The notes beneath the pieces are model-generated. The model saw nothing but the letters and a program-made list of their open reading frames with translations. It did not search any database and was not told where the DNA came from. Made by a program: the position numbers and the translations under genes. Below are positions 1 through 64,000 of a DNA stretch of 64,000 bases, piece after piece; positions within the stretch are counted from its first letter, which is position 1, and the number at the start of each line of letters is the position of its first letter. The DNA comes from Haplodiscus bocki (taxonomy: Eukaryota), in assembly GCA_965655095.1 (NCBI GenBank), contig OZ296656.1, forward strand, positions 71,238,001 to 71,302,000. Reading direction: 5' to 3'.

Positions 1-23
1 TAAACTTCTACAATAACCAAGAA

Positions 24-1157
24 ATGTCACTTTACAACCAAGAAACAACAAACAATGTCAACCAAGAAATAATGAAACCAAGTTATTCTGGAATTGCGTC
101 GAACAATGTACCACCACCAAGAATTACGAACTTTTTAAAACTCAAGATCATTCCTCCATTCAACAAAGAGCATTTTGTAACAAAGAACACATTCGAATCG
201 GCTTCCAATCAATGTATTGCTACAATCCTAAGACAATTCTCTCCGGAACAACGAACAAAAATTACTCTGTCCAACACTTTTACGATTGTTGGAACCCGGC
301 GCCTGCATACATTTCATCTTGTTGCACCCACTGAGGCCGCGAGTACTGTTGAACGGTTACTATCTTCTGGAATCGAGTTACTTGGGAGAACTGTGTTCCC
401 CCAAAGTGACTCATTTGAACGGTGTATCCCTGGGATCTATCCAAAGTTTGTCCACATTCGCATCTTGCAATTACCATCAATTTGCCAGGATGACGAACTG
501 TCCGACCTCCTCCAACTTCCTGACTCAACGCAAATTACCTCGGTAAAGCACAATACAGAGGTATCAGCAATGATTCGTGTGGTATCCAAAGACCATGAAG
601 AGGAACTAAGACAATGGTCAATCAGGAATCATGAGAATGGAAATCTGCAATGGCATGATATCCCAATTTATGCATTCATCCCTGCGTTGCACCAGTGCCA
701 GCACTGTAAGGACAACAAACGACCTTTCCATGGGCATGACATTGCATGGTGTCGCCATGCAAGAGACGAAACGCAACAAAGAACAACAATTACCACAAAT
801 GACTGCAACCAAGAAGAACAAGTTTCACTCGGCAACCAAGCAACTATTCATGAAGTCTCCATTCCTGCTACTGGAGAAACCAATGACATTAACATGAACC
901 AAGATAACACTTCTGATAGCAACCAAGATAACAATGACAACCAAGAAGAAATCGAAGCTAACACCGAAACTGATGATGAACCTCAGAACCAATGGCAAAC
1001 AGCGCAACCAAGACATACAACAACAGCAACCAAGTCTCAGTCACAACCACCCAATCTCAAGCAGACTAAAAGGAAAGCGGACAAAGCTCGACTTTTTATG
1101 ACCAAGAATTTTTCGACTCATACGCCTGTAACTAAGAGGAAAAAACCTGCAAAATAA
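24..1157 (+). CDS. E1 ORF1 nucleic-acid-binding (gag-like) protein, N-terminus probably outside the window
   Basis: Homologous to the ORF1s at 4848, 17589 and 28483 (LKLKIIPPF, GRTV.P, YPK..IRILQLP, CQHC-x9-H-x4-C, acidic linker, basic tail). Lacks the IDGM.FYNGRA segment seen in its paralogues. Confidence 0.8.
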   Translation: MSLYNQETTNNVNQEIMKPSYSGIASNNVPPPRITNFLKLKIIPPFNKEHFVTKNTFESASNQCIATILRQFSPEQRTKITLSNTFTIVGTRRLHTFHLVAPTEAASTVERLLSSGIELLGRTVFPQSDSFERCIPGIYPKFVHIRILQLPSICQDDELSDLLQLPDSTQITSVKHNTEVSAMIRVVSKDHEEELRQWSIRNHENGNLQWHDIPIYAFIPALHQCQHCKDNKRPFHGHDIAWCRHARDETQQRTTITTNDCNQEEQVSLGNQATIHEVSIPATGETNDINMNQDNTSDSNQDNNDNQEEIEANTETDDEPQNQWQTAQPRHTTTATKSQSQPPNLKQTKRKADKARLFMTKNFSTHTPVTKRKKPAK

Positions 1158-1180
1158 TCTTTTTTCTTTCATGATTCCAA

Positions 1181-4100
1181 ATGAATGTTTTCTCTTTAAA
1201 TTGTCGAGGTCTGAAAGACCATCGACGTCTTCAAATAATTGTGAATCAATATCTAAAACACTCAGACCTCGACAATCTTTGCATTTGCTTGCAAGAAACT
1301 AAGATTTCTAATATAACTAATAACCATCTAAAAATCCTGGAGCACTATCACCTTTCATACAATATATATCCATCAGAAGGTCAATCTGGGGGACTTCTGA
1401 CAATTTTTCCAGAAAACTACATACTGCTCAACTCGTATAAATCATCAAACACAATAAGTCTCCACTTTTCTCAACATAATTACACAATAACTAATACATA
1501 CATCAAACCGACTGACTACCACCTCCAACAATTTTTATCGGATATTCTTGTTATTGAAAACTTTCAATGCAATACTCACGTCATTTGTGGAGACTTCAAC
1601 GCCCTCCCATCATCTGACTGCACTTCCAATCGTCATGTGCCACATAATGACTTCCGTCTTCTCAGATATCATCGTATTATTGACATTCTTCAAAATCTTC
1701 ATGTTGTACGTGTTGAAGCTCAATCACCATCAACTAAATTCACACATTTTGATAAAAGATGTAACTCTTCCAGTCAAATTGACCACTTTTTCACTAACCA
1801 ACCTCACTTTGTCTATGAGACAACCAAAATCTCTTTCTCTGATCATGCTCTTCTTTCTCTTGTTATTTCCAATGTAGCTATGACTGGTACCAGCTACTGG
1901 AAACTTAATGATAATGCATTGCAACATCATGCCTATATAGCAAGCATTCTCTCGGATTCCCTACAAATGTCTCACAATCAGAGTAATTTGCACTTGCACT
2001 ATTACGATCTCGTTAAAAATAAAATGAGAGATGGTCTTCGTTCTCTATGCATTTACTTACATCGCCAGGCAATTCATGAGGAGCGATAATTGAGTGTAGA
2101 AATCACAAAGGTAGAAAATGAAATCTCTAATAATAGTGCTGATCCCGTTCTAATTAAACAATTGTCAAACTTAAATTCACAATTCTTGAACTACCAGATT
2201 ATGAAAGCCAAAAAAGACTTCAAACAAATCAAACAATATTTTACAGACTGTCATCATGGCGACTCACATTCTGTTAAGAAACTCATCCGCTCCCGTAGAC
2301 AAAAAACTAACATCGAATCAATTGACTTACCAGATGGTTCCTCCACATTTAACATTGATGACATCTTCCGTGAGTTCCACAACCATTTCCCTCAGCGTTT
2401 CACACAGCCACTCTACACAACACCAGACACAATTTCTCACTTCTCAAACATTGAGGACATTTTACAACCATTTCTAACAACACACTGGAATGCAATACAG
2501 GATAATATTGCTCAAAATACTAATCATTCACAGGTAACAGAACAAGAGGTTGAAGAGGCTATTAAAAAACTTAATTCAAATAGTGCTCCAGGATTAGATG
2601 GTTTAACATCTAACTTTTATAAAGCAAATGCAAATTTTTTGTTCCGTACTTAACTACTATATTTAACTTAATAATTATACATAATTGGGTTCCTGAATCC
2701 TTCACAAGAACTGTAATTAAATTAATTCCGAAAAAACCGGTTTCACGTACGGTTGAAGACTATCGTCCGATTAGCCTTATTAATACTGATCAAAAAATTC
2801 TGTCTCATCTTCTTGCCAATCGCCTAAAAAAATCACTGACGTCCCTCATTGGCTCACACCAAACTGCATATCTTCCTCAACGCTCAATTCACTCCTGGCT
2901 TACCCAAGTTAATCTAAACTTAGAACAACTCACTGATGAGGATTGTCTTGTTGCCTGTGATTTTAGCAAAGCTTTTGATAAAATCAACCGAACCTATCTT
3001 TTTGCTCTCCTACAACAAATCGGCCTCCATCCGTCTACTCTTGGTCTCATCAAAGCAATGTATCACCATACAGATGCATTTCTTGATATCAACGGATCGC
3101 TATCTCCGGTTATTTATATGACTAATGGTGTCCGTCAGGGCTGTCCACTTTCTTCTCTTCTCTTTATACTTGGCATTGAACCTTTCCTATTTCATCTCCA
3201 ACACAACAGCTCCATTCAATCATCTATCCCTTTCAAAATTATAGCATATGCGGACGACATTACATGCTGCCTCAAGATCAAAAGCCTCAAAAATCTCTTC
3301 TCTACTATCAATACTTTCTCTTCGGTTACAAATCTATATCTAAATCTACAAAAAAACTGAGATCTTATGCTCTGGATCACTTCCGCATGGTTTGCTATCG
3401 GTTCCCACTATCAAAATTTTAGGTGTGGAGTTTACTTTAAATAATTTAGCAATCCAAATGAACTCTGCGATCCTACAGGCACACAAATCCCGAATTTTTT
3501 GTAATCCATATAATACCTTTCTCGCTCGCGCCAAAAATGTTGAGACATTTGTTATGCAAAAACTCATTCACCAAATTCGCCATAAATATGTCTTGAAGAC
3601 GCAACTGGAAAAAATTGATAATATTGTTGTGGATTCAATCTGGTTAGGACGTAAACACAATCTGAAGAAAACTATTCTCCAGAAACCGTGGGCATCCATG
3701 GGAATTGGTCTTAAAAATTTTACACAGGTTATCACTGCAGCTAAAACTATTGACTATAAAAATTTTCTTCACTCAAACCCTACAAGCAATCAATACAGCC
3801 TCTTTCGTAAGTCCAAACTCTTCATCAATTTGAGACGCCTACTGCGGACCTTCAACTGTACCATCAGTACGGATAATTCCTCTCAAATAATTCTCTGCAA
3901 ATCATCTCAAATCTTAGTAATCACTCCATTAATGCGTACTCGTGAAGTTTATCGTTTTCTTAGCTCCACAAATACTCATGAATCGGTCTCGCGTCTTACA
4001 CAACTTGCGTCCCGTCTCAACTATCCACCAGACTTAATCTTTTTGTTTCTTCGGCGCCTATGGAAGCACAAAGCATATGCAGCTTTTGAGAAAAACTATC

Positions 4101-4432
4101 TCTACCAATTTTTCATGAACTGTTACTTAGACAAAACCATCAAATTCCAACATGGCTGGAGTGACACTCCTTTCTGCTGTTTCTGTGGCTCTGCCGAGGA
4201 AACTTTCCATCACTTGCTTTCCGTATGTCCCAACATTCCTCATTTGAATCTCTTTCCAACAATAGGTCACCCTCAACTGAACTTCCAGCACTCGAGTGAC
4301 ATTTATCCTTTCAAACGACTCATTGCGCTTCTTATTTGTTCATGGAGCAACGACTCGCACAAATTTCAAAAGTATTTCTTAAATTGTGTGAAGCTCAGGA
4401 ACCCTACTATTAGTCTTAATATTAATACATAA
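1181..4432 (+). pseudogene. E1 ORF2 (APE endonuclease + reverse transcriptase + zinc finger), disrupted
   Basis: LNCRGL, LQET, GDFN, IDH, SDH (APE); APGLDG, GVRQGCPLS, YADD (RT); CCFC..ETFHHL..C. Stop at 2087-2089 and frameshifts. Confidence 0.93.
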
Positions 4433-4603
4433 ACACTTGGAACTAAGCTCGGCACGCAACCAAGTTCTTAAGATTCCTTGAATTTCTCTGTCAACTTAGA
4501 TAACTGTAAAGTTTTTTTGATTAATGATTCTTTATTTTGTTGTGTGTGTGTGTTTTCGCCTTGATTGATATGTAGAATACTTTAATGAATAAATTCTTTA
4601 AAA

Positions 4604-6111
4604 GCCTAACTGTTGATAACGCCTTTTGATTGTGATAGCTATTACTCGCTTGAATCCTTGGCTCGCTATTAATTGGCCGTCTCCTGTTGACTCAGGATTC
4701 TTGTCAATTTTTACCACATACTATTGTGGTGAAATTATCATTTGGAAATTGGAATTTATTCAAGTCTTCATTACCTTGCTTACGACCTGTGCTGGAATTG
4801 TGCTACAACTGAATTCTTTTCAGTTCTAGTTCAACCTCTATTACATAATGGAACAACCAACGGCCCTGCTCGACAACGTCTCTTCTTCTTCTTTAGCAAC
4901 CGGCAACCCGACAACGGCTAGACCATGTTATCTAACTCCTGAACAACGCGTACAATTCTACAACCAAGCACCATCAATGAACAACCAAGAATCTCCACTG
5001 CAAAACCAAGATGCACCACCTCAATCTATCACTAAATACATTGACCAAGCACTTCAGCAACCAAGTTACTCTGGAATTGCAACTGATAACCAAGCACCTC
5101 AACAACCAAGTTACTCTGGAATTGCATGCAACAACATTCCTCAACCAAGAACCATGAACATTCTCAAACTCAAAATTATCCCACCATTCAACAAAGACCA
5201 CTTCGCAACCAAGGAAACCTTCGAAACAGCCTCCAACCAATGTATCGCTGCTATTCTACGTCAATTCTCGCCGCAACTAAGAACGAAACTAACTATCTCA
5301 AAAACCTTCACCATGGTCGGAACACGCAGACTTCATACTTTCCACATTGTTGCTCCAATCGAGGCCACTGAAGTATTTTCTCGACTCCAGTCAAGTGGAA
5401 TTGAGATGCTAGGAAGAACAGTCATTCCCCAGGGTGACTCTTTTGAACGCTACATCCCAGGAATCTATCCGAAACACACTCCGGTACGAATCCTGCAACT
5501 TCCCTCACTGTGCCACGAACAAGAGATCCACGATATTCTTGATTTACCAGAATCCACTGAAATTACGTCTCTACGCCACAATACCGATGTGATCGACGGC
5601 ATGAATTTCTACAATGGGCGTGCATCAGCCATGGTTCGGGTAGTTTCAAAAGAACATGAGCAGATGCTACGTGAATGGTCGATCCGAAGTCATGAAAATG
5701 GGACACATGAATGGAACGGCATTCCAATTTATGCATTTATACCCTCACTTCATCACTGTCAACATTGTAAGGTTCACCGTCGGCCCTTCCACGGCCATGA
5801 CATTGCCTGGTGTCGATATGCAAAGGCCGATGAGCAACTAAGAACAATTCCTACTCCCAACAATGGCAACCAAGAGATCTCTGCTCAACCAAGTAACAAC
5901 GTCTCAACTTCTGAACCCACCGCTCAAACTGATGAAACTAATGTATCGAATGTGACTCCTGACGAAACCTCTGATGAAACTGACAACCAAGAAGATACTG
6001 AAACAAACAGCGAAGAAGATGACTCACAACGCCCATGGCAGACTGCACCCACACACTCAACCAAGACTCTATCTGCAACTAAGACCCAATCGCAACCATC
6101 TCCGTTTGACA
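4604..6111 (+). mobile_element. E2: family A element, 3'-truncated within ORF1
   Basis: Near-identical to 17343-18851. ORF1 from 4848 breaks at TTTGACA (6111) and joins the next unit's motif directly. Confidence 0.92.
5044..5135 (+). repeat. Two-copy 45-bp in-frame repeat in E2 ORF1 (QA.QQPSYSGIA); also in E5
   Basis: Visible in both DNA and translation. Confidence 0.85.
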
Positions 6112-6290
6112 GCCTAATTGTTGTGATAGCTCTTCTTGCTTGAATCTGAACTCTATTGCTGCTGATATTACAGCCTTTGTTGTGATTAATCATCGCTTGT
6201 AAAAGCGTTGTATTCACGTTACCTTGTACGTTACCTTGTGTAACCTTGTGTATTTACCTTGCCTATTTATTGTTAATATGACATTACATT

Positions 6291-7577
6291 ATGCCTTCTA
6301 TCCAAAAATTTCTGGAGTCACCAGTGACCAAGAAAAACTTTCCTAAATACCCTCATTCTCAAAACAAAACACCACAAAACAACTCAACAGAACCACAAAT
6401 TATAACAGAAACAACAACACAAATTGAAGAAGTGAAGAAAAATCCTGAACCTGCCCAAGTGCAACAAACTTCAGCCTCAGCATCTTACAGCGAAAGCGTC
6501 CAGACAGAGGCTCGAACTCGATCACAACGGATTATCAGAATGAAAATTGTACCACCATTTCGACGCGATCACTTCCAGTACCCCCAACTTCTCCAACAGG
6601 ATATCGACAAAGCCATGTGTGAAATCCTAAATGCATTCCAAATGAAACATCGCAATAAAATCACAATTTCCAGAACTAACCTAATGCAACAAGGCAGGAA
6701 CCTCCAAATCTTAATGGTAACGGCCCCAGGAGAGGCGGAGGAGGACGTGGCCAGAGCCAAACTATCCGGACTCCAAATCATGGGAAGAACGGTATTTCCA
6801 ACAGGGGACGAATTCTGGCGTTACTCCCCAAGCGAATATCCGAAGCGAGCTATGATAAGGATAACCAATTTACCTGTATTACTCGACACCGATGAACTGG
6901 AAGAATTACTGAATCTACCACCGGAAACTGAACTTAATGACCTCATGGAGAGAGAGACGGTGACTACAGAGGCAGGAAAAGTCCACACCGGACGAGCTCG
7001 AATACCAATTCTAATTCAGTCAAAATCGCATGAAGAAAAACTGTTTACATGGTCCATGTGGAGGAATTCCGACGCTGGGAGACTGGAGTGGAACGAGATC
7101 CCCATATACATGTCGATTCCCAGGCTCCACAAATGTGTAAGATGCGAAGCTGAAGGTCGCCGACAGTTCGTCGGCCATGACGAAAAGTGGTGCCGAATCG
7201 TCCGCCAGACTACGAAACCCCCTGAAGAAGATCCTCAAGTCCATGAAAAGATAGAAGATGAAGAGCAGACGGTGGCTGAAGGTGAAGTTACACAACAGAC
7301 TGGAACAGAAGTAGAGGAGGAAAACGTCAATGAAAACCCCACATCAACTGAAACAGAAGAAGACGAGGATACCCAAAGCTCAGAAGAAGAGGACAATTGC
7401 AACCATGAAAACAAAGACATGACGAATGAGGGTGAGGCAGAACACACAGGGAACAAATGGCAACCGGCAAAAAAGAAAAAGAGGAAAAGAAGTAAAGAAT
7501 CATCGAAAAGCAAAACTACAATAAGAAGCAAAACGGAAGGACCGAAAAGGAAAAGTAGGAACTATATTAATGACTGA
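6291..7577 (+). CDS. E3 ORF1 protein (428 aa, open)
   Basis: MKIVPPFRRDHF, GRTVFPTGDEFW, RITNLP, TGRARI, CVRC-x10-H-x4-C, acidic region, KKKKRKR basic stretch. Confidence 0.85.
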   Translation: MPSIQKFLESPVTKKNFPKYPHSQNKTPQNNSTEPQIITETTTQIEEVKKNPEPAQVQQTSASASYSESVQTEARTRSQRIIRMKIVPPFRRDHFQYPQLLQQDIDKAMCEILNAFQMKHRNKITISRTNLMQQGRNLQILMVTAPGEAEEDVARAKLSGLQIMGRTVFPTGDEFWRYSPSEYPKRAMIRITNLPVLLDTDELEELLNLPPETELNDLMERETVTTEAGKVHTGRARIPILIQSKSHEEKLFTWSMWRNSDAGRLEWNEIPIYMSIPRLHKCVRCEAEGRRQFVGHDEKWCRIVRQTTKPPEEDPQVHEKIEDEEQTVAEGEVTQQTGTEVEEENVNENPTSTETEEDEDTQSSEEEDNCNHENKDMTNEGEAEHTGNKWQPAKKKKRKRSKESSKSKTTIRSKTEGPKRKSRNYIND

Positions 7578-10500
7578 TCTTTCCTTTTTGGAGTCGTTAG
7601 ACTTCTTTTCTTTAAATGTAAGAGGGCTCAGTAACCCTGAGCGTCTTACTGAGGTATGTAATATTACAAAAAATCAAAGTAAAAGTAACAAAATAATCAT
7701 AGCATTACAAGAAACTAAACTAATGAAAATGAAGGAGGCACATTATAGGATCATCAAAAAATTTGGTTTTTCGCACGAAATGGTTCCTGCTAATAGCAAT
7801 GCAGGAGGTCTCATGATTCTTTATCCAAAAGATTGTCAAATGACCCCTATGATGAAAAACGAAAACTTGCTGGCTATTGTTCTGAATCTTAATGGGTGTG
7901 AAAACTCAATAATAGCAAATGTATATATTAACCCAAAAGACCACAAAATCGAGAAATTTAGGAAGTCTTTTGAAGAGCTTGATCATACAAATCCTATCAT
8001 AGCAATGGGAGACTTTAATGCGATTGATTACGAAAATATCGTGGAAAATCAAAAACCTCCAAAAACCAATGATATAAGAGTTTTACGTTACAATAAAATC
8101 ACTCAAATTTTTGGTGGTCAAAAGATGTATGACTTAGGCAAAGCCCTAAGCATAACACGACCCACCCATTATGACAAAAGAACAAGAGCCAGCAACCTAA
8201 TTGACTACTTTTTCGGTAACTTTCCCTCCGAAAACCTGGAGATGTCTCTCTATATAACTTCCTTCTCGGATCATAAATGTTTACATCTTACGTTTAATGT
8301 CAACCAAACCTCAATGGGTAAAGGTATCTGGCGTCTGAATGACGAGATCTTAGAGGATAAAACCATGATTACCCAAATATTACACCAATAATTTGAATCC
8401 AATCACTGTAATGCAAAAAACTACGATATTTTCAAATCGAGAATCCGTGACGCTCTTAGAATAATCTGTATCAGAAACATAAAAAAGAAGAAAATGCTAG
8501 AGAAACAACTCATGAAAGAAGTTGAAAACTCAGAGAGACATCTCCAGGCAAAAATTAAAGCAGATCCAAAAGACCTCAAGGATCATGAAGATAAAATTCT
8601 AAATCTTAAAACCTTCCAGCAAAAAGAAGCAACACTTATTGCGAAATCTATTAAAAATCTTTATCTTGATGTTAGTGAAGGAGATCCGAAAACCACAAAA
8701 CTTATGGTGAGGTGTATGCAAAGCAAACAAGAAATCAGAAAAATTATCACAAAGTCAGGCGAAGCCGTAACTGACCAAGATGAAATTGTTGATAAATTTG
8801 CGGAATTTTTTGAGGAATGCTATCAAAAAAATCAAACTTCTAATGAAAAAATCAGCCAGTTATATCTAAATAACTTCTTCCAGAAGAATGAAAAAAAGCT
8901 CAGGAAGTTTGAACTTGGCGAAATATACAAAAACAATGATGATAACCCAATTACAGAATTCGAAGTTGAAAAAGCAATAATGAAACTCAATAGCAGAAGT
9001 GCACCAGGTTCAGATGGCCTCACCTCTGACCTCTATAAAACTCAAAAAGAATTCTTTGTTCCGCTTCTAACTAAGCTTTTCAATGACATATACAAAACCT
9101 CAAATGTTTCTCCTTCATTTGAACAAGCCATCATAAAAGTAATACCAAAAAAACCAAACGTATATGATATCGGCAACTTCCGGCCCATCAGTCTTATAAA
9201 TACGGACCAAAAAATCCTATCACACATTTTAGCCTTCAGATTAAAAAAAGTGCTTGACATATTGATTGGGCCACATCAAACAGCCCACCTTACAAACAGA
9301 AACATTAACCTTTCATTAATGAAACTTTAAACCTTTGCCACTAAAATGTCGAAGAGAGAAGGTATTGTTGCTTTAGATTTCAATAAAGCCTTTGATAAAG
9401 TAGATCGAAACTATATGATGAACCTCATACATCACCTTCCGATTGATTGTCAAACCAAAAACATTATAGAAAAAATGTATGAAAACACGAGAGCACTAGT
9501 AAATGTTGGAGGTGTTTTTTGAGCTCCCTTCAAAACTGAAACTGGTGTCCGCCAAGGTTGCCCAGTCTCAGCTCTAGTGTTTAATCTCGCGATTGAACCT
9601 TTGTTACAAAGAATTCAAAGATCAAAGCTCATTCAATCCTCTCAAAAAACCAAATGTGTTGCGTTTGCAGATGATGTCTCCATTTGCATGAACTTGCACT
9701 CCATTCGCAACCTTAGGACTTCTCTAAATAATTTTGCAAAAATATCTGGTTTGACAGTCAATATAAATAAAAGCAAGGTCCTAACACAAGGGAAAACTTA
9801 TAAACAGGAAAAATGGAAACTTGAGAAAGTATCAAAAACAAGAATCCTCGGGTTAAATATCAACATTGGCAGCAAAATCGATATCCAAACCAAAAACGAT
9901 CTTATCAACACAGCAAGAAAATCATCTCTGTATGTAGGACCTACTGTATCTCTCTACGCTCGTGCAAAAAACATAGAAACGTTCATCCTTCCAAAACCTA
10001 TCTACTCTTTAAGACACTATACAGCGATAAAAACGTTATTAAGAAAACTGAATTGTCAAATGATCAATCAACTGTGGCTAGAGAAGAAACATAACGTCAA
10101 CCAAGAAATTGTCAATACTCCTATCAAAGATGGAGGGATAGGCTTGAAAAACCTCGAAAAGTGTGTATTAACAGCCAAGATAATGAACCTCAAATTATTA
10201 GCATTTAATCCAATGGAAACACACTTCCTCACGTTTCAAAGAAAGCAAAGCTTTCAGTCTCCTGGAAAAATATCTGAAAGACTCCGGCATTGAAATTCTG
10301 GAACTCTCCCAACAAAAACTGACTATTCAATACTTCTTCCAAAATATTGAAATCACGTCATCGACAACTTCAAAAGAACTCTATGAGTTTCTAGTCAAAT
10401 CCATTATCGCGATACCATGTTTTAAACACATCAAATGTCTGCAATGAAAAAGCAAATTTCTCCCAACATAATTTTTGACTTCATAACTCGAATATGGAAA

Positions 10501-10851
10501 AACAGGAGACTCAAATCGTTCGATAAAAACATTTTATATAACTTCCTAATGAACGCCTACCTCGATAAACAAGAGAAATGGTTGAAAAACTTAGTGCCTC
10601 ACCCTCTCTGTTTTGCATGTGAGGAGTACTTTGAAACTTGGCATCACCTAATGTTTGAATGCCCGAAACTAGCGCCAACCATAAAAGCTCTCAATATCAA
10701 ACACTGGAGTGACGTCTTCCAAGACAAAACATACGTAACACCAAAAGTACTAGTAGCAATAATACTATCCTCCTGGACTGAAAGCCCAAGAAAATACCTA
10801 AACTTTTTTCTTAAAAAAACAACGCTATCATATGAGTTACATACCTCGTAG
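7570..10851 (+). pseudogene. E3 ORF2 EN-RT, disrupted
   Basis: LNVRGL, LQET, GDFN, SDH, APGSDG, RPISLINTDQKI, FADD, CFAC..ETWHHL..EC; in-frame stops at 8391 and 9330 plus further lesions. Confidence 0.93.
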
Positions 10852-11006
10852 GTTTTTGAAGTCTATTTTGATATTCTGTTGATAAAATTGATTTATATTT
10901 GATTTCTTTGTGTTTTGATTTGATTTGATTCATTGATTTGTTTATTTTTATTTTTCTTTTCCATGATACTTGTAGATATTTAGTTGTAATAATACATTAT
11001 TCAAAA

Positions 11007-11440
11007 GCCTAATTGTTGTGATATCGCTTACGATTGCTTGCTTGCCTTGCTTGAATCTAGCTGATTGCGCGCATAGATTGGCTGTCTCCTGTTGATTGAG
11101 GATTCGTTACGTCTTGTGGTTCTCATTTCATCACATTTTTTGGGGTGAAAAACATTACTTCGAAATCTTCTTGCTTATTAATTCTTATTCATTGTTACAT
11201 TTCGCTTTGCTTTACATCGCTGCTTGTTCTGAACGGTCAACGCAGTGTCCTCACCCTGTGAATACTGAACTTGATTCAGTTTCAGCACCACAATTCAACA
11301 ATGGAACGACCACAGGCCCTGACCGACAATGTTTCTCTCTGTCCTCCACTGAATATTGGCCCTTCCGAAATGGCACGACAATGTCAAATGAAACTTGAAC
11401 AACAAAGAATACAATTCTACAAGAACCAAGGAACTTCATC
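11007..11440 (+). mobile_element. E4: family A 5' fragment (5' UTR and first codons of ORF1), 3'-truncated
   Basis: Starts with the junction motif; near-identical to 43522-~43946; homology stops near 11440. Confidence 0.88.
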
Positions 11441-14400
11441 ATAAAAAGAATCAAGAAAGAAAAAAGTTAAGCCACCGCCACTCAATTAAACAAAAACACC
11501 TACACACACGTCACACAAAGAACGAAACGTTTATCGTGATAAGCTGCCATTGCCAGAATTTCACAAAGCCGGAAAGGAGCTACAGTTGAACTTTAATGCC
11601 ATACGTAGTGTTCAGAAAAACCAATAGACAGGGTCATTCTGCAAAAAACTCATTTAGGGAATTGACATTGAAATCTTTTCCTGATAACGTACGAAGAGAT
11701 TGCTGCCTCGCAGTAGAAATCTCGAAACTGCTAATAGTGAAAATCGATGCTAGCATTCTGGACAAAAACTTTCGAGAAACCCTTTATTTGGAAAACATTA
11801 CTGAAAGGCAATCAAAGCTTCGAAACTTCAACTAAAACATTTGTTTCAAAAATGAAGTATATCCCTTGCTTCCATCACACCTTCCCAACTGCGACTACTA
11901 GGAAAAAAACTTGATAGATTGCTATAAAGACAATAGTGTTCCAGAAAAACTCTTTTTTTTTCTTCCATTAAAGTAGCTGAAAACAACTGAATTTTGGAAA
12001 TTAAATTGAAAAATATCCGCAAAATGCGTGGAACAGGGCGGACTTGACGAAACTTCCTGAAGTAAATACTATCTATTCCAGAAGACATATGCCAGACAAT
12101 CAAAGATCTTCGGGTAAATCACATTTGAAAACATCATTCTAAAAATAATCTAAATTTCGATGTTTAGATTGAAACACTTGACCAAAACATTAGAGAGTAG
12201 TGGCTCTCCACAGACTTTTGTAACTCCAAGTAGCAAAATGGAAAGTTCAAGATTTCAACCGAAGTAAGTTAATTGAAAAGATTCAGTCTGAAAAAAACTC
12301 AGGTAACCTAAAGAATCCTTCCCAGCGTGTTCAACTTTTATTTCGACTGTTCCTTCTCATTTTGTACATCTACAAGACGGAAAAATGATATTTTCGAGAG
12401 ACCACTGATTTTCACCACCGCAACAACTCTCCCTCCTACGCTGTAAAAAAAAACAAGCAAATTTTAACTAAATTGAGTTGCTAACGTGCAGACAAAACAG
12501 GAACGTCATTCGTACTAAAGTGGCGTTGCCAGTTTAAACACAGAGGCGAATGGGAGCTTGAAAAAAGTGGCAGCAAGACAAGCTACGATTGAACCTCAAT
12601 CCGCTCAATTATGTTCCGGAAAATCGCCTTCAAGAACATCAAATTGATAATTATTCAAAATTCGAGGTTTATATAATTTTTCCACATAATAGGCTTTAGG
12701 CAGACTTCCTCAATGCAAATAGGATGCCTCAGCAAAAGAAAGTTGCAATGGAACCAACAGTGTTCACAGAAAGACATTCAAAAGATTAATTCTGCTAGAA
12801 GGTAATTTGAGAAAACTTCAAATTGAAACGTTCGGATGATGTCCGATAATGGACACCGTATTGAAACAAATAGCATTTTGGGGCCTTCCTCAATTCGAAA
12901 CGCTGCTTCAGTTCCTAGACGGCCAGTAGGGGTACCTAACTAGTCTGCATCGAGGAAAATATCCGTGGGGTTGAATTGCTCCGCTTTGAAGTCTAGATTA
13001 GCCATTTACCCTAAACGCGATTGATGTTTCAATTGTTGCATTGTTATGACCAATATTCAATATTGGGGAGCAGAATTCAACTTTTGTCTGAATCCATCTT
13101 TTGGATGCGGCTGCTAACCATGGGCGCTTGGCTTGACTATTTTTCAAAGACATTTGATGCGGCTTCAGTTCGATCGCGGCCATAAATCAATTAAACACGT
13201 ATCCCATCACTCGTTTCGAACAGACTTTCCAAACTGCCAGGACTTGGTTCAAAATTGGTACATTGCAATTAGGCCAATAGTGTTGAAGAAAGTACCTAAG
13301 AAATCATTCTACTAAAAATATATATCTAAAACACGACCTTTGAATTGAACTATTTTAAGTTTAATGTATGAAAAAGTAGATCTCTTGCTCTCTGCCGTTA
13401 TTCCAAAGTGCCCGTAGCTGTATTAAAAATGTATGCTTGCAATCTGATCAACAGGTAATGAGAAAAATGCCGTCTGAAAAAAATTTGGTCAAATGAATTA
13501 CAAGTCATTCGAGCAGTCCCATCTTCAATTTTGTCTTTTCTCGTCCTATCATCTACTTTCGTGAAAAGGCTTAAAAGACATTTTGTTAGATTTTGAATGC
13601 TTTGACCATCGCGGTGATATTCCAACCATCCTTCTAAGCACTAAGCGGAACAAGCCATCATTAATTAAGGCGAGTTGTTAACGTGCAGATACGAAAATTT
13701 CGATCGTAATAAGCTGCCGTTGCATTAACACTAAGACATTACAGGGCCATTAATTTTGCATATTAATATTTTCGTGACGGTGCTCGTCCAGTGGTTTCAA
13801 CGGCTGTCACCCACTTGTAGGTCCAAGGCGACCAACCCGTTTCTGCACGGAGATCCCAAGGTGCCAGCATTAACGTTGCAAAGCTTGTCATGGTTATGAT
13901 CCAACTAAGACGGTCTTCGCTGCTCAAACCATGGCGTAGTACATACACCTCAAGAGGCCATCTTTATAATTCCAGAAATGAAGCCAGACTAAATGTTAAT
14001 GAATTCGTGCTTATATATACGATGTTTCTGTTCTCTGGATTACTGTTTCCAGACTCTTATCAATGGTATATCGAGAGTTGGTTACGGTCTGGCAACTCGC
14101 CGATTTTCTTCCCAGCGAAAACTCAAAAAAACATGGTCCATTTTCTATCAAGTTTCCGTATTTTAGTACAGCACACAATGAAGCTGGTTCAATTTTGCGG
14201 GCAGGCTGACACGAAATTTATGCAAATGCCAGCTTTGATTCCAATTTATGACAACAATGAACTTCAAACAAAAATGGAAAGTTGAAATATTTTCATCAGA
14301 ATTTCATATTTTCATTGAAACGATCAGAGCGTCATTAAAGAAACTATAGCCGACAACAAGCCGGCAACAGCGCGCAAGGTACAAACCAAAATACTCGAAA

Positions 14401-15978
14401 GACGAGACGACCCTCTGATGTTCTGTGAATGCAGGATACCAATGAGGATTATCACATTTTTTCTCGTAAACTTTTACCTCTAATGGTGTTTCTCAGAACA
14501 TGAGCGTTCAATCGACACCAAAATGGTAAAAAGAGCCACTTCAAACTTTTATCTAATTTTGTTGAGATTTTTCAGAATTCCCATTGACGATGGGTTTTTA
14601 TTCGAATTTGTAGACTATAACAAATGGAAACTTTCTCAAAATTGCATGTTTCAGTCAGTGTGTTGCACCTAATAGCGGAAGAGGCTGGCTAAGCAGAAGC
14701 GACGCGAATTCGTTAATGAAGCGTCTCAAAAGACGCCACTGAGCGGGTGCTCGGGTGTTTTTTTCTGCCTTTCTTGAAAACCTAACTTAAAATCTGTCAA
14801 GACACCAAATAAACCAATTCGATCTTTTTGTGTTGCCCAAAGCCGATAGCACTTTCAGGTGATAAAATATACCATTCTGAATATAGCAAACGCGTTTTAA
14901 GTCGCATTTTTCTCTGTTTCTGCAATAAAAAAGTCATGCCCTCGATAGGTCAATGATACCGCAAAAGTTCCATTCGAGGCGTACCGTTTCGCCCCGACGC
15001 AAATAGAATTCACTGAGAAACGAGGTTATATAAAATTTTTGCTGGAAAACGACAAAGACAAAAGGAGTAGTTTGACGTCTTGGAAAATTTTCACAAGGAA
15101 ATTCTTCATAAACAACTGCAGGACCTTTCAAATGATCAAAAAGCAATTCTGCACGTCTAGGCGAACATTTTGAAGGCTTCCATTTTTTTGGCCAGCACGA
15201 CAAAATTTTCGGGCAGTGTCGGAAATTTTATTGTCTCCAGCCAACTTTTTTGGAAACCAAACTAATGCCTAGAAAAAGGCGCCTTGTTGCTTGTAGCCCA
15301 GTGTGTGTTGAAACATGCAGTGAGCGTGTAGAGACGTTGAAGTCTAGAATAAAGATTTGGCCCAATCGCGGAGAAAAATCTACAGGTTTGAAAATTTTGC
15401 TTATGCTTCATATGATCCAAAATAATAATCTAGCAAAAACACAATTTGCTTGCTACCGGAATACTTTTTGCCTGAGTTGTTATTGAAGAGCTTAAGGAAG
15501 ACGATTGCGATTTCATGTAGCCAAGTAGTTAACGTCTCTCGCTCGGCTGGGGCTCAGTCTCGTGTCACACGTCACCATTTTGTTAGAAATTGTTAATGCA
15601 TTGAAATGTTCAGAAGTGATCGCCGATTCCAGGTAGGAAACTCAGTTCTCCAGTAACTTTTGTCCATGAAATGCTTAAAGAAACACATTATTCTCAAAAC
15701 TAGTACCAAAAATTTGCCATACAACCTATTTAAAGCGTGAAAGAGTACTTTTCAAGCAAATCAGCGATTATTAGAACAGTAGACTCCGGTCGATTGGAAT
15801 CCGAATTACTCGGATATCCGTTTAATTCGCATTTGATTTTGAGCCCATTGTGAAAGAAATCATGTATTAAGATCTGGTTAATTCGTTTGGCCAGTTATTT
15901 GTACAAGGTTATCCAGAGCCAAGCACTACGAATTAGCCGGATTCCAATATAGAAAGGGATATCCAATTTAATTTCGTT

Positions 15979-16016
15979 ATCTGACGGTTCAACTTATATA
16001 AGTTGAGCCGTCAGAT
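15979..16016. repeat. 38-bp near-perfect palindrome ATCTGACGGTTCAACTTAT/ATAAGTTGAGCCGTCAGAT
   Basis: The 19-bp arms are reverse complements with one G-T mismatch. Confidence 0.9.
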
Positions 16017-17342
16017 GAAGAAAATAAATTGAGTCAGGTAGTTCCCATTCTAGTCAGGAAGAAAAGAATGAATAAGAATAATGAATTGAGAGATGAAGAA
16101 AAGAAAATTTTTCAATATAATTTGAACGAATTCAGTTAGACTATTGTGCACTTTCCCATGCGACAGAAAACATATATTGATAAAACTTTCAAATACATTA
16201 AAAGTAAGAATTCATTTGATATAATTGTGACAAGACGAAACATCATGAGGAGGGAATGAAACTCTTTGATGTAGATTTTTCGATTTACAAGCAGATACTA
16301 GTTTTCTTCTCCTACTCACGTGAGACAGCACAACGTACAATAGCAAACTGGTTCCAAATACAATATGACAGCACTTTTGATACCCAAAACAGCTCGAAAA
16401 TGATTCTATGGAAAAAGTAAATAATACGTCGCAGATTACATCAGCCGCTAAATATTTCTTTCGAGTTTACTTTTGGTAGCTTTATGCCGAACGATACCTT
16501 CAACACCGCCGTTCTGACGCCGATATTTAGCGAAGTGGTAACACTCGATGTCAATTACTGATTTTTCAGATGGTGAGCCGCAGTTTCGAACACAATGAGC
16601 AAATACAAAGATGCCGCATTTTCCAAGATTAGGCTAGATGAAGTTATGAAACTCGCTAAAACGCGCATTTCCGCGGAAACAATGATTGAAATTCCGATTA
16701 CATGCACCAAAGTTACGCGCATACACAGAGCAACTATTAGCAACTATGCATAAAACCCTCCGATAAACTTCATTCAAAAGTTAAATTTTAGCCAAGTATT
16801 GCTCGCATTCACATTGAATTTGCAAATATCTCGGAAAATTAAAAAAAAAAAAAACGTTGCGCGATAGATGGGGGTACATCTATCAAATCGTTATCTAATT
16901 ACTTGCACAGCTAGCTGATCAAGGATACGTGCCAGTAGACGGCTACTTTTGACCGTTTCAAAATGATCACTACATCAATTCTCAACCGACGGAATCGCAT
17001 TTTTCGAAAAATCTGTTCCCAGCGATGCCAACCTGCAGGCAAAACCTTTTCCATATCAAACTTTTATGATATCATGATATAACTTTTCATTGCAAACAAT
17101 TTTTCGTAGACATGCTAATCATATCTGAGCCGTCACTAATTTATGCATTTCACGGTGTACTACCATTGCATAGTCCAACTTACTATATGCCCTCCAAAGC
17201 ACTTTTTTTTCTGTTAAGAAATGCATAAAAAACACTAAATAACAAAATGTGTCTTAACTCAGTCTCCAAGTTGTGCAAGCTGTTATTTGTAGCTTAAGTA
17301 CTTTTCAAGGAACGCGATCCAAGCAACTATAGTTCGCTTTTA

Positions 17343-17359
17343 GCCTAATTGTTGTGATA
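17343..17359 (+). other. Conserved unit-start motif GCCTAATTGTTGTGATA (representative copy; also at 4604, 6112, 11007, 23168, 28204, 33195, 38442, 43522, 45288, 50345, 52333, 57673, 59331, 61318)
   Basis: Read directly at all 15 unit starts, always preceded by A. Confidence 0.95.
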
Positions 17360-17588
17360 ACGCCTTTTGATTGTGATAGCTATTACTCGCTTGAATCCTT
17401 GGCTCGCTATTAATTGGCCGTCTCCTGTTGACTCAGGATTCTTGTCAATTTTCACCACATACTATTGTGGTGAAATTATCATTTGGAAATTGGAATTTAT
17501 TCAAGTCTTCATTACCTTGCTTACGACCTGTGCTGGAATTGTGCTACAACTGAATTCTTTTCAGTTCTAGTTCAACCTCTATTACATA

Positions 17589-18955
17589 ATGGAACAACCA
17601 ACGGCCCTGCTCGACAACGTCTCTTCTTCTTCTTTAGCAACCGGCAACCCGACAACGGCTAGACCATGTTATCTAACTCCTGAACAACGCGTACAATTCT
17701 ACAACCAAGCACCATCAATGAACAACCAAGAATCTCCACTGCAAAACCAAGATGCACCACCTCAATCTATCACTAAATACATTGACCAAGCACTTCAGCA
17801 ACCAAGTTACTCTGGAATTGCAACTGATAACCAAGCACCTCAACAACCAAGTTACTCTGGAATTGCATGCAACAACATTCCTCAACCAAGAACCATGAAC
17901 ATTCTCAAACTCAAAATTATCCCACCATTCAACAAAGACCACTTCGCAACCAAGGAAACCTTCGAAACAGCCTCCAACCAATGTATCGCTGCTATTCTAC
18001 GTCAATTCTCGCCGCAACTAAGAACGAAACTAACTATCTCAAAAACCTTCACCATGGTCGGAACACGCAGACTTCATACTTTCCACATTGTTGCTCCAAT
18101 CGAGGCCACTGAAGTATTTTCTCGACTCCAGTCAAGTGGAATTGAGATGCTAGGAAGAACAGTCATTCCCCAGGGTGACTCTTTTGAACGCTACATCCCA
18201 GGAATCTATCCGAAACACACTCCGGTACGAATCCTGCAACTTCCCTCACTGTGCCACGAACAAGAGATCCACAATATTCTTGATTTACCAGAATCCACTG
18301 AAATTACGTCTCTACGCCACAATACCGATGTGATCGACGGCATGAATTTCTACAATGGGCGTGCATCAGCCATGGTTCGGGTAGTTTCAAAAGAACATGA
18401 GCAGATGCTACGTGAATGGTCGATCCGAAGTCATGAAAATGGGACACATGAATGGAACGGCATTCCAATTTATGCATTTATACCCTCACTTCATCACTGT
18501 CAACATTGTAAGGTTCACCGTCGGCCCTTCCACGGCCATGACATTGCCTGGTGTCGATATGCAAAGGCCGATGAGCAACTAAGAACAATTCCTACTCCCA
18601 ACAATGGCAACCAAGAGATCTCTGCTCAACCAAGTAACAACGTCTCAACTTCTGAACCCACTGCTCAAACTGATGAAACTAATGTATCGAATGTGACTCC
18701 TGACGAAACCTCTGATGAAACTGACAACCAAGAAGATACTGAAACAAACAGCGAAGAAGATGACTCACAACGTTCATGGCAGACTGCACCCACACACTCA
18801 ACCAAGACTTTTCTGCAACTAAGACCCAATCGCAACCATCTCCGTTTGACACAACCAAGAGGAAAGCAGAACATAACAAAACACGACTCTTCACGGCGCA
18901 CAATCTGACACTCCAGATGCCTGCTCCAAAGAAGAAAAAGAAACCAACGAAATGA
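17589..18955 (+). pseudogene. E5 ORF1, frameshifted near the C-terminus
   Basis: 439-aa ORF matching E2 ORF1; the basic tail KKKKKPTK-stop lies in another frame ending at 18955. Confidence 0.8.
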
Positions 18956-18982
18956 TCTTAGTCCTTAGTTTTCATTTATTTT

Positions 18983-21900
18983 ATGATGAATGTTTTCTCC
19001 TTAAATTGTCGAGGTCTGAAAGACCATAGACGTCTCCACACCATTGTGAATAACTGTATACGAAAACTTTCAGACATCGACAATCTTTGCATGTGCTTGC
19101 AAGAAACTAAGCTCTCTAACCTAAGTAATAACCATCTAAAGATCCTGGAGCACTATCATCTTTCCTATATTCTATATCCTGCTGATGGTCAATCAGGAGG
19201 ACTCCTCACGATTTTTCCAAAAAAAATTTACAGTGCTAGGGACACATAAGTCACCTAACACAATAAGTATCCACTTTTCTCAACATACTTTCACATTAAC
19301 AAACATCTACATCCATTAACAAACATCTACATCAAACCGACTGACTACAAACTTCAACAATTTTTATCAGACATTCTTGCTATTGAGCAATTTCATTGTG
19401 ACACTCACATTCTATGTGGTGACTTCAATGCGTTACCATCAGCTGACTGTACTTCCAGCTGTCATGTTGCAAATAATGATATCCGTCTTCTTAGATATCA
19501 TCGTATCCTTGACATTCTTCATAATCTTCATGTGGTACGTGTTGAACCACACTCACCATCGACGAAATTCACGCACTTTGACAAGAGGACTGGCTCTGCT
19601 AGTCAGATTGATCATTTTTTCACTAATCAACCTCACTATGTATATACTACAACAAAAATTTCCTTTTCCGATCATGCTCTTTCTCTAGAAGTTTCAGATC
19701 TAACTATGACAGGTTCCAGCTACCGGAAACTTAATGACAATGTATTGCTCCATCATGACTATATCACAGGCATCATCTTCGACACTCTACACACCTCTCA
19801 CAATTCAAATAACCTCACGTTACACCATTATGACCTTGTTAAAACCAAAATGAGAGATCGTCTTCGTGCTTTATGCATCTTCTTGCATAAGCAGGCACTT
19901 CATGAAGCGAGATACTTGAATGCCGAAATTTCAAAGCTTGAACATCACATCTACAATAATGATGCTGACCCTGTTCTGATTAAACAGTTGTCCACTTTAA
20001 ACTCGCAACTCATGAATTATCAAAGTATGAAAGCCAAAAAAGACTTTAAACAAATCAAACAATATTTTACAGACTGTCATCATGGCGACTCACATTCTGT
20101 TAAGAAACTCATCTGCTCCCGTAGACAAAAAACTAACATCGAATCAATTGACTTACCAGATGGTTCCTCCACATTTAACATTGATGACATCTTCGGTGAG
20201 TTCCACAACCATTTCCCTCAGCGTTTCACACAGCCACTCTACACAACACCAGACACAATTTCTCACTTCTCAAACATTGAGGACATTTTACAACCATTTC
20301 TAACAACACACTGGAATGCAATACAGGATAATAATGCTCAAAATACTAATCATTCACAGGTAACAGAACAAGAGGTTGAAGAGGCTATTAAAAAACTGAA
20401 TTCAAATAGTGCTCCAGGATTAGATGGTTTAACATCTAACTTTTATAAAGCAAATGCAATTTTTTTTTGTTCCGTACTTAACTACTATATTTAACTTAAT
20501 AATTATACATAATTGGGTTCTTGAATCCTTCACAAGAACTGTAATTAAATTAATTCCGAAAAAACCGGTGTCACGTACGGTTGAAGACTATCGTCCGATT
20601 AGCCTTATTAATACTGAGCAAAAAATTCTGTCTCATCTTCTTGCCAATCGCCTAAAAAACTCACTGACGTCCCTCATTGGCTCACACCAAACTGCATATC
20701 TTCCTCAACGCTCAATTCACTCCTCGCTTACCCAAGTTAATCTAAACTTAGAACAACTCACTGATGAGGATTGTCTTGTTGCCTGTGATTTTACCGACTA
20801 ACATCATGGAGACTCACACTCGGTCAAAAAACTCATTTGCTCACGTCGGCAAAAATCCAACATAGAATCTCTTGACTTGCCAGATGGCTCTACCACATTC
20901 AACATTGACAACATGTTCTATCAATTTCACCACCACTTTTCTCAACGTTTCACACAACCGATCCATGCCACATCAGACCCAACTTCTCACCTCTCTAACA
21001 TTGAGAACCTTTTACAACCTTTTCTCAGCACACATTTGAACGCAATACAAGCTAACATAGCTCAACATACCCATAACTCGCATGTAACAGAACAGGAAGT
21101 GGAAGAGGCAATTAAAAAACTTAACTCCGGTAGTGCTCCAGGATTAGATGGTTTAACATCTAATTTTTACAAAGCTCATGCAAACTTTTTTACTCCATAC
21201 TTAACTATCATTTTTAACTTAATGATCTCACATAACTGGGTTCCTGAAGCCTTCTCAGGAACGGTGATTAAGTTAATACCGAAAAAACCGGTTTCGCGTA
21301 CGGTCGAAGACTATCGTCCGATTACTCTTATTAACACTGATAGAAGATTCTATCTCATCTTCTTGCGAATCGCCTGAAAAAGTCCCTGACCACACTCATT
21401 GGTCCCCACCAAACTGCATACCTTCCTCAACGGTCAATTCATTCTTCGCTTACTCAAGTAAATCTAAACTTAGAATACCTCACAGAGGAGGATTGTCTAG
21501 TTGCTTGTGACTTTAGCAAAGCTTTTGATAAACTCGACCGAACCTATCTTTTTGCTCTCCTACAGCAAATTGGCCTCCATCCGTCCACTCTTGGTCTCAT
21601 CAAACTCATGTATCACCACACTGATGCATTTCTTGATATTAACGGATCGCTATCTCCAGTTATTAACATAACTAGTGGTATCCGTCAAGGATGTCCCCTT
21701 TCTTCGCTCCTCTTTATTCTTGGCCTCGAACCTTTCCTGTTTCATCTCCAACATAACACCTCCATCCAATCATCTAGTCCTTTCAAAATCATAGCTTATG
21801 CAGATGACATTACATGTTGTCTTAAAATCAACAGCCTCCAATATCTCTTCAATACTATCATTTTCTCGTCTGTCACTAACCTGTATCTGAATCATCAGAA

Positions 21901-22978
21901 AACTGAGATCTTATGTTCTGGCTCACTCCCAAGTGGCTTCCTATCAGTTCCCACTGTCCAAATCTTAGGTGTTCAGTTTTCCATAAATAACTCAGCGATT
22001 CAACTGAATTCCGCAATCTTGCAGGCGAACAAATCACGGCTTTTCTGTAATCCATATAATACGTTTCTCGCTCGCGCCAAAAACGTTGAGACTTTTGTTA
22101 TGCAAAAACTCATTCATCAAGTTCGCCATAAATATGTATTGAAGACGCAGCTAGAAAAGCTTGACAATATCTTTGTCGATTCCGTCTGGTTAGGACGTAA
22201 ACATAACATGAAGAAAACTATCCTCCAGAAACCGTGGGCTTCCATGGGAATTGGTCTTAAAAACTTTACGCAGGTTATCACTGCGGCCAAAACTATTGAC
22301 TTTAAGAATTTTCTCTACTCGAATCCTACCAGCAATCAATACCGTCTCTTTCGTAATTCTAAACTTTTTTCCAACATGAGACTCTTACTGCGAACCTTCA
22401 ACTGTACCGTCAGTTTAGATAATACTTCTCAAGTACTTCTCCGCAAATCATCTCAAATCTTAGTTCTTACTCCATTAACGCGAACTCGTGAAGTCTATCG
22501 TTTTCTTAGTTCCACAAATACGCATGATTCTCTCTTGCGTCTAACCCAACTGGCGTCTCGCCTCAATTACCCACCCGATCAAATTTTTATGTTTTTGCGG
22601 CGCCTATGGAAGCACAAATCATATGCAGCGTTTGAGAAAATCTATCTCTATCAATTTTTCATGAACTGTTACATGGATAAAACTGTTAAATTCGAACATG
22701 GATGGACTGATACTCCTTTCTGTTGTTTCTGTGGCTCTGCCAACGAAACCTTCTACCATCTTTTATCGGAATGTCCGAATATTCCTCATCTAAACTTCTT
22801 TCCAACCACAGATCATCCGCAACTCAACTTCCATCTCCCCAACGATTATTACCCCTTTAAACGGCTCATCGCTCTCCTCATTTGTTCGTGGAGTAATGAC
22901 TCGCACAAATTTTCAAAATATTTCATTAACTGTGTGAAACTCAGGAACCCCACTATAAGTTTACATACTAATCTTTGA
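18983..22978 (+). pseudogene. E5 ORF2 EN-RT, disrupted and partly duplicated
   Basis: MNVFSLNCRGL start; APGLDG and RP(I/S).LINT occur twice; GIRQGCPLS, YADD, C-terminal CCFC finger. Confidence 0.92.
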
Positions 22979-23167
22979 CAATAGTAATCTAAGTTTTAAT
23001 CATAACTACGTTTGAATTATAACTAAGCTTTGAGCATGATCAAGTTTGAACTGCCACTATGATACCTTTGATATACATTTCTGGATTTCTGATTTCTGAT
23101 AGATAACTAATCATTTGTCTCACTAATCATTTGTATTAAGATACTTGAATGAATTAATTCTTTAAAA

Positions 23168-26100
23168 GCCTAATTGTTGTGATATTGCTAATCTCTTACT
23201 GAGTGTTACTTTTGTTTATCACATTTCTTTGCAAGACTTTGCATTTCTTGCAAAATTTTTAGCGAGTGTGAACTCATTTAATCTGTTACGAATTCTTTGA
23301 AATTCATTACGACTAACCAAAATTTTCTCAAAAATTCAAAAAAGCATTTTCAAAGTTACAACCAGCACCGAGCCTCAAACGTCATCAATAACGACAGAAG
23401 CGACGGAGATATTAACATGAACGAACAAAATTCAAACACCTGCCTCACAATTGTGGAAAGTTTGAATAGTCCACCTCAAACCGTTTCTAACAACAAAATG
23501 GATCAGCAAAACAACCCAGCTTCAAACAATCCAAATTCCAACGTGACCCGACAGCACCTTGGATCTGATTTGCTTCCTCGCAATGAACAAAGTTCAGCTC
23601 CCAGTGCAGGTTCCTCACGTGACGAACATGTTGAACATTTAGTACAAACTACAAACTCGAATGAGCAACAACCAATGAGCTTCAGTCAAACAGTACAGGC
23701 CAACACCCATAACCAAGTACGAACACAAAGAATTATAAGAATGAAAGTGGTCCCTCCATTCCGAAGAGAGCACTTTCAGAATGCCAATCTTCTTCAAACA
23801 GATATTGAGAATGCAATGCGGGAAATCCTGAACATCTTCCAACCAATTCACAGAAGAATGGTAACAATTGCGAGGACAAATATCCCCCAGCCAGGGCAAC
23901 GACATTTGCAAATTTTAATGGTGACAGCCCCAATAGACGCGGAGAACGAAGTTCAAGAGCAAAGCTAACAGGAATCAAAGTAATGGGAAAAACCGTCTTT
24001 CCAACGGGCGACGAATACTGGAGATTTACCAACAGCGAGTACCCCAAAAGAGCGATGATACGCATAACAAATTTACCGATTTTACTGGGAACAGATGAAC
24101 TGGAGGAGCTCCTTCAGCTACCAGAAGATACAGAATATAACGGCGTACCCGAAAGGGAAACAACGAGGACAGATCTGGGTCCGATATATACTGGTCGAGC
24201 TAGGATCCCAATAGAAATAAACTCAAAAGATCATGAGGATGCACTGTGCAAATGGTCAAAATGGAGAAACTCAGAAGACGGACTAATGTTATGGAACGAA
24301 GTTCCAATTTATATGTCAATCCCGAGACTTCACAGGTGTACATTGTGTGAAGCCGAAAACCGCCCCCAATTTATTGGTCATGATGCCCAATGGTGTCGGA
24401 TTATTCGACGAGTTCAAAATACAGAACGTGTTGATGAGACGGAACCCCAAACCTCGGAGACTCTAGCGGAAGAAGTTTCAAACGTGGTGGTGCCCCAGAA
24501 TCAGATATCAAACAAACCCTCAGCTGAAGAACCCGGAAAATCCTGTTCAAACTCGAGTGAACCCAATGAAGAAGATGATGAAATTTCTGATACTTCCTCC
24601 TCTGAATACGAAACGAATGACAACCGGAACGCCCAGAAAAATGACCAAGAACCGTGGCAACAAGCAGGTAACAACAAAAAGAGGAAAACGCACAAAAAGA
24701 CGACGTCCACACAGTCCTCAACATCCAACAATCTACCTACAAAAAGAAGTATGAACACGTAAACTAACTCAAACCCTAATGTTTAACTTTGCGTCTTCGA
24801 AGTCGGTAGACTTTTTTTCAATTAATGTGAGAGGGCTCAATAATGCTGAGCGTCTCACAGAGGTATGTAACATTACAAAAAACCAAAGTAAAAGTAACAA
24901 AATAATCATAGCACTACAAGAAACAAAACTAATGAAAATGAAGGAGGAACATAATAGGATGATCAAAAAATTTGGTTTTTCTCATGAAATGGTCCCTGCT
25001 AATGGTAATGCAGGAGGTCTCATGATTCTCTATCCCAAAAATTACAAAATGACCCCAATGATGAAAAACGAAAACTTGCTGGCTATTGTTTTAAATCTTA
25101 ATGGGTGTGAAAACTCAATAATAGCAAATGTATATATAAACCCAAAAGACCACAAAATCGATAAGTTTAAAAATTCTTTCGAAGAACTCGATCATGCAAA
25201 ACCTATCATTGCAACGGGGGATTTTAATGCAATTGATTACCAAAATATCTTCGACAGTCAAAAACTTCCAAAAACCAATGATATAAGAGTTTTACGGTAC
25301 AACAAACTCAATCAAATTTTTGGCGGAAGAAAAATGTATGACCTATGCAAAACCTTGAGCGAAAACCCAACCCACCCATTATGACCAAAAGGACAAGAGC
25401 CAGCAACCGAATTGACTATATTTTTGGTAATTTGCCCTCCGAAAACCTTGAGATGTTTCTCTATACAACTTCCTTCTCTGATCATAAATGTATACATCTA
25501 GCATATCATGTCAATTATAACTCCATAGGCAAAGGTTCCTGGCGTTTGAATGACGAAATCTTAGAAGACAAAACCATGATAACCCAAACATTACACCAAT
25601 CGTTTGAACCCAATCATTGTAATGCAAAAAACTATGATATTTTCAAATCAAGAATACGAGACTCCCTTAGACTAATCTGTATCAGAAACGTAAAGAAAAA
25701 GAAAATGCTAGAAAGACAGTTAAAGAAGGCAGTTAAAAACTCAGAGAAACATCTTCAGGCGAAAAAAGAAGTAAATCCGAATGACCTCAAGGATCATGAA
25801 AACAAAATTCTGGATCTCAAAACCTTTCAGCATAAAGAAGCTGCACTTATTGCAAAATCAATCAAAAATTTTTATCTTGATGTCAGTGAAGGCGATCCAA
25901 AAATAACAAAAAGTCTAGTGAGGTGTCTGCAAACCAAACAGGAGGTCAGAAAAATTATCACAAAGTCGGGTGAAGCCGTAACTGATCAAAATGAAATTGT
26001 CGACAAGTTTGAATTTTTTGAAGAATGTTATCAAAAAAACCAAACCTCTAATGAAAAAATGAGCCAAATATATCTAAATGACTTTTTCCAGAAGAATGAA

Positions 26101-28203
26101 AAAAAGCTCAGAAGGTTTGAACTCGGCGAAATATACAAAAACAATGATGATAACCCCATTACAGAAATCGAAGTTGAAAGAGCAATAATGAAACTCAACA
26201 GAAGTGCACCAGGCTCAGATGGCCTCACCTCTGACCTTTACAAAACCCAAAAAGAATTCTTTGTTCCGCTATTAACTAAGCCTTTCAACGACATATATGA
26301 AAAGTCATATGTTCCTCCTTCCTTTGAACAAGCCATCATAAAAGTAAAACCAAAAAAACCAAACGTATATGATATTGACAACTTCCGGCCAATCAGTCTT
26401 ATAAATACGGATCAAAAAATCTTATCACACATTATAGCCTTCAGATTAAAGAAAGTGCTTGATGTATTGATTGGGCCACATCAAACAGCCCACCTTACAA
26501 ACAGAAACATTAACATTTCATTATTGAAACTTCAAACTTTTGCCTCTGAACTGTCAAAGAGAGACGGTATTGTTGCCTTAGATTTCAATAAAGCATTTGA
26601 TAAAGTAGATCGAAAATATATGATGGAGCTCATACGTCGCCTCCCGATTGACTGTCAAACCAAAAACATAATACAAAAAATGTATGAAAACACGAGTGCA
26701 TTAGTAAATGTAGGTGTTTTTTCGGCACCCTTCAAAACTGAAACAGGAATCCGCCAAGGTTGTCCAATGTCAGCTCTGGTGTTTAACCTTGCCATTGAAC
26801 CATTGTTACAAAGACTTCAAAGATCAAAACTCATCAAATCATCACAAGAAACCAAATCTATTGCCTTTGCAGATGATATCTCCATTTGCATGAACTTGCA
26901 CTCCATTCGAAACCTCATGACTTCTCCGAATAATTTTGCAAAAATCTCCAGTTTGACAGTCAATATCAACGAAAGCAAGGTCCTAACACAAGGGAAAACC
27001 TATAAACAGGAAAAATGGAAACTTGAGAAAGTATCAAAAGCAAAAATCCTCGGGTTAAATAATAACATTGGTGGCAAAATCGATGCCGAGACCAAAAGCG
27101 ATCTAATCAACACAGCAAGAAAAGCATCTCTTTATGTAGGGCCTACTGTATCTCTTTATGCTCGTGCAAAAAACATAGACATTTATCCTTCCAAAACTTA
27201 TATACTTTCTCAGGCACTATACAGGGATAAAAACATTATTGAGGAAACTCAATTGTCAAATGATCAATCAACTATGGCTAGAGAAGAAACATAACGTGAA
27301 CCAAGAAATTGTTAATACTCCAATCGAAGATGGAGGGATAGGCTTGAAAAACATCGAGAAATGTGTATTAACAGCCAAAATAATGAACCTCAAATTATTA
27401 GCCTTTAATCCAATGGAAAAACACTTCCTTACAAATTTCAAACAAAGCAAAGCTTTCAGTCTCCTGGAGAAAGATCTAAAAGATTCCGGTATTGAAATTC
27501 TGGAACTCTCCGAACAAAAACTGAATATTCAATACTTCTTCCAAAACATTGAAATCACAACATTGACAACCTCAAGAGAACATTATGAGTTCCTTGTAAA
27601 ATCCCTTATCACGGTACCATGTTTTAAACACATCAACATGTCAGCAATGGAATTCCAAATATATCCCAACATAATTTTTGGCTTCATAACTCGAATATGG
27701 AAAAACAGGAGACTGAAATCGTTCGATAAAAACATTTTATATAACTTCCTAATGAACGACTACCTCGATAAACAAGAGAAATGGTTGAAAAACTTAGTGC
27801 CTCACCCTCTCTGTTTTGCATGTGAGGAGTCATTTGAAACTTGGCATCACCTAATGTTTGAATGCCCGAAACTAGCGCCAACCATAAAAGCTCTCAATAT
27901 CAAACACTGGAGTGACGTCTTCCAAGATAAAACATACGTAACACCAAAAGTACTAGTAGCAATAATACTATCCTCCTGGACTGAAAGCCCAGGAAACTAC
28001 CTAAACTTTTTTCTTAAAAAAACAACGCTATCATATGAGTTACATACCTCGTAGGTTTTTGAAGTCTATTTTCATATTCGTTTGATAAAATTGATTTATA
28101 TTTGATTTCTTTGTGTTTTGATTTGATTTGATTCATTGATTTGTTTGATTTTATTTTCCATGATACTTGTAAATATTTAGTTGTAATAATACATTCTTCA
28201 AAA
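23168..28203 (+). mobile_element. E6: family B (subfamily B2) full-length element
   Basis: Motif at 23168; ORF1 23417-24762 (one frameshift near 23955); ORF2 24779-28054 (frameshifts); ends AATACATTCTTCAAAA. Confidence 0.93.
24779..28054 (+). pseudogene. E6 ORF2 EN-RT, disrupted
   Basis: INVRGL, LQET, GDFN, RIDY, SDH, LDFNKAFD, GIRQGCPMS, FADD spread across three ORF fragments. Confidence 0.92.
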
Positions 28204-28482
28204 GCCTAATTGTTGTGATATCGCTAACGATAGAGATAGCTCTTTGTGCTTGAATCACTAGCTTATCGTGACCATATTGGACAGGCTTCGCTCTGTTGGT
28301 CACCATTTCATCACTTTTTTGTGGTGCAAATCATTACTTCGAAATCGAAATCTTCTTGGTTATTCATTCTTCATTGTATTATTTCGCTTTGATTTACTTC
28401 GCTGCTTGTTCTGCAAGGCCAACGCAGTGTTCTCACGCTGTGAAGACTGAACTTGCTTCAGTGTTCATCTTCAAACGTGACC

Positions 28483-29802
28483 ATGGAACGACCACAGGCC
28501 CTGACCGACAATTCTTCTACTTCGACGGCAACTGGCAATTTGACTTCGGCTCGACAATGTTATTTGACTCCTGAGCAACGCGTCCAATTCTACAACAACC
28601 AAGAACCATCAACAGCTAACCAAACCACAACAAATCAGCCTATCACTGACTACATTAACCAAGCACTTCAACCAATTTACTCTGGAATTGCATCTAACAA
28701 TACTCCTCAACCAAGAACCATGAACATCCTCAAACTCAAGATTATTCCACCATTCCACAAAGACCACTTCGCAACTAAGGAAACCTTCGAAACAGCCTCC
28801 AACCAATGTATTTCTGCTATTCTACGTCAATTCTCGCCGCAACTAAGAACCAAGCTAACACTATCCAAAACTTTCACTATGGTCGGAACCCGAAGGTTAC
28901 ATACCTTTCACCTCGTGGCTCCAAATGATGCTTCCGATGTTTTCACTCGACTCCAGTCTACTGGGATTGAAATGTTGGGAAGGACGGTTATCCCACAAAG
29001 TGACTCTTTCCAACGTTTCATCCCTGGCATCTACCCGAAGCATGTTCCTGTTCGGATCCTTCAACTACCATCACTATGTCAGGACCAGGAACTGCCAGAC
29101 ATTCTCGACTTACCAGACTCTACCCAAATTACTTCTATCCGACACGACACCGACGAGATTGATGGCATGCATTTCTACAATGGACGGGTCTCGGCCATGA
29201 TTCGTGTGGCCTCTCACGAATATGAAGAGATGCTGCGACTATGGTCTATTCGAAACCATGAGAACGGAACACTGACGTGGAACGATATTCCATTCTACGC
29301 CTTCATCCCTGCTCTGCACCAGTGTCACCATTGCAAAGAGCACAGACGGCCATTCCATGGGCACGATGTGACATGGTGTCGGTATGCACGAGCGGAAGAA
29401 CAACAAAGAACAATCACTCCTTCAACTAATTGTAACCAAGAAGTCTCCGTTCCACCAAGCAACCAAGCCACAACACTAGAAGACACTACTCCGACAACTG
29501 CTGAAGCCAATGCAACGAATGTGAACCAAGATGAGACTTCAGACAGCAACCAAGAGAATACTGACAACCAAGCAGACATTGACACAGACAACGAAGAGGA
29601 CGATGATGATGATTCCCAACGCCCATGGCAGACTGCTCCACCCCACCCAAGAAAAACCATACCCGCAACCACGTCTCAATCACAACCTACCACTTTCAAC
29701 ACAACCAAGAGAAAAGCTGACCACAACAAAGTAAGACTTTTTGCGACGAAGAATCTGGCGCTCCAGACGCCTGTCAAAAAGAAGAAGAAACCACCAAAAT
29801 GA
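28483..29802 (+). CDS. E7 ORF1 protein (open)
   Basis: ATG at 28483 (MERPQAL, aligned to E2/E5 MEQPTAL); CHHC-x9-H-x4-C knuckle; KKKKKPPK tail. Confidence 0.85.
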   Translation: MERPQALTDNSSTSTATGNLTSARQCYLTPEQRVQFYNNQEPSTANQTTTNQPITDYINQALQPIYSGIASNNTPQPRTMNILKLKIIPPFHKDHFATKETFETASNQCISAILRQFSPQLRTKLTLSKTFTMVGTRRLHTFHLVAPNDASDVFTRLQSTGIEMLGRTVIPQSDSFQRFIPGIYPKHVPVRILQLPSLCQDQELPDILDLPDSTQITSIRHDTDEIDGMHFYNGRVSAMIRVASHEYEEMLRLWSIRNHENGTLTWNDIPFYAFIPALHQCHHCKEHRRPFHGHDVTWCRYARAEEQQRTITPSTNCNQEVSVPPSNQATTLEDTTPTTAEANATNVNQDETSDSNQENTDNQADIDTDNEEDDDDDSQRPWQTAPPHPRKTIPATTSQSQPTTFNTTKRKADHNKVRLFATKNLALQTPVKKKKKPPK

Positions 29803-29832
29803 TCTTAGTTCTTATTTTTCTTTTATTTTGTA

Positions 29833-32800
29833 ATGAATGTCTTTTCATTGAATTGTCGAGGTCTGAAAGACCATAGACGTCTTCAAATAATTTTGAATCA
29901 ATGTATACGAAATCATTCAGACCTCGACAATCTTTGCATTTGCTTGCAAGAAACTCAGCTTTCTAACCTAACTAATAACCATCTAAAAATCCTGGCGCAC
30001 TATCATCCTTCATATGAGTTTTATCCTTCTGATGGTCAATCAGGAGGACTCATGACCATTTTTCCGGCTAATTACATACCGTTAAAAACGCATAAGTCAT
30101 CTAACACAATAAGTATCCATTTCTCTCAACATAATTTCACACTAACAAACACGTACATTAAACCAACTGACTACCACCTCCAACAATTTTTAACAGATAT
30201 CCTTGCTATTGAGCAATTTCACTGCGACACTCATATCATATGTGGTGACTTCAATGCGTTGCCATCATCTGACTGCACTAGCAACCGTCAAGTCGCAAAT
30301 AATGATTTCCGTCTTCTCAGATATCACCGTATTCTTGACATTTTACATATTCTTCATGTGGTACGTGTTGAACCTCAATCACCATCGACTAAATTTACAC
30401 ACTATGATAAAAGAACTAGCTCTGCTAGTCAAATTGACCATTTTTTCACTTCCCAACCTCACTATGTATATGGTACAACAAAAATTTTCTTTTCTGATCA
30501 TACTCTTCTCTCTCTAGAAATTTCTAAGGTAACTATGACAGGTACTAGCTACTGGAAACTTAATGACAATGCATCGCAACATGATGAATATATCACGAGC
30601 ATCATCTTTGATTCTCTACACACCTCTCACAATCAGAATAACTTCGACTTACATCATTATGATCTTGTTAAAAACAAAATGCGAGATGGTCTTCGTTCTC
30701 TATGCATTTTCTTACATAAACAAGCACTTTATGAGGAACGATACTTGCTTACCGAAATTTCAAAGATCGAAAATCACATCTCCAGTAATCGTGCTGACCC
30801 TGTACTAATTAAACATTTGTCAACTTTAAACTCGCAATTCTTGCACTATCAAAGGCCAAAAAAGACTATTAGCAGATCAAACAATATTTTACCGATTGTC
30901 ATCATGGAGACGCACAATCTGCTCACGTCGGCAAAAATCCAACATTGAATCACTTGACTTGCCAGATGGCTCTACCACATCCAACATTGACAAAATCTTC
31001 GAGGAATTCCATACCCATTTTTCTCAACGATTCACACAATCAACCCATACAACATCCGATCCCACTTCTCACTTTTCCAACATTCATAACATTTTACAAC
31101 CATTTCTAACAACACACAGGAATGCAATACAAAATAATATCGCTCAAAACTCAGATCATTTACAAGTGACAGAGCAAGAAGTGGAAGAGGCAATTAAAAA
31201 ACTTAACCCACATAGTGCTCCAGGATTAGATGGTTTAACATCTAACTTTTACAAAGCTCATGCAAATTTTTTTATTCCCTACCTAACTACCATTTTTAAC
31301 CTAATAATTTTACATAACTGGGTTCCTGAATCCTTCACACGAACAGTGATTAAGTTAATACCGAAAAAACCGGTTCCGCGTACGGTCGAAGATTACCGTC
31401 CGATTAGCCTTATCAATACGGATCAAAAAATTTTATCTCATCTTCTCTCTAGTCGCCTGAAAAACTCCTTAATCTCGCTCATCGGCTCTCACCAAACAGC
31501 GTACCTTCCTCAGCGAAATATTCACTCCTCTCTTACCCAAGTTAATCTTAACCTAGAACAGCTCGCTAATGATCATTGTCTGGTCGCCTGTGATTTTAGC
31601 AAAGCCTTCGATAAACTTGACCGCACCTATCTTTTTGCTCTCCTAGAGCAGATAGGCCTCCATCCGTCAACTCTTGGTCTAATCAGAGCAATGTATCAAC
31701 ATACTGATGCTTTTCTTGATATCAATGGTTCGCTCTCTCCCATTATCCATATGACAAGTGGTGTCCTTCGAGGTTGTCCACTTTCTGCTCTTCTGTTCAT
31801 CATGGGCATCGAGCCTTTTTTTCATCTTCAAAACAATTCCTCCATTCAACCAACTAGTCCTTTTAAAATCGTAGCATATGCAGACGATATTACGTGCTGT
31901 CTCAAAATCAACAGCCTTCAACTTCTTTTTCCTACTATGAATGAATTCTCGTTGGTTACAATACTGTATCTGAACCTTCAGAAAACAGATTCTATGTTCT
32001 GGATTACTTCCAACTGGGTTTCAGTCGGTCTCTAGTATCAAAATTTTAGGTGTCCATTTTTCTTTAAGCAATCTAGCAATTCAACTGAACTCCGCCATTC
32101 TGCTGGCACATAAATCACGATCTTTCTGTAATCCATATAACACCATTATTGCTCGTGCCAAAAATATTGAGACATTTGTAATGCAAAAACTCATTCATCA
32201 GGTTCGCCATAAATATGTGTTGAAATCTCAACTGGAACGAATTGATAATATCTTTGTTGATTCGATCTGGTTGGGACGTAAACATAATCTGAAGAAAACT
32301 ATCCTACAAAAGCCATGGGCCTCTATGGGAATTGATCATAAAAATTTCACCCAAGTTATTACGGCCGCCAAAACTATTGACTATAAGAATTTTCTTTACT
32401 CCAATCCTACAAACAATCAATACAGCCTCTTTCGTCGTTCCACACTGTACACCAATTTAAGACGCCTTCTGCGAACCTGCAATTGTACAAAAACTACTGA
32501 AGTTTTTTCTCAAATATCTCTCCGAAAATCATCTCAAATCTTGGTGCTCACTCCATTAACACGTATTCGTGAAGTATATCGTTTTCTTAGCTTCACTAAT
32601 ACTCATGATTCTTTCTTGCGTCTCACACAACTTGCGTCTCGCCTCAATTATCAGCCTGATTTGATCTTTTTATTCTTGCCGCGTCTATGGAAGCACAAAG
32701 CGTATGCGGCATTTGAGAAAAACTATCTCTATCAGTTTTTCATGAACTGTTACATGGATAAAACCACTAAATTCGAACATGGTTGGAGTGAAACTCCTTT

Positions 32801-33059
32801 TTGCTGTTTCTGCGGCTCTGCTGAAGAAACTTTCCACCATCTCTTATCAGAATGTCCGAACATTCCTTATCTGAACTTCTTTCCAGCCACAGGTCATCCG
32901 CAGCTCAACTTCCAGCTCCTTAATGATTTTTATCCCTTTAAACGGCTCATCGCTCTTCTTATTTGTTCGTGGAGCAGCGACTCGCACAAATTTCAAAAAT
33001 ATTTCATAAACTGTGTGAAACTCAGGAACCCAACTATTAGTCTAAATATTAACCTCTGA
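29833..33059 (+). pseudogene. E7 ORF2 EN-RT, disrupted
   Basis: EN and RT motifs (GDFN, SDH, CDFSKAFD, YADD) split by frameshifts near 30850 and 31990. Confidence 0.92.
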
Positions 33060-33750
33060 ACATGTTAAACTCAGCCTTCATTGTAACCAAGTTTCGACGT
33101 GTAAATGTACAATTTCTGATGTCTGATTTCCAATTCCTGATTTACATAAATTTGCATTTTGATAGCGATACTTTAAGGAATTAATTCTTTAAAAGCCTAA
33201 TTGTTGTGATATTGCGTTGTTGTGATATTAATTGTTGTGATAATACCAGTGAGGAAATTTCCGAGGTAGGTCATTTTCAAGCTGTGCTTAGTTAATCTCT
33301 TGGCTTTAAGAGTTGCTAGCAAGCTCACTTGGCTGAAACACAACGTTTCCCTTGAATTCCGTGTCGTGTGGACTCGCAAGCCTCGAGCTTGTGCTACGGC
33401 GCTCGCTGGCGTAAACCCTTGCAGGAGGGTGATAAGCAGGAGTGTTTCCACCCAATCGTGAGCTGTTCGGCAGGCCCTGAGACACCTGACCAAGAGAACA
33501 GCACGGTTGAGATAGAGTTGGCAGGTCCCAACCAGTAGTCATCCAAAAGCTGGTTGGAAGAACAACGATTTCTTGTTAATCGTGTCACCCTAAACTTTAC
33601 TTAGGGTCCCTTATCCCTTTCAGGAGTTTTCCCCTTTCTTCAAATTCTTCCCCATTAAAACTGTTGCGGAAACTCCAGCTAGCGAAAGTTACTGGTTTTT
33701 CTTTTTTTTACTTTCTTATCGACTTTGTTATCAATCAACTTAACTTTAAA

Positions 33751-35020
33751 ATGCTCTCCGAAGCAAGAAAAAAACAAATCGACTATATCAGCAAATTACC
33801 TGAATCAACTGAAGTGGTGGATGACAGTGATCCAATTACTGATGTGGTGGTTGACAGTGTGGTGGAGACAGTGCTGGAGGGGCAGGTTGACACACAGCAA
33901 AGAAAAAAATTTGTGAGTGTACAGAAAATCTTGAAACTTAAAGTTATCCCACCTCTACGAAAAGAACTGTTTACTGATGCAACGACTTTCGAAAATGCTA
34001 TGATGATGGCATGTAGCGATATTCTAAAAGTTTTCAGCCCACATGTTCGGCCTTTGATAACGATTTCACGCACAAACATGAAAATTGGGCCAAAAATGAT
34101 GAAGATTTTACTTGTCGTGGCGCCGGTAGAAGCGGAGGAAGACGTTGCGCGTGTAAAACTGCAGGGTCTAAAGATCCTAAAAAGAACGGTCTTCCCAACG
34201 TCAGAAGACTTTTGGGAGATTCGAAATTCTCAAAACCCAAAAACAACAGACATCCGTATCACAAACCTTCCTGCTTTGTGTGATGAACAACAATTGGATG
34301 AACTTTTACAAATCCCTGAAGACCTCGAAAGAGGACAATTACTTCGAGAAAAACTAGAAACTGAGCTTGGGAAAGTTTATACTGGCAAAGCAAAAATCTC
34401 CATAAAAATTGGAACAAAAGAACAGGAGGAAGATCTCCAAAAGTGGTCTTACTCAAAATCATTCAGTGATGTGGCCCACTGGTGCGAACTCCCAATCTAC
34501 GCCAACATTCCATCAATACACGAATGTGCTAAATGCAAAGAAGAAGGAAGGCCTAGGTGGAGAGGACACCATGAAAATTGGTGTAAAATCAACAGAGAAA
34601 AGAAGCTGCCTGTCAATGAACAAAAAATATTCCTACACCCCCAACTTTGGTAACAAAGCAAAGTGTTGTCCCAGAGAACAAACAACCAAACAAAGATTCT
34701 AATCATGAGACTGCTGAGACAGACTCTGGCGAAGAAACTGACTCCAGCATTGAAAAAAGTTCAGCAAAGGAACCAGAACAAAATACTCAATCACTGGATC
34801 AAGAAGAAGAAGAAGAAGAAGAAGAAGAAGAAGAAGAAGAAGAAGAAAAGAAGGTGAATGGAAAGAAGCCAAAACGAGCAAGCGGAAAAGAAGCGAAATA
34901 ACTGATGACTCAAGCTCTAAAGAATCGAAAAAACATGGAAGAAAAAAGAAAACTGCTAATGTGAAAAATATTATTACTAGCAATTTGAATAACTCTTCTC
35001 ATGGTGACAAAAATGGATGA
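33751..35020 (+). pseudogene. E8 ORF1, frameshifted
   Basis: LKLKVIPPLRKE, KRTVFPTSEDFW, RITNLP, YTGKA, CAKC-x10-H-x4-C, poly-E tract; terminal frame reads ..HGDKNG-stop at 35018-35020. Confidence 0.82.
34803..34847 (+). repeat. (GAA)15 microsatellite encoding poly-Glu in E8 ORF1
   Basis: Direct reading of the sequence. Confidence 0.9.
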
Positions 35021-38000
35021 TTTCATTGAAGTTTTCTGTGTGAACATTAGGGGATTATCAAATCCTACTAAACTAATTCAAATCTGTGATATTGTTAAAT
35101 CTCTGAGGAAAACCAGTAGCTACTGTATTCTCATTCAAGAAGCGAAAATTACGAGACTTAAGACTTGAACATGAAAAAGTCCTAAAACACTATAAAATGA
35201 AATATGAACTAGTCCCTGCAATAATGATGTCTGGTGGCTTATTAACTCTAACACCTGAAACTTTGAAATATCAGGTCTCTTTGAAAACGCCATCGTGTCT
35301 AGCAATTGAGATAAAAAATGGAGAAAAAAAGCAAACAATTATAAACACATACATCAATCCAAAAGATACACTGGCTCAAAATTTTATAAGCTCGATTGAT
35401 GAACTGAACATGGATAACTCTCAGGATATAATTATTGCAGGGGACTTCAACTCGATTGATATACAAGACTACGAAAGCAATAAAGTCGAAATGGTCAAAC
35501 CAAATGACATAAGAGTGCTCAGAGATGCAAAGATACAATCTAAACTTAGTGAGCTGGTCTTGCAAGATATTGGAAAGCTCAGTAGACCAATTGATGTAAC
35601 CCACTATGATAAACGAACGAGGAAACATAGCCGAATTGATTATATTTTTACGAACCTCGAAAATGCTGACCTGAATCTTTTGTTATAAAACGATTCCTTT
35701 CTCAGATCATAAGATACTTCACTTACATCTTAACGAAGAAAAATTTCACCATGGTAATTGGAAACTCAATGACAATATCTTGCAAGACTCAGAATCAGTC
35801 AATGAAATTTTACGTACGACTATCCCAATACTTGGTAGAGCGAAGAATATCAGTAAAGTTTATGATATTTTCAAGGCTAAGTTTAGAGATCTCCTTCGAT
35901 TGCTCTCTGTAAAAAAACATCGAGAAGAAAAGAAACTTGAAAAAGATTTGTCTTATAAAACTCAGCATCTCGAAAAAGAAATCAGTACAAAAGAAATCTC
36001 TGAGGAACGAACGAAAAAGTTCAATGATTTGGACCAACTTCAAGACAAACTTCAGAAACTCAAAGAAAATCAAGCTAAAGTTCAAATGAAAAAGATCAAA
36101 AACTATTTTGCAGAAGCAAACGAAGGTGATCCTAAATATATTAAACAACTTGCTAGTTCCATGAAACCAAACTTGAAAATCAAAGAACTTGAGAACTCAA
36201 AAGGCGAGACCATTAATACTCCGGATGAGACAGTCAATGAAAAAACCTCTTTTTACAAAAAATTGTACAGTATAACTCCTGAAAAAGAAAGTATTACCAT
36301 AATGAAAACAAAATACCTTGATAATTTCTTCAAGCGGAATAGAAACAAATTTAACCACTTCCACAGTCAGAATGATTCAGATTATGATGTGATCAGTGAA
36401 TATGAAGTAGAAAAAGCAATATTGAAATTGAACAAGGACAGCTCTCCTGGTCCTGATGGTCTCACCTCAAATTTGTATAAACTCTACTCTAAAGTTTTCA
36501 TACCTCTCCTAACTGATTTGTTTAATGACATAATAAAATTAGGAGCAGCTCCTGCGTCCTTTAACTTAGCAATTATAAAATTGATCCCTAAAAAACCCAA
36601 CTCGATTAAAAAAGTGTCTGACTTACGCCCATTGAGTCTAATAAATACAGATCAAAAAATTTTATCGCATGTTCTAGCTAACCGGATCAAACCTGTATGC
36701 AATGCTCTCATAGACCAACATCAATATGATGCTCATTTTCCAAAACGAGATATTCATGCAGCAATAACTAAAATAAGACAATATGCAGTGGAAATGAAAA
36801 CGGATGATCTGATTTGCACCTTAGATTTCACAAAAGCTTTTGACTCGGTTGATAGGAAGTTCATATTGGCAATGCTTGATTACCTTTCAATTGACTCTAA
36901 TACAATAATTTTGATAAAAACCATGTATTCAGATACCTGCTCAATAATCGAAGTCCACACTGAATTTTCTGAATCTTTTAACATCTCCAGAGGACTGAGA
37001 CAAGGATGCCCCCTATCTGCGCTCCTATTTAATTTAGTAATGGAGCCTCTACTACAAAAAATTCAAGACTGTAAGAAGTTAACGTCGAGTCACAAACAAA
37101 AAACCATCGCCTACGCTGATGATATATCAATCTGCTTAAAAAACGCCTCTCTCAATAAACTTTTGAATATTCTTGAAAAATTTCAAGAAGTATCAGGACT
37201 CTCCATAAATTATGGCAAATCTGAAATTTTAGCGAAGACAAAAAAAGTACTGAATGCTCATGCAGATAAACAAATCAAAATTGTTGAAGCTGTGAAAATC
37301 TTGGGAGTAAAAATAACTAGTAAACTAAGTGCAGACGCTGAAACAAAACAAGGGATTTTAGAAGCAATCGCTCAAATTCCTAAGTTCATAAGTAAAAACT
37401 CTTCACTAAGAGCTACATCCATTAATATTGAAACGCTAATACTTTCCAAAATAATTTATAGACTAAGACATTTTGCAAAAATGAAGTCTTTCATCAAAAA
37501 AATGAATTCCAAAATTATAGACCTCTTTTGGTTATCAAAAAAACACAATGTCTGTCAAGATATAGTGCATACAAATAGAAAAAATTGTGGTCTGGGACTC
37601 AAAAATCTTAATAAAGCAATAGCGGTGGCAAAAATCCTAAACTTGAAAGTTTCACTGAGAGAAACGAATAAGGAAAACTTTCTGAAATCAAGGTGGTTCA
37701 GGGAGCTTGTGAAAGATCTCAAACTAGAAGACATTGAAGTTAACATTAACTCTTACAATCAAATAACTATCTTTCACTTCTTCAATTCCTATGTCGTAAC
37801 TGAAGAAACCAAAGCTAGAGATCTTTATGACTACCAGCTTGATAAACATTTGCCTTCCTAACTTAGCCAAAATTGCTTTTTACCCAAACACCGATTCCAA
37901 AAATCTTGAGACTTTCATTACAAAATTGTGGAATTATAAAAAACTACAGTCTTTTGACAAAAATTTTTTATATTTCTTTCTTATGCACTCATATCTTGAC

Positions 38001-38267
38001 AAAGAAGAAAAGTGGCTCAAAAACTTAGTACCACACCCTCTGTGTTTTTACTGTGAAACGGAGTTTGAAACATGGAATCATTTAATCTTCGATTGTGAAA
38101 AAACACAAAGTATGAAACAACACCTAAATTTTAAAAACTGGACAGATATTTGGTCAAGTAAAAACCCTCTGACACAAAAGTTAGTAGTTGCCTTACTCAT
38201 TTCCTCATGGTCTGAAAACGAAGGAAAATATCTAAAGTATATTAAAACACGTTGTACAAACGAATAA
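35013..38267 (+). pseudogene. E8 ORF2 EN-RT, disrupted
   Basis: MDDFIEVFCVNIRGL start, GDFN, THYDKRT..SRIDY, SPGPDG, LDFTKAFD, GLRQGCPLS, YADD, CFYC..ETWNHL..C. Confidence 0.92.
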
Positions 38268-38731
38268 AAAGTTCACACAGAAAACACTTATGTGCTACAA
38301 TGTAATATTTGATGCGGTAAATTTGGCCCAAGGGCGTGTACAATCCTTATAATTTTGTGTAACTTGTGATGAAAGTTCTGATAACTATGTAAAGCCCTGA
38401 ATGAGTTAGAATAGAAGAAATTATCAATTAATTCTTTAGAAGCCTAATTGTTGATATTGCGTTTAGCTATCAAAACCTTTGCTTTGTTTAACGTAATTCT
38501 TGCAAAAATTTGCAGTTCTTGCAAATTTTAGAGCAAAATCGAGATCACGAACGAACTTGTTCTCAAGTTTTGAGTTAAGTTTCGTTATTTCTTTCGCTTT
38601 CATTATTTGAAATTCATTATGCCTAACCAAAATTTTCTCAAACTCCAATTTCAAAAAAGAATTTTCAAAGTTATAACCAGCATCGAGCCTCATACGTCAG
38701 CAATAACGACAGAAGCAACGGAGAAAATAAC

Positions 38732-40075
38732 ATGAGCGAACAAAATCCAAACACCTGCCTTACAAATGTAGAAAATTTGAACAGTCCACCTCAAACCGTT
38801 TCTGACAACAAAGTGAATCAGCAAGACAACCCAGCTTCAAATATTCCAATTTCCAACGTGACCCGACAGCACCTTGGATCCGAATTGCTTCCTCAAAATG
38901 TACAAAGCCCAGCTCCCAGTGCAGTTTCCTCACCTGACGAACATGCAGAGCATCCAGTACAAACAACAAATGAACAACAACCACCTATGAGCTTCAGTCA
39001 GACAGTACAAGCCAACATCCATAACCAGGTACGCACACAAAGAATTATAAGAATGAAAGTGGTCCCTCCATTCCGAAGAGAGCATTTTCAGAATGCCAAT
39101 CTTCTTCAAACAGATATTGAGAATGCAATGCGGGAAATCCTGAACATCTTCCAACCAATTCACAGGCGAATGGTAACAATTGCGAGGACAAATATCCCCC
39201 AGCCAGGGCAACGACATTTGCAAATATTAATGGTGACAGCCCCAATAGACGCGGAGAACGAAGTTGCAAGAGCAAAGCTAACAGGAATCAAAGTAATGGG
39301 AAAAACCGTCTTTCCAACGGGCGACGAATACTGGAGATTTACCAACAGCGAGTACCCCAAAAGAGCGATGATACGCATAACAAATTTACCGATTTTACTG
39401 GGAACAGATGAACTGGAGGAGCTCCTTCAGCTACCAGAAGATACAGAATATAACGGCGTACCCGAAAGGGAAACAACGAGGACATATCTGGGTCCGATAT
39501 ATACTGGTCGAGCTAGGATCCCAATAGAAATAAACTCAAAAGATCATGAGGATGCACTGTGCAAATGGTCAAAATGGAGAAACTCAGAAGACGGACTAAT
39601 GTTATGGAACGAAGTTCCAATTTATATGTCAATCCCGAGACTTCACAGGTGTACATTGTGTGAAGCCGAAAACCGCCCCCAATTTATTGGTCATGATGCC
39701 CAATGGTGTCGGATTATTCGACGAGTTCAAAATACAGAACGTGTTGATGAGACGGAACCCCAAACCTCGGAGACTCTAGCGGAAGAAGTTTCAAACGTGG
39801 TGGTGCCCCAGAATCAGATATCAAACAAACCCTCAGCTGAAGAACCCGGAAAATCCTGTTCAAACTCGAGTGAACCCAATGAAGAAGATGATGAAATTTC
39901 TGATACTTCCTCCTCTGAATACGAAACGAATGACAACCGGAACGCCCAGAAAAATGACCAAGAACCGTGGCAACAAGCAGGTAACAACAAAAAGAGGAAA
40001 ACGCACAAAAAGACGACGTCCACACAGTCCTCAACATCCAACAATCTACCTACAAAAAGAAGTATGAACACGTAA
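38732..40075 (+). CDS. E9 ORF1 protein (447 aa, open)
   Basis: MKVVPPFRREHF, GKTVFPTGDEYW, RITNLP, YTGRARI, CTLC-x10-H-x4-C. Confidence 0.85.
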   Translation: MSEQNPNTCLTNVENLNSPPQTVSDNKVNQQDNPASNIPISNVTRQHLGSELLPQNVQSPAPSAVSSPDEHAEHPVQTTNEQQPPMSFSQTVQANIHNQVRTQRIIRMKVVPPFRREHFQNANLLQTDIENAMREILNIFQPIHRRMVTIARTNIPQPGQRHLQILMVTAPIDAENEVARAKLTGIKVMGKTVFPTGDEYWRFTNSEYPKRAMIRITNLPILLGTDELEELLQLPEDTEYNGVPERETTRTYLGPIYTGRARIPIEINSKDHEDALCKWSKWRNSEDGLMLWNEVPIYMSIPRLHRCTLCEAENRPQFIGHDAQWCRIIRRVQNTERVDETEPQTSETLAEEVSNVVVPQNQISNKPSAEEPGKSCSNSSEPNEEDDEISDTSSSEYETNDNRNAQKNDQEPWQQAGNNKKRKTHKKTTSTQSSTSNNLPTKRSMNT

Positions 40076-40091
40076 ACTAACTCAAACCCTA

Positions 40092-43000
40092 ATGTTTAAC
40101 TTTGCGTCTTCGAAGTCGGTAGACTTTTTTTCAATTAATGTGAGAGGGCTCAATAATGCTGAGCGTCTCACAGAGGTATGTAACATTACAAAAAACCAAA
40201 GTAAAAGTAACAAAATAATCATAGCACTACAAGAAACAAAACTAATGAAAATGAAGGAGGAACATAATAGGATCATCAAAAAATTTGGTTTTTCTCATGA
40301 AATGGTCCCTGCTAATGGTAATGCAGGAGGTCTCATGATTCTCTATCCCAAAAATTACAAAATGACCCCAATGATGAAAAACGAAAACTTGCTGGCTATT
40401 GTTTTAAATCTTAATGGGTGTGAAAACTCAATAATAGCAAATGTATATATAAACCCAAAAGACCACAAAATCGATAAGTTTAAAAATTCTTTCGAAGAAC
40501 TCGATCATGCAAAACCTATCATTGCAACCGGGGATTTTAATGCAATTGATTACCAAAATATCTTCGACAGTCAAAAACTTCCAAAAACCAATGATATAAG
40601 AGTTTTACGGTACAACAAACTCAATCAAATTTTTGGCGGAAGAAAAATGTATGACCTATGCAAAACCTTGAGCGAAAACCCAACCCACCCATTATGACCA
40701 AAAGGACAAGAGCCAGCAACCGAATTGACTATATTTTTGGTAATTTGCCCTCCGAAAACCTTGAGATGTTTCTCTATACAACTTCCTTCTCTGATCATAA
40801 ATGTATACATCTAGCATATCATGTCAATTATAACTCCATAGGCAAAGGTTCCTGGCGTTTGAATGACGAAATCTTAGAAGACAAAACCATGATAACCCAA
40901 ACATTACACCAATCGTTTGAACCCAATCATTGTAATGCAAAAAACTATGACATTTTCAAATCAAGAATACGAGACTCCCTTAGACTAATCTGTATCAGAA
41001 ACGTAAAGAAAAAGAAAATGCTAGAAAGACAGTTAATGAAAGAAGTTGAAAACTCAGAGAAACATCTTCAGGCGAAAAAAGAAGTAAACCCGAATGACCC
41101 CAAGGATCATAAAACAAAATTCTGGATCTCAAAACCTTTCAGCATAAAGAAGCTGCACTTATTGCAAAATCAATCAAAAATTTTTATCTTGATGTCAGTG
41201 AAGGCGATCCAAAAATAACAAAAAGTCTAGTGAGGTGTCTGCAAAGCAAACAGGAGGTCAGAAAAGTTATCACAAAGTCGGGTGAAGCCGTAACTGACCA
41301 AGATGAAATTGTTGATAAATTTGCGGAATTTTTTGAGGAATGCTATCAAAAAAATCAAACTTCTAATGAAAAAATCAGCCAGTTATATCTAGATAACTTC
41401 TTCCAGAAGAATGAAAAAAAGCTCAGGAAGTTTGAACTTGGCGAAATATACAAAAACAATGATGATAACCCCATTACAGAATTCGAAGTTGAAAGAGCAA
41501 TAATGAAACTCAATAAGAGAAGTGCACCAGGCGCAGATGGCCTCACCTCTGACCTTTACAAAACCCAAAAAAATTCGTTGTTCCGATTTTAACTAAGCTT
41601 TTCAACGACATATATGAAACCTCATATGTTCCTCCTTCCTTTGAACAAGCCATCATAAAAGTAATACCAAAAAAACCAAACGTATATGATCTTGGCAACT
41701 TCCGGCCAATCAGTTTTATAAATACGGATCAAAAAATCTTATCACACATTATAGCCTTCAGATTAAAGAAAGTGCTTGATGTATTGATTGGGCCACATCA
41801 AACAGCCCACCTTACAAACAGAAACATTAACATTTAATTATTGAAACTTCAAACTTTTGCCTCTGAACTGTCAAAGAGAGACGGTATTGTTGCCTTAGAT
41901 TTCAATAAAGCATTTGATAAAGTAGATCGAAAATATATGATGGAGCTCATACGTCGCCTCCCGATTGACTGTCAAACCAAAAACATAATACAAAAAATGT
42001 ATGAAAACACGAGTGCATTAGTAAATGTAGGAGGTGTTTTTTCGGCACCCTTCAAAACTGAAACAGGAATCAGCCAAGGTTGTCCAATGTCAGCTCTGGT
42101 GTTTAACCTTGCCATTGAACCATTGTTACAAAGAATTCAAAGATCAAAACTCATCAAATCATCACAAGAAACCAAATCTATTGCCTTTGCAGATGATATC
42201 TCCATTTGCATGAACTTGCACTCCATTCGAAACCTCATGACTTCTCCGAATAATTTTGCAAAAATCTCCAGTCAATATCAACAAAAGCAAGGTCCTAACA
42301 CAAGGGAAAACCTATAAACAGGAAAAATGGAAACTTGAGAAAGCATCAAAAGCAAAAATCCTCGGGTTAAATATTAACATTGGTGGCAAAATCGATGCCG
42401 AGACCAAAAGCGATCTAATCAACACAGCGAGAAAATCATCTCTTTATGTAGGGCCTACTGTATCTCTTTAGGCTCGTGCAAAAAATATAGACATTTATCC
42501 TTCCAAAACTTACATACTTTCTCAGGCACTATACAAGGATAAAAACATTATTGAGGAAACTCAATTGTCAAATGATCAATCAACTATGGCTAGAGAAGAA
42601 ACATAACGTGAACCAAGAAATTGTTAATACTCCAATCAAAGATGGAGGGATAGGCTTGAAAAACATCGAGAAATGTGTATTAACAGCCAAAATAATGAAC
42701 CTCAAATTATTAGCCTTTAATCCAATGGAAAAACACTTCCTTACAAATTTCAAACAAAGCAAAGCTTTCAGTCTCCTGGAGAAAGATCTAAAAGATTCCG
42801 GTATTGAAATTCTGGAACTCTCCGAACAAAAACTGAATATTCAATACTTCTTCCAAAACATTGAAATCACAACATTGACAACCTCAAGAGAACATTATGA
42901 GTTCCTTGTAAAATCCCTTATCACGGTACCATGTTTTAAACACATCAACATGTCAGCAATGGAATTCCAAATATATCCCAACATAATTTTTGACTTCATA

Positions 43001-43366
43001 ACTCGAAAATGGAAAAACAGGAGACTCAAATCGTTCGATAAAAACATTTTATATAACTTCCTAATGAACGCCTACCTCGATAAACAAGAGAATTGGTTGA
43101 AAAACTTAGTGCCTCACCCTCTCTGTTTTGCATGTGAGGAGTACTTTGAAACTTGGCATCACCTAATGTTTGAATGCCCGAAACTAGCGCCAACCATAAA
43201 AGTTCTCAATATCAAACACTGGAGTGACTTCTTCCAAGACAAAACATACGTAACACCAAAAGTACTAGTAGCAATAATACTATCCTCCTGGACTGAAAGC
43301 CCAAGAAACTACCTAAACTTTTTTCTTTAAAAAACAACGCTATCATATGAGTTACATACCTCGTAG
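40092..43366 (+). pseudogene. E9 ORF2 EN-RT, disrupted
   Basis: Same motifs as E6 ORF2, several frameshifts and stops. Confidence 0.92.
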
Positions 43367-43521
43367 GTTTTTGAAGTCTATTTTGATATTCTGTTGATAA
43401 AATTGATTTATATTTGATTTCTTTGTGTTTTGATTTGATTTGATTCATTGATTTGTTTATTTTTATTTTTGTTTTCCATGATACTTGTAGATATTTAGTT
43501 GTAATAATACATTATTCAAAA

Positions 43522-45287
43522 GCCTAATTGTTGTGATATCGCTTACGATTGCTTGCTTGAATCTAGCTGATTGCGCGCATAGATTGGCTGTCTCCTGTTG
43601 ATTGAGGATTCGTTACGTCTTGTGGTTCTCATTTCATCACATTTTTTGGGGTGAAAAACATTACTTCGAAATCTTCTTGCTTATTAATTCTTATTCATTG
43701 TTACATTTCGCTTTGCTTTACATCGCTGCTTGTTCTGAACGGTCAACGCAGTGTCCTCACCCTGTGAATACTGAACTTGATTCAGTTTCAGCACCACAAT
43801 TCAACAATGGAACGACCACAGGCCCTGACCGACAATGTTTCTCTCTGTCCTCCACTGAATATTGGCCCTTCCGAAATGGCACGACAATGTCAAATGAAAC
43901 TTGAACAACAAAGAATACAATTCTACAATAACCAAGGAACTTTATCTTGCAACCAAGAAACGAACAGCAACATCACCCAAGCACTTCTGCACCCAAGTTA
44001 CTCTGGCTTTACTTCTAACAATACTCCTCCACCAAGAACCATGAACATCAGAAACTCAAGATTATTCCACCGTTTAACAAAGACCACTTCGCAACCAAGG
44101 AAACCTTCGAAACAGCTTCCAATCAATGTAATTCTGCTATTCTACGTCAATTCTCGCCGCAACTACGAACCAAGCTAACACTGTCAAAAACTTTCACTAT
44201 GTTCGGAACCCGAAGGTTACATAACTTTCACCTCGTGGGTTCAAATGAAGCCTCTGATGTTTTCACTCGACTCCAGTCAACTGGGATTGAAATGTTGGGA
44301 AGGACGGTTATTCCACAGAGTGACTCTTTCGAGCGTTTCATCCCTGGTATCTACCCGAAGCATGTTCCTGTTCGTATCCTTCAACTACCATCACTCTGTC
44401 AAGACAAGAACTGCAAGACATTCTAGACGTACCTGACTCAACCCAAATTACTTCTATTCGACACGACACCGAGGAGATTGATGGCATGCACTTCTACAAT
44501 GGACGGGCTTCAGCCATGATTCGTGTGGTCTCTCACGAACACGAAGAGATGCTGCGTGAATGGTCTATTAGAAACCATGAAAACGGAACACTGACGTGGA
44601 ACGACATTCCCATCTACGCCTTCATCCCTGCTCTGCACCAGTGTCACCATTGCAAAGAGCACAGACGGCCCTTCCATGGGCACGATGTGGCATGGTGTCG
44701 GTATGCCAGAGCAGAAGAACAACAAAGAACAATAACTCCTTCAACTAATTGCAACCAAGAAGTCTCCGTTCCACCAAGCAACCAAGCCACAACACTAGAT
44801 GACACGACTCCAACTACTGACGAAACAAATGCAATGAACGTGAGTCAAGATGAAACTTCCGACAGCAACCAAGATAACACTGACAACCAAGTAGACATTG
44901 ACACAGATAACGAAGATGATGATGATCCTCAACGCCCATGGCAAACCGCACCAACACACCCAAGAAAAACAGCATCTGCAACCAAGTCTCAATCTCAAGA
45001 AAACCAAGAGGAAAGCTGACCACAACAAAGCACGACTGTTCATGGCGAAGAATCTTGCGCTTCAGACGCCTGCAACCAAGAAGAAGAAACCAACCAAATG
45101 ATCTTTTTCTTGCACGCAACTAAGATTTCTAACATAACTAATAACTGCTAAATATTAATCTATGAAATTGTGAAACTAAACTTTGATTGTAACTACGTTT
45201 TGTACAATATTTCTGATTTCTGATGTCTTATTTCTGATTTCTGATAACTCTCATTTTGTTAAAGATACTTTAATGAATTCTTTTAAA
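43522..45287 (+). mobile_element. E10: family A internally deleted element (frameshifted ORF1, ORF2 almost entirely lost, 3' UTR kept)
   Basis: ORF1 43807-45101, then ~35 nt matching early ORF2 (AACTAAGATTTCTAACATAACTAATAAC) fused to the ORF2 end (CTAAATATTAA) and an A-type 3' UTR. Confidence 0.88.
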
Positions 45288-48200
45288 GCCTAATTGTTGT
45301 GCTATTGCTGCTTACGTCATTTGAAAGTTTGCTATAGCATCGCTCTTTCTAGTGATAATAACAGCTAAAGCTGTGATTCATCACATCGCTTTTAACTTTA
45401 CGCTTCTTTATCATACTGTTTATATACAAAATATTAAACTTATCAAAATGCCAATACAGAATTTTATCAACTCTGCACACACAGCAAGAAGAAACAAATT
45501 CCTGAATAAAAACGACGAACACCCTGTCAAGTTCCCTCCGTATGAACCGGAAACTCCATTTATGAGTCTGGAGGACTTCAATAAACAAAACTCTTTAACC
45601 AATAAACAAAACAACATATCCATCTCAAATCAACTGGAAGCCGGTTTGCCACAAACTTCAACCACTGAAATCGTCCCACCGGCACCCGACAACAGCCCAG
45701 AATCGTGCCCGCCTAAGACTTCTGTAACTTCAAATGGATTTGCACCCTTGGCTACACAATTACAAACTGCTGCCGAACAACAACCGAATGCTGACGAGCA
45801 CGTACGAATAGAAAAAAACGCTGATATTAACTCTTGAATCTTCTCGAACTCTGCCTCCACCCTCATTTAGCGAAACTGTCAAAGGAAATGTTTCACCAGT
45901 AGCAAGAACCCAGAAAATTATCCGTATGAAAGTGGTACCCCCATTTAGAAAGGAACACTTCCAAAATCCGAACCTTTTGGAACGAGATGTGGATGCGGCA
46001 ATAAGAGAAATCTACACAATCTTCAAACCGAAATACCGTCACCAAGTTACGATTTCAAGAACAAACGTAGCACAACACAATCGCAACTTACAAATCTTAA
46101 TGGTTACTGCACCTGCAGAAGCAGAGGAGGACATTGCTTTTGCAAAATTAAGAGGAATCAGCATAATGGGGAAGACAGTCTTTCCAACTGGGGAGGAGTT
46201 TTGGCGATTCTTTCCGGGGGAATTCCCGAAAAGAGCGATGCTGCGAATCAGCAACCTACCAATTCTGCTAGACGATGAAGAATTAGAAGAGCTGCTCGAG
46301 CTTCCTCCATGTACAGAAATTGGAGGCGACATCCTCAGGGAGCAGAAAACGTATGACTTCGGAAAAATTTATACAGGAAGAGCTATGATACCCATAACCA
46401 TTTCGTCACAACAGCACCAAGATCAGCTTCTTAAATGGTCCTTATGGAGGAATACTAATGGCAAACTCAGCTGGAACGAAGTACCCCTCATGATGTCGAT
46501 CCCAAAACTCCACAAATGTACACAATGCGAACAAGAAGGAAGACCCCAGTACATCGGGCATGATGATCTCTGGTGTCGTATCATCAGAAGACAAACTACC
46601 CAGACACCACCAGCGGAAACAGAAGACATATATGATCCACCAGAGGTAAGTGAAACGCAACATGAACCCCATCAACCCGCCATAGAGGAAAGCAACAATC
46701 AGTCAGATACTACCAACAATGATAATGAGCCAGAACAACAAAACATGGAGAACAAAGATGATGATAGCAGTGCAGAAACTGGACGAAGTGACAGCGAAGC
46801 AGCGGACGATCAACAGCAAACGTCCTCTACTACAAACAAGAAGAGGAAAAGGAAGAAATCCCGTAAGAGACAAATCGCAAACAGTTGCGCATCATCGTCA
46901 AAAGCTCCAAAAACTCGAAATAAAAACGGTAATAATGTGTCATAACTTCTTTGAGAAATCAGTAGATTTCTTTTCTTTAAATGTGAGAGGTCTCAGCAAT
47001 CCTGAACGTCTCACAGAGGTATGCAACATGACAAAAAACCAAAGTCATAGTAACTAAAAAGTTATTGCATTACAAGAAACAAAGCTATCAAAAACGAAGG
47101 AGGAACATGAAAAAATCTTGGAAAAGTTTGGTTTTTCCTATGAAATGGTACCTGCAAATGGAAATTCAGGGGGTCTCATGATATTATACCCAAATACATT
47201 TAATGTAACCCCAATTGTAAAAAATGAAAACATGCTAGCCATTGATCTAAGTCATAATGGGTGTGACACTCTAATAATAGCAAATATATATATATTAACC
47301 CAAAGGACCACAAAATCGCCAACCTGGAGGCGGCTTTTGCTGAAATAGAACATGAGAAAAACATTATTGCTATGGGTGATTTTAATGCAATTGATCCTTT
47401 TCAAAGTCCTTTAAATAAAAACCCCCAAAATCAAATGATGTAAGAATCTTGCGTTACAACAAAATAACCCAGATTTTTGCCAGTCAAAAAATGTTTGATA
47501 TTGGAAAAACTTTAAGTGTAACAGAATCACCCATTATGACAAAAGAACAAGAACTAGCAATCGTATTGATTATTTTTTTCGGAAACATCAGTTACCAAAA
47601 CTGTGAGATGTTTCTCTATACAACCTCATTCTCAGACCATAAATGCTTACATTTGGCATATCATGTTCTACATGAAACCCATGGAAATGGAAGTTGGAAA
47701 CTAAATTATGAAGTTCTAGAGAATAAAACCCTGATAACCTCACTACTGAATCGAAACTATGAAAACAATTCCTTTTCAGTAAAATACTATGATATTTTCA
47801 AGTCAAGGATTAGAGATAGTCTGAGACTGATTTGTATCCAAAATGCAAAGAAAAAGAAAATTACGGAAAAACAATTGATGAAAGAGGTTGAAGTCTCTGA
47901 GAAACATCTCTCGAGAAAAATTCAAATTGAACTCAAAGATCTGAGAGAGCATGAAGAAAAAATATTGAAACTCAAAACATTTCAACAGTCTGAAGCGCAA
48001 TTAATTGCGAAATCGATCAAAAACTTCTATCATGATATCAATGAAGGTGACCCAAAAAGTACAAAAAACTTAGTGAGATGTCTAGAAAGCAAAAATGAAA
48101 TCCGTAAAATCATCAGAACGGGTGAAGTAGTTACAAATGAAAACGAAATTGTAGACAAGTTTGCAGAGTTTTTTCAAGAATGTTATAAAGAAAACCCACC

Positions 48201-50344
48201 CGCAAAGCAGAAAAAGTGCAATTTATTTCTTGATAAATTTTTTCAAAAGAATGAGAAAAACCTTAAAAAGTTAGAAAGTGAACAAACATTATTAGAAAAT
48301 GATGAGGAAAACCCCATCTCAAAATTTGAAGTGGAACGGGCAATTATGAAACTAAATAGTCGAAGTGCCCCAGGTGCAGATGGTCTAACATCTGACCTAT
48401 ACAAAAGCCAAAAAGAATTTTTTGTTCCGTTACTAACCAAACTTTTCAATGATATCCATAAAACGAATAATGTTCTTCCTTCATTTGAATTAGCCGTAAT
48501 AAAACTAATAGAAAAGAAACACAATGTATATGACATAGGTAACTTCAGACCAATTAGTCTCATTAATACAGACCAAAAAGTCCTGTCTCATGTAATAGCT
48601 CATAGACTAAAAAGTGTATTAGATGTGTTAATTGGCCCACATCAAACTGCACATCTATCAAACAGAAACATCAACTCTTCCCTTCTAAAACTTCAAACTT
48701 TTGCAACTGGAATGTCAAAAAGAAAAGGAATAATAGCATTAGACTTCAATAAAGTTTTTGATAAAGTGAATCGAAAGTATATGATGGAATTGATCAATCG
48801 ACTCCCCATAGACTGTCAAACTAAAAACATCAGAAGAAAAATGTATGAAAATACAGTTGCGACAATAAACATAAAAGGTATCTTCTCCAAATCCTTCAAA
48901 ACCGAAACTGGAGTAAGACAAGGTTGTCCTATGTCAGCTCTTATGTTTAACCTTGCTATTGAACCTCTTATCCAAACAATTGAACAATCCAAACTAATCA
49001 AATCATCACAAAAAGTAAAGTCAATAGCCTTTGCAGATGATATCTCAATCTGCATGAATCTTCAGTCCATAGGTAGCCTCACAGGCATTCTAAACAGATT
49101 TGCATAGATCTCAGGTTTGACAGTCAATGTTGAAAAATGTACTCACGGAAGGGAAGACCTATGAACAAGAAAAATGGAAGCTAGAAAAGGTCTCACGGAC
49201 AAAAATCTTAGGAATTAATATCAACGTAAAAGGAACACTTGACCAAGAAAACAAAAGCGATCTAATCCAAACAGCTAAAAAAGCAGCACTCTATGTGAGA
49301 CCAGCCGTATCTCTCCGGGCCAGAGCGAAAAACATTGAAACTTTCGTAATGCCAAAATTAATTTACTTTCTCAGGCATTACTCAAAAGCTAAAACACTAA
49401 CAAGAAAGTTAAACTCAAAACTAATAAATCATTTATGGCTGAATCAAAAACACAACGTAAATCAAGAAATAGTAAACACGCCTGAAAAGGACGGTGGAGT
49501 TGGACTAAAAAATCTTGAAAAATGCATTCTGACAGCCAAAGTAATGAATTTGAGAACACTAGCTTTCGGTTCCAAGGACAAACATTTTAATCCAACATAA
49601 AAGCAAAGCAAAGCGTTCAACAATCTGAAAAATGACATGCACAAAGATGGAATCGAAATATTGGAACTAACTCCTGATAAACTAACTATTCAATACTTTT
49701 TAAAAAGCCTTGAAATCAAAAATCATACCTCATAGAAACAACTATATGAATTCTTGGTAAAATCCGTTATAACAATCCCTTGTTTCAAGAATATTAACAT
49801 CTCGGCGATGAAACTTCACATGTCTCCAAACATCATATTTGAATTCCTAGCTAAACTATGGAAAAACCGCCGGTTAAAATCCTTTGATAAAAATATCCTA
49901 TATAATTTTCTCATGAATGCATATCTTGAAAAACAAGAAAAGTGGCTAAAAAATCTAGTACCACACCCGCTCTGCTTTGCTTGCGAAGAAACATTTGAAA
50001 CTTGGAACCACCTCATGTTTGAATGTCCACAGCTAGCCCTAATAAGAAGCACACTAAAAATCCAAACGTGGAAAGACATATTACTAGACAAAACTTGCCT
50101 GTCAGCCAAACTGCTGGTGGCAATAATACTGTCCTCATGGATAGGAACACCAGGTAAATACTTAAACTTTTTCACACAAAAACTAAAAAACAACAATACA
50201 ACATACCAGTTACATACCTCTTAGCCTCACTTGTCACTTTATATTAATTAAATATTAATAGAACTTTTGTTACAGTTTTATTACTGGTTTATTCTATTTG
50301 ATGTCTCTGTAGATTTGTAACTTTTTCAAATAAATTCTTCAAAA
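45288..50344 (+). mobile_element. E11: family B (subfamily B3) full-length element
   Basis: Motif variant GCCTAATTGTTGTGCTA; ORF1 45448-46945 (broken near 45837); ORF2 46935-50224; ends AATAAATTCTTCAAAA. Confidence 0.93.
46935..50224 (+). pseudogene. E11 ORF2 EN-RT, disrupted
   Basis: LNVRGL, SDH, APGADG, RPISLINTDQK, GVRQGCPMS, FADD, CFAC finger; several stops and frameshifts. Confidence 0.92.
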
Positions 50345-50455
50345 GCCTAATTGTTGTGATACTGCCTCGTTACTCTGCTGGACGAGAGAGTTTATTTACA
50401 CAGCGCCATATCACTAATCTTGCAGTGAAATCTGCAAAATTTGAGCAAGTGCAAG

Positions 50456-51926
50456 ATGACTAATCTGAACACGAACGAGCTTGATAATAAAAGTTACAAA
50501 AATGTTCTTGATTCCTCTTCGAATTCGACCTCAAATTCTGAAAATTTGCCAATTGTCATTAACTTTGCTTTACCGCTGACAGTGGAAATTCTTAAGAACT
50601 ACAAATTGCTTGATAAAATCTTTGTTGAAGCTGTTATTGCTGTAAAAAAAAACAATTAAACTCCAATGAAATTACCATCTTCAAAAGTACAATTTTGCGA
50701 AACAAAGGCAATTTGAAATGCATTACCGTTATCATTCCTGCCAAGCTTGAAAATGCAGCTACTTCACTTATTTATGATGGCATTACAATTCGTGAACGAC
50801 AAATACGGCCTTATTCTGTTCAACACTCCAACCCAAACAACAGTGCCTATCCACAAAAAGATTACCGATTTCATTCCGAAACGTTCCTCACTTCTTGAAT
50901 GACAACGATATTTTGCAAAACTGTGGTCTTCAAAGCTTCACATTTGGCAGCAAGATTATTCACCAACAACGGAAACTCTCTGATGGCGGCCTGTTTTTCA
51001 CTGGGGAAGCGAGAACAACAGTCTTGATCAACAATGAAGATGAGGAAAGTTTACTTCAGAACTGGGCCAACTCAGCATATGACAAAATCTTCCTTTGTAG
51101 TGGCGTTTACTTCAAGTGTTGCTGTATTCCACTCATCCAATGCCCTCTATGCGCTAGTGACAACCTACCCAGTGCACATCATCACTCAAGATGCCCAAAA
51201 CAACCACCAGAAGAAAGCCAAATGAGAACTGATGAACAAAGTCCAAACGAGAAAGTATCAACAGACTGTGTTATGGGAACTTCAGAAACAGTGTCAATGC
51301 ACAAGGAACGTGAAATTTCAGCCTCTGAAGATGAAGAACCAATCTCCAAAGCAGGCCGATGAAGCTGCTGAAACAGAGACAAGTGACAGTGATGAGGAGC
51401 TATCAACAGCAGAACAAAGTGATGATCTCGCAGAAAAAGATGTAACTCCCACTCCAGAACCCAAACCAGAGCAAAAGACAACCCATTCAACCACTGCACT
51501 TCCCGCAAGATCTGAATGGACCAGTGAACGAGGTTATCCTTATAAGCCAGCTGCAGAACAGAAGTATCCATTCTTTTTAGAAGAGAGTCAGAACAAAATT
51601 TTAACACCCGAAATCATTTTCAAACAAATTTCTTCTATGAAAGAATATTTGAATAAAACTTGTCAAACCTCTGGAACCATCAATCTTTTAGATGAAGATA
51701 AAGAAGTTTCAAATTAGTACAGCCGCTTAAAAGATCTAAAGTTGAAGAACTTTTTAGTCAATCCAACTGGAAAGCTAATGACTCTGATGATATTTTAGCT
51801 TCACATTTTCAATTTTATACAACTATTAGGAAATTTGACCCCTTCTATGATGCGAAAACACGTCAAATTTTCACAATCAACCTGCTGAATAGAATTGTGA
51901 AAACTTTTACGCCGGTAAAACCGTGA
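50456..51926 (+). pseudogene. E12 divergent ORF1-like protein with extra C-terminal domain, frameshifted
   Basis: Stitched fragments give GITIRERQIRPY, AYP, FFTGEART, CPLC-x8-H-x4-C, acidic linker, then LVQPL..EELF..FTINLLNRIVKTFT. Confidence 0.75.
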
Positions 51927-52316
51927 AATAGTCTTTGAAATAATGTAACCAAAAGATGAAAAACTGCGAACTTTTGACTTGACAAACCATTTATTTTCTA
52001 CAAAACTTTCAATAGAAACCTACAACTTACAAGTCTTTCAAACATCCTTATTAGACCTTCTGAAGGTTCAGACTTTAATTAAACTCCAAAACCTCTGTTA
52101 GGAGTAAACCGTAACTTTGCAACATAGTTTTCCATAACTCTAGACTATATCATACCGACTTTCACCATTCACTTTATAGTATAACCAACATCCCTCCATA
52201 TGAAAGTGCTGTTTATTTCTTTGAATGGTGCTTCTTACTATATAAAACTTCCCATATTTATACTTTACCTACCTACATAAAAACTTTGATGTTACTTGTG
52301 AATTTATAGACTGCAT

Positions 52317-52332
52317 AATAAATTCTTTAAAA
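52317..52332 (+). terminator. Conserved unit-end motif AATAAATTCTTTAAAA, poly(A)-signal-like hexamer plus fixed short A run (representative copy of 13)
   Basis: Variants at 4588, 10991, 23152, 28188, 33179, 38426, 43506, 45272, 50329, 57657, 59315, 61302. Confidence 0.75.
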
Positions 52333-52518
52333 GCCTAATTGTTGTGATAGCGTTACTCTGTCAGAGAATTAACTTTGTTTGTTTAACGCCATTCTTGCAA
52401 AACCTTGCAGCTCTTGCAAATTTTGAGCAAAATTGAGATACCGAACGAACTTGTTTCTCAAGTTGTGATTTAAGTTTCGTTATTTCCTTCGCTTTCATTT
52501 TGTTTTTTACCTTACAAA

Positions 52519-54241
52519 ATGCCATTACAAAAACATAACTTTCTCAGGAAGAACACAGGACCTCCGGTCAGATTCCCCGCATATGAACCCAAAACACCAT
52601 TTATAAGCCTAGAAGAATTCAACAAACAACAAGCACCAGAATATTCAAAAGAAAATTTCCCACAAGTCTCAACATCCAAGAATGACACTTTACAACAACC
52701 CAGAAGTAAATGGCAGACAAAAAAATTGTACATTCCAAAATTTCGAAAACGATCCGATAACGTATTCAAGCAACCAGAAAATTACCCGCAACTCAACAAC
52801 AAACAACATTGTGGCTGCTAACAGCAATGAAATGCCCATAGAACAATGTGAGAGCTCGGTGCCAAAGTACAATCAACCAGCCAATGCCCAAAATACTGAA
52901 CACTGTGAGTGTGATGAAGTAAACAGTCAACACCCAAAATCAAATTGTCACAACTCTGACATTGCTTCATCTGCCATTTCAGAGCAAGGGCATCAGCAAT
53001 CTTGCTCTTCTACTCCTGAGCAGATAACTGCAGAAACTGTTGCTCCTCCTCTCGTGGAGAAAGCTGCTGGAAATGCTCCTTCCTTCAGTGATAAAGTGAA
53101 ACAGACAAATAGTTACAAAGAGTACAGAAGATAACGTATCCTGCGGATGAAGGTGGTTCCACCCTTCCGAAGGGAACACTTCCTGGATAGACAAAAAATG
53201 GAATCTGACGTGAATGCTGCAATTAGAGAAATCCTCTGCATATTCCATCCAAAGTTCAGACCAATGGTCACCATTTCACGTACTAATTTAACTCAACTAA
53301 ATCGGAACATCCAGATACTAATGGTAACGGCACCCGAAGAAGCAGAGGAAGACCTAGCTAGAGCGAAGTTAAATGGAATTCAGATAATGGGGAAGACGGT
53401 GTTTCCGACAGGAGAAGAATTCTGGACATTCTTGCCTTCAGAATTCCCAAAGAGAGCATTGCTGCGTGTCAATAATCTCCCAATACTTTGCACTGACGAA
53501 GAGTTAGAAGAGCTCATGGAGTTGCCAGCGGACATAAAACTTACAGGTGATCTCCTACGGGAATCAGAAGAGACCGAACTGGGCAGACTGTTTACAGGAC
53601 GGGCAATGGTTCCTATTATCATACCATCAAAAAAACACGAGAACTTAGTTAAACAATGGTCAATACGCAAGAACTCAGAGAATATTACCATCTGGAACGA
53701 GGTTCCAATTTATATGAGTGTGCCCAGCCTGCATAAATGCAGGTTATGCGAACAAGAGGGCAGGAGACAAGTGATTGGCCATGATGAAAAATGGTGCCGA
53801 ATCGTCCGCCAGACAACGAAACCCCTGGAAGAAGAAGCTCAAACTCATGAAAGCGTGGAAAATGAAGTGCAAATGGTGCCTCAAAACGAACAAACCAAAG
53901 AAAGTGAGATGCAACAGAACAGTACACCTGCAGACGACTATCACAATGTCTCTCATACCCCGGCCTCCGATGATGACAATGACGAAACAGTAGCAACTAA
54001 TCCAAATAATTCAGAAGATGACGTTGTCTCTCATACCTCTTCCTCCGATGATGACAATAATGAAACAGTAGCAACTAATCAAAACAGCGACCATGATGGA
54101 AGGAAAAGAAACTGGCAGGAAGTGAAAAAGAAGAAAAGAAAGAGAAGTAATAAGTCAACAAAATCATTGAACAGTGGCAAAGCAACAAATTCAACAGAAT
54201 ACCCGGTGAGGAAAAGTCTGAACTTAAACTCAAATGGCTAG
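52519..54241 (+). pseudogene. E13 ORF1, disrupted upstream of the conserved core (53147-54241 open)
   Basis: N-terminus FPAYEPKTPFISLEEFNKQ aligns with E11 FPPYEPETPFMSLEDFNKQ; core MKVVPPFRREHF...CRLC-x10-H-x4-C. Confidence 0.82.
53947..54080 (+). repeat. Two-copy 78-bp in-frame repeat in E13 ORF1 (VSHT..SDDDN.ETVATN); also at ~62932-63065
   Basis: Visible in both DNA and translation. Confidence 0.85.
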
Positions 54242-57200
54242 TTTCTCCTTCTTGCAGCCTGTAGACTGCTTTTCTTGTAATATAAGGGGTCTGAAAAATC
54301 CGGAACGTTTAGTAGAAATTTGTGACATTGTTAAAAACAAAAGTAAAAGTAAAAATAACATAATAACCATACAGGAAACAAAAATACAAAATCTAAAGGA
54401 GGAACATAAAAGAGTCTTGAAAAATTTTAAACTTACTTATGAGATTGTACCTGCCAGGGGAACCGCTGGAGGTCTTTTAACCCTGTTTCCAGAATCACTA
54501 AACGTAAAACCCGTTATAAAAACTGATAATGTGTTAGCTCTTGCTCTGAATCAAAATGGTCCAATAATTTGTAATGTTTATATCAACCCAAAAGATTACC
54601 ATATGAAGGCCTTCGAAATTGCTTGTGAGGACCTTCGTGAAATATCGGATAATGGAATTCTCTTTATGGGTGACTTCAATGCCATCGAACCCAATCAACA
54701 CTACGATAAAGAAAAAATGTTCCCAAAAAACAATGATATCAGAATTACCAGATATCTCCGAATTTCTCGATTTCTAAACTTTTTTAATGCTTTTGACCTA
54801 GGAAAAACCCTAAGTATGATGGAAGCCACTCATTTTGATAAAAGAACAAGAGCTAACACAAGAATTGACTACTTCTTTGGAAACATCAATGTTCAAAATT
54901 CGAAAATGTTTCTACACTCAACCTCTTTCTCCGATCATAAATGCCTTCATCTTACCTATTTTATGAATGAAAATCAAATCGGAAATGGTTCGTGGAAGTT
55001 AAACAATGAGATTTTGCTGAAGGAAGCTGAAATAAAGGAGATAATACTGAACTGTTTTGAAAAAACCTCAGATATGGCGAGAAAATATGATTTATATAAG
55101 TCAAAACTTAGAGACCTCTTGCGTCTGCTATGTATTCGAAATGCAAAAGAAGAGAAATTTTTGGGTTTAAAAGTGGAGAGAGAGGTTGAGTTTTCAACTA
55201 AAAACCTGCAATCCAAAAAAGTTTGTTCGAAAAGTGATCTGGAAAATCATGAAGAAAAAGTAGAAAAACTGAAAACTTTTCAGGCTACCAGAGCAAAAGT
55301 GATTCTTCATTCTATAAAAAATTTTTATATGGATGTTAATGAAGGTGATCCAAAATCAACAAAATCAACGTTGAGAATTTTTGCAGAAAAACGCGAAATA
55401 AGAAAAGTCATCAACTCAGAAGGTGTGCCCATTGAAGATGAAAACGACATTCTTGATGAATTTGCCAGATACTTTGAAAAATGCTACAAACGGCCAAACG
55501 ATAGCAAAAAAATGGATCAAAAACTGTATGTAAGGAAGAAACACCTTCACAAATTTTTTAAAAAGAACAGAACGATACTTGAAGACTATAAGCTTCAGAA
55601 TGAAATCCAAAATGATGATGACAAGCCAATAACAGAATTTGAAGTCGAAAAAGCAGTTATGAAGCTGAATAGCAAAAGTGCTCCTGGATCGGATGGTCTA
55701 ACCTCTGACCTATATAAAACCCAAAAAGAAGTGTTTATACCCATTTTGACGGAATTATTTAATAAGATCCATGAGACTCAATATGTTCCTCCTTCTTTTA
55801 AACAAGCGATCATAAAACTGATACCAAAAAAGCCCAACAATGTAAACATAGAAAATTTCCGTCCAATCAGTCTGATCAACACTGATCAGAAAATTCTATC
55901 ACACATCATAGCAGAAAGGCTGCGCAAGGTCCTAAATGTGTTAATTGGGAGGCATCAAACTGCTCACTTGACAAACAGGAACATTAATACATCATTAATG
56001 AAACTACAAAAGTTCGCAACAGAAATGTCAAAAAGAGAAGGTATAGTAGCACTTGATTTTAATAAAGCTTTTGACAAAGTAAATAGGGAATACTTAATGG
56101 AGATGATAGGACGCCTTCCTTTAGATCGTCAAACAAAAAATATCATTAACAAGACTTATGAGGAGACAATTGCTTTGATAAATATCAGAGGCTCTTTCTC
56201 CCTTCCTTTCAAAACTGAAACCGGTGTTCGACAAGGCTGTCCCATGTCAGCACTAATGCTCAATCTTGCAATCGAACCGCTACTACAACGTATTCAAAAC
56301 ACCAACTTTATCAAATCCTCTCAAGAAATTAAATCGATAGCCTTCGCCGATGATATCTCTATATGTATGTACACAAGCTCGATCGGAAATCTCTTTGCAA
56401 TTCTCAAAGACTTTGCGGATATGTCTGATTTAACAGTTAATATCGACAAAAGTAAAACGCTCACAGCTGGCAAAATGTATAAAGAGGAAAAATGGAAGCT
56501 ACAAAAAGTAAAACGAGCAAAAATACTAGGTTTATATATAAATGTTGGCGGAAAACTAGATAATGAAACAAAGAATGAAATGATGAGTACAGCTTTGAAA
56601 ACTTCCCAGTTCATGGGACCCACACTTTCTTTGCATGCAAGAGCAAAAAACATTGAGACCTTTATCGTTCCCAAACTCATATATTCTCTGAGGCACTATC
56701 CAAAATCCAAATCGTTCATGAAAAAACTGAATGCGGTAATCATTAATCAATTATGGTTAGACAAAAAACACAATGTTAATCAAGAAATCGTCAACACACC
56801 ACATCAACAAGGGGGTATAGGTTTGAGAAACCTACAAAAATTAATATTTACAGCCAAGTTGATGGATTTAAAAAACTTAGCGTTTTGTGATCTTGAGAAA
56901 TCCTTTGTTCCCACGTACAAAAACTCAAAAGCTTTCAGTAATCTGTTGAATGATCTAAAACACGATGGTATTGAAATATTAGAGTTCGACATTAGAAGTG
57001 TATCCTTTAATTTCTTCTTCCAAAGCTTTGAAGTGACCGAAAAAACAACCTTCAAAGAAATATATAAATTCTTGATAGAATCAATCATCGCAATTACATG
57101 TTTCAAAAATATTAACATGACTGCAATGAAACTCAATATTTCTCCCAATATCATAATGGACTTCATTAAAAAGCTTTGGAAGAACAAGAGACTAAAATCC

Positions 57201-57506
57201 TTTGATAAAAACATTCTGTATAACTTTCTAATGAACTCATATCTTGAGAAACAAGAAAAATGGTTAAAACAATTAGTCCCGCATCCACTATGCTTCGCAT
57301 GTGGTGAAAAATTTGAAACGTGGGATCACCTATTGTTTGAATGCCGTGAATTTTCCAAGACTCGTAACTTACTAAAACTAAAAAACTGGTCAGATGTCTT
57401 TACAGACAAGACTGGCCTAGCACCCAAACTTTTAGTAGTAGTAGCTGTAGTACTATCATCACGGACAGAGGAAAAAGGTAACTACTTTCAATTTCTAACG
57501 AAATAA
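54234..57506 (+). CDS. E13 ORF2: intact 1090-aa APE endonuclease / reverse transcriptase / zinc-finger protein (L1/Tx1 type)
   Basis: CNIRGL, IQET, GDFN, THFDKRT..TRIDY, SDH; APGSDG, RPISLINTDQKI, HQ, LDFNKAFD, GVRQGCPMS, FADD, GGIGL; CFAC..ETWDHLLFEC. Confidence 0.95.
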   Translation: MASFSFLQPVDCFSCNIRGLKNPERLVEICDIVKNKSKSKNNIITIQETKIQNLKEEHKRVLKNFKLTYEIVPARGTAGGLLTLFPESLNVKPVIKTDNVLALALNQNGPIICNVYINPKDYHMKAFEIACEDLREISDNGILFMGDFNAIEPNQHYDKEKMFPKNNDIRITRYLRISRFLNFFNAFDLGKTLSMMEATHFDKRTRANTRIDYFFGNINVQNSKMFLHSTSFSDHKCLHLTYFMNENQIGNGSWKLNNEILLKEAEIKEIILNCFEKTSDMARKYDLYKSKLRDLLRLLCIRNAKEEKFLGLKVEREVEFSTKNLQSKKVCSKSDLENHEEKVEKLKTFQATRAKVILHSIKNFYMDVNEGDPKSTKSTLRIFAEKREIRKVINSEGVPIEDENDILDEFARYFEKCYKRPNDSKKMDQKLYVRKKHLHKFFKKNRTILEDYKLQNEIQNDDDKPITEFEVEKAVMKLNSKSAPGSDGLTSDLYKTQKEVFIPILTELFNKIHETQYVPPSFKQAIIKLIPKKPNNVNIENFRPISLINTDQKILSHIIAERLRKVLNVLIGRHQTAHLTNRNINTSLMKLQKFATEMSKREGIVALDFNKAFDKVNREYLMEMIGRLPLDRQTKNIINKTYEETIALINIRGSFSLPFKTETGVRQGCPMSALMLNLAIEPLLQRIQNTNFIKSSQEIKSIAFADDISICMYTSSIGNLFAILKDFADMSDLTVNIDKSKTLTAGKMYKEEKWKLQKVKRAKILGLYINVGGKLDNETKNEMMSTALKTSQFMGPTLSLHARAKNIETFIVPKLIYSLRHYPKSKSFMKKLNAVIINQLWLDKKHNVNQEIVNTPHQQGGIGLRNLQKLIFTAKLMDLKNLAFCDLEKSFVPTYKNSKAFSNLLNDLKHDGIEILEFDIRSVSFNFFFQSFEVTEKTTFKEIYKFLIESIIAITCFKNINMTAMKLNISPNIIMDFIKKLWKNKRLKSFDKNILYNFLMNSYLEKQEKWLKQLVPHPLCFACGEKFETWDHLLFECREFSKTRNLLKLKNWSDVFTDKTGLAPKLLVVVAVVLSSRTEEKGNYFQFLTK

Positions 57507-57672
57507 GACAACGATACTAAGTTGCATCTTCCATTACAGACCCCTAAACTTTTCATCCTTTATATTTTTACATCCTTTACTTGACATTTATTTACGTTCT
57601 CATTTATTTATTTACTTTCAAATTGTTTGATTACTTGTAGATTCAGATTTGGTTATAATAAATTCTTTAAAA

Positions 57673-59330
57673 GCCTTGTTGTGATAGCGCGAGGCGAAAC
57701 GCTGCCGGATTTAATTTTGGCCTATTTTCGTCCAATCGCTGCTAACTTTGCAAATTATTCGCAAAATGTCTTTGTTGAATTCAAAGCAAGAACGAAATTA
57801 TGCTCAAAGTGTTAATGAAGCCACAGCAAATTTAGCAGCTTCTGTTCCTATCATTGTACGTTTTGTTTTACCAATTCCAAAAGAATTTAATGGCAGATTA
57901 CTCGACAAACTGTTCTTAGAGTCTATTGTTGCCGTCCAAAATTGCTTACCACGTGAACAAGCTGCACAAACTACAATATTTAAATGCACAATCCAACGAA
58001 AACGAGGAAAATTGAAGGCAATTACCGTAATTTTCCCCTCAAATTTGCGGAAAGATGCGACAGATTTGTTAACTAGAGGTATTATCATGAATGGCAGAAC
58101 CATTCCTCCTTATTCAATTCACGACCCGTCAAATTCAGATGCTGATTATCCAAAACATTTTCGAATTTCGTTCAGAAACATGCCGCATTGCTTATCAAAG
58201 GAAGATATTGTTACATCTTGTGGATTGGAATCTTTCAAAATGGGAGAAATTATACATCAGCAGAGACGCCTGCCAAACGGAAGCCTGTTTTACACAGGTT
58301 TGCCCAGAGTTGACGCCATTATTGAAAATTTAGATGAAAAAAAAACAGACTCAAAGAGTGGTCCAAAGATGCCTTTCAACAAAGTTTCTACTGCAATGGT
58401 GCAATATTTCAATGTTACTGCCCTGCCTTCGCAACTAATTCGGAAAAAGCCTCTGAAAAGCAAAACCAACAACCACCCCCACAAAAGAAGCAAGCTACAG
58501 AACACATGGCCCCAGAGCAACAAGCAGAATCTACTATTGAGTCTCAGCAAGAACAAACAGATTCCGTTACCATAACTTCGACTGAAGAAGTTGCATGTGA
58601 AATTGAAGCAGTACAACCTGAACAAGATGCCCAAGAAATGGAATGTCACTCTTCTTCTGAGGAAGAAACGCCTGAAAATGATACGCAAACCGAACTTGCC
58701 TCCAAAATCCAGAAACGACAAAAGTCGACCCATTATTTTGACCTCATTAGAAGACAAATATTCGATGAAAAGACTATGCTGAGAACCTATCCAGAAGCAC
58801 AATCCCTCATAGAGGAACAACACCATATTAGAATTGAAGATGACAACCAAAAGTGCTTAAACGAGCTGTTTTTAGTACAAGTTTTAACAGAACAAGAAGA
58901 ACTCTTTGATAATTTCAAAATTTTCAATGGTGGAACTAGTATTGATTCATACTATAAATTTGTAGAAGTTAGACGAAGATATGCTGTAAATTTGGAGCGC
59001 GAAGCCTTAAATCTTTTCTGTGCTAACCTTTTTGGTCATGTGAAATGTACATTTACCCTAAGAAAAATTCCTTCCTTTCAGAACTGAAAAATGAGATTTT
59101 GAGAACCTTTAAACTTCTTGATTTTTCCACAAAAAAAATACATACTACTCTAGATCCAAATTCTTTTTGAGTACAATTTGCATCTTTTCAATCAGGCTTT
59201 TTTTGGAGCTACACTCTCATACACATGAAACTATAGTGCATCACTCAATTTAATTGTACTATGAACATACTTATATACTAAATTTTATAGTATTGGTAAA
59301 TTTGTAGTCTCCTTAATAAATTCTTCAAAA
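57673..59330 (+). mobile_element. E14: family E non-autonomous ORF1-only element (~1.66 kb)
   Basis: Motif variant GCCTTGTTGTGATA; single frameshifted ORF 57766-59087; ends AATAAATTCTTCAAAA; no EN or RT. Confidence 0.85.
57766..59087 (+). pseudogene. E14 divergent ORF1-like protein with extra C-terminal domain, frameshifted
   Basis: GIIMNGRTIPPY, YPKHFRISFRNMP, FYTG align with the ORF1 cores; LLDKLFLES and IIHQQRRL align with family D. Confidence 0.75.
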
Positions 59331-61317
59331 GCCCCATTGTTGTGATACTGCCTCGTTACTCTGCTGGACGAGAAATTTTATTTACACAGCGCCATATTAC
59401 TAATCTTGCAGTGAAATCTGCAAAATTTGAGCAAGTGCAAGATGACTTACCTGAAGACGAACGAGCTTGATAATAATAGTTACAAAAATGTTCTTGATTC
59501 CTCTTCGAATTCGACCTCAAATTCTGAAAATTTGCCAATTGTCATTAACTTTGCTTTACCGCTGACAGTGGAAATTCCTAAGAACTACAAATTGCTTGAT
59601 AAAATCTTTGTTGAAGCTGTTATTGCTGTAAAAAAAACAATTAAACTCCAATGAAATTACCATCTTCAAAAGTACAATTTTGCGAAACAAAGGCAATTTG
59701 AAATGCATTACCGTTATCATTCCTGCCAAGCTTGAAAATGCAGCTACTTCACTTATTTATGATGGCATTACAATTCGTGAACGACAAATACGGCCTTATT
59801 CTGTTCAACACTCCAACCCAAACAACAGTGCCTATCCACAAAAAGATTACCGATTTCATTCCGAAACGTTCCTCACTTCTTGAATGACAACGATATTTTG
59901 CAAAACTGTGGTCTTCAAAGCTTCACATTTGGCAGCAAGATTATTCACCAACAACGGAAACTCTCTGATGGCGGCCTGTTTTTCACTGGGGAAGCGAGAA
60001 CAACAGTCTTGATCAACAATGAAGATGAGGAAAGTTTACTTCAGAACTGGGCCAACTCAGCATATGACAAAATCTTCCTTTGTAGTGGCGTTTACTTCAA
60101 GTGTTGCTGTATTCCACTCATCCAATGCCCTCTATGCGCTAGTGACAACCTACCCAGTGCACATCATCACTCAAGATGCCCAAAACAACCACCAGAAGAA
60201 AGCCAAATGAGAACTGATGAACAAAGTCCAAACGAGAAAGTATCAACAGACTGTGTTATGGGAACTTCAGAAACAGTGTCAATGCACAAGGAACGTGAAA
60301 TTTCAGCCTCTGAAGATGAAGAACCAATCTCCAAAGCAGGCCGATGAAGCTGCTGAAACAGAGACAAGTGACAGTGATGAGGAGCTATCAACAGCAGAAC
60401 AAAGTGATGATCTCGCAGAAAAAGATGTAACTCCCACTCCAGAACCCAAACCAGAGCAAAAGACAACCCATTCAACCACTGCACTTCCCGCAAGATCTGA
60501 ATGGACCAGTGAACGAGGTTATCCTTATAAGCCAGCTGCAGAACAGAAGTATCCATTCTTTTTAGAAGAGAGTCAGAACAAAATTTTAACACCCGAAATC
60601 ATTTTCAAACAAATTTCTTCTATGAAAGAATATTTGAATAAAACTTGTCAAACCTCTGGAACCATCAATCTTTTAGATGAAGATAAAGAAGTTTCAAATT
60701 AGTACAGCCGCTTAAAAGATCTAAAGTTGAAGAACTTTTTAGTCAATCCAACTGGAAAGCTAATGACTCTGATGATATTTTAGCTTCACATTTTCAATTT
60801 TATACAACTATTAGGAAATTTGACCCCTTCTATGATGCGAAAACACGTCAAATTTTCACAATCAACCTGCTGAATAGAATTGTGAAAACTTTTACGCCGG
60901 TAAAACCGTGAAATAGTCTTTGAAATAATGTAACCAAAAGATGAAAAACTGCGAACTTTTGACTTGACAAACCATTTATTTTCTACAAAACTTTCAATAG
61001 AAACCTACAACTTACAAGTCTTTCAAACATCCTTATTAGACCTTCTGAAGGTTCAGACTTTAATTAAACTCCAAAACCTCTGTTAGGAGTAAACCGTAAC
61101 TTTGCAACATAGTTTTCCATAACTCTAGACTATATCATACCGACTTTCACCATTCACTTTATAGTATAACCAACATCCCTCCATATGAAAGTGCTGTTTA
61201 TTTCTTTGAATGGTGCTTCTTACTATATAAAACTTCCCATATTTATACTTTACCTACCTACATAAAAACTTTGATGTTACTTGTGAATTTATAGACTGCA
61301 TAATAAATTCTTTAAAA
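59331..61317 (+). mobile_element. E15: family D ORF1-only element, copy of E12
   Basis: Same ORF fragments as E12 at offset 8985; motif variant GCCCCATTGTTGTGATA. Confidence 0.87.
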
Positions 61318-64000
61318 GCCTAATTGTTGTGATAGCGTTACTCTGTCAGAGAATTAACTTTGTTTGTTTAACGCCATTCTTGCAAAACCTTGCAGCTCTT
61401 GCAAATTTTGAGCAAAATTGAGATACCGAACGAACTTGTTTCTCAAGTTGTGATTTAAGTTTCGTTATTTCCTTCGCTTTCATTTTGTTTTTTACCTTAC
61501 AAAATGCCATTACAAAAACATAACTTTCTCAGGAAGAACACAGGACCTCCGGTCAGATTCCCCGCATATGAACCCAAAACACCATTTATAAGCCTAGAAG
61601 AATTCAACAAACAACAAGCACCAGAATATTCAAAAGAAAATTTCCCACAAGTCTCAACATCCAAGAATGACACTTTACAACAACCCAGAAGTAAATGGCA
61701 GACAAAAAAATTGTACATTCCAAAATTTCGAAAACGATCCGATAACGTATTCAAGCAACCAGAAAATTACCCGCAACTCAACAACAAACAACATTGTGGC
61801 TGCTAACAGCAATGAAATGCCCATAGAACAATGTGAGAGCTCGGTGCCAAAGTACAATCAACCAGCCAATGCCCAAAATACTGAACACTGTGAGTGTGAT
61901 GAAGTAAACAGTCAACACCCAAAATCAAATTGTCACAACTCTGACATTGCTTCATCTGCCATTTCAGAGCAAGGGCATCAGCAATCTTGCTCTTCTACTC
62001 CTGAGCAGATAACTGCAGAAACTGTTGCTCCTCCTCTCGTGGAGAAAGCTGCTGGAAATGCTCCTTCCTTCAGTGATAAAGTGAAACAGACAAATAGTTA
62101 CAAAGAGTACAGAAGATAACGTATCCTGCGGATGAAGGTGGTTCCACCCTTCCGAAGGGAACACTTCCTGGATAGACAAAAAATGGAATCTGACGTGAAT
62201 GCTGCAATTAGAGAAATCCTCTGCATATTCCATCCAAAGTTCAGACCAATGGTCACCATTTCACGTACTAATTTAACTCAACTAAATCGGAACATCCAGA
62301 TACTAATGGTAACGGCACCCGAAGAAGCAGAGGAAGACCTAGCTAGAGCGAAGTTAAATGGAATTCAGATAATGGGGAAGACGGTGTTTCCGACAGGAGA
62401 AGAATTCTGGACATTCTTGCCTGCAGAATTCCCAAAGAGAGCATTGCTGCGTGTCAATAATCTCCCAATACTTTGCACTGACGAAGAGTTAGAAGAGCTC
62501 ATGGAGTTGCCAGCGGACATAAAACTTACAGGTGATCTCCTACGGGAATCAGAAGAGACCGAACTGGGCAGACTGTTTACAGGACGGGCAATGGTTCCTA
62601 TTATCATACCATCAAAAAAACACGAGAACTTAGTTAAACAATGGTCAATACGCAAGAACTCAGAGAATATTACCATCTGGAACGAGGTTCCAATTTATAT
62701 GAGTGTGCCCAGCCTGCATAAATGCAGGTTATGCGAACAAGAGGGCAGGAGACAAGTGATTGGCCATGATGAAAAATGGTGCCGAATCGTCCGCCAGACA
62801 ACGAAACCCCTGGAAGAAGAAGCTCAAACTCATGAAAGCGTGGAAAATGAAGTGCAAATGGTGCCTCAAAACGAACAAACCAAAGAAAGTGAGATGCAAC
62901 AGAACAGTACACCTGCAGACGACTATCACAATGTCTCTCATACCCCGGCCTCCGATGATGACAATGACGAAACAGTAGCAACTAATCCAAATAATTCAGA
63001 AGATGACGTTGTCTCTCATACCTCTTCCTCCGATGATGACAATAATGAAACAGTAGCAACTAATCAAAACAGCGACCATGATGGAAGGAAAAGAAACTGG
63101 CAGGAAGTGAAAAAGAAGAAAAGAAAGAGAAGTAATAAGTCAACAAAATCATTGAACAGTGGCAAAGCAACAAATTCAACAGAATACCCGGTGAGGAAAA
63201 GTCTGAACTTAAACTCAAATGGCTAGTTTCTCCTTCTTGCAGCCTGTAGACTGCTTTTCTTGTAATATAAGGGGTCTGAAAAATCCGGAACGTTTAGTAG
63301 AAATTTGTGACATTGTTAAAAACAAAAGTAAAAGTAAAAATAACATAATAACCATACAGGAAACAAAAATACAAAATCTAAAGGAGGAACATAAAAGAGT
63401 CTTGAAAAATTTTAAACTTACTTATGAGATTGTACCTGCCAGGGGAACCGCTGGAGGTCTTTTAACCCTGTTTCCAGAATCACTAAACGTAAAACCCGTT
63501 ATAAAAACTGATAATGTGTTAGCTCTTGCTCTGAATCAAAATGGTCCAATAATTTGTAATGTTTATATCAACCCAAAAGATTACCATATGAAGGCCTTCG
63601 AAATTGCTTGTGAGGACCTTCGTGAAATATCGGATAATGGAATTCTCTTTATGGGTGACTTCAATGCCATCGAACCCAATCAACACTACGATAAAGAAAA
63701 AATGTTCCCAAAAAACAATGATATCAGAATTACCAGATATCTCCGAATTTCTCGATTTCTAAACTTTTTTAATGCTTTTGACCTAGGAAAAACCCTAAGT
63801 ATGATGGAAGCCACTCATTTTGATAAAAGAACAAGAGCTAACACAAGAATTGACTACTTCTTTGGAAACATCAATGTTCAAAATTCGAAAATGTTTCTAC
63901 ACTCAACCTCTTTCTCCGATCATAAATGCCTTCATCTTACCTATTTTATGAATGAAAATCAAATCGGAAATGGTTCGTGGAAGTTAAACAATGAGATTTT
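61318..64000 (+). mobile_element. E16: family B4 element, copy of E13, runs off the window
   Basis: ORF1 61504-63226 with the same lesions as E13; ORF2 starts at 63219 (MASFSFLQ) and is open to the window end. Confidence 0.93.
63219..64000 (+). CDS. E16 ORF2 5' part (APE endonuclease domain), partial
   Basis: Matches 54234-55015; absent from the ORF track because it has no stop inside the window. Confidence 0.88.
   Translation, partial: MASFSFLQPVDCFSCNIRGLKNPERLVEICDIVKNKSKSKNNIITIQETKIQNLKEEHKRVLKNFKLTYEIVPARGTAGGLLTLFPESLNVKPVIKTDNVLALALNQNGPIICNVYINPKDYHMKAFEIACEDLREISDNGILFMGDFNAIEPNQHYDKEKMFPKNNDIRITRYLRISRFLNFFNAFDLGKTLSMMEATHFDKRTRANTRIDYFFGNINVQNSKMFLHSTSFSDHKCLHLTYFMNENQIGNGSWKLNNEI

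What the first reader, a model, noticed from the sequence alone, without database searches (positions are those of the whole stretch)
1..64000. Multi-family, gap-free head-to-tail array of Tx1/L1-like LINEs built on one shared junction sequence
Seen: 16 units from at least five very divergent families, all on the + strand. At 13 joints the 3' end of one unit abuts the 5' start of the next as AATNMATTMTTYAAAA|GCCTAATTGTTGTGATA, with no host DNA, no variable poly(A) and no 5'-truncated copies. Known: ordinary LINEs disperse, are mostly 5'-truncated and have variable tails and TSDs. Some Tx1-clade elements are sequence-specific, and Drosophila HeT-A/TART/TAHRE form mixed head-to-tail arrays. Inference: this is a retrotransposon community sharing one target or terminal signal, where each insertion regenerates the site so elements stack on each other.
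Basis: partly seen in the sequence, partly recalled or inferred. Interest (0 to 1): 0.93.

Follow-up and report, generated by a model that had tools for sequence, protein, structure and literature searches.

The report
LINE pile-up at spliced-leader RNA genes
The shared 17-base "junction" is the first 17 bases of an acoel worm's spliced-leader RNA gene, and the array is a pile-up of jumping genes (LINEs) that insert only at that spot and duplicate those 17 bases each time: a familiar lifestyle, but a target not previously reported for this type of LINE.

Summary
The window holds 15 copies of GCCTAATTGTTGTGATA ("T"), 10 of them exact, all on the + strand. They separate 16 LINE units of four deep autonomous lineages plus ORF1-only units.

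The array is not gap-free. Bases 11441-17342 are ordinary DNA plus a spliced-leader (SL) gene promoter remnant.

T is nucleotides 1-17 of the 31-nt spliced leader published for Symsagittifera roscoffensis. The SL-5S rRNA gene cluster, with 624 intact SL genes, lies 1.2 Mb away on the same chromosome.

In this genome and in a second acoel species, single insertions read promoter | T | LINE | T + rest of the SL gene. A mutant T duplicated on both sides of one insertion, and 5'-truncated copies that still carry T upstream, show that T is a 17-bp target-site duplication. It is not a terminal signal of the element.

Stacking follows because T survives on both sides of each insertion. Recent segmental duplications also enlarge the array.

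The elements are L1-group LINEs: an APE endonuclease, a reverse transcriptase (RT), and an ORF1 with two RRM domains and a zinc knuckle. All verified T-site elements form one clade.

The known SL-gene retrotransposons (CRE/SLACS/CZAR, NeSL) use a restriction-like endonuclease instead. I therefore class this as a new variant of a known kind. A follow-up in this scan reached the same reading for the adjacent window (s1-364264).

The parts
1..4603 (+). Unit 1, lineage A autonomous LINE. It starts 458 bp before the window and is decayed.
   Evidence: ORF1 and ORF2 homology lies in several reading frames. It is 77-78% identical in DNA to units 17343 and 28204.
4604..6111 (+). Lineage A copy truncated at its 3' end after about 1.5 kb. 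It carries a T variant with an indel.
   Evidence: It is 99.3% identical to 17343-18851. The junction sequence was read.
6112..11006 (+). Lineage B-type autonomous LINE. ORF1 is 6291-7577 and ORF2 is 7570-10815, with stops.
   Evidence: The first 1.48 kb is unlike the other B copies, so the 5' module is mosaic.
11007..11440 (+). T plus a 434-bp 5' fragment of a lineage A element. This is the tail of the first array.
   Evidence: It is 97.5% identical to 43522-43946. Homology ends at 11440.
11441..16920 (.). Non-LINE DNA with fragments of dispersed repeats. It is part of a 5.9-kb block duplicated at C9:71197010-71202925.
   Evidence: There is no ORF of 200 aa or more. The only full-length matches are itself and the duplicate, which is 99.68% identical.
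16921..17342 (+). Remnant of the SL-5S repeat spacer and the SL RNA gene promoter, ending ...cgctttta directly before T. This is the head of the second array.
   Evidence: It is 75% identical to positions 1301-1688 of the SL-5S unit. The upstream sequence compares with intact SL genes.
17343..17359 (+). T, which is SL exon nt 1-17, in its native position next to the promoter. The other T copies start at 4604, 6112, 11007, 23168, 28204, 33195, 38442, 43522, 45288, 50345, 52333, 57673, 59331 and 61318.
17343..23167 (+). Lineage A autonomous LINE, decayed.
23168..28203 (+). Lineage B autonomous LINE, frameshifted.
28204..33194 (+). Lineage A autonomous LINE, decayed.
33195..38441 (+). Lineage D autonomous LINE. 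T is followed by two partial T relics at 33217-33242.
   Evidence: In the tree it pairs with P0008 of locus L045.
38442..43521 (+). Lineage B autonomous LINE, 96.6% identical to 23168-28203. Its T has a 2-base deletion.
43522..45287 (+). Lineage A derivative that lacks ORF2. It keeps the 5' UTR, ORF1 and the 3' tail.
   Evidence: It is 84% identical to the first 1.6 kb of unit 28204. Eight tandem copies of this type lie at C9:71332259-71344574.
45288..50344 (+). Lineage B2 autonomous LINE, about 71% identical in DNA to B. It is frameshifted.
50345..52332 (+). ORF1-only non-autonomous unit N1, decayed here.
   Evidence: Intact 534-aa relatives lie inside SL genes of a second species (L044).
52333..57672 (+). 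Lineage C autonomous LINE with both reading frames open. ORF1 is 53147-54241 and ORF2 is 54234-57506.
   Evidence: Pfam finds Exo_endo_phos, RVT_1 and zf-RVT. The best solved relative is human L1 ORF2p at E 2e-54. ORF1 folds as a tandem RRM with a CCHC knuckle.
57673..59330 (+). ORF1-only non-autonomous unit N2. Its T variant lacks AAT.
   Evidence: Its 5' end matches elements at L044 7848 and 19612.
59331..61317 (+). Duplicate of N1, 99.5% identical.
61318..64000 (+). Duplicate of the lineage C element, 99.96% identical. It runs off the window.

Best explanation

Shown:
- T is SL nt 1-17.
- The element's 3' end always abuts SL position +1.
- Its 5' end follows a second copy of T that sits directly behind the SL promoter.
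- T is therefore a 17-bp target-site duplication.

Inferred mechanism:
- The APE endonuclease nicks the bottom strand at the -1/+1 boundary, which is the SL transcription start, and primes reverse transcription there.
- The top strand is cut after nt 17, so T is copied to both sides of the insert.
- Each new copy then sits directly behind the host SL promoter, which probably transcribes it starting within T.
- Because an intact T lies on both sides of every insert, later insertions land beside earlier ones, always in the same orientation. This gives head-to-tail stacks of unrelated lineages with only T between them.

Unequal crossover and segmental duplication then amplify blocks of the stack. 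The window lies in a 1.85-Mb SL domain of chromosome 9, beside the working SL-5S cluster. Here the SL gene bodies have been lost and most elements are dead.
For: Identity of T:
- Dispersed copies read T plus 14 more bases ending in AG, followed by unrelated sequence.
- This 31-mer is the published S. roscoffensis SL (PMC9911081).
- SL genes with a GTAAGT donor sit in SL-5S tandem repeats at C9:72.47 Mb onward. There are 624 exact intact copies.

Junctions:
- 22 sites read AAAA + full SL exon + GTAAG. One was read in full: ORF2 C-terminus, 3' UTR, then an intact SL gene and 5S (L042).
- No site has a LINE 3' end joined to SL nt 18-31.
- 23 sites read promoter CTTTTA | T | LINE 5' UTR.
- Window 16921-17342 is SL spacer and promoter lying directly before T.

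Second species (its SL-5S unit is only 79% identical):
- L044 has five SL genes in a row, each carrying one insertion flanked by T.
- L041 has two elements stacked in one SL gene.

Proof that T is a TSD:
- In L066 the same mutant T flanks one 5090-bp insertion on both sides.
- In L070 a copy missing its first 2922 bp still has promoter + T upstream.

Other support:
- APE + RT + CCHC domains and the match to L1 ORF2p.
- All six verified T-site elements and window lineages A-D form one clade with SH-aLRT support of 100.
- Block duplications at 99.5-99.96% identity, and eight units sharing one mutant T.
Against: - No RNA data were available, so transcription from the SL promoter and the RNA ends are inferred.
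- The nick positions are deduced from junctions, not from cleavage assays.
- About half of the sampled 3' tails of two lineages lie outside T, so specificity is not absolute.
- The one open-frame copy lies 35 kb inside the array, not at its head. Either internal T copies are used as targets or recombination moved it. I could not tell which.
- The junction at 6112, where a 3'-truncated unit abuts an exact T, is not explained by simple sequential insertion.
- The tree is a quick search with unnamed outgroups.
Confidence: 0.88

Rival explanations
1. T is a terminal signal carried by the element's RNA, whose transcripts start at SL +1. The arrays would arise mainly by end-to-end template jumping of the reverse transcriptase from the 5' end of one RNA to another, giving concatemeric cDNA.
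For: - The unit at 4604-6111 is 3'-truncated and is fused to the first base of the next T.
- Partial T relics sit just inside several 5' UTRs, for example at 33217-33242. This suggests that T is sometimes copied from RNA.
- Off-target 3' flanks often begin GC, GCC or GCCT, as read-through RNA would give.
Against: - Single insertions carry T on both sides within otherwise normal SL genes.
- One insertion is flanked by the same mutant T on both sides (L066).
- 5'-truncated copies, which cannot carry an RNA 5' end, still have T upstream (L070 and L044).
- At most this route contributes some junctions.
Confidence: 0.07
2. The array is essentially a satellite. A few old insertions at one SL gene were amplified by unequal crossover and segmental duplication, so repeated targeting of T within the stack played little part.
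For: - The block 50345-59330 is repeated three times at 99.5-99.96% identity.
- Eight 1.76-kb units share one mutant T.
- A 5.9-kb block is duplicated at 99.68% identity.
- A roughly 100-kb tandem array of 2-kb ORF1-only units lies on chromosome 10.
Against: - The window alone holds at least ten mutually distinct units from four deep lineages (30-58% ORF2 identity), each bounded by T. That needs many separate insertions.
- Two-element stacks inside a working SL array in another species show stacking by insertion (L041).
Confidence: 0.2
3. The 17-mer was acquired by SL trans-splicing of LINE transcripts that were then retrotransposed, as in the SL-bearing retrocopies seen elsewhere in this genome.
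For: - Hundreds of dispersed retrocopies carry the SL at their 5' end.
- One array unit, at C9:71360660, begins with the full 31-nt SL.
Against: - Trans-splicing adds all 31 nt, whereas LINE units carry only nt 1-17.
- T sits directly behind genomic SL promoters, and the LINE 3' ends abut intact SL genes.
Confidence: 0.02
4. This is a telomere-type array built by end-addition of retrotransposons, like Drosophila HeT-A/TART/TAHRE.
For: The array is mixed and head-to-tail with a single orientation, and it includes Gag-only (ORF1-only) partners.
Against: - The locus lies at 71.2 Mb of a 92.8-Mb chromosome.
- Insertions have a fixed TSD in a host gene.
- The same structure occurs inside SL-5S tandem arrays.
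Confidence: 0.01

Closest known systems
CRE1/CRE2, SLACS and CZAR (trypanosomatids) and NeSL-1 (C. elegans): retrotransposons specific for the spliced-leader exon
   Same: - They insert at one fixed position inside the SL exon of tandem SL RNA genes.
- The element sits behind the SL promoter with the first nucleotides of the SL at its 5' end.
- They have a fixed TSD.
- They spare single-copy genes (PMC4640811; other details from general knowledge).
   Different: - Those elements belong to early-branching clades. They have a restriction-like (PD-(D/E)xK) endonuclease downstream of the RT and usually a single ORF.
- The elements here have an N-terminal APE endonuclease, two ORFs and L1-group affinity.
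- The cut positions also differ: here -1/+1 and +17.
R1 in 28S rDNA and the target-specific Tx1-clade elements (Keno in U2 snRNA genes, Mutsu in 5S, Dewa in tRNA repeats)
   Same: - APE-type LINEs with exact 3' junctions in multicopy RNA genes.
- A TSD of fixed length.
- Occasional tandem or stacked insertions, and accumulation at the edges of the gene array (PMC4640811; general knowledge for R1).
   Different: - The SL RNA gene was not among the targets listed for APE-type elements in the papers I could search.
- The stacks here reach at least 187 kb with four deep lineages and ORF1-only partners.
- Tx1-clade membership was not tested.
Drosophila HeT-A/TART/TAHRE telomeric arrays
   Same: Mixed head-to-tail arrays in one orientation, containing autonomous elements and Gag-only partners.
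   Different: - The Drosophila arrays sit at chromosome ends and grow by addition to the end.
- This array is internal and is targeted to a host gene sequence with a 17-bp TSD.
Utopia (RLE-type LINE in U2 snRNA genes)
   Same: It targets a small nuclear RNA gene and occasionally inserts in tandem in the target (PMC4640811).
   Different: It has a restriction-like endonuclease and a different target gene.

Membership tests
Target-specific non-LTR retrotransposons (general kind) | ORF2 with an endonuclease and a reverse transcriptase | tested here: met
   Pfam finds Exo_endo_phos, Exo_endo_phos_2, RVT_1 and zf-RVT. The match to L1 ORF2p covers residues 12-872.
Target-specific non-LTR retrotransposons (general kind) | An exact 3' junction at one host sequence, with a TSD of fixed length | tested here: met
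   The 3' end abuts SL +1 at 22 sites. A 17-bp duplication is seen in L041, L044, L066 and L070, including a paired mutant T and 5'-truncated copies.
Target-specific non-LTR retrotransposons (general kind) | The great majority of copies lie in the target | tested here: inconclusive
   Nearly all 5' ends of the form T + LINE follow an SL promoter or a LINE tail. However, about half of the sampled 3' tails of lineages A and C lie elsewhere, often before GC or GCC.
L1 group of LINEs (L1 and Tx1 clades) | N-terminal APE, RT and a C-terminal CCHC motif, with closest similarity to L1-type ORF2p | tested here: met
   In the tree the acoel clade groups with fish, frog, cephalopod and plant L1-like proteins, away from the insect elements (quick tree, unnamed references).
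L1 group of LINEs (L1 and Tx1 clades) | ORF1 with RRM domain(s) plus a CCHC zinc knuckle (the 'type I' ORF1p, named from memory) | tested here: met
   The AF2 model has pLDDT 86. Foldseek matches tandem-RRM proteins at E 1e-5. C198, C201, H212 and C217 are (nearly) invariant.
Tx1 clade specifically | Placement with Tx1L and its relatives in an RT phylogeny against Repbase references | not testable with these tools
   No named Tx1 or L1 reference sequences could be fetched. Only unnamed database relatives were available.
CRE/SLACS/CZAR/NeSL (SL-exon retrotransposons) | Insertion inside the SL exon of SL RNA genes | tested here: met
CRE/SLACS/CZAR/NeSL (SL-exon retrotransposons) | A restriction-like endonuclease C-terminal to the RT and no APE domain | tested here: not met
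   The APE domain lies at the N-terminus (residues 14-235). No RLE domain was detected.
HeT-A/TART/TAHRE-type telomeric arrays | Location at the chromosome end and growth by end-addition without a target-site duplication | tested here: not met
   The locus is internal, at 71.2 of 92.8 Mb, and has a 17-bp TSD.

The most novel reading that the evidence does not exclude
An ancient, monophyletic L1-group clade is an obligate resident of the acoel SL-5S locus. It borrows the host SL promoter and the first 17 nt of the leader, so its mRNA starts like a trans-spliced host mRNA, possibly with the same cap. It supports its own Gag-only parasites. LINE-tail | T joints act as self-renewing targets that build LINE-only chromosomal domains, an internal counterpart of Drosophila telomere arrays. 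A second lineage has independently taken the exon-intron boundary of the same gene.
Probability: 0.3. Interest if true: 0.75.

Novelty: new variant of a known kind. Interest (0 to 1): 0.55.

Why it matters
- It adds a convergent case to a classic theme. SL RNA genes were known as targets of restriction-like-endonuclease retrotransposons in trypanosomes and nematodes. Here an APE-type, L1-group clade found the same refuge in an early-branching bilaterian.
- It gives a natural series of APE endonucleases, 30-90% identical, that all recognise one 17-30 bp site. This is useful for studying how L1-type endonucleases acquire sequence specificity.
- It shows how a TSD that preserves the target lets unrelated elements stack into arrays of hundreds of kilobases.
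- For annotators of acoel genomes, it explains a large repeat domain beside the SL-5S cluster, and why about 3% of otherwise perfect SL genes have lost their promoter to a LINE.

Tried and rejected
- Insertion after nt 17 without duplication: rejected. No LINE tail is joined to SL nt 18-31.
- The idea that LINE 3' tails mimic the bases upstream of the nick, so that the full target is rebuilt: set aside. AATTCTTTAAAA looks like promoter AATTGCTTTTA only when shifted. In register only about 3 of 9 bases agree.
- RNA evidence: none. No RNA runs hold the element. The DNA runs are short unitigs that break at T. They bridge only the joint at 57540-57748 and cannot confirm the array on long reads.
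- Single-sequence AlphaFold of ORF1 failed, with pLDDT 34. It was rescued with an 18-sequence alignment.
- Sequence searches of ORF1 against Pfam and the PDB gave nothing.
- The protein-atlas search gave only 'hypothetical protein' clusters with RT and APE domains.
Array tails and the minus-strand arrays at C9:72.8 Mb were therefore not read.
- The first tree run timed out.
- Distant relatives in a third assembly (P0144 and P0153; L067-L069) show no T, and P0144 has random flanks. The wider acoel clade is therefore not all SL-specific.
Full report
**Observation.** T (GCCTAATTGTTGTGATA) occurs 12 times in the window with at most 2 mismatches, always on the + strand, against 0.02 expected by chance. 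Three more copies with small indels lie at 4604, 38442 and 57673. The exceptions are 6112, which follows a unit cut off at its 3' end, and 17343, which follows non-LINE DNA. Self-comparison and tblastn with the one open-frame copy give 16 units. These are four deep autonomous lineages with ORF2 identity to lineage C of about 30-34% (A), about 39% (D) and 55-58% (B), one ORF2-less derivative of A, and two kinds of short ORF1-only units. Most copies are broken by frameshifts. Only 52333-57672 and its 99.96% duplicate at 61318 keep both frames open. With flanks fetched from the genome, the array runs over at least C9:71202909-71389794, all on the + strand.

**What the 17-mer is.** The genome holds 1455 exact copies of T. 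Twenty dispersed copies all continue for 14 more bases to a 31-mer ending in AG, followed by unrelated sequences and preceded by unrelated flanks. This is the signature of a spliced leader on retroposed RNAs. The 31-mer is the trans-spliced leader published for the acoel Symsagittifera roscoffensis (PMC9911081). The genome is therefore that species or a close relative. The SL RNA genes (leader, then GTAAGT) lie with a 5S rRNA gene in tandem units of 1732-2572 bp starting at C9:72473736. That is 1.2 Mb from the window, on the same chromosome and strand. There are 624 exact intact copies.

**Where the elements sit.**
- 22 sites read AAAA + complete SL exon + GTAAG. One was read in full: ORF2 C-terminus, 3' UTR...aataaattctttaaaa, then an intact SL gene and 5S (L042).
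- No LINE tail is joined to SL nt 18-31.
- Conversely, 23 sites read SL promoter (CTTTTA) | T | LINE 5' UTR.
- In the window, 16921-17342 is homologous to the last 0.4 kb of the SL-5S spacer and ends in the promoter sequence directly before T at 17343.
- A second species, whose SL-5S unit is 79% identical over the genes and has an unalignable spacer, shows the structure cleanly. In L044, five successive SL genes each carry one insertion as promoter | T | element | T + rest of the SL gene. In L041, two elements are stacked in one SL gene of an otherwise normal array.

**T is a target-site duplication, not an element terminus.** Two observations decide this.
- In L066, one 5090-bp insertion is flanked on both sides by the same mutant T, with A at position 7. 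This is expected if the target's own T was duplicated.
- In L070, a copy lacking its first 2922 bp (99.85% identical to the 3' part of its full-length neighbour) still has promoter + T upstream and T + SL gene downstream. L044 14394 is another 5'-truncated case.

The 3' junction is exact. The 5' junction varies, falling after nt 17, 16 or 11. This fits microhomology-guided joining.

From the junctions I infer a bottom-strand nick at the -1/+1 boundary and a top-strand nick after +17. This is not shown biochemically. Partial T relics just inside some 5' UTRs (33217-33242) suggest that transcripts start within T at the SL promoter and that T is occasionally copied from RNA as well. No RNA run was available to test this.

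**Why the elements stack.** After insertion an intact T lies on both sides of the element. The next insertion therefore lands beside the first, in the same orientation, with only T between them.

Recombination also builds the array:
- The block 50345-59330 recurs at 59331 and +68315 at 99.5-99.96% identity.
- Eight 1.76-kb units share one mutant T.
- A 5.9-kb block (host DNA + SL promoter + T, window 11441-17359) is duplicated at 99.68% identity at C9:71197010-71202925. Different elements follow T in the two copies, and there is no LINE homology in the 19 kb upstream of that copy. It therefore marks the left edge of the domain.

The array is thus not gap-free, and some joints are copies rather than insertions.

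**What the elements are.**
- ORF2 has an N-terminal APE endonuclease, an RT and a C-terminal CCHC motif. Its best solved relative is human L1 ORF2p, at E 2e-54 over residues 12-872. R2 proteins match only the RT region.
- ORF1 has no sequence match. With an 18-sequence alignment it folds confidently (pLDDT 86) as two RRM domains, followed by a conserved C-C-H-C knuckle.
- Database relatives fall from 94% to about 32% RT identity within unnamed ENA assemblies. Identity then drops to 31% or less for fish, frog, cephalopod and plant L1-like proteins.
- In a quick maximum-likelihood tree, window lineages A-D and all six elements whose T-site I verified form one clade of 22 rows (SH-aLRT 100). This clade lies inside a 33-row acoel clade (SH-aLRT 100).
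- A dispersed element with random flanks (P0144; L067/L068) and a lineage that uses a different SL site branch below that clade.
- I could not fetch named Tx1 or L1 references, so 'Tx1' remains untested. The L1 group is supported.

**Specificity is strong but not absolute.** Nearly all T + LINE 5' ends are at SL promoters or LINE tails. In addition there is a roughly 100-kb tandem array of 2-kb ORF1-only units on chromosome 10. About half of the sampled 3' tails of lineages A and C lie elsewhere. There, after the A-run, the flank starts with G in 13 of 15 independent loci and with GC in 11 of the 15. This could be nick-site preference or read-through of T in the RNA.

**Comparison with known systems.** SL-exon-specific retrotransposons are known (CRE, SLACS, CZAR, NeSL), but they carry a restriction-like endonuclease. 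APE-type target-specific LINEs are known in the R1 and Tx1 clades, for rDNA, U2, 5S, tRNA, microsatellites and telomeric repeats (PMC4640811; PMC8869645). I found no paper describing an APE-type LINE in SL genes, or any such element in acoels. The S. roscoffensis genome paper does not mention it. The library is incomplete, so this is absence of evidence only. Another follow-up in this scan reached the same reading for the adjacent window (s1-364264).

**Verdict.** This is a real and well-explained feature: a new variant of a known kind. It is of moderate interest to transposon biologists, and it is useful as a natural panel of L1-type endonucleases with one shared specific site.

Noticed in passing
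L041:15069-19270 and L044:94-330 (second species): A second site-specific LINE lineage uses the same gene at another position. The element (ORF1 237 aa, APE+RT ORF2 1055 aa) is flanked by a 15-bp duplication of SL intron nt 1-15, and its 3' end abuts the exon-intron boundary. A 130-bp 5'-truncated copy lies at the same site in L044. Two weak candidate sites exist in this genome, at C9:72148600 and C11:90852692.
   Followed up: partly
L001-L020 and L046-L065 (dispersed sites on chromosomes 1-12): Hundreds of dispersed retrocopies begin with the complete 31-nt spliced leader, followed by several repeated, unrelated sequence families with random upstream flanks. One (L016) has a truncated SL relic directly before a full SL. 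This indicates retroposition of trans-spliced RNAs, as reported for dinoflagellates.
   Followed up: no
G000:C10:82994660-83090967 (minus strand): A roughly 100-kb head-to-tail array of about 2-kb (some about 3.1-3.3 kb) ORF1-only units on another chromosome, with joints reading AATAAA | T | CGGCGTTACGC. It looks like satellite-type amplification of the non-autonomous partner.
   Followed up: no
L044:2045-3649 and 4950-6554; window 50345-52332 and 57673-59330: ORF1-only elements encode an intact 534-aa protein in the second species. It has an ORF1-like RRM and knuckle part plus a roughly 200-aa C-terminal extension with no known domain. The window's copies are decayed.
   Followed up: partly
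G000:C87:59247-67883: Six tandem copies of a lineage C-like 3' tail are followed by CCCGCCGAAGGTA instead of T, at spacings of 1154-3346 bp. This could be another target, or a satellite seeded by a LINE tail.
   Followed up: no
L043:1209-21737 (ERZ26859043): Tandem genes carry a variant leader-like start (GCCGAATTGTTGTGATA, then a different continuation) behind a different promoter. One LINE 3' end lies 7 bp upstream of it. This could be a second SL-type RNA gene family or a decayed one.
   Followed up: no
window 11441-17359 and G000:C9:71197010-71202925: The 5.9-kb duplicated block ends exactly at the last base of T, and different elements follow T in the two copies. The history (head insertion after duplication, conversion, or recombination at T) is unresolved.
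   Followed up: partly
L036-L037 (C9:72466001-72486000): SL-5S unit lengths (1732, 1900, 2068, 2236, 2572 bp) differ by multiples of 168 bp, because the spacer holds a variable number of 168-bp subrepeats.
   Followed up: no
window 6112-7592: The first 1.48 kb of this unit (5' UTR and ORF1) is unlike the other lineage B copies, while the rest is 89-90% identical to them. The element is a mosaic, suggesting module exchange between lineages.
   Followed up: no

Follow-up and report, generated by a model that had tools for sequence, protein, structure and literature searches.

Organisation of the locus

The window, the whole 64,000-nucleotide stretch of Haplodiscus bocki DNA analysed here, holds two head-to-tail arrays of non-LTR retrotransposons, and every long open reading frame (ORF) lies on the + strand. 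Copies of the 17-mer GCCTAATTGTTGTGATA and its variants served as boundaries for dividing it into 16 units, U0-U15, which were assigned to families by comparison of both DNA and protein. Family A consists of U0, U4 and U6 along with the partial units U1, U3 and U9, and family B of U2, U5 and U8; the remaining groups are U10, the pair U12/U15, U7, which is a separate lineage, and the short ORF1-only units U11, U14 and U13. U11-U12 and U14-U15 form a segmental duplication in which U14 copies U11, and U8 is a 96.6% copy of U5. U1 is 3'-truncated, being broken off inside ORF1, and U9 is an internally deleted family A unit. Annealing through microhomology was considered for the U1 break and ruled out, the parent sequence (U4, position 18852) continuing with CAACC and not GCC.

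The 17-mer itself is identical to nt 1-17 of the spliced leader (SL) of Symsagittifera roscoffensis, published as GCCTAATTGTTGTGATAAACTTATTAAATAGA (PMC9911081, against which the match was checked). In addition to the copy at 17343, exact copies are found at 6112, 11007, 23168, 28204, 33195, 43522, 50345, 52333 and 61318, and variants at 4604, 38442, 45288, 57673 and 59331. Since the remainder of the SL, AACTTATTAAATAGA, is missing from the window even when up to two mismatches are allowed, its native context was taken from other loci. The target copy at the 5' end of the elements is less exact than the 3' junction, because units that are otherwise near-identical (U1/U4 and U11/U14) differ in their 17-mers. 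At the unit starts at 4604-4620, 57673-57686 and 59331-59347 the variants read GCCTAACTGTTGATA, GCCTTGTTGTGATA and GCCCCATTGTTGTGATA, respectively. The 5' end of U7 (33195-33245) is made of partial tandem repeats of the 17-mer, GCCTAATTGTTGTGATA, TTGC, GTTGTTGTGATA and TTAATTGTTGTGATA, which may be a trace of untidy 5' joining.

The only intact ORF2 in the window belongs to U12 (1090 aa, 54234-57506). Pfam recognises in it an N-terminal APE endonuclease (EN; Exo_endo_phos(_2)) followed by an RVT_1 reverse transcriptase (RT), and its best PDB match is human L1 ORF2p (residues 12-872, E 2e-54), R2 reaching only 4e-30. Judged by their proteins, the SL-inserting elements are placed in the L1 group of non-LTR retrotransposons (APE plus RT), since the U12 ORF2 matches human L1 ORF2p best over both EN and RT. 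The identity of the U12 ORF2 to its neighbours is around 55% for family B and U10, around 39% for U7 and around 30-35% for family A. The ORF1 proteins gave no Pfam matches.

The short units U11 (50345-52332, about 2 kb), U14 (59331-61317) and U13 (57673-59330, 1.66 kb) lie in the range 1.7-2 kb and contain only a partly broken ORF1-like gene, ORF2 being absent, with complete SL flanks and the terminal box described below. Their layout resembles that of gag-only partners such as HeT-A. A relative of U11, 70-74% identical, is present at another locus (L006:7394-8377). Three further observations concern the rest of the window: U3 is represented by only 434 nt of family A 5' UTR after the 17-mer; about 5.7 kb (11441-17150) between this truncated unit and the native SL flank at 17343 is without long ORFs; and both families A and B have a short recurrent 5'-UTR motif, GCTTGAATC, lying 25-45 nt past the 17-mer (e.g. 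4648-4656, 6138-6146, 11049-11057 and 28248-28256).

A conserved box at the element ends

Thirteen of the units end in the same 16-nt sequence, AAT[A/T/G][A/C]A-TT[C/A]TT[T/C]-AAAA, with two variants in the last four bases (AGAA and TAAA), and all 13 boxes directly precede the 17-mer GCCTAATTGTTGTGATA or a variant of it. The degenerate pattern AATRMATTMTTYAAAA, with no more than one mismatch allowed, has 12 matches in the window, each of which is on the + strand and coincides exactly with a unit end, while shuffling leads to an expectation of 0.37 matches (largest value 3). The 13th box, AATTAATTCTTTAGAA, is the AGAA variant of U7. The boxes and associated features are as follows.

4588-4603, + strand: terminal box of U0 (family A), AATAAATTCTTTAAAA; pattern match at unit end
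10991-11006, + strand: terminal box of U2 (family B), AATACATTATTCAAAA; pattern match at unit end
17327-17342, + strand: native SL-gene upstream flank CTATAGTTCGCTTTTA, no box; head of array 2, the same flank heading the array at locus L004
17343-17359, + strand: 17-mer GCCTAATTGTTGTGATA, SL nt 1-17, target-site duplication; match to published SL
23152-23167, + strand: terminal box of U4 (family A, head of array 2), AATTAATTCTTTAAAA; pattern match at unit end
28188-28203, + strand: terminal box of U5 (family B), AATACATTCTTCAAAA; pattern match at unit end
33179-33194, + strand: terminal box of U6 (family A), AATTAATTCTTTAAAA; pattern match at unit end
38426-38441, + strand: terminal box of U7 (separate lineage), AATTAATTCTTTAGAA; AGAA ending as in its L004 relative
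43506-43521, + strand: terminal box of U8 (family B, 96.6% copy of U5), AATACATTATTCAAAA; pattern match at unit end
45272-45287, + strand: terminal box of U9 (internally deleted family A), AATGAATTCTTTTAAA; pattern match at unit end
50329-50344, + strand: terminal box of U10, AATAAATTCTTCAAAA; pattern match at unit end
52317-52332, + strand: terminal box of U11 (~2 kb, ORF1 only); pattern match at unit end
57629-57636, + strand: example of the second, upstream box, GAT(A/T)ACTT or TACTT; motif count, 8/11 units
57657-57672, + strand: terminal box of U12 (intact ORF2); pattern match at unit end
59315-59330, + strand: terminal box of U13 (1.66 kb, ORF1 only); pattern match at unit end
61302-61317, + strand: terminal box of U14 (duplicate of U11); unit end at which read contigs converge

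Since U14 duplicates U11 and U8 copies U5, the 13 ends reduce to 11 that are non-redundant. When these are anchored at their 3' ends, the information per column rises from at most 1.3 bits upstream to about 2 bits throughout positions -16 to -1, and a MAFFT alignment agrees. Within family A, the alignment of members with ~80% overall identity breaks down ~180 nt from the end, yet these members retain the box. Read contigs from four DNA-type runs of a single study, in which rare variants may be hidden, were laid against the window: between 5 and 11 contigs per run, differing upstream, converge exactly at 61302, the first base of the U14 box, and diverge again past the 17-mer, after 61334.

With 10 ends from other loci (see below) added to the 11 from the window, there are 21 independent ends, in which 9 of the 16 box positions, including A-16, T-14, A-11, T-9, T-7, T-6, A-2 and A-1, are invariant. 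The ends span ORF2 identities down to 30-40%, the UTR upstream of the box being unconserved. The hexamer that opens the box is fixed in register in 21/21 ends, always 10 (or 9) nt from the junction, and takes the form ATTGAA or AATTAA in 5/21; the other half, TT(C)TT(T/C)-RRAA, is at least as conserved. Two lineages with an intact ORF2 carry ATTGAA yet keep TT(C)TTT-RRAA in register. A second and weaker box, TACTT or GAT(A/T)ACTT, lies 22-41 nt before the end of 8/11 non-redundant units with variable spacing, the enrichment of TACTT having a binomial P of about 1e-8.

The observation of the first-pass annotation is confirmed by these figures, namely a 16-nt terminus common to 13 units, 3' UTRs that otherwise largely cannot be aligned between families, and variants that follow subfamily, AATACA being used throughout family B. 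It had also noted the absence of the box at two positions, and both are explained: the unit before 6112 is 3'-truncated and position 17343 is preceded by the native flank CTATAGTTCGCTTTTA. Its description of a fixed A4 in place of poly(A) needs amending in one respect. There is indeed no poly(A), the terminal A run being 2-4 in the 21 independent ends and never longer than 4, but the last four bases are really [A/G/T][A/G]AA. Long poly(A) or unrelated termini in other copies, which would have told against the idea, are not seen in the 10 further ends. At 57672, 59330 and 61317 the read contigs list no indel in the length of the A run.

No conserved fold accompanies the box, RNAalifold predicting 0 pairs in the last 80-97 nt, and single folds of element 3' ends are no better than those of shuffled sequences (z-scores -0.3 to +2.1).

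Single insertions at other loci

A word-based protein search with the U12 ORF2 gave 16 relatives of 34-91% identity, followed by a gap from E 1e-124 to 2e-46 for the next matches. Flanking DNA was examined for nine of these ORF2 relatives and for two metagenome contigs; because the assemblies behind these loci are few and represent the same worms or close relatives, the sample is phylogenetically narrow. In seven of the loci (L003, L005, L006, L012, L013, L014 and L015) a tandem array of SL genes is interrupted by a single element and is otherwise intact; Rfam confirms that 5S rRNA or U2 genes are linked with these SL genes. The native SL units, 905 bp long in L003 and L013 and about 1430 bp in L005, are in tandem with 5S rRNA or with U2 on the opposite strand.

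In all seven loci the native SL gene reads ...GCTTTTA/GCCTAATTGTTGTGATAAACTTATTAAATAG followed by gtaagt (here and below a slash within a sequence marks the junction or nick), and the -7 to -1 flank GCTTTTA is conserved in every type of native flank seen. The junctions are likewise uniform: at the 5' side the native flank is followed by 15-17 nt of SL and then by the element, while at the 3' side the element ends in its box, which is followed by an intact SL gene. The boxes are AATATAGTCTTTGAAA, AATAAATTATTTGAAA, AATATAGTCTTCAAAA, AATAAAGTCTTCAAAA, ATTGAATT-TTTGAAA, AATACATTCTTTAAAA and AATAAATTCTTCAAAA.

Other loci add to this picture. The array in L004 is headed by the native flank CTATAGTTCGCTTTTA, the same as that before window position 17343, and its element, a relative of U7, ends ATTGAATTCTTTAGAA, with AGAA as in U7. 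In L001 a 5'-truncated copy lies at an off-target site, GCCTTGTCTTAT, which is duplicated on both sides, and ends AATAAATT-TTTAAAA. The sequence AATAAATTCTTT is found 158 nt past the ORF2 stop in L011, from a different assembly, where neither element boundary nor target is definable, and it was excluded from the counts; nor are the 3' ends of the outgroup elements L007, L009 and L010 definable. In a distant L1-like outgroup element, L008:4690-4773 (Logan SRR12608654), the terminal AATAAAG plus A9 directly adjoins the first base of a tRNA-like gene (GCCTCGCTAGCTCAGATGG...), so that this too may be a LINE targeting the start of an RNA gene.

A relative in the U2 snRNA gene

One element of the same clade, P0010, is inside a U2 snRNA gene, confirmed by Rfam, in locus L002 (L002:1-9225, ENA ERZ25074608 ctg180868). 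Its 5' junction reads ...CCTTTTGGCTAAG and then the element, and its 3' junction AATAAATTATTTAAA/GGCTAAGATCATG, with a target-site duplication (TSD) GGCTAAG; the site is U2 nt 18/19. The native U2 flank at this site, GCCTTTT/GGCTAAG, is unlike the SL flank, yet the box is the same. The nick sites themselves are alike, SL TTTTA/GCCTAA and U2 CTTTT/GGCTAA.

In a maximum-likelihood tree of ORF2, the 17 acoel sequences form one clade (support 100/100), the outgroups being anonymous and long-branched and the midpoint root serving for drawing only. P0010 is sister to P0014 (94/76), within a group with P0016 (97/94), and is nested among the SL-targeting elements. This nesting of the U2 lineage, together with the likeness of the nick sites, suggests on phylogenetic grounds that a target switch between SL and U2 genes took place within one clade. 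The box would then be older than the switch.

The same U2 array in L002 has been struck by a second LINE, unrelated to the first, which joins U2 at about nt 38; it has no box and so serves as a negative control. It has a C-terminal PD...D-V-K motif, and its sole PDB hits, both weak, are to the C-termini of R2; from this motif and these hits it is provisionally identified as a Utopia-like LINE of the restriction-like endonuclease type.

Ownership of the box and position of the nick

The box is part of the element to its left and not of the target, as had been claimed at first pass: its variants follow the family of the element rather than the neighbouring sequence, native flanks are without it, and in the seven single insertions it separates the element from an SL gene that is itself intact. 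Among the variants, AATACA is found in every member of family B, and AGAA in both U7 and its L004 relative. Resemblance of the box to the native upstream flank, considered as possible mimicry, was rejected, only 4-6/16 positions matching in register and a shared CTTT lying out of register.

The last four bases of the box, AAAA, GAAA or AGAA, adjoin native genes whose own flank ends TTTA, and bases which are family-specific beside such flanks must therefore have been copied from RNA. It follows that the bottom strand is nicked between A(-1) and G(+1) and that the RT starts at the last A of the box.

This result bears on a proposal of the first-pass annotation that is not supported, in which every inserted element would prepare the next cleavage site, its box recreating an L1-type TT/AAAA site or serving as the left half of the target. 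The bottom strand of the box, TTTT/AAAG, does resemble the L1 EN consensus, and in the long pile-ups all but two of the used 17-mers are preceded by a box. Both nick positions, though, yield identical array products, so pile-ups cannot speak for it. Elements at native sites end GAAA, AAAA or AGAA, with the nick at A/G four bases downstream of TT/AAAA and the last four bases derived from the element. SL genes that have no box, with flank ...GCTTTTA/GCC, have been struck repeatedly, their flanks matching the box at only 4-6/16 positions in register, and the U2 relative retains its box beside an unrelated native flank. The native single insertions thus largely refute this explanation, to which we attach a very small probability indeed.

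Function of the box

The reading that we favour, as probable if by no means secure, is that the box is a clade-wide, templated 3'-terminal recognition and start signal for target-primed reverse transcription (TPRT), ancestral to the clade and kept by purifying selection, whose hexamer may double as a poly(A) signal. In outline, the elements insert at the transcription start of SL RNA genes, one nested lineage using U2 nt 18/19 instead; the element endonuclease would nick the bottom strand of the SL gene between A(-1) and G(+1); and the RT would begin precisely on the final A of the box, with the result that poly(A) is not copied. The RT or the ribonucleoprotein (RNP) would presumably bind the box as an unstructured, single-stranded recognition-and-start signal, a 'stringent' LINE tail in the usual terminology. 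Read-through SL bases (GCCUAAUUG...) in the RNA might pair with the nicked target and so aid an exact start, as in R1Bm. The GU-rich UUGUUGUG of the SL 17-mer could allow cleavage slightly downstream, a few bases inside the target copy, in which case the RNA would retain GCCUAA... for such pairing. The box would have been inherited from the common ancestor of the clade and maintained by purifying selection, its hexamer part perhaps also serving as a poly(A) signal.

The box is seen as a linear signal because no conserved fold exists, and recognition by RT or RNP is favoured by its fixed register, by conservation of the non-hexamer half at least equal to that of the hexamer, and by the two lineages that have ATTGAA beside an intact ORF2. 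The absence of a conserved stem-loop, unlike the best-studied stringent tails, weakens this interpretation. The first-pass suggestion of a shared recognition or 3'-processing signal is plausible in that the box replaces poly(A) and is conserved across 30-40% ORF2 identity, although here we infer the function itself. Cross-family mobilisation, suggested at the same time, appears possible from the sequences, because the ORF1-only U11/U14 and U13 and the deleted U9 carry both the box and SL flanks.

The most serious alternative, which we nevertheless regard as unlikely, is that the box is only a poly(A) signal with its cleavage region, that the GU-rich UUGUUGUG of the SL is the downstream element, and that conservation reflects 3'-end formation. 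Most of the hexamers are known animal variants of the poly(A) signal (AATAAA, AATATA, AATACA and AATGAA), and a GU-rich stretch lies at +7 to +16 in both the SL 17-mer and the U2 flank, UUGUUGUG occupying +7 to +14 of the SL. Inside the elements, sense-strand AATAAA is ~2.2-fold depleted (24 observed against 53.2 +/- 6.4 expected, a count as low being reached in 0/200 shuffles); antisense TTTATT shows no such deficit (17 against 14.7). Since the hexamer is poly(A)-like and internal sense AATAAA is depleted, a purely 3'-processing role could explain part of the conservation. However, AAATAA is depleted about as much (28 against 54), so that the depletion is not signal-specific, and the poor poly(A) hexamers ATTGAA and AATTAA occur in lineages whose ORFs are intact. 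Neither a spacing fixed at exactly 10 nt nor a conserved TT(C)TT(T/C)-RRAA spacer at ~30% protein identity is required of a poly(A) signal, and tailing at the A run would predict A tracts of variable length, found in 0/21 ends. Roles in RT recognition and as a poly(A) signal can coexist.

A combination of this kind, which we put forward tentatively and with some doubt, is a split 3'-end signal in which the hexamer and spacer come from the element and the GU-rich downstream element from the SL or U2 gene. Only in the target would a proper RNA end then be formed, and the few retained target bases would pair with the nicked target and fix the RT start at the last A.

Two other explanations fare worse. 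The box might be a promoter or initiator for the next unit or for the displaced SL gene, in the manner of HeT-A, whose 3' end drives its downstream neighbour. It does lie at -16 to -1 of the SL start in head-to-tail arrays, and insertion parts the downstream SL copy from its own promoter. The box is, however, unlike both the conserved native -7 to -1 GCTTTTA and the wider native flank, its A/T-rich part at -16 to -11 is off the usual TATA position, and the same box precedes U2 nt 19, which is not a start site; we consider a promoter role very improbable. That the box has no function, being a slowly decaying ancestral remnant or a chance likeness among A/T-rich sequences, we regard as the least credible explanation of all, even though the 3' UTRs are A/T-rich and some of the copies in the window are duplicates. 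Such a view is hard to reconcile with the excess of matches over the shuffle expectation, with a sharp boundary at -16 beyond which the adjacent UTR is scrambled even between 80% identical family members, or with nine positions invariant in 21 ends across ~30% protein identity.

Comparison with known systems

The R1 clade, whose member R1Bm inserts in 28S rDNA, shares with the acoel elements an APE endonuclease, one fixed site in a multicopy RNA gene, a precise 3' junction and the lack of long poly(A). For R1Bm, PMC7265360, citing Anzai 2005, states that an accurate start requires downstream target sequence in the template RNA. The precise junctions at the acoel loci are consistent with R1Bm-like initiation, the pairing here being conjectural. 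The acoel elements differ from R1 in having an ORF2 of the L1 group, SL or U2 genes as target, and a short linear box common to many lineages.

The Tx1 clade, which includes the U2-specific Keno, offers another parallel, consisting of APE-bearing LINEs of the L1 group that are strict for small multicopy RNA genes, as is P0010 in U2. The protein search with the U12 ORF2 returned no named Tx1 sequences, the tree outgroups being anonymous, and in the literature examined we found no report of SL genes as a Tx1 target. Keno is reported to share the insertion site of Utopia (PMC4640811), whereas in the L002 array the APE element uses U2 nt 18/19 (TSD GGCTAAG) and the restriction-endonuclease LINE ~nt 38. 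Since the two L002 sites differ in this way, the U2 specificity of P0010 probably arose independently of Keno's.

Site-specific insertion into spliced-leader exons or genes is known for NeSL-1, SLACS, CZAR and CRE (PMC4640811). The SL target is common to these and the acoel elements, but the former are early-branching and use a restriction-like endonuclease while the latter have an N-terminal APE (Pfam Exo_endo_phos). A literature search gave no paper that connects non-LTR elements with the spliced leader in Symsagittifera.

Stringent LINE tails may be shared with SINE partners, as with eel UnaL2/UnaSINE1 (Kajikawa & Okada 2002, as cited in PMC4494074). As in that pair, the acoel tail is a short, conserved, non-poly(A) 3' sequence, and units without RT (U11, U13, U14 and U9) carry the same tail; unlike it, the acoel tail has no conserved stem-loop and is a 16-nt A/U-rich linear box present in deeply diverged autonomous lineages. 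With human and other mammalian L1 the acoel elements share the EN-RT architecture of ORF2p and an AATAAA-like hexamer near the 3' end. They differ in ending with no more than four A's, in a nick at A/G of GCTTTTA/GCC rather than TTTT/AA, and in specificity for one site, with a 15-17 bp TSD of SL nt 1-17.

Poly(A)-dependent priming has its textbook example in the RTs of the L1 group. Were the split signal to prove true, it would constitute a built-in check by which only correctly inserted copies are competent templates, and would mean that an L1-type RT can dispense with poly(A). A clade of the L1 group that combines a fixed, unstructured 16-nt box with a start at a single exact base would be a natural system for the choice of template and start site in TPRT, and is also relevant to the use of site-specific LINEs for targeted insertion. 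For the family itself, the presence of the same box in SL-targeting (/GCCTAA) and U2-targeting (/GGCTAA) lineages would document a switch between small-RNA-gene targets within one clade.

What the first reader, a model, noticed from the sequence alone, without database searches (positions are those of the whole stretch)
6095..6135. A 3'-truncated unit is fused exactly to the first base of the motif, suggesting the motif travels with the RNA (end-to-end template jumping)
Seen: E2 ORF1 runs ...TCCGTTTGACA straight into GCCTAATTGTTGTGATA, whereas its twin E5 continues ...TTTGACACAACCAAG (18841-18860). The rest of E2 does not reappear downstream. A random deletion ending exactly at the motif is unlikely. 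Known: R2 RT jumps from the 5' end of one RNA onto the 3' end of another. Inference: the arrays may arise as cDNA concatemers of different RNAs, each beginning with the 17-mer. Alternatively, EN cleavage at the motif triggered a deletion.
Basis: partly seen in the sequence, partly recalled or inferred. Interest (0 to 1): 0.75.

Follow-up and report, generated by a model that had tools for sequence, protein, structure and literature searches.

The report
Broken LINE copy at spliced-leader target
The repeated 17-letter motif is the start of this acoel worm's spliced-leader RNA gene, which several jumping-gene (LINE) families use as their only landing site; the one broken copy joined to its first base marks the enzyme's fixed cutting point and does not show that the arrays are built by template jumping.

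Summary
E2 (4604-6111) is a 99.3% twin of the first 1.5 kb of E5. It stops 57 nt before the ORF1 stop and joins base 1 of GCCTAATTGTTGTGATA (6112) with no filler.

The 17-mer is nt 1-17 of the published 31-nt spliced leader (SL) of Symsagittifera roscoffensis. The arrays are pile-ups of L1-like (APE+RT) LINEs inside SL RNA genes. They are headed by an SL promoter (window 16921-17342), and elsewhere they end in an intact SL gene. Every 3' end joins at SL position -1/+1.

The motif does travel with the RNA. An off-target copy on another chromosome carries it inside its own 13-bp target duplication.

The template-jump and concatemer reading is not supported:
- Among all 136 exact-motif sites genome-wide that do not simply continue as the SL, E2|E3 is the only broken element abutting base 1.
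- E3 has no relative closer than about 90%, while E2 and E5 differ by 0.5%. Co-insertion is therefore unlikely.
- The two off-target insertions read in full are single units.

Most likely E2 was laid down later at E3's motif from a 3'-incomplete RNA, or lost its tail to an endonuclease-triggered deletion.

An earlier scan finding (s1-364264) read adjacent DNA as the same SL-gene pile-up.

The parts
1..4603 (+). E1, an A-family LINE cut by the window start, with a canonical 3' end ...AATTCTTTAAAA
   Evidence: 78-83% to E5 and E7
4604..4618 (+). Degenerate copy of the 17-mer at E2's 5' junction (GCCTAACTGTTGATA: T>C and loss of TG)
   Evidence: 3 of the 10 E2/E5 differences lie here
4604..6111 (+). 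E2: motif, 5' UTR and ORF1 of an E5-type element, ending 57 nt before the ORF1 stop, with no 3' UTR and no A4 tail
6111..6112 (+). The junction: last E2 base (A) joined to SL base +1 (G). No filler, at most 1 nt of microhomology.
6112..6128 (+). Perfect 17-mer, equal to nt 1-17 of the SL exon. The bottom-strand nick (TPRT priming site) lies just before its first base.
6112..11006 (+). E3, a B-family LINE with broken ORF2. Its 5' 1.5 kb is unique in the genome (no relative above 82%). Its 3' 3.4 kb is at best 90% identical to any other copy.
11007..11441 (+). E4: motif plus 434 bp of an A-type 5' end, 3'-truncated and followed by unrelated DNA (11442-16920)
16921..17342 (+). Diverged SL RNA gene promoter (74% to the promoter of the SL-5S array genes). 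It heads the second array.
17343..23167 (+). E5, the probable source locus of E2, interrupting the SL exon after nt 17. It is itself a chimera: part 1 runs to 20793 and part 2 starts at 20788, with a 730-bp overlap region present twice and ATTTTA microhomology at the joint.
43522..45287 (+). ORF1-only derivative (motif, 5' UTR, ORF1, then about 180 bp of 3' UTR). Its internal break lies 3 nt after the ORF1 stop.
52333..57672 (+). Element with an intact ORF1 (53147-54241) and an intact 1090-aa ORF2 (54234-57506: APE, RT, zf-RVT)

Best explanation
The motif is nt 1-17 of the spliced-leader (SL) exon. Several L1-like LINE families (APE endonuclease, RT, C-terminal zinc motif) insert only there. 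Their endonuclease nicks the bottom strand exactly opposite SL position -1/+1, so every element's 3' end (A3-4) is joined to base 1 of the motif. The 5' side ends after nt 17, which leaves one 17-mer on each side of an insert and regenerates the target. Arrays therefore grow by repeated insertion downstream of an SL promoter. That promoter transcribes the elements from +1, so their RNA begins with the 17-mer (inferred from DNA). E2 is a recent copy of the E5-locus transcript that arrived at the motif of the older E3. I commit to this mechanism: reverse transcription was primed at that nick on an RNA that ended near the ORF1 stop, so the 3' part of E2 was never copied. The junction is therefore an ordinary 3' (TPRT) junction made on an incomplete template. 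It is not a jump from E3's RNA.
For: Identity of the motif: the published SL of S. roscoffensis starts with these 17 nt. Real SL genes (SL exon, GTAAG intron, 5S rRNA gene) form a large array 1.2 Mb away on the same contig. Insertion anatomy: L069 reads promoter | nt 1-17 | 1.6-kb element | A4 | nt 1-31 | GTAAG. There are 22 such A3-4 + intact SL gene tails, 30 promoter-headed motif+element sites and 19 canonical element-end|motif sites. Nick specificity: both off-target copies have 3' flanks that resemble the start of the SL (GCCTTATG, GCCTCATT). RNA carries the motif: L067 has a 13-bp TSD (GCCKTATGTTAAA, 12 of 13 matching), then 7 extra nt, then the full 17-mer and the element. A-type 5' UTRs also keep a second, decayed 17-mer copy. 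E2 is a retrocopy and not a DNA duplicate: its homology to E5 starts at the motif, and 3 of the 10 differences fall within the 17 nt of its 5' junction. Order of events: E2 and E5 differ by about 0.5%. E3's 5' half has no relative above 82% and its 3' half none above 90%. E3's ORF2 is broken. The E3-E4 block has 87-91% paralogous blocks in the window. RNA-level break: E2 ends 57 nt before the ORF1 stop, and two other breaks or switches (45105, 7592) also sit at the ORF1/ORF2 border.
Against: This is one event only, so no statistics are possible. No RNA data could be obtained, so the transcription start at +1 and the existence of RNAs ending near the ORF1 stop are inferred. The conserved 3' terminus shared by all families suggests the RT recognises its own 3' end, which would make a tail-less RNA a poor template. 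The same region holds DNA-level deletions (E4 at 11441; a chimera in L070 whose right edge lies 13 bp upstream of the nick), so an endonuclease-triggered deletion of a once complete E2 fits almost equally well. Dating E3 by its nearest relative assumes that its source copy was not simply lost.
Confidence: 0.4

Rival explanations
1. Endonuclease-triggered deletion. E2 first inserted full-length upstream of E3. A later cut at E3's motif (-1/+1), or an aborted insertion there, was repaired with about 4.3 kb of resection on the upstream side only.
For: The right edge is exactly the nick site used by all elements. The neighbourhood holds other DNA-level truncations: E4 and the L070 chimera, whose right edge is 13 bp from the nick. 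The join has at most 1 nt of microhomology, typical of end joining. This reading fits E2 being younger than E3.
Against: It needs one-sided resection of 4.3 kb with the 17-mer kept to the base. The left edge falls within 60 nt of the ORF1 stop (about 2% by chance for a random deletion endpoint). No other such deletion is seen among about 80 element-type motif junctions.
Confidence: 0.28
2. End-to-end template jump. The RT copied E3 RNA to its 5' end (the 17-mer), then jumped onto the 3' end of a truncated E2-type RNA, so that E2+E3 entered as one cDNA. Arrays would be such concatemers.
For: The E3 motif is complete and the join has no filler. The RNA does carry the 17-mer. Internal, microhomology-mediated switching seems to occur in this family (E5 chimera). 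25 dispersed sites (about 19 separate events after collapsing local duplicates) have a 3'-cut SL fragment, most often ending at nt 17, fused to base 1 of a full SL. L067 has 7 extra nt before its motif that resemble an element 3' end.
Against: E3 has no relative closer than 82% (5' half) or 90% (3' half), and E2 is 99.3-99.5% identical to E5, so the two are not the same age unless E3's source was lost. The E3-E4 block has old paralogues. It is the only such junction among 136 exact-motif sites. The two off-target insertions read end to end (L067, L068) are single units, and two more have no element sequence in their 400-nt upstream flank. Arrays start at SL promoters and end in intact SL genes, as stepwise targeted insertion predicts.
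Confidence: 0.1
3. Deletion at E3's own 5' junction. E3 inserted after E2. Its cDNA end (which carries the 17-mer) was joined to an upstream target end that had lost its own motif and the 3' 4.3 kb of E2, as in L1 insertion-associated target deletions.
For: The RNA carries the motif, so a perfect 17-mer could come from E3's cDNA. The E5 chimera (a 3'-cut part joined to a 5'-cut part without a motif) looks like such an event.
Against: It requires E3 to be younger than E2, contrary to and to E3's broken ORF2.
Confidence: 0.1
4. Chance deletion or assembly error unrelated to the endonuclease.
For: Arrays of near-identical repeats are prone to misassembly and rearrangement. Tandem 8,986-bp block duplications occur here.
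Against: Junction k-mers occur in contigs of 3 runs from 2 samples at single-copy depth. A random endpoint hitting base 1 (within 1 nt) is about 2 in 5000 per event.
Confidence: 0.05

Closest known systems
SLACS / CZAR / CRE1-2 (trypanosomatids) and NeSL-1 (nematodes): SL-exon-specific non-LTR retrotransposons
   Same: They insert at one fixed position inside the spliced-leader exon of tandem SL RNA genes. The insert is flanked by duplicated target sequence. From my own knowledge, SLACS is reported to be transcribed from the interrupted SL gene's promoter at +1, so its RNA starts with SL nucleotides. PMC4640811 lists SL exons as known targets.
   Different: Those elements carry a restriction-like endonuclease (CRE and NeSL groups). 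The elements here have an APE endonuclease and an L1-like ORF2. The host is an acoel. The split is after nt 17 with the nick at -1/+1, and the elements pile up into long mixed head-to-tail arrays of several families.
Target-specific APE LINEs of the Tx1 and R1 clades (Tx1, Keno, Mutsu; R1, TRAS, SART)
   Same: An APE endonuclease with sequence-specific nicking, multicopy RNA genes or repeats as targets, a short A-tail or none, and a precise 3' junction (PMC4640811 for the clades).
   Different: I found no report of an SL-gene target for this type in the searchable library. Clade membership was not tested. Outside acoel-like assemblies the closest proteins are at most 27% identical.
R2 end-to-end template jumping and U6/L1 chimeric retrocopies
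   Same: The proposed product is the 5' end of one RNA joined to another RNA in a single cDNA.
   Different: In those cases the acceptor contributes its natural 3' end and both parts are the same age. Here the upstream partner is broken inside ORF1, the partners differ greatly in age, and the event is unique.
L1 insertion-associated target deletions and R2 5'-junction deletions
   Same: Loss of upstream target DNA at a retrotransposition site, with a blunt or 1-nt microhomology join.
   Different: Here the preserved edge is the 3'-junction nick of the downstream motif, and the downstream element appears to be the older of the two.

Membership tests
SL-gene-specific non-LTR retrotransposons (functional class) | Insertion at one fixed position of the spliced-leader exon | tested here: met
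   Promoter | nt 1-17 | element | A4 | nt 1-31 | GTAAG in L069. 22 such tails and 30 promoter-headed sites. SL sequence from PMC9911081.
SL-gene-specific non-LTR retrotransposons (functional class) | Transcription from the SL promoter, so that the RNA starts with SL nucleotides | tested here: inconclusive
   Indirect support: the off-target copy L067 carries the 17-mer inside its own TSD. No RNA run was available.
CRE / NeSL groups (the known SL-targeting lineages) | Restriction-like (PD-(D/E)xK) endonuclease C-terminal to the RT | tested here: not met
   ORF2 has an N-terminal Exo_endo_phos (APE) domain and aligns with human L1 ORF2p over residues 12-872, E 2e-54.
L1 group (L1/Tx1-like LINEs) | ORF1 plus an ORF2 with N-terminal APE, RT and a C-terminal zinc motif | tested here: met
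   PF03372/PF14529, PF00078 and PF13966 in the 1090-aa ORF2. The best solved relative is L1 ORF2p.
Tx1 clade | Phylogenetic placement of the RT within Tx1 | not tested
   No reference Tx1 sequences were at hand. The homolog search returned unnamed proteins only.
Product of end-to-end template jumping | The two joined copies entered together and so are the same age | tested here: not met
   E2/E5 differ by about 0.5%. E3's nearest relatives are 82% and 90% identical. The test assumes E3's source copy is still in the genome.
Product of end-to-end template jumping | Recurrence: other broken elements or host RNAs fused to base 1 of the motif | tested here: inconclusive
   There is no other element-to-motif fusion among 136 exact-motif sites. 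However, 25 dispersed sites have a cut SL fragment fused to base 1 of a full SL.

The most novel reading that the evidence does not exclude
The RT of these SL-targeting LINEs, or of the LINEs that retrocopy SL-capped RNAs in this genome, habitually switches from the capped 5' end of one SL-bearing RNA onto a second RNA. In that case E2|E3, the roughly 19 independent dispersed [SL nt 5-17..19][SL nt 1-31] fusions and the 7 extra bases at L067 would all be footprints of the same reaction, and part of the array growth would come from multi-RNA cDNAs. The recurrent acceptor end at SL nt 17 would then point to a discrete 17-nt SL-derived RNA or DNA end, which is the same boundary the elements use.
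Probability: 0.12. Interest if true: 0.7.

Novelty: new variant of a known kind. Interest (0 to 1): 0.45.

Why it matters
The junction itself is a single oddity. Its context is of wider interest. An animal (an acoel) carries several L1-like, APE-bearing LINE lineages that have converged on the lifestyle of the trypanosome and nematode SL-specific elements. They live inside SL RNA genes, appear to use the SL promoter, carry SL nt 1-17 on their RNA, and regenerate their own target so that mixed arrays build up. This gives a natural system for asking how an APE endonuclease acquires a 17-bp-precise target, and how homology between the cDNA end and the target shapes 5' junctions. The truncated copy and the SL-SL fusions offer concrete substrates for testing template use and template switching by such an RT.

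Tried and rejected
- Spliced-leader addition by trans-splicing as the source of the 17-mer on array elements: rejected. Trans-spliced copies carry all 31 nt, array elements carry only nt 1-17, and there is no splice donor after nt 17.
- Segmental DNA duplication of E5 as the origin of E2: rejected. Homology starts at the motif, ends at the next motif, and the differences are concentrated in E2's 5' motif.
- Internal priming by complementarity between the nicked target and E5 RNA at the break: there is no complementarity (CAACCAAG against GCCTAATT).
- Premature polyadenylation: there is no AATAAA signal and no A-tail at the junction.
- E3 inserted into E2 at an off-target site: the remainder of E2 is not found after E3.
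- A variant SL gene with a tandem 17-mer as the source of the SL-SL fusions: no full tandem [1-17][1-17] exists in the genome.
- Empty-site search for the L067 insertion: no paralogue found.
- TSD for L068: none seen.
- RNA evidence: no RNA runs were offered, so transcript ends could not be read.
The census therefore rests on exact-motif pattern searches and misses junctions with mutated motifs.
- Pfam scan of 11441-13000 failed because of stop codons and was not pursued.
- The ENA contig carrying the chimeric ORF proved identical to the window, so it is not independent support.

Full report
**1. The observation**

Window 6101-6128 reads ...TCCGTTTGACA|GCCTAATTGTTGTGATA. The twin at 18841 continues TTTGACACAACCAAG.

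E2 (4604-6111) matches E5 (17343-18851) with 10 differences in 1510 columns. It stops 57 nt before E5's ORF1 stop and has no 3' UTR or A-tail. The remainder of E5 does not reappear after E3.

The 17-mer occurs 12 times in the window with up to 2 mismatches, against 0.02 expected. Counting degenerate copies there are 15 unit boundaries:
- 13 follow the canonical element end ...TTCTTYAAAA;
- one (17343) follows unique DNA;
- only 6112 follows a broken element.

The junction sequence is unique in the genome. Its k-mers are present in Logan contigs of three runs from two samples at single-copy depth. The contig has 30 nt on the left side, one short of the tool's bridging rule. An ENA contig with the same chimeric ORF is 100% identical over 12 kb, so it is not independent.

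**2. What the motif is**

The genome (1.5 Gb) holds 1455 exact copies. At 20 of 20 sampled dispersed copies the motif continues as (or close to) AACTTATTAAATAG and is then followed by diverse sequence.

The 31-mer is the published spliced leader of the acoel Symsagittifera roscoffensis (PMC9911081). Real SL genes consist of the SL exon, a GTAAGT intron with a stem, and a 5S rRNA gene. They form a large tandem array on the same contig, 1.2 Mb from the window.

The 17-mer is therefore SL exon nt 1-17.

**3. What the arrays are**

Window 16921-17360 aligns at 74% to the SL gene's upstream region and its first 17-18 nt. The second array therefore starts at an SL promoter, with E5 interrupting the exon after nt 17.

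In the true SL array, single insertions read promoter | nt 1-17 | element | A4 | nt 1-31 | GTAAG (L069). There are 22 such tails genome-wide.

I made a full census of exact 17-mers not followed by the SL continuation: 98 sites followed by a non-A base, plus 38 followed by A then a non-A base. The upstream context falls into these classes:
- about 30 sites with the SL promoter;
- about 19 sites with a canonical element 3' end;
- one 32-unit array on C10;
- SL-variant retrocopies;
- 4-5 off-target element copies;
- exactly one broken element, E2|E3.

The intact ORF2 (54234-57506) has APE, RT and zf-RVT domains. It aligns with human L1 ORF2p over residues 12-872. Close homologues (34-91% identity) come only from unnamed ENA assemblies, after which identity drops to 27% or less.

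These are L1-like, APE-type LINEs of several families (A: E1, E2, E5, E7; B: E3, E6 and others; plus a third lineage and short units). All are specific for the SL gene. The same reading was reached earlier in this scan on adjacent DNA (s1-364264).

**4. Where the enzyme cuts, and whether the motif rides on the RNA**

Every 3' end is joined to SL base +1, so the bottom-strand nick lies at -1/+1.

The two off-target copies have 3' flanks that mimic the SL start (GCCTTATG..., GCCTCATT...). Recognition therefore lies just downstream of the nick.

L067 has a 13-bp target duplication (GCCKTATGTTAAA, 12 of 13 matching). The upstream copy is followed by 7 extra nt, then the complete 17-mer and the element. 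The target there was not the SL, so the 17-mer came with the cDNA. This shows that the motif is part of the RNA, as expected if the SL promoter fires at +1.

A-type 5' UTRs also hold a second, decayed 17-mer copy right after the first, and another element holds three partial copies, all ending at nt 17. This fits both the target and the RNA contributing a 17-mer, with the two normally merged by homology. The recurrent TG-loss variant (4604, 38442) fits slipped pairing in TTGTTGTG.

**5. What the E2|E3 junction means**

Base 1 of the motif is the universal priming and nick site. Exact fusion there is therefore what any endonuclease-linked process predicts, and it does not by itself require the motif to belong to E3's RNA.

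A random deletion endpoint landing there is unlikely (about 2 in 5000), so a link to the endonuclease is justified.

E2 is a retrocopy rather than a DNA duplicate. Its homology to E5 begins at the motif, and 3 of the 10 differences sit in the 17 nt of its 5' junction.

The timing of the two elements differs:
- E2 and E5 differ by about 0.5%.
- E3's 5' half has no genomic relative above 82%, and its 3' half none above 90%.
- E3's ORF2 is broken.
- The E3-E4 block has 87-91% paralogous blocks in the window.

E3 therefore seems to have been in place long before E2. This argues against co-insertion (a template jump) and against a deletion caused by E3's own arrival. Two readings remain.

(i) TPRT at E3's motif on an E5-locus RNA lacking its 3' part.
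- This is favoured slightly, because the break sits within 60 nt of the ORF1 stop. Two other breaks or switches also sit at the ORF1/ORF2 border (45105 and 7592).
- snRNA-type promoters are also expected, from general knowledge, to give short transcripts.

(ii) A later endonuclease-triggered, one-sided deletion.
- The region does show DNA-level truncations: E4 at 11441, and a chimera in L070 whose right edge lies 13 bp upstream of the nick.

I put these at about 0.40 and 0.28. Template jump and E3-associated deletion each get about 0.10, and chance deletion or assembly artefact about 0.05.

**6. Concatemer origin of arrays**

This is not supported, for four reasons:
- Arrays begin at SL promoters and, in the SL array, end in intact SL genes.
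- Neighbouring units differ widely in age.
- The two off-target insertions read in full (L067, L068) are single units, and two more have no element sequence in their 400-nt upstream flank.
- Multi-unit repeats in the window are DNA-level block duplications, for example 8,986 bp at 99.7% identity.

**7. What keeps a door open for template switching**

E5 itself is a 3'-cut part joined to a 5'-cut part, with ATTTTA microhomology at the joint.

25 dispersed sites (about 19 independent events after collapsing local duplicates) carry a partial SL fused exactly to base 1 of a full SL. The partial copy usually runs from nt 5 to nt 17, less often to nt 18-19 or a few nt further. I could not explain these. 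No tandem-17-mer SL gene exists in the assembly.

**8. Limits**
- No RNA data were available.
- The census is restricted to exact motifs.
- Clade phylogeny was not done.
- L021 contains 200 N, which were left as they are.

Noticed in passing
Genome-wide, e.g. L071-L082 (C2:129716125, C4:95168454, C5:19008065, C6:67732431, C7:18690619, C12:55569527 and others): 25 dispersed sites carry a partial SL copy fused exactly to base 1 of a full 31-nt SL that heads a retrocopy. In the 12 loci I read, the partial copy always lacks the first SL bases (mostly starting at nt 5) and ends at nt 17 (7 loci), nt 18 (3) or nt 19 (2); the other sites end a few nt further on. No full tandem 17-mer exists anywhere in the genome. 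The recurrent end at nt 17 coincides with the boundary used by the SL-specific LINEs. Unexplained.
   Followed up: partly
window 20700-20900 (E5): E5 is a chimera. A 3'-truncated A-type part (to 20793) is joined to a 5'-truncated A-type part (from 20788). About 730 bp is present twice at 81% identity, the joint has ATTTTA microhomology, and there is no motif between the parts.
   Followed up: partly
window 11007-11441, then 11442-16920: E4 is cut after 434 bp and followed by about 5.5 kb of DNA unrelated to the elements, which runs up to the SL promoter that heads the next array. The nature of that DNA was not determined.
   Followed up: no
L070 (G000:C9:71213100-71216200), 25 kb before the window: A tandemly duplicated 2.36-kb block. 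In it the motif plus the first 141 nt of the E5-type 5' UTR (100% identical) is fused to the last 12-13 nt of the SL promoter plus GC, followed by a different short element. Promoter sequence lying downstream of an element fragment points to a DNA-level rearrangement or a read-through RNA.
   Followed up: partly
L067 (G000:C2:76377300-76384300, minus strand): An off-target B-type insertion with a 13-bp TSD. Seven extra bases (TTATCAA) lie between the upstream TSD copy and the 17-mer, and they loosely resemble an element 3' end (TTATTCAAAA).
   Followed up: partly
window 50329-55015 vs 59315-64000, and L026: An 8,986-bp block of several units is tandemly repeated at 99.7% identity. A third copy appears to run into the next 10 kb and shares the GCCCCATTGTTGTGATA motif variant.
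   Followed up: partly
G000:C10:82994670-83096575 (minus strand): About 32 motif copies spaced 2-3.3 kb apart, each preceded by ...TTTATTGGCAAATAAA. This is a long array of one short unit, probably a non-autonomous element or a tandem amplification.
   Followed up: no
window 4604-4618 and 38442-38456; also 57673-57686: Recurrent motif variants at 5' junctions: loss of TG within TTGTTGTG (twice) and loss of AAT (GCCTTGTTGTGATA). They suggest slipped pairing or RT slippage when the 5' junction forms.
   Followed up: partly
window 6111, 7592, 45105: Three independent breaks or lineage switches fall at the ORF1/ORF2 border: the end of E2, the recombination point of E3, and the internal deletion of the 43522 unit.
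   Followed up: partly
G000:C10:70931697-70932019: A 323-bp fragment 97% identical to the 3' end of E3. It is probably a heavily 5'-truncated dispersed copy of a close B-lineage relative.
   Followed up: no

What the first reader, a model, noticed from the sequence alone, without database searches (positions are those of the whole stretch)
17343..17359. The 17-nt unit-start motif looks like the 5' part of a trans-splicing spliced leader
Seen: GCCTAATTGTTGTGATA starts every unit while the 5' UTRs diverge right after it. From memory, unverified: the SL described for the acoel Symsagittifera roscoffensis starts with this sequence and continues roughly AACTTATTAAATAG; I did not find that continuation in the window. 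Known: SL-gene-targeting retrotransposons (NeSL in nematodes, CRE/SLACS/CZAR in trypanosomatids) use a restriction-like endonuclease, not APE. Inference: these are either APE-type elements inserting at about +17 of the SL exon (17-18-nt TSD, transcribed from the SL promoter) or elements carrying an SL-mimic 5' end. Because only part of the SL is present, simple trans-splicing does not explain it.
Basis: partly seen in the sequence, partly recalled or inferred. Interest (0 to 1): 0.9.

Follow-up and report, generated by a model that had tools for sequence, protein, structure and literature searches.

The report
LINEs that insert into spliced-leader genes
The 17-base motif is the first 17 bases of this acoel worm's spliced-leader (SL) exon, duplicated each time a jumping gene (an L1-like LINE with an AP-type endonuclease) inserts at the start of an SL RNA gene; this target was known only for LINEs with a different endonuclease.

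Summary
GCCTAATTGTTGTGATA occurs 12 times in the window (10 exact, all + strand; 0.02 expected). Three more degenerate copies bring this to 15 unit starts.

It equals nt 1-17 of the published Symsagittifera roscoffensis SL. The genome holds 624 uninterrupted SL genes (native upstream end, full SL, GTAAGT donor), mostly in an SL-5S rRNA array 1.17 Mb downstream on the same contig.

In that array, interrupted units read: SL promoter, SL 1-17, element, ...TTCTTTAAAA, complete SL 1-31, intron. There are 25 such 5' junctions and 21 such 3' junctions. The motif is therefore a 17-18 bp target-site duplication.

The elements encode APE plus RT, colinear with human L1 ORF2p. The window is a degenerate pile-up headed by a diverged SL promoter (16921-17342), built by repeated insertion and by 9-kb and 52-kb duplications.

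At least three deeply diverged lineages in the window share the site. The same junction occurs in four other assemblies, including an ocean metagenome. One lineage in the clade targets U2 snRNA instead.

Simple trans-splicing is excluded. Transcription from the SL promoter is inferred, not shown.

A follow-up agent of this scan reached the same reading on the adjacent window (s1-364264). I rate this a new variant of a known kind.

The parts
17343..17359 (+). SL exon nt 1-17, directly downstream of an SL-gene upstream region: the 5' target-site copy at the head of an array segment.
   Evidence: Exact match. Identical to nt 1-17 of the published SL.
16921..17342 (+). Diverged SL RNA gene upstream (promoter) region, ending ...CGCTTTTA just before SL +1.
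   Evidence: 74% identical over about 450 bp to the region upstream of active SL genes. A 100% identical second copy lies at C9:71,202,487; all other genomic matches are the active type at 77%.
17360..23167 (+). Lineage A element (about 5.8 kb) with degraded ORF1 and ORF2; ends ...AATTCTTTAAAA.
   Evidence: RVT_1 and zf-RVT hits in 21608-22978. Unit comparison. 30-44% aa identity to lineage D in the RT region.
1..4603 (+). Lineage A element, cut at its 5' end by the window start.
   Evidence: 78-83% identical to the 17343 unit; conserved 3' end at 4593-4603.
4604..6111 (+). Degenerate 17-mer (GCCTAACTGTTGATA) plus a 1.5-kb 5' fragment of a lineage A element, abutting the next 17-mer.
   Evidence: 99% identical to 17343-18851; sequence shown.
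6112..11006 (+). Exact 17-mer plus a lineage B element (4.9 kb).
11007..11440 (+). Exact 17-mer plus a 434-bp 5' fragment of a lineage A-type element. Its end is the breakpoint of the 52-kb segmental duplication.
   Evidence: 97% identical to the start of the 43522 unit. From 11441 the sequence follows L064:3010 onward at 94.5%.
11441..16920 (+). Non-element DNA upstream of the variant SL promoter; no ORF over 131 aa and no Rfam match.
23168..28203 (+). Exact 17-mer plus a lineage B element (5.0 kb; RT ORF 25345-27294).
28204..33194 (+). Exact 17-mer plus a lineage A element (5.0 kb).
33195..38441 (+). Exact 17-mer, then two 5'-shortened relic copies (33217-33227 and 33230-33242, both ending at SL nt 17), then a lineage C element (RT ORF 35780-37861).
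   Evidence: 39% aa identity to lineage D.
38442..43521 (+). Degenerate 17-mer (2-nt deletion) plus a lineage B element.
   Evidence: 97% identical to the 23168 unit; junction shown.
43522..45287 (+). Exact 17-mer plus a 1.77-kb internally deleted lineage A derivative (5' UTR, ORF1 and 3' end only).
45288..50344 (+). 17-mer with 1 mismatch plus a lineage B-like element (RT ORF 47449-49107).
50345..52332 (+). Exact 17-mer plus a 1.99-kb non-autonomous unit.
52333..57672 (+). Exact 17-mer plus a lineage D element with an uninterrupted 1090-aa APE-RT ORF2 (54234-57506).
   Evidence: Pfam RVT_1 6e-30; Exo_endo_phos_2 and Exo_endo_phos just under their cut-offs. Aligns to human L1 ORF2p residues 10-879, E 2e-54.
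57673..59330 (+). Degenerate 17-mer (GCCTTGTTGTGATA) plus a 1.66-kb non-autonomous unit.
59331..61317 (+). 17-mer with 2 mismatches plus a copy of the 1.99-kb unit; start of the second copy of a 9-kb tandem duplication.
   Evidence: 100% identical to 50350-52332.
61318..64000 (+). Exact 17-mer plus the start of a second copy of the lineage D element.
   Evidence: 100% identical to 52333-55015; continues in L061.

Best explanation
The 17-mer is nt 1-17 of the SL exon. It is the target-site duplication left by a clade of L1-like, APE-encoding non-LTR retrotransposons that insert specifically at the 5' end of SL RNA genes.

Shown by sequence:
- The bottom strand is opened at the SL transcription start (-1/+1, or -2/-1; the A there is ambiguous).
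- The element 3' end (...TTCTTTAAAA, a fixed short A-run) is joined there.
- The top strand is opened after SL nt 17 (nt 15-16 in two distant lineages), at the foot of SL stem-loop I.
- The product is: promoter, SL1-17, element, A-run, SL1-31, GT intron.

Inferred:
- The upstream copy leaves the element directly behind the SL promoter. Element RNA would then start at SL +1 and carry the 17-nt leader.
- The leader's complement on the cDNA would pair with the target to give exact 5' junctions.
- Each insertion recreates the target, so repeated hits plus unequal crossing-over build head-to-tail arrays such as this window.
For: - Identity with the SL: the published SL matches. Of the 30 sampled 17-mer places elsewhere in the genome, 26 continue with the rest of the SL or a point-mutated copy of it.
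- SL genes: 624 uninterrupted units carry the native upstream end, full SL and GTAAGT. They sit in an SL-5S rRNA repeat on the same contig.
- Paired junctions: there are 25 'native upstream + SL1-17 + non-SL' junctions and 21 'AAAA + full SL + GT' junctions. They lie 0.8, 1.6 or 5.5 kb apart on the same strand in the SL arrays.
- Two insertions read end to end: L071 and L072 have flanks identical to an uninterrupted unit.
- In the window, an SL-upstream homolog sits directly before 17343. The same holds at the array head, C9:71,202,909.
- Element type: APE plus RT, colinear with L1 ORF2p from residue 12.
- Recurrence: lineages with 30-58% aa identity share the junction in the window. The same architecture occurs in other assemblies and a Tara Oceans contig.
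- Relic partial 17-mers, all ending at nt 17, lie behind a full copy at 33195 and in lineage A and B 5' UTRs. This fits a leader on the RNA plus a target-supplied copy.
- Fold: SL nt 1-16 are unpaired and nt 17-31 lie in the 5' arm of stem-loop I, which pairs with the intron.
Against: - No RNA evidence. The only public runs are contigs of unrecorded kind and show no starts. Transcription from the SL promoter and a 17-nt leader on the RNA are therefore inference.
- I found no 5'-truncated insertion flanked by the 17-mer, which would prove the copy is target-derived. A blunt insertion at -1/+1 by an RNA that brings its own 17-mer would leave the same DNA.
- The 3' end of this window's own array was not reached. 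Units continue at least 78 kb beyond the window end, to C9:71,380,000 (L062:8039 and element matches to the end of L063), with no SL remainder there.
- The window's SL promoter copy is only 74% identical to the active type and may be dead.
- The main SL genes of this genome lack a canonical Sm site at the position where a related assembly has AAUUUUUG.
Confidence: 0.9

Rival explanations
1. There is no target-site duplication. The elements insert bluntly just upstream of SL +1, and the 17-mer at their 5' end is part of the element RNA (an SL-mimic leader carried from copy to copy).
For: A 3'-truncated unit is fused exactly to base 1 of the next 17-mer at 6112, as expected if the leader travels with the RNA and the RT jumps templates. 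One unit inside the array starts with the full 31-nt SL (L062:660). The final DNA is the same as under the duplication model.
Against: Tandem relics at 33195 (a complete 17-mer, a few extra bases, then 5'-shortened copies all ending at nt 17) need two sources, target and RNA. Distant lineages leave 15-16 nt instead of 17 at the 5' side while sharing the 3' junction, as expected from different top-strand nicks. Staggered nicks with duplication are the norm for APE LINEs (established knowledge).
Confidence: 0.08
2. The 17-mer comes from SL trans-splicing of element RNAs, possibly by a variant SL or a cryptic donor, followed by retrotransposition.
For: Most sampled dispersed copies elsewhere in the genome begin with the full 31-nt SL or a point-mutated copy, so trans-spliced RNAs are retrotransposed here. 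One such unit lies in the array (L062:660).
Against: All 673 SL-plus-GT sites place the donor after nt 31, and there is no GT after nt 17. The window has no SL nt 18-31 at all. The 17-mer is preceded by SL promoter sequence at 5' junctions and followed by the whole SL gene at 3' junctions. Only 98 genomic 17-mers are followed by a non-A base; they cluster in SL arrays or are point mutants of the full SL.
Confidence: 0.01
3. The array is a telomere-type head-to-tail retrotransposon array (HeT-A/TART-like) and the motif is a conserved element terminus unrelated to SL genes.
For: The units are uniformly oriented head to tail, with ORF1-only partner units.
Against: The array is internal, at 71 Mb of a 92.8-Mb contig. 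Array heads carry SL upstream sequence. The same elements sit singly in SL-5S units.
Confidence: 0.01

Closest known systems
SLACS / CZAR / CRE1-2 (CRE clade, trypanosomatids) and NeSL-1 (nematodes)
   Same: They insert site-specifically into the SL exon of tandem SL RNA genes, a multicopy 'safe' target (PMC4640811). From memory: SLACS lies a few nt into the SL exon, is flanked by a duplication, and is transcribed from the interrupted gene's SL promoter.
   Different: Those elements use a restriction-like endonuclease placed after the RT. The elements here have an N-terminal APE and are colinear with L1 ORF2p. The host is an acoel, the site is the transcription start, and the duplication is 17-18 bp.
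Keno and other target-specific Tx1-clade LINEs (APE type)
   Same: They are APE-encoding L1-group LINEs that target multicopy small-RNA genes (PMC4494074). A sister lineage of the present clade targets U2 snRNA genes.
   Different: The listed Tx1 targets (a DNA transposon, U2, microsatellites) do not include SL. Keno's U2 flank starts at nt 39 (PMC4640811), whereas the acoel U2 lineage sits at nt 18/19 with a 7-bp duplication. Placement in the Tx1 clade could not be tested.
R1 and R2 in rDNA
   Same: Same lifestyle: a minority of tandem-array units is occupied (about 4% here). They depend on host-gene transcription, and co-transcribed target sequence is thought to aid exact joining (PMC4494074 discussion).
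   Different: The target is an rRNA gene read by Pol I. R2 has a restriction-like endonuclease. Long head-to-tail pile-ups are not typical.
Retrocopies of SL trans-spliced RNAs (for example dinoflagellate relic SLs; from memory)
   Same: SL sequence lies at the 5' end of retroposed copies. This genome has hundreds.
   Different: Those carry the whole SL up to the donor site and are dispersed. The window's units carry only nt 1-17 and sit in SL genes.

Membership tests
APE-type non-LTR retrotransposon, L1 group | N-terminal apurinic/apyrimidinic-like endonuclease domain | tested here: met
   Exo_endo_phos_2 (27.3 bits, cut-off 27.4) and Exo_endo_phos (23.8 bits, cut-off 24.5) in residues 14-236. 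The alignment to human L1 ORF2p starts at residue 12, E 2e-54. Relatives carry PF03372.
APE-type non-LTR retrotransposon, L1 group | Reverse transcriptase domain downstream of the endonuclease, with a separate upstream ORF1 | tested here: met
   RVT_1, E 6e-30, residues 530-768. ORF1 lies at 53147-54241 with no Pfam family.
APE-type non-LTR retrotransposon, L1 group | Marks of target-primed reverse transcription: an A-run at the 3' end and a target-site duplication | tested here: met
   L071 and L072 end in ...TTCTTTAAAA and are flanked by SL nt 1-17 on both sides.
Tx1 clade (Keno, Mutsu, Kibi and others) | Placement inside the Tx1 clade in an RT phylogeny with named reference elements | not testable with these tools
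   No named Tx1, L1 or R1 reference sequences could be obtained. The nearest relatives outside the acoel clade are unnamed and share 22-27% identity.
Keno (U2-specific Tx1) | Insertion in U2 snRNA genes with the 3' flank starting at U2 nt 39 | tested here: not met
   The window elements sit in SL genes. The related U2 lineage has its 3' flank at U2 nt 19.
SL-specific retrotransposons of the CRE and NeSL clades | Site-specific insertion in the SL exon | tested here: met
SL-specific retrotransposons of the CRE and NeSL clades | Restriction-like (PD-(D/E)xK) endonuclease C-terminal to the RT, and no APE | tested here: not met
   An APE is present at the N-terminus. The C-terminal part matches L1 ORF2p and zf-RVT, not a restriction-like domain.
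Retrocopy of an SL trans-spliced RNA | The complete SL (nt 1-31) joined directly to the downstream exon | tested here: not met
   SL nt 18-31 are absent from the window. The feature is met elsewhere in the genome and once in the array outside the window (L062:660).
SL RNA gene (the target) | SL exon followed by a GT donor, a stem-loop pairing exon with intron, and an Sm site | tested here: inconclusive
   The donor GTAAGT and stem-loops I and II are present. A canonical Sm site (AAUUUUUG) is present in a related assembly. In this genome's units it is replaced by an 8-nt insertion.

The most novel reading that the evidence does not exclude
By landing exactly at the SL transcription start and keeping SL nt 1-17, these LINEs turn an snRNA-type SL promoter into a driver of protein-coding RNAs. 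These RNAs would begin with the same unpaired 5' leader as trans-spliced host mRNAs. Under this reading the leader is a functional SL mimic, used in cap or leader-dependent translation or export, or in escape from silencing, and is not merely a footprint. SL targeting would be ancestral to an acoel-wide clade that later switched to U2 through the shared CTTTT|RGC(C)TAA motif.
Probability: 0.2. Interest if true: 0.75.

Novelty: new variant of a known kind. Interest (0 to 1): 0.62.

Why it matters
SL RNA genes were known as retrotransposon targets only for the early-branching elements with a restriction-like endonuclease (CRE clade, NeSL). Here an L1-like APE clade has reached the same niche independently, in Xenacoelomorpha.

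The cleavage geometry is very precise: the transcription start on one strand and the foot of SL stem-loop I on the other. This gives a natural system for studying how an APE endonuclease acquires sequence specificity. It also offers a view of how targets switch, from SL to U2, through a shared short motif. A third question it opens is whether an snRNA-type promoter can drive a LINE.

There are practical consequences too. About 4% of SL units are interrupted, and large pile-ups exist beside the SL-5S cluster. This matters for annotating acoel genomes and for SL-based transcript mapping, because the 17-mer and the hundreds of SL-bearing retrocopies will attract SL-containing reads.

Tried and rejected
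I worked with pieces of 10 kb or less, so the array was not walked end to end and its 3' terminus was not found.
- RNA evidence: the four runs that hold the sequence are Logan contigs of unrecorded kind. They show no molecule starts. They only show that many different sequences abut SL +1 and SL nt 31.
- Rfam found no ribozyme or other RNA family in the window.
- The bacterial promoter scan is irrelevant to a eukaryote.
- The 17-mer-plus-non-A singletons on other chromosomes were tested as possible off-target insertions. Six of the eight sampled are point-mutated full SLs or shortened SL remnants of retrocopies, one (L079) has an unidentified continuation, and only L082 is a dispersed element copy.
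- The 0.8-kb inserts, tested as possible 5'-truncated copies, are internal-deletion derivatives of the 1.6-kb unit.
- The ESM Atlas gave only generic RVT_1, Exo_endo_phos and zf-RVT clusters.
- Four literature searches found no APE-type SL-targeting LINE. The library lacks most subscription journals and Repbase, so this does not prove novelty.
- Trans-splicing, telomere-type array and chance were considered and rejected (see rival explanations).

Full report
**Observation.** GCCTAATTGTTGTGATA lies at 17343-17359. With up to two mismatches it occurs 12 times in the window, always on the + strand. Ten copies are exact. Shuffles give 0.02 expected. Three more unit starts carry indel-degenerate copies, at 4604, 38442 and 57673, which makes 15 unit starts. 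Thirteen follow a conserved element 3' end (ATTCTTYAAAA or a one-base variant). The sequence after position 17 differs between units. The rest of the SL is absent from the window.

**What the motif is.** The published S. roscoffensis spliced leader is the 17-mer followed by AACTTATTAAATAG(A) (PMC9911081). The window's genome is 1.5 Gb, and the window sits at C9:71,238,001-71,302,000. It holds 1455 exact 17-mers. Of the 30 sampled places on another chromosome, 26 continue with SL nt 18-31 or a point-mutated copy of them, and then with unrelated sequences. These are retrocopies of trans-spliced RNAs.

The full SL followed by GT occurs 673 times. Of these, 624 carry the native upstream end GCTTTTA and the donor GTAAGT. 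They form a tandem array starting 1.17 Mb downstream of the window on the same strand. Each unit also holds a 5S rRNA gene about 245 bp behind the SL start. In the predicted fold, SL nt 17-31 lie in the 5' arm of stem-loop I, which pairs with the intron, and nt 1-16 are unpaired.

**The decisive structures.** Only 98 genomic 17-mers are followed by a non-A base. They cluster as follows:
- this array (C9 71.20-71.36 Mb);
- the flanks of the SL array;
- one array on C10;
- small SL-array contigs.

Twenty-five of them are directly preceded by the native SL upstream end. Separately, 21 sites read AAAA, then the complete SL, then GT. The two sets pair up on the same strand at 0.8, 1.6 or 5.5 kb.

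Two insertions were read through. Upstream sequence identical to an uninterrupted unit is followed by SL 1-17, the element...AATAAATTCTTTAAAA, SL 1-31 and GTAAGT with the intron. SL nt 1-17 is therefore duplicated on both sides of each insertion. The duplication is 18 bp if the A at -1 is counted. The bottom-strand break is at the transcription start and the top-strand break is after nt 17.

**The window itself.**
- 16921-17342 is 74% identical to the SL upstream region and runs straight into the 17-mer at 17343.
- The same variant promoter, 100% identical, heads the array at C9:71,202,909. A third promoter-headed junction lies at 71,325,596.
- From 11441 the window repeats the DNA upstream of that head at 94.5%. 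This marks a 52-kb segmental duplication.
- 50345-59330 is repeated from 59331 on, a 9-kb tandem duplication.

The pile-up therefore grew by repeated insertion and by unequal crossing-over. Its far end was not reached. Units continue through the two 10-kb pieces read at C9:71,360,001-71,380,000, 58-78 kb beyond the window end, without an SL remainder.

**The elements.** The intact ORF2 (54234-57506, 1090 aa) has RVT_1 and borderline APE hits. It aligns with human L1 ORF2p from residue 12 to 872, E 2e-54. No restriction-like endonuclease is present. The window holds at least three deeply diverged autonomous lineages: A, C and B/D. Lineages A and C share 30-44% aa identity with D, and B shares about 57% with D. 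It also holds short ORF1-only or deleted units.

Outside the window, relatives with 34-57% identity to the window ORF2 lie in SL-5S repeats of other assemblies with the same 3' junction. Their 5' copies are 15, 16 or 17 nt long. One lies in an SL-U2 repeat with a different intron. Two short contigs, one from a Tara Oceans metagenome, end in the same junction.

In an ORF2 tree the acoel sequences form one clade (100/100). SL-targeting lineages fall on both sides of its deepest split. A U2-targeting lineage is nested beside an SL-targeting one (95/81). That U2 lineage leaves U2 nt 1-25 upstream and nt 19 onward downstream, a 7-bp duplication. The two targets share CTTTT|RGC(C)TAA at the bottom-strand break. 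This is read directly from the sequences.

**Mechanism.**
- Shown: the insertion site, the duplication, the enzyme type, and recurrence across lineages and data sets.
- Inferred: the element behind the promoter is transcribed from SL +1, so its RNA starts with the 17-nt leader. The leader's cDNA complement pairs with the target overhang and gives exact 5' joins.

Three observations support a leader on the RNA:
- At 33195 a complete 17-mer is followed by TTGCG, then SL nt 7-17, then TT, then SL nt 4-17.
- Older relics lie inside the 5' UTRs of lineages A and B.
- At 6112 a truncated unit is fused to base 1 of the next 17-mer.

The fixed A4 and the conserved last ~16 nt suggest that the RT recognises a specific 3' end rather than a poly(A) tail. 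No RNA reads were available to test any of this.

**Comparison and novelty.** SL exons are a listed target of non-LTR elements (PMC4640811). From memory, the known SL-specific families (CRE1/2, SLACS, CZAR, NeSL-1) all carry the restriction-like endonuclease. The known APE-type target-specific clades, Tx1 and R1, have other targets (PMC4494074). Four literature searches found no APE-type SL-specific LINE.

This is therefore a known lifestyle reached by a different kind of LINE. Its geometry is unusually exact and its clade history points to SL as the ancestral target. Another agent of this scan reached the same reading for the adjacent window (s1-364264). My evidence was gathered independently.

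**Verdict.** Confidence is 0.9. The class is a new variant of a known kind, and interest is about 0.6.

Noticed in passing
G000 C1, loci L001-L030 (e.g. L004, L007, L012, L018, L028, L030): Hundreds of dispersed copies begin with the full 31-nt SL (or a point-mutated copy) followed by varied sequences. One recurrent family starts CTTCGGCTGTTTAATAAGTCAACTTCAG. These look like retrotransposed, SL trans-spliced RNAs, including other retrotransposon families. This is a separate phenomenon from the 17-mer units.
   Followed up: partly
L040:1501-1640 versus L073:1772-1885: This genome's main SL-5S units have an 8-nt insertion (CCCAAT-GCACCGAA-) where a related assembly has the canonical Sm site CCCAATTTTTGAA. 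No canonical-Sm variant was found in this genome. The nearest candidate is AAAAUUUUC about 30 nt further on.
   Followed up: partly
L074 (ENA ERZ25074608), 1-1653 and 2718-7552: A U2 snRNA array holds two unrelated elements. One has a CCHC plus PD..D/ExK-like C-terminus and its 3' flank starts at U2 nt 39, the known Utopia/Keno site. The other is an APE element of the present clade, inserted at U2 nt 18/19 with a 7-bp duplication.
   Followed up: partly
SL gene -6..+6 (L040:1495-1506) and U2 nt 14-25 (L074:8637-8648): The two targets of the clade resemble each other at the nick: CTTTT|AGCCTAA in the SL gene and CTTTT|GGCTAAG in U2. This suggests an easy route for target switching and favours the -2/-1 nick (18-bp duplication) in SL genes.
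   Followed up: no
L062:660-2418 (C9:71,360,660-71,362,418): One unit inside the array begins with the complete 31-nt SL, not followed by GT, and ends with the usual element 3' end. It looks like an element RNA that was trans-spliced at an internal acceptor and then inserted at the same target.
   Followed up: partly
window 6095-6135: A lineage A unit breaks off after 1509 bp and is joined exactly to base 1 of the next 17-mer with no A-run. This is compatible with an RT template jump between two leader-bearing RNAs.
   Followed up: partly
G000 C10:82,994,670-83,096,541 (- strand): Thirty-one 17-mer-plus-C junctions lie in this 102-kb stretch. Most neighbours are 2.0-3.7 kb apart, with three larger gaps of 5.6-27 kb. 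This is probably a tandem array of the short non-autonomous unit. No 'AAAA + SL + GT' end was listed on that contig.
   Followed up: no
window 50345-52332, 57673-59330, 59331-61317; L071; L084; L085: Short units (0.8-2.0 kb) carry only an ORF1-like gene with a CX2C...HX4C motif and share the last 60-190 bp with autonomous elements. They occupy many SL units and are presumably mobilised in trans.
   Followed up: partly
L094 (ERR1726951, Tara Oceans marine metagenome): A 4.3-kb ocean-metagenome contig encodes an ORF2 69% identical to the window's. It ends in ...AAATAAATTCTTTAAAA followed by the SL and GTAAGT, so acoel DNA with this element is present in plankton samples.
   Followed up: no
L092:6667 (ENA ERZ25074608): A clade member with 45% identity ends ...AATAAATTTTTAAA and is followed by AGCCTTGTCTTATCAAGG, which is not SL or U2. 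This may be another target or an off-target copy.
   Followed up: no

Follow-up and report, generated by a model that had tools for sequence, protein, structure and literature searches.

In our interpretation, the units E12, E15 and E14 of the window, a stretch of 64,000 nucleotides of Haplodiscus bocki (contig OZ296656.1, positions 71,238,001 to 71,302,000), belong to a single old clade of LINE derivatives that are non-autonomous, in which E12/E15 form the D lineage and E14 the E lineage. We consider it likely that these units are riders without a reverse transcriptase (RT), which are moved in trans and carry an extra C-terminal domain under selection. The clade follows a common plan of 1.6 to 2.0 kb with a short 5' UTR, about 440 codons, a 3' UTR and the last 16 nt of the helper type. 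The coding part consists of an ORF1-type core, a CCHC knuckle that is often degenerate, an acidic linker, a basic patch and a predicted alpha/beta domain of about 110 amino acids. A related F unit also belongs to the clade (D/E/F). The features of the window are listed in Table 1.

Table 1. Units, coding parts and junctions (positions within the window)
Feature	Position	Strand	Description
SL-start copy (17 nt)	50345-50361	+	GCCTAATTGTTGTGATA; target-site duplication preceding E12; equals nt 1-17 of the S. roscoffensis spliced leader
E12	50362-52332	+	D-lineage RT-less unit, defective, 1.99 kb
E12 parts	50362-52332	+	5' UTR; ORF1 core in three frame pieces (ATG 50456); acidic part and pre-domain (frame of 51232); domain D; 3' UTR ending AATAAATTCTTTAAAA
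D-lineage ORF1 part	50456-51362	+	RRM-like core and CCHC-type knuckle (C-x2-C-x9-H-x4-C); broken near 50640-50648 and near 50852
D-lineage acidic linker and C-terminal domain	51331-51926	+	frame-B ATG at 51331
Other SL-derived 17-mers	52333-52349; 59331-59347; 61318-61334		
E13	52350-57672	+	intact autonomous L1-group LINE, likely helper type
Shortened SL-derived junction	57673-57686		14 nt, without TAA
E14	57687-59330	+	E-lineage RT-less unit, one frame break, 1.66 kb
E14 ORF1 core	57766-58345	+	from ATG 57766 to loss of frame at the A9 run 58337-58345
E14 second piece	58338-59087	+	degenerate knuckle, acidic linker, basic patch, C-terminal domain (about 58731-59084)
E15	59348-61317	+	segmental duplicate of E12; within the 8985-bp higher-order repeat

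An earlier reading made from the sequence only had described E12/E15 and E14 as units encoding nothing but a divergent ORF1, and our searches agree with this. The ORF pieces of E12, E14 and E15 gave no match of any kind in Pfam, and hence none to an RT or endonuclease, and the best hit of the ORF2 profile among 445 six-frame segments of eight RT-less units had an E-value of 0.6. In a profile-profile comparison (hhalign), the N-terminal part aligned with the autonomous ORF1s over 155 columns (97.7 %, E 2e-12), which identifies it as a true, very divergent LINE ORF1. The D-lineage ORF1 part matched the E14 core with 7e-31 (tblastn). In the ORF1 tree, five RT-less cores are split from nine autonomous ORF1s by a branch with 100/100 support, consistent with a single old origin of the RT-less units.

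The two families proposed earlier exist as the D and E lineages, but E15 turned out to be a duplicate of E12, and the ORFs are broken. E12+E13 and E15+E16 are 99.79 % identical across 4666 bp, with all ten differences inside the first 300 nt, and E12-E13-E14 is a duplicated block of 8985 bp. E15 is hence a segmental duplicate and no independent copy of E12, and the copies in the window are dead relics that were multiplied via segmental duplication of this block. The coding sequence of E12/E15 falls into five frame pieces. The frame is lost at the A-run around 50640-50648, through 2 nt inserted near 50852, at a frame change near 51357 and through a deletion of 10 nt after 51699. This deletion shifts the last 71 codons (51714-51926) into a third frame, and the frame at 51711-51926, which had been pointed out before, is real. 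The breaks of E15 were reproduced in read-derived contigs. E14 has only one break, at the A9 run 58337-58345; the length of this run varies in the reads, with variants that are shorter by 1 and by 2.

For comparison, we used related loci outside the window (L001-L009). L001, L002 and L005 share 86-92 % DNA identity with E14, L006 shares 73 % and L003/L009 share 70 % over the first 750 nt, while the domain of L004 is 48 % identical to that of E14 at the protein level. Over 2 kb, E12 shares 89 % identity with L007 6724-8710, a copy without three of the four breaks of E12. The window copies are all frameshifted, and the only intact ORF found, P0013 (443 codons, L009 6001-7332), comes from another assembly. 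Both L001 and P0013 keep one frame through the position at which E14 is broken.

The sequence-only reading had assigned a terminal motif to each end of the units. At the 3' end this holds, as the tail AATAAATTCTTYAAAA is that of the helpers, whereas the 5' motif is the 17-bp target-site duplication of the spliced leader (SL) and is part of the target, not of the element. The junction 17-mer is identical to nt 1-17 of the SL of the acoel Symsagittifera roscoffensis, published as GCCTAATTGTTGTGATAAACTTATTAAATAGA (PMC9911081). The same 17-mer borders solo insertions within real SL genes. These genes form tandem arrays of about 0.9 kb at L003, L008 and L009, and each contains GCCTAATTGTTGTGATAAACTTATTAAATAG, an exon sequence of 31 nt, with GTAAGT after it. 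Insertion occurs at a single position of the SL exon, after nt 17, and duplicates those 17 nt. Since the junction 17-mer is the start of the SL, the array is a LINE pile-up in SL RNA genes and no telomere. This corrects the picture of the array; a telomere was considered and rejected, the target being nt 17 of the SL exon in SL gene arrays that are internal to contigs. The units insert singly, and the head-to-tail chain grows as the regenerated 17-nt site is hit again and again.

Duplication-flanked solo insertions show that the units are mobile separately. The 1.97-kb unit that contains P0013 (L009 5925-7895) lies inside a normal SL gene array and is flanked by a perfect 17-bp duplication. 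A second insertion (L003 5211-7181) has its own 17-bp duplication, and a third (L008 7829-9427) also has one, its upstream 17-mer carrying one mismatch. The copy at L001 9968-11390 sits at an unrelated site and is 5'-truncated with a 16-bp duplication; the units occasionally insert off target in this form. As 5' truncation together with a duplication is a signature of target-primed reverse transcription, the enzyme must come in trans. Together with the ORF1 tree, these insertions support the earlier proposal of an old lineage mobilised in trans.

E13 encodes ORF1 (53147-54241) and ORF2 (54234-57506; APE, RT and zf-RVT in Pfam), which overlap by 8 nt. It aligns with residues 12-872 of human L1 ORF2p (E 2e-54), and the L1-group label of the helpers, which bear Exo_endo_phos (APE) domains according to Pfam, rests on this best match. 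The last 16 nt of E13, and likewise of the E13/E11-type elements, equal the tails of E12 and E14 at the level of the consensus AATAAATTCTTYAAAA. The helper would be the E13/E11 family, which may recognise the units through the common 3' tail. We looked for conserved secondary structure in the tail and found none, so that the identical sequence is the sole basis for presuming that a helper recognises it.

The C-terminal extension had been described as absent from the autonomous ORF1s, and we can confirm this. The domain is absent from the autonomous elements here, is confined to the RT-less clade, and at every locus the RT-less units that contain it measure 1.4 to 2 kb. An alignment of D and E was not recovered by BLASTP. 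The two are nevertheless alignable, with a Smith-Waterman score of 59 against 26 +/- 4.3 for shuffled sequences (0 of 2000 shuffles reached 59), and they are reciprocal best matches among 1392 six-frame segments. A profile built from the E relatives without D recovered D at E 3e-5, as the sole match beyond the E relatives above the HMMER inclusion threshold. Using AlphaFold2, we obtained a mean pLDDT of 77.6 for the domain and values of 85 to 93 in blocks within residues 31-100. The model thus predicts a compact alpha/beta domain with a confident core, which should fold on its own. Neither a match in Pfam, PDB or Atlas nor a fold match was found for it.

Strong divergence under long purifying selection, as suggested before, is borne out by the substitutions. 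Between the lineages, pS in the domain is saturated (0.65 to 0.80), while pN is 0.28 to 0.37. Between close copies, dN/dS in the domain lies well below 1, with 0.26 (p 0.003) for the D lineage versus L007 and 0.44 (p 0.03) within the E lineage; the core gave 0.13 to 0.20 and 0.09, respectively, and the D-lineage linker 0.68. The ORF1 core and the extra domain are therefore kept by purifying selection through synonymous saturation.

In the proposed mechanism, the RNA of an element would be coated in cis by the protein it encodes. What an RNA without RT lacks would be supplied by the extra domain. Judging from its position and the selection on it, we tentatively suggest an adaptor that contacts the ORF2p of the helper or the RNP as the likeliest role of the domain; nucleic-acid binding at the SL target is an alternative. 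It is conceivable, if still the less probable outcome, that the domain has a fold not seen before, by which an RT-less LINE RNA captures helper ORF2p or the particle is steered to the SL gene.

The D lineage may express the domain as a second protein, apart from ORF1. It would be translated from an overlapping frame, as in the ORF1/ORF2 layout of the helpers, and the fused form would exist in the E lineage only. The frame change upstream of the domain is common to E12/E15 and the L007 copy, with no indel between them, and a frame change shared by two D copies makes a single fused protein a poor fit. Moreover, both D copies retain the ATG of the domain frame at 51331, which lies 29 nt upstream of the ORF1 stop at 51360, the domain downstream of it is still under the selection given above, and the 8-nt overlap in E13 is a precedent. 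However, the independent D copies number only two, gene conversion among array copies could spread one lesion, and the F unit as well as the entire E lineage point to one frame. We therefore regard a separate protein as somewhat doubtful.

Another explanation is that the extension is a remnant of ORF2, namely of the stretch between the endonuclease and RT domains, which was fused to ORF1 by internal deletion and would be a relic and no new domain. It begins exactly at the place where ORF2 starts in autonomous elements, past the acidic linker and the basic patch, and the unit at 43525-45290 demonstrates that internal deletion does yield ORF1-only units here. The two-sequence D+E profile and D alone aligned weakly to ORF2 residues ~340-470 of three copies (E 0.03 to 0.65), with a pairwise z of up to 3.1 for D and ORF2, and the same region was again the top match of the ORF2 profile (E 0.6). 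All these scores are non-significant, however, and E14 alone gave no signal. The hhalign comparisons of the extension with the ORF2 linker, full ORF2 and ORF1 (E 0.3, 0.57 and 0.85) covered only 10 to 14 columns at other places, and the profile of E relatives that recovers D does not recover ORF2. As purifying selection and the predicted independent fold also speak against a relic, we consider it unlikely. None of the three outcomes that the earlier reading had named as refuting it was obtained, since the extension has no recognisable tie to ORF2, an intact copy exists and dN/dS in the domain is far from 1. An ancient ORF2 origin of the domain with a later new use is possible.

The units could also be inert deletion derivatives, whose similarity reflects shared ancestry and whose copies were spread by unequal crossing-over and not by retrotransposition requiring the protein they encode. 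All window copies and most copies elsewhere are broken, the 8985-bp block is duplicated, and L008 has a duplicated 2520-bp block of SL gene and unit. In addition, reads cover the defective D copy several-fold more deeply in the second sample, with no in-frame variant. This description is true for the copies in the window. For the lineage we find it quite improbable: solo insertions carry duplications of their own, one such insertion lies at an unrelated site, an intact 443-codon ORF exists, and synonymous change is in strong excess in core and domain but not in the linker. Co-option of the ORF1+domain gene by the host or the helpers as a no longer mobile regulator of SL-targeting LINEs would agree with long-lasting selection on a protein whose gene sits in strongly transcribed SL arrays, yet the multi-copy state, the own duplications, the 5'-truncated copies, the retained LINE tail, the decay of most copies and the lack of any single conserved orthologous locus make it hardly credible.

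For SL-specific LINEs, multicopy RNA genes have been described as a safe haven (PMC4640811). The target of the riders, an SL exon in a tandem SL RNA gene array, is that of SLACS/CZAR/CRE in trypanosomatids and NeSL in nematodes. These elements branch early and possess a restriction-like endonuclease. In contrast to the CRE and NeSL clades, the helpers here are of the APE type without such an enzyme. We know of no ORF1-only riders of SLACS/CZAR/CRE/NeSL, and none of SL-specific LINEs were found in the literature searched. Target-specific LINEs of the Tx1 clade are APE-type elements of the L1 group, which hit multicopy small-RNA genes and have tail-sharing non-autonomous riders (PMC4640811, PMC4494074). 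Those riders are non-coding SINEs, whereas a protein-coding gene under selection is retained in the riders here; the helpers are placed in the L1 group by the ORF2p match.

LINE proteins favour the RNA that encodes them. Our data bear on the open question of how an RNA without an ORF2p gene obtains ORF2p. To our knowledge, the ORF1-only elements of flies and mammals carry nothing beyond ORF1, while here an old clade retains, under selection, a compact extra domain where ORF2 used to begin. A single protein, a single domain, one helper family and a 17-nt SL target make the system small and testable.

The units had been compared to HeT-A of Drosophila telomeres, the Gag-only partner of TART/TAHRE, which encodes only ORF1/Gag without pol, forms one-way head-to-tail arrays with autonomous elements, has a gag under negative selection and receives RT in trans (PMC5537684). 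The likeness holds by analogy only, for ORF1-only units placed head-to-tail with autonomous elements, with a selected ORF1 and RT in trans. HeT-A, however, joins onto chromosome ends, where a nick is presumably not required, whereas the units here insert at SL nt 17 with a 17-bp duplication and sometimes elsewhere with a duplication. The HeT-A group belongs to the jockey clade, whereas the match to human L1 ORF2p puts the helpers here in the L1 group. We know of no counterpart of the extra C-terminal domain. If the domain does capture ORF2p or steer the particle to the SL, a stable two-partner system comparable to HeT-A/TART would exist in SL arrays, having evolved independently in an L1-group lineage outside insects.

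In mammals, HAL1 (half-L1) is a non-autonomous L1 derivative that encodes ORF1p only and arose several times (PMC5753468). The riders are likewise ORF1p-only, but the D/E/F clade has an added conserved domain and an SL target, and it is one deep clade instead of recurrent offshoots. HAL1 itself is dispersed, lacks site specificity and results from plain deletion. The unit at 43525-45290 of the window is of this plain HAL1 type, a young ORF1-only product of internal deletion.

We found that the RT-less, ORF1-only units move singly by target-primed reverse transcription into spliced-leader (SL) genes at nt 17, rarely elsewhere, and that the protein of these riders, including its extra C-terminal domain, mattered for the survival of their lineages. 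The domain is called D in E12 and E15, and E in E14. Pfam detected neither RT nor EN in E12/E15 and E14, and an ORF2 profile run against all six frames of eight such RT-less units gave a best E of 0.6. At the DNA level E12 and E14 have only their last 69 nt in common, and no autonomous unit matches either of them. The two are homologous to each other in their N-terminal parts (tblastn, 7e-31), and the RT-less N-terminal parts align with autonomous ORF1 in hhalign (97.7 %, E 2e-12, 155 columns). These results bear out the sequence-only reading that the units encode a divergent ORF1 without RT. In an unrooted maximum-likelihood tree of ORF1 cores, in which the row of the third lineage, F, is long, five RT-less units lie on one side of a 100/100 branch, which is longer than any branch between the nine autonomous ORF1s.

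The same reading had taken D and E to be related but strongly diverged proteins, and this also held. BLASTP missed the alignment of D with E. The Smith-Waterman score of the pair is 59, a value reached by 0 of 2000 shuffles (26 +/- 4.3), and the two are reciprocal best matches among 1392 six-frame segments. Moreover, a profile of the E relatives from which D was left out found D at 3e-5, as its sole included match outside the E relatives.

Using Nei-Gojobori counts on gap-free codons, we compared close copies within each lineage. For the D lineage (E12 versus the L007 copy) dN/dS was 0.13 (p 0.0016) and 0.20 (p 0.0009) in the core, 0.68 in the acidic linker, which is not significant, and 0.26 in the domain (12 synonymous and 14 non-synonymous changes; p 0.003). 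For the E lineage (E14 versus the L001 copy) it was 0.09 in the core and 0.44 in the domain (p 0.03), and against the dead L002 copy the domain gave 1.08. Comparisons between lineages show saturation at synonymous sites (pS 0.65 to 0.80). Among the E lineages, pN was 0.20 for the core and 0.28 to 0.37 for the domain, and D versus E shows pN 0.48 and pS 0.71. Hence the domain has long been constrained, not quite as tightly as the core but much more tightly than the linker, in agreement with the proposed long purifying selection in units lacking RT.

The extension starts at the place where ORF2 starts in the helpers, the autonomous elements proposed to move the riders, which would fit an origin as a decayed ORF2 fragment. 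In three ORF2 copies, the stretch between APE and RT aligned weakly with a two-sequence profile and with D alone, at E 0.03 to 0.65 and z up to 3.1. However, profile-profile comparison of the extension with the ORF2 linker of eight elements, full ORF2 and ORF1 gave E values of 0.3, 0.57 and 0.85, in alignments of 10 to 14 columns at other places than the weak D alignments, and a richer domain profile found no ORF2. In the sequences compared, frame breaks were bridged with X alone. As judged from these comparisons, a recognisable ORF2 origin appears unsupported; a very old one is still conceivable.

The intact autonomous element E13 encodes an ORF1 of 364 aa and an ORF2 of 1090 aa with APE, RT and zf-RVT domains (Pfam). 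Its ORF2 aligns with human L1 ORF2p over residues 12-872 (E 2e-54), which places the helpers in the L1 group. A second autonomous family in the window has the same domains. The 1.77-kb unit at 43525-45290 is an internal-deletion derivative of this second family; its ORF1 region and final 150 nt are 84 % identical to 28207-33197. This plain, young ORF1-only unit lacks the extra domain and illustrates the route by which such units originate here.

Throughout its 64 kb the window consists of non-LTR elements on the + strand, chained in a single direction. Every joint in it reads ...AAATTCTTYAAAA-GCC-TAA-TTGTTGTGATA...; the 3' motif matches 13 times where 0.27 matches are expected, and the 5' motif 17 times where 3.2 are. 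The junction 17-mer equals nt 1-17 of the SL of Symsagittifera roscoffensis, GCCTAATTGTTGTGATAAACTTATTAAATAGA, known from the genome paper (PMC9911081). In the loci fetched via protein relatives, real SL genes carry the 31-nt exon sequence GCCTAATTGTTGTGATAAACTTATTAAATAG followed by GTAAGT and form tandem arrays with a repeat of ~905 bp. Single elements in these arrays are inserted after nt 17, with the promoter and nt 1-17 before them and nt 1-17 and the gene remainder after them. Since the 17-mer flanks such elements on both sides, it is a target-site duplication. This duplication regenerates the SL target, and the chain is built by repeated hits. Many read contigs of this organism run on past TTGTTGTGATA into sequence resembling the leader's remaining part (loose ends at 61334). 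A telomeric array is ruled out by the nature of the joints, which are an SL-gene target, and by the position of the elements in SL gene arrays. Acquisition of the motif by trans-splicing of element RNA is likewise ruled out, since the motif comprises nt 1-17 alone and stands as a duplication on either side.

No known RNA genes were found in the window. At one joint (33195-33245) three partial SL-start copies (TTGTTGTGATA, 15-16 nt apart) follow one another, as if insertions had repeatedly aborted or the target had slipped. The chain is interrupted at 11440-17342 by ~5.9 kb without long ORFs. This gap is preceded by a unit 5' fragment (11010-11440) that is 97 % identical to 43525-43950, and unique DNA runs directly into a new SL 17-mer at 17343. 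The DNA upstream of 17343 shows no likeness to the SL gene spacer of the second assembly.

Using the 249-aa second piece of E14 as query, we obtained ten related proteins from three ENA assemblies, and 10/10 lie in RT-less units.

Location and state of the window units and of related copies in other loci
Unit or locus	Position	Strand	Description
E12	50362-52332	+	RT-less unit, D lineage
E13	52350-57672	+	intact autonomous element
E14	57687-59330	+	RT-less unit, E lineage
E15	59348-61317	+	RT-less unit, D lineage
L001			E copy, 92 % identical to E14, 5'-truncated at element position 379
L002			E copy in another array, full of stops
L007	6724-8710		full-length D copy, 89 % identical
L003, L009			second assembly (ERZ25074608); E-type unit of 1.97 kb, solo insertion in SL gene
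L008	7829-9427 (F unit)		further E-type unit and F unit

The L001 copy sits at an SL-unrelated site, flanked by the 16-bp duplication CATTGCGTTGGCGCGA (9952-9967 and 11378-11393), and belongs to the same species, since its differences from E14 appear in this organism's reads. The duplication loosely resembles the SL target (ATTG..GTTG.G), which hints that the helper nuclease may keep some sequence preference away from SL genes. For the L004 copy no target-site duplication was found. Neither the window nor the L001, L002 and L007 loci contain a match to the second assembly's SL spacer. An intact copy does exist: the 443-codon frame is interrupted by one TAG in L003 and is intact in L009 (P0013), while none is intact in the window. 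The F unit, inserted in an SL gene, combines an intact CCHC knuckle with a short linker and the domain. F is a third, deeply diverged lineage, and the D and F domains share insertions and motifs relative to the E lineages.

The copies in the window itself are relics; it is their relatives in other loci that carry the case. The reading frame of E12/E15 is in five pieces, and that of E14 has one break, at an A9 run (58337-58345). Assembly error is ruled out for E15, as read-derived contigs (four runs, two samples, one study) reproduce it exactly at all its breaks; its A-run occurs in reads at lengths 8 and 9 only, both out of frame. For the E14 run, reads hold variants 1 and 2 shorter, the latter in frame. 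This is no intact E14 allele, because the substitutions linked to it match the 5'-truncated L001 copy. A programmed -1 frameshift, for which there are a slippery heptamer and the required -1 shift, is unlikely, given that runs in copies and reads differ by 1, 2 and 3 nt and lie in different frames, and that the in-frame relatives lack the run. The length of the run is 9 in the window, 8 and the in-frame form in reads, and 6 in L002; this homopolymer is mutable and has repeatedly broken the frame.

E12+E13 and E15+E16 are 99.79 % identical over 4666 bp, so E15 is part of a duplicated 8985-bp block. All ten differences between E12 and E15 fall within the first 300 nt (50348-50644 versus 59334-59629), including the joint (TAA versus CCA), and the next 4.4 kb are identical. 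This clustering suggests a patch of conversion or recombination.

The L007 copy is free of three of E12's four breaks but carries separate lesions. In both D copies the reading frame changes in the same way between the ORF1 part, which stops at 51360-51362, and the frame of the domain; the latter frame has a conserved ATG at 51331, and the domain that follows remains under selection. D may have two cistrons in overlapping frames, as E13 does with ORF1/ORF2; alternatively, the shared change may be a lesion spread by conversion.

The domain belongs to no Pfam family and has no sequence relative in the PDB (best E 0.18), and an Atlas search with it gave no usable match. A first model from 7 sequences was useless (pLDDT 43.8). 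AlphaFold2 with ten sequences reached a mean pLDDT of 77.6 and a pTM of 0.65; within residues 31-100 there are blocks at 85 to 93. This model predicts a helix-strand-strand-helix unit and then three strands, with a low-confidence hairpin in front. Fold searches with it stayed at noise level throughout: Foldseek against the PDB reached at best E 0.36, a wide PDB search Z 3.6 on acetyltransferase halves, the Atlas TM 0.51 on a pentapeptide-repeat protein, and a viral library E 0.05. These results do not prove a new fold.

The last 16 nt of the riders (AATAAATTCTTYAAAA) are identical to those of the E13/E11 family and differ from other families in the window; the helper would accordingly be a member of E13/E11. 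No conserved structure was found in the rider 3' tail. Of the roles considered, the domain would most likely link the rider's own RNA-protein particle to the helper ORF2p or particle, although we give this adaptor role a rather low probability. The main alternative is that the domain binds nucleic acid at the target instead.

The riders resemble HeT-A in encoding only Gag and in being array partners of RT-bearing elements (PMC5537684). In this sense the label HeT-A-like is an analogy; they are not HeT-A members, and their target is the SL exon. They also resemble HAL1, an ORF1-only L1 derivative (PMC5753468), without being HAL1 members. Targeting of the SL exon has precedents in elements that carry a restriction-like endonuclease (PMC4640811); here, by contrast, the endonuclease is of APE type. 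In the papers searched we found no described counterpart of the conserved added domain.

Two further loci point to other events. In L002 (5011-5902), within a LINE chain, a complete 31-nt SL runs directly into an ORF that has DUF4172 and Fic domains; this resembles a host mRNA that was trans-spliced and then retrocopied by the LINE machinery. In L008 (6914-11954) a 2520-bp block, comprising one SL gene repeat and one F-type unit, is present twice in tandem, and hence unequal crossing-over also multiplies riders in the second assembly.
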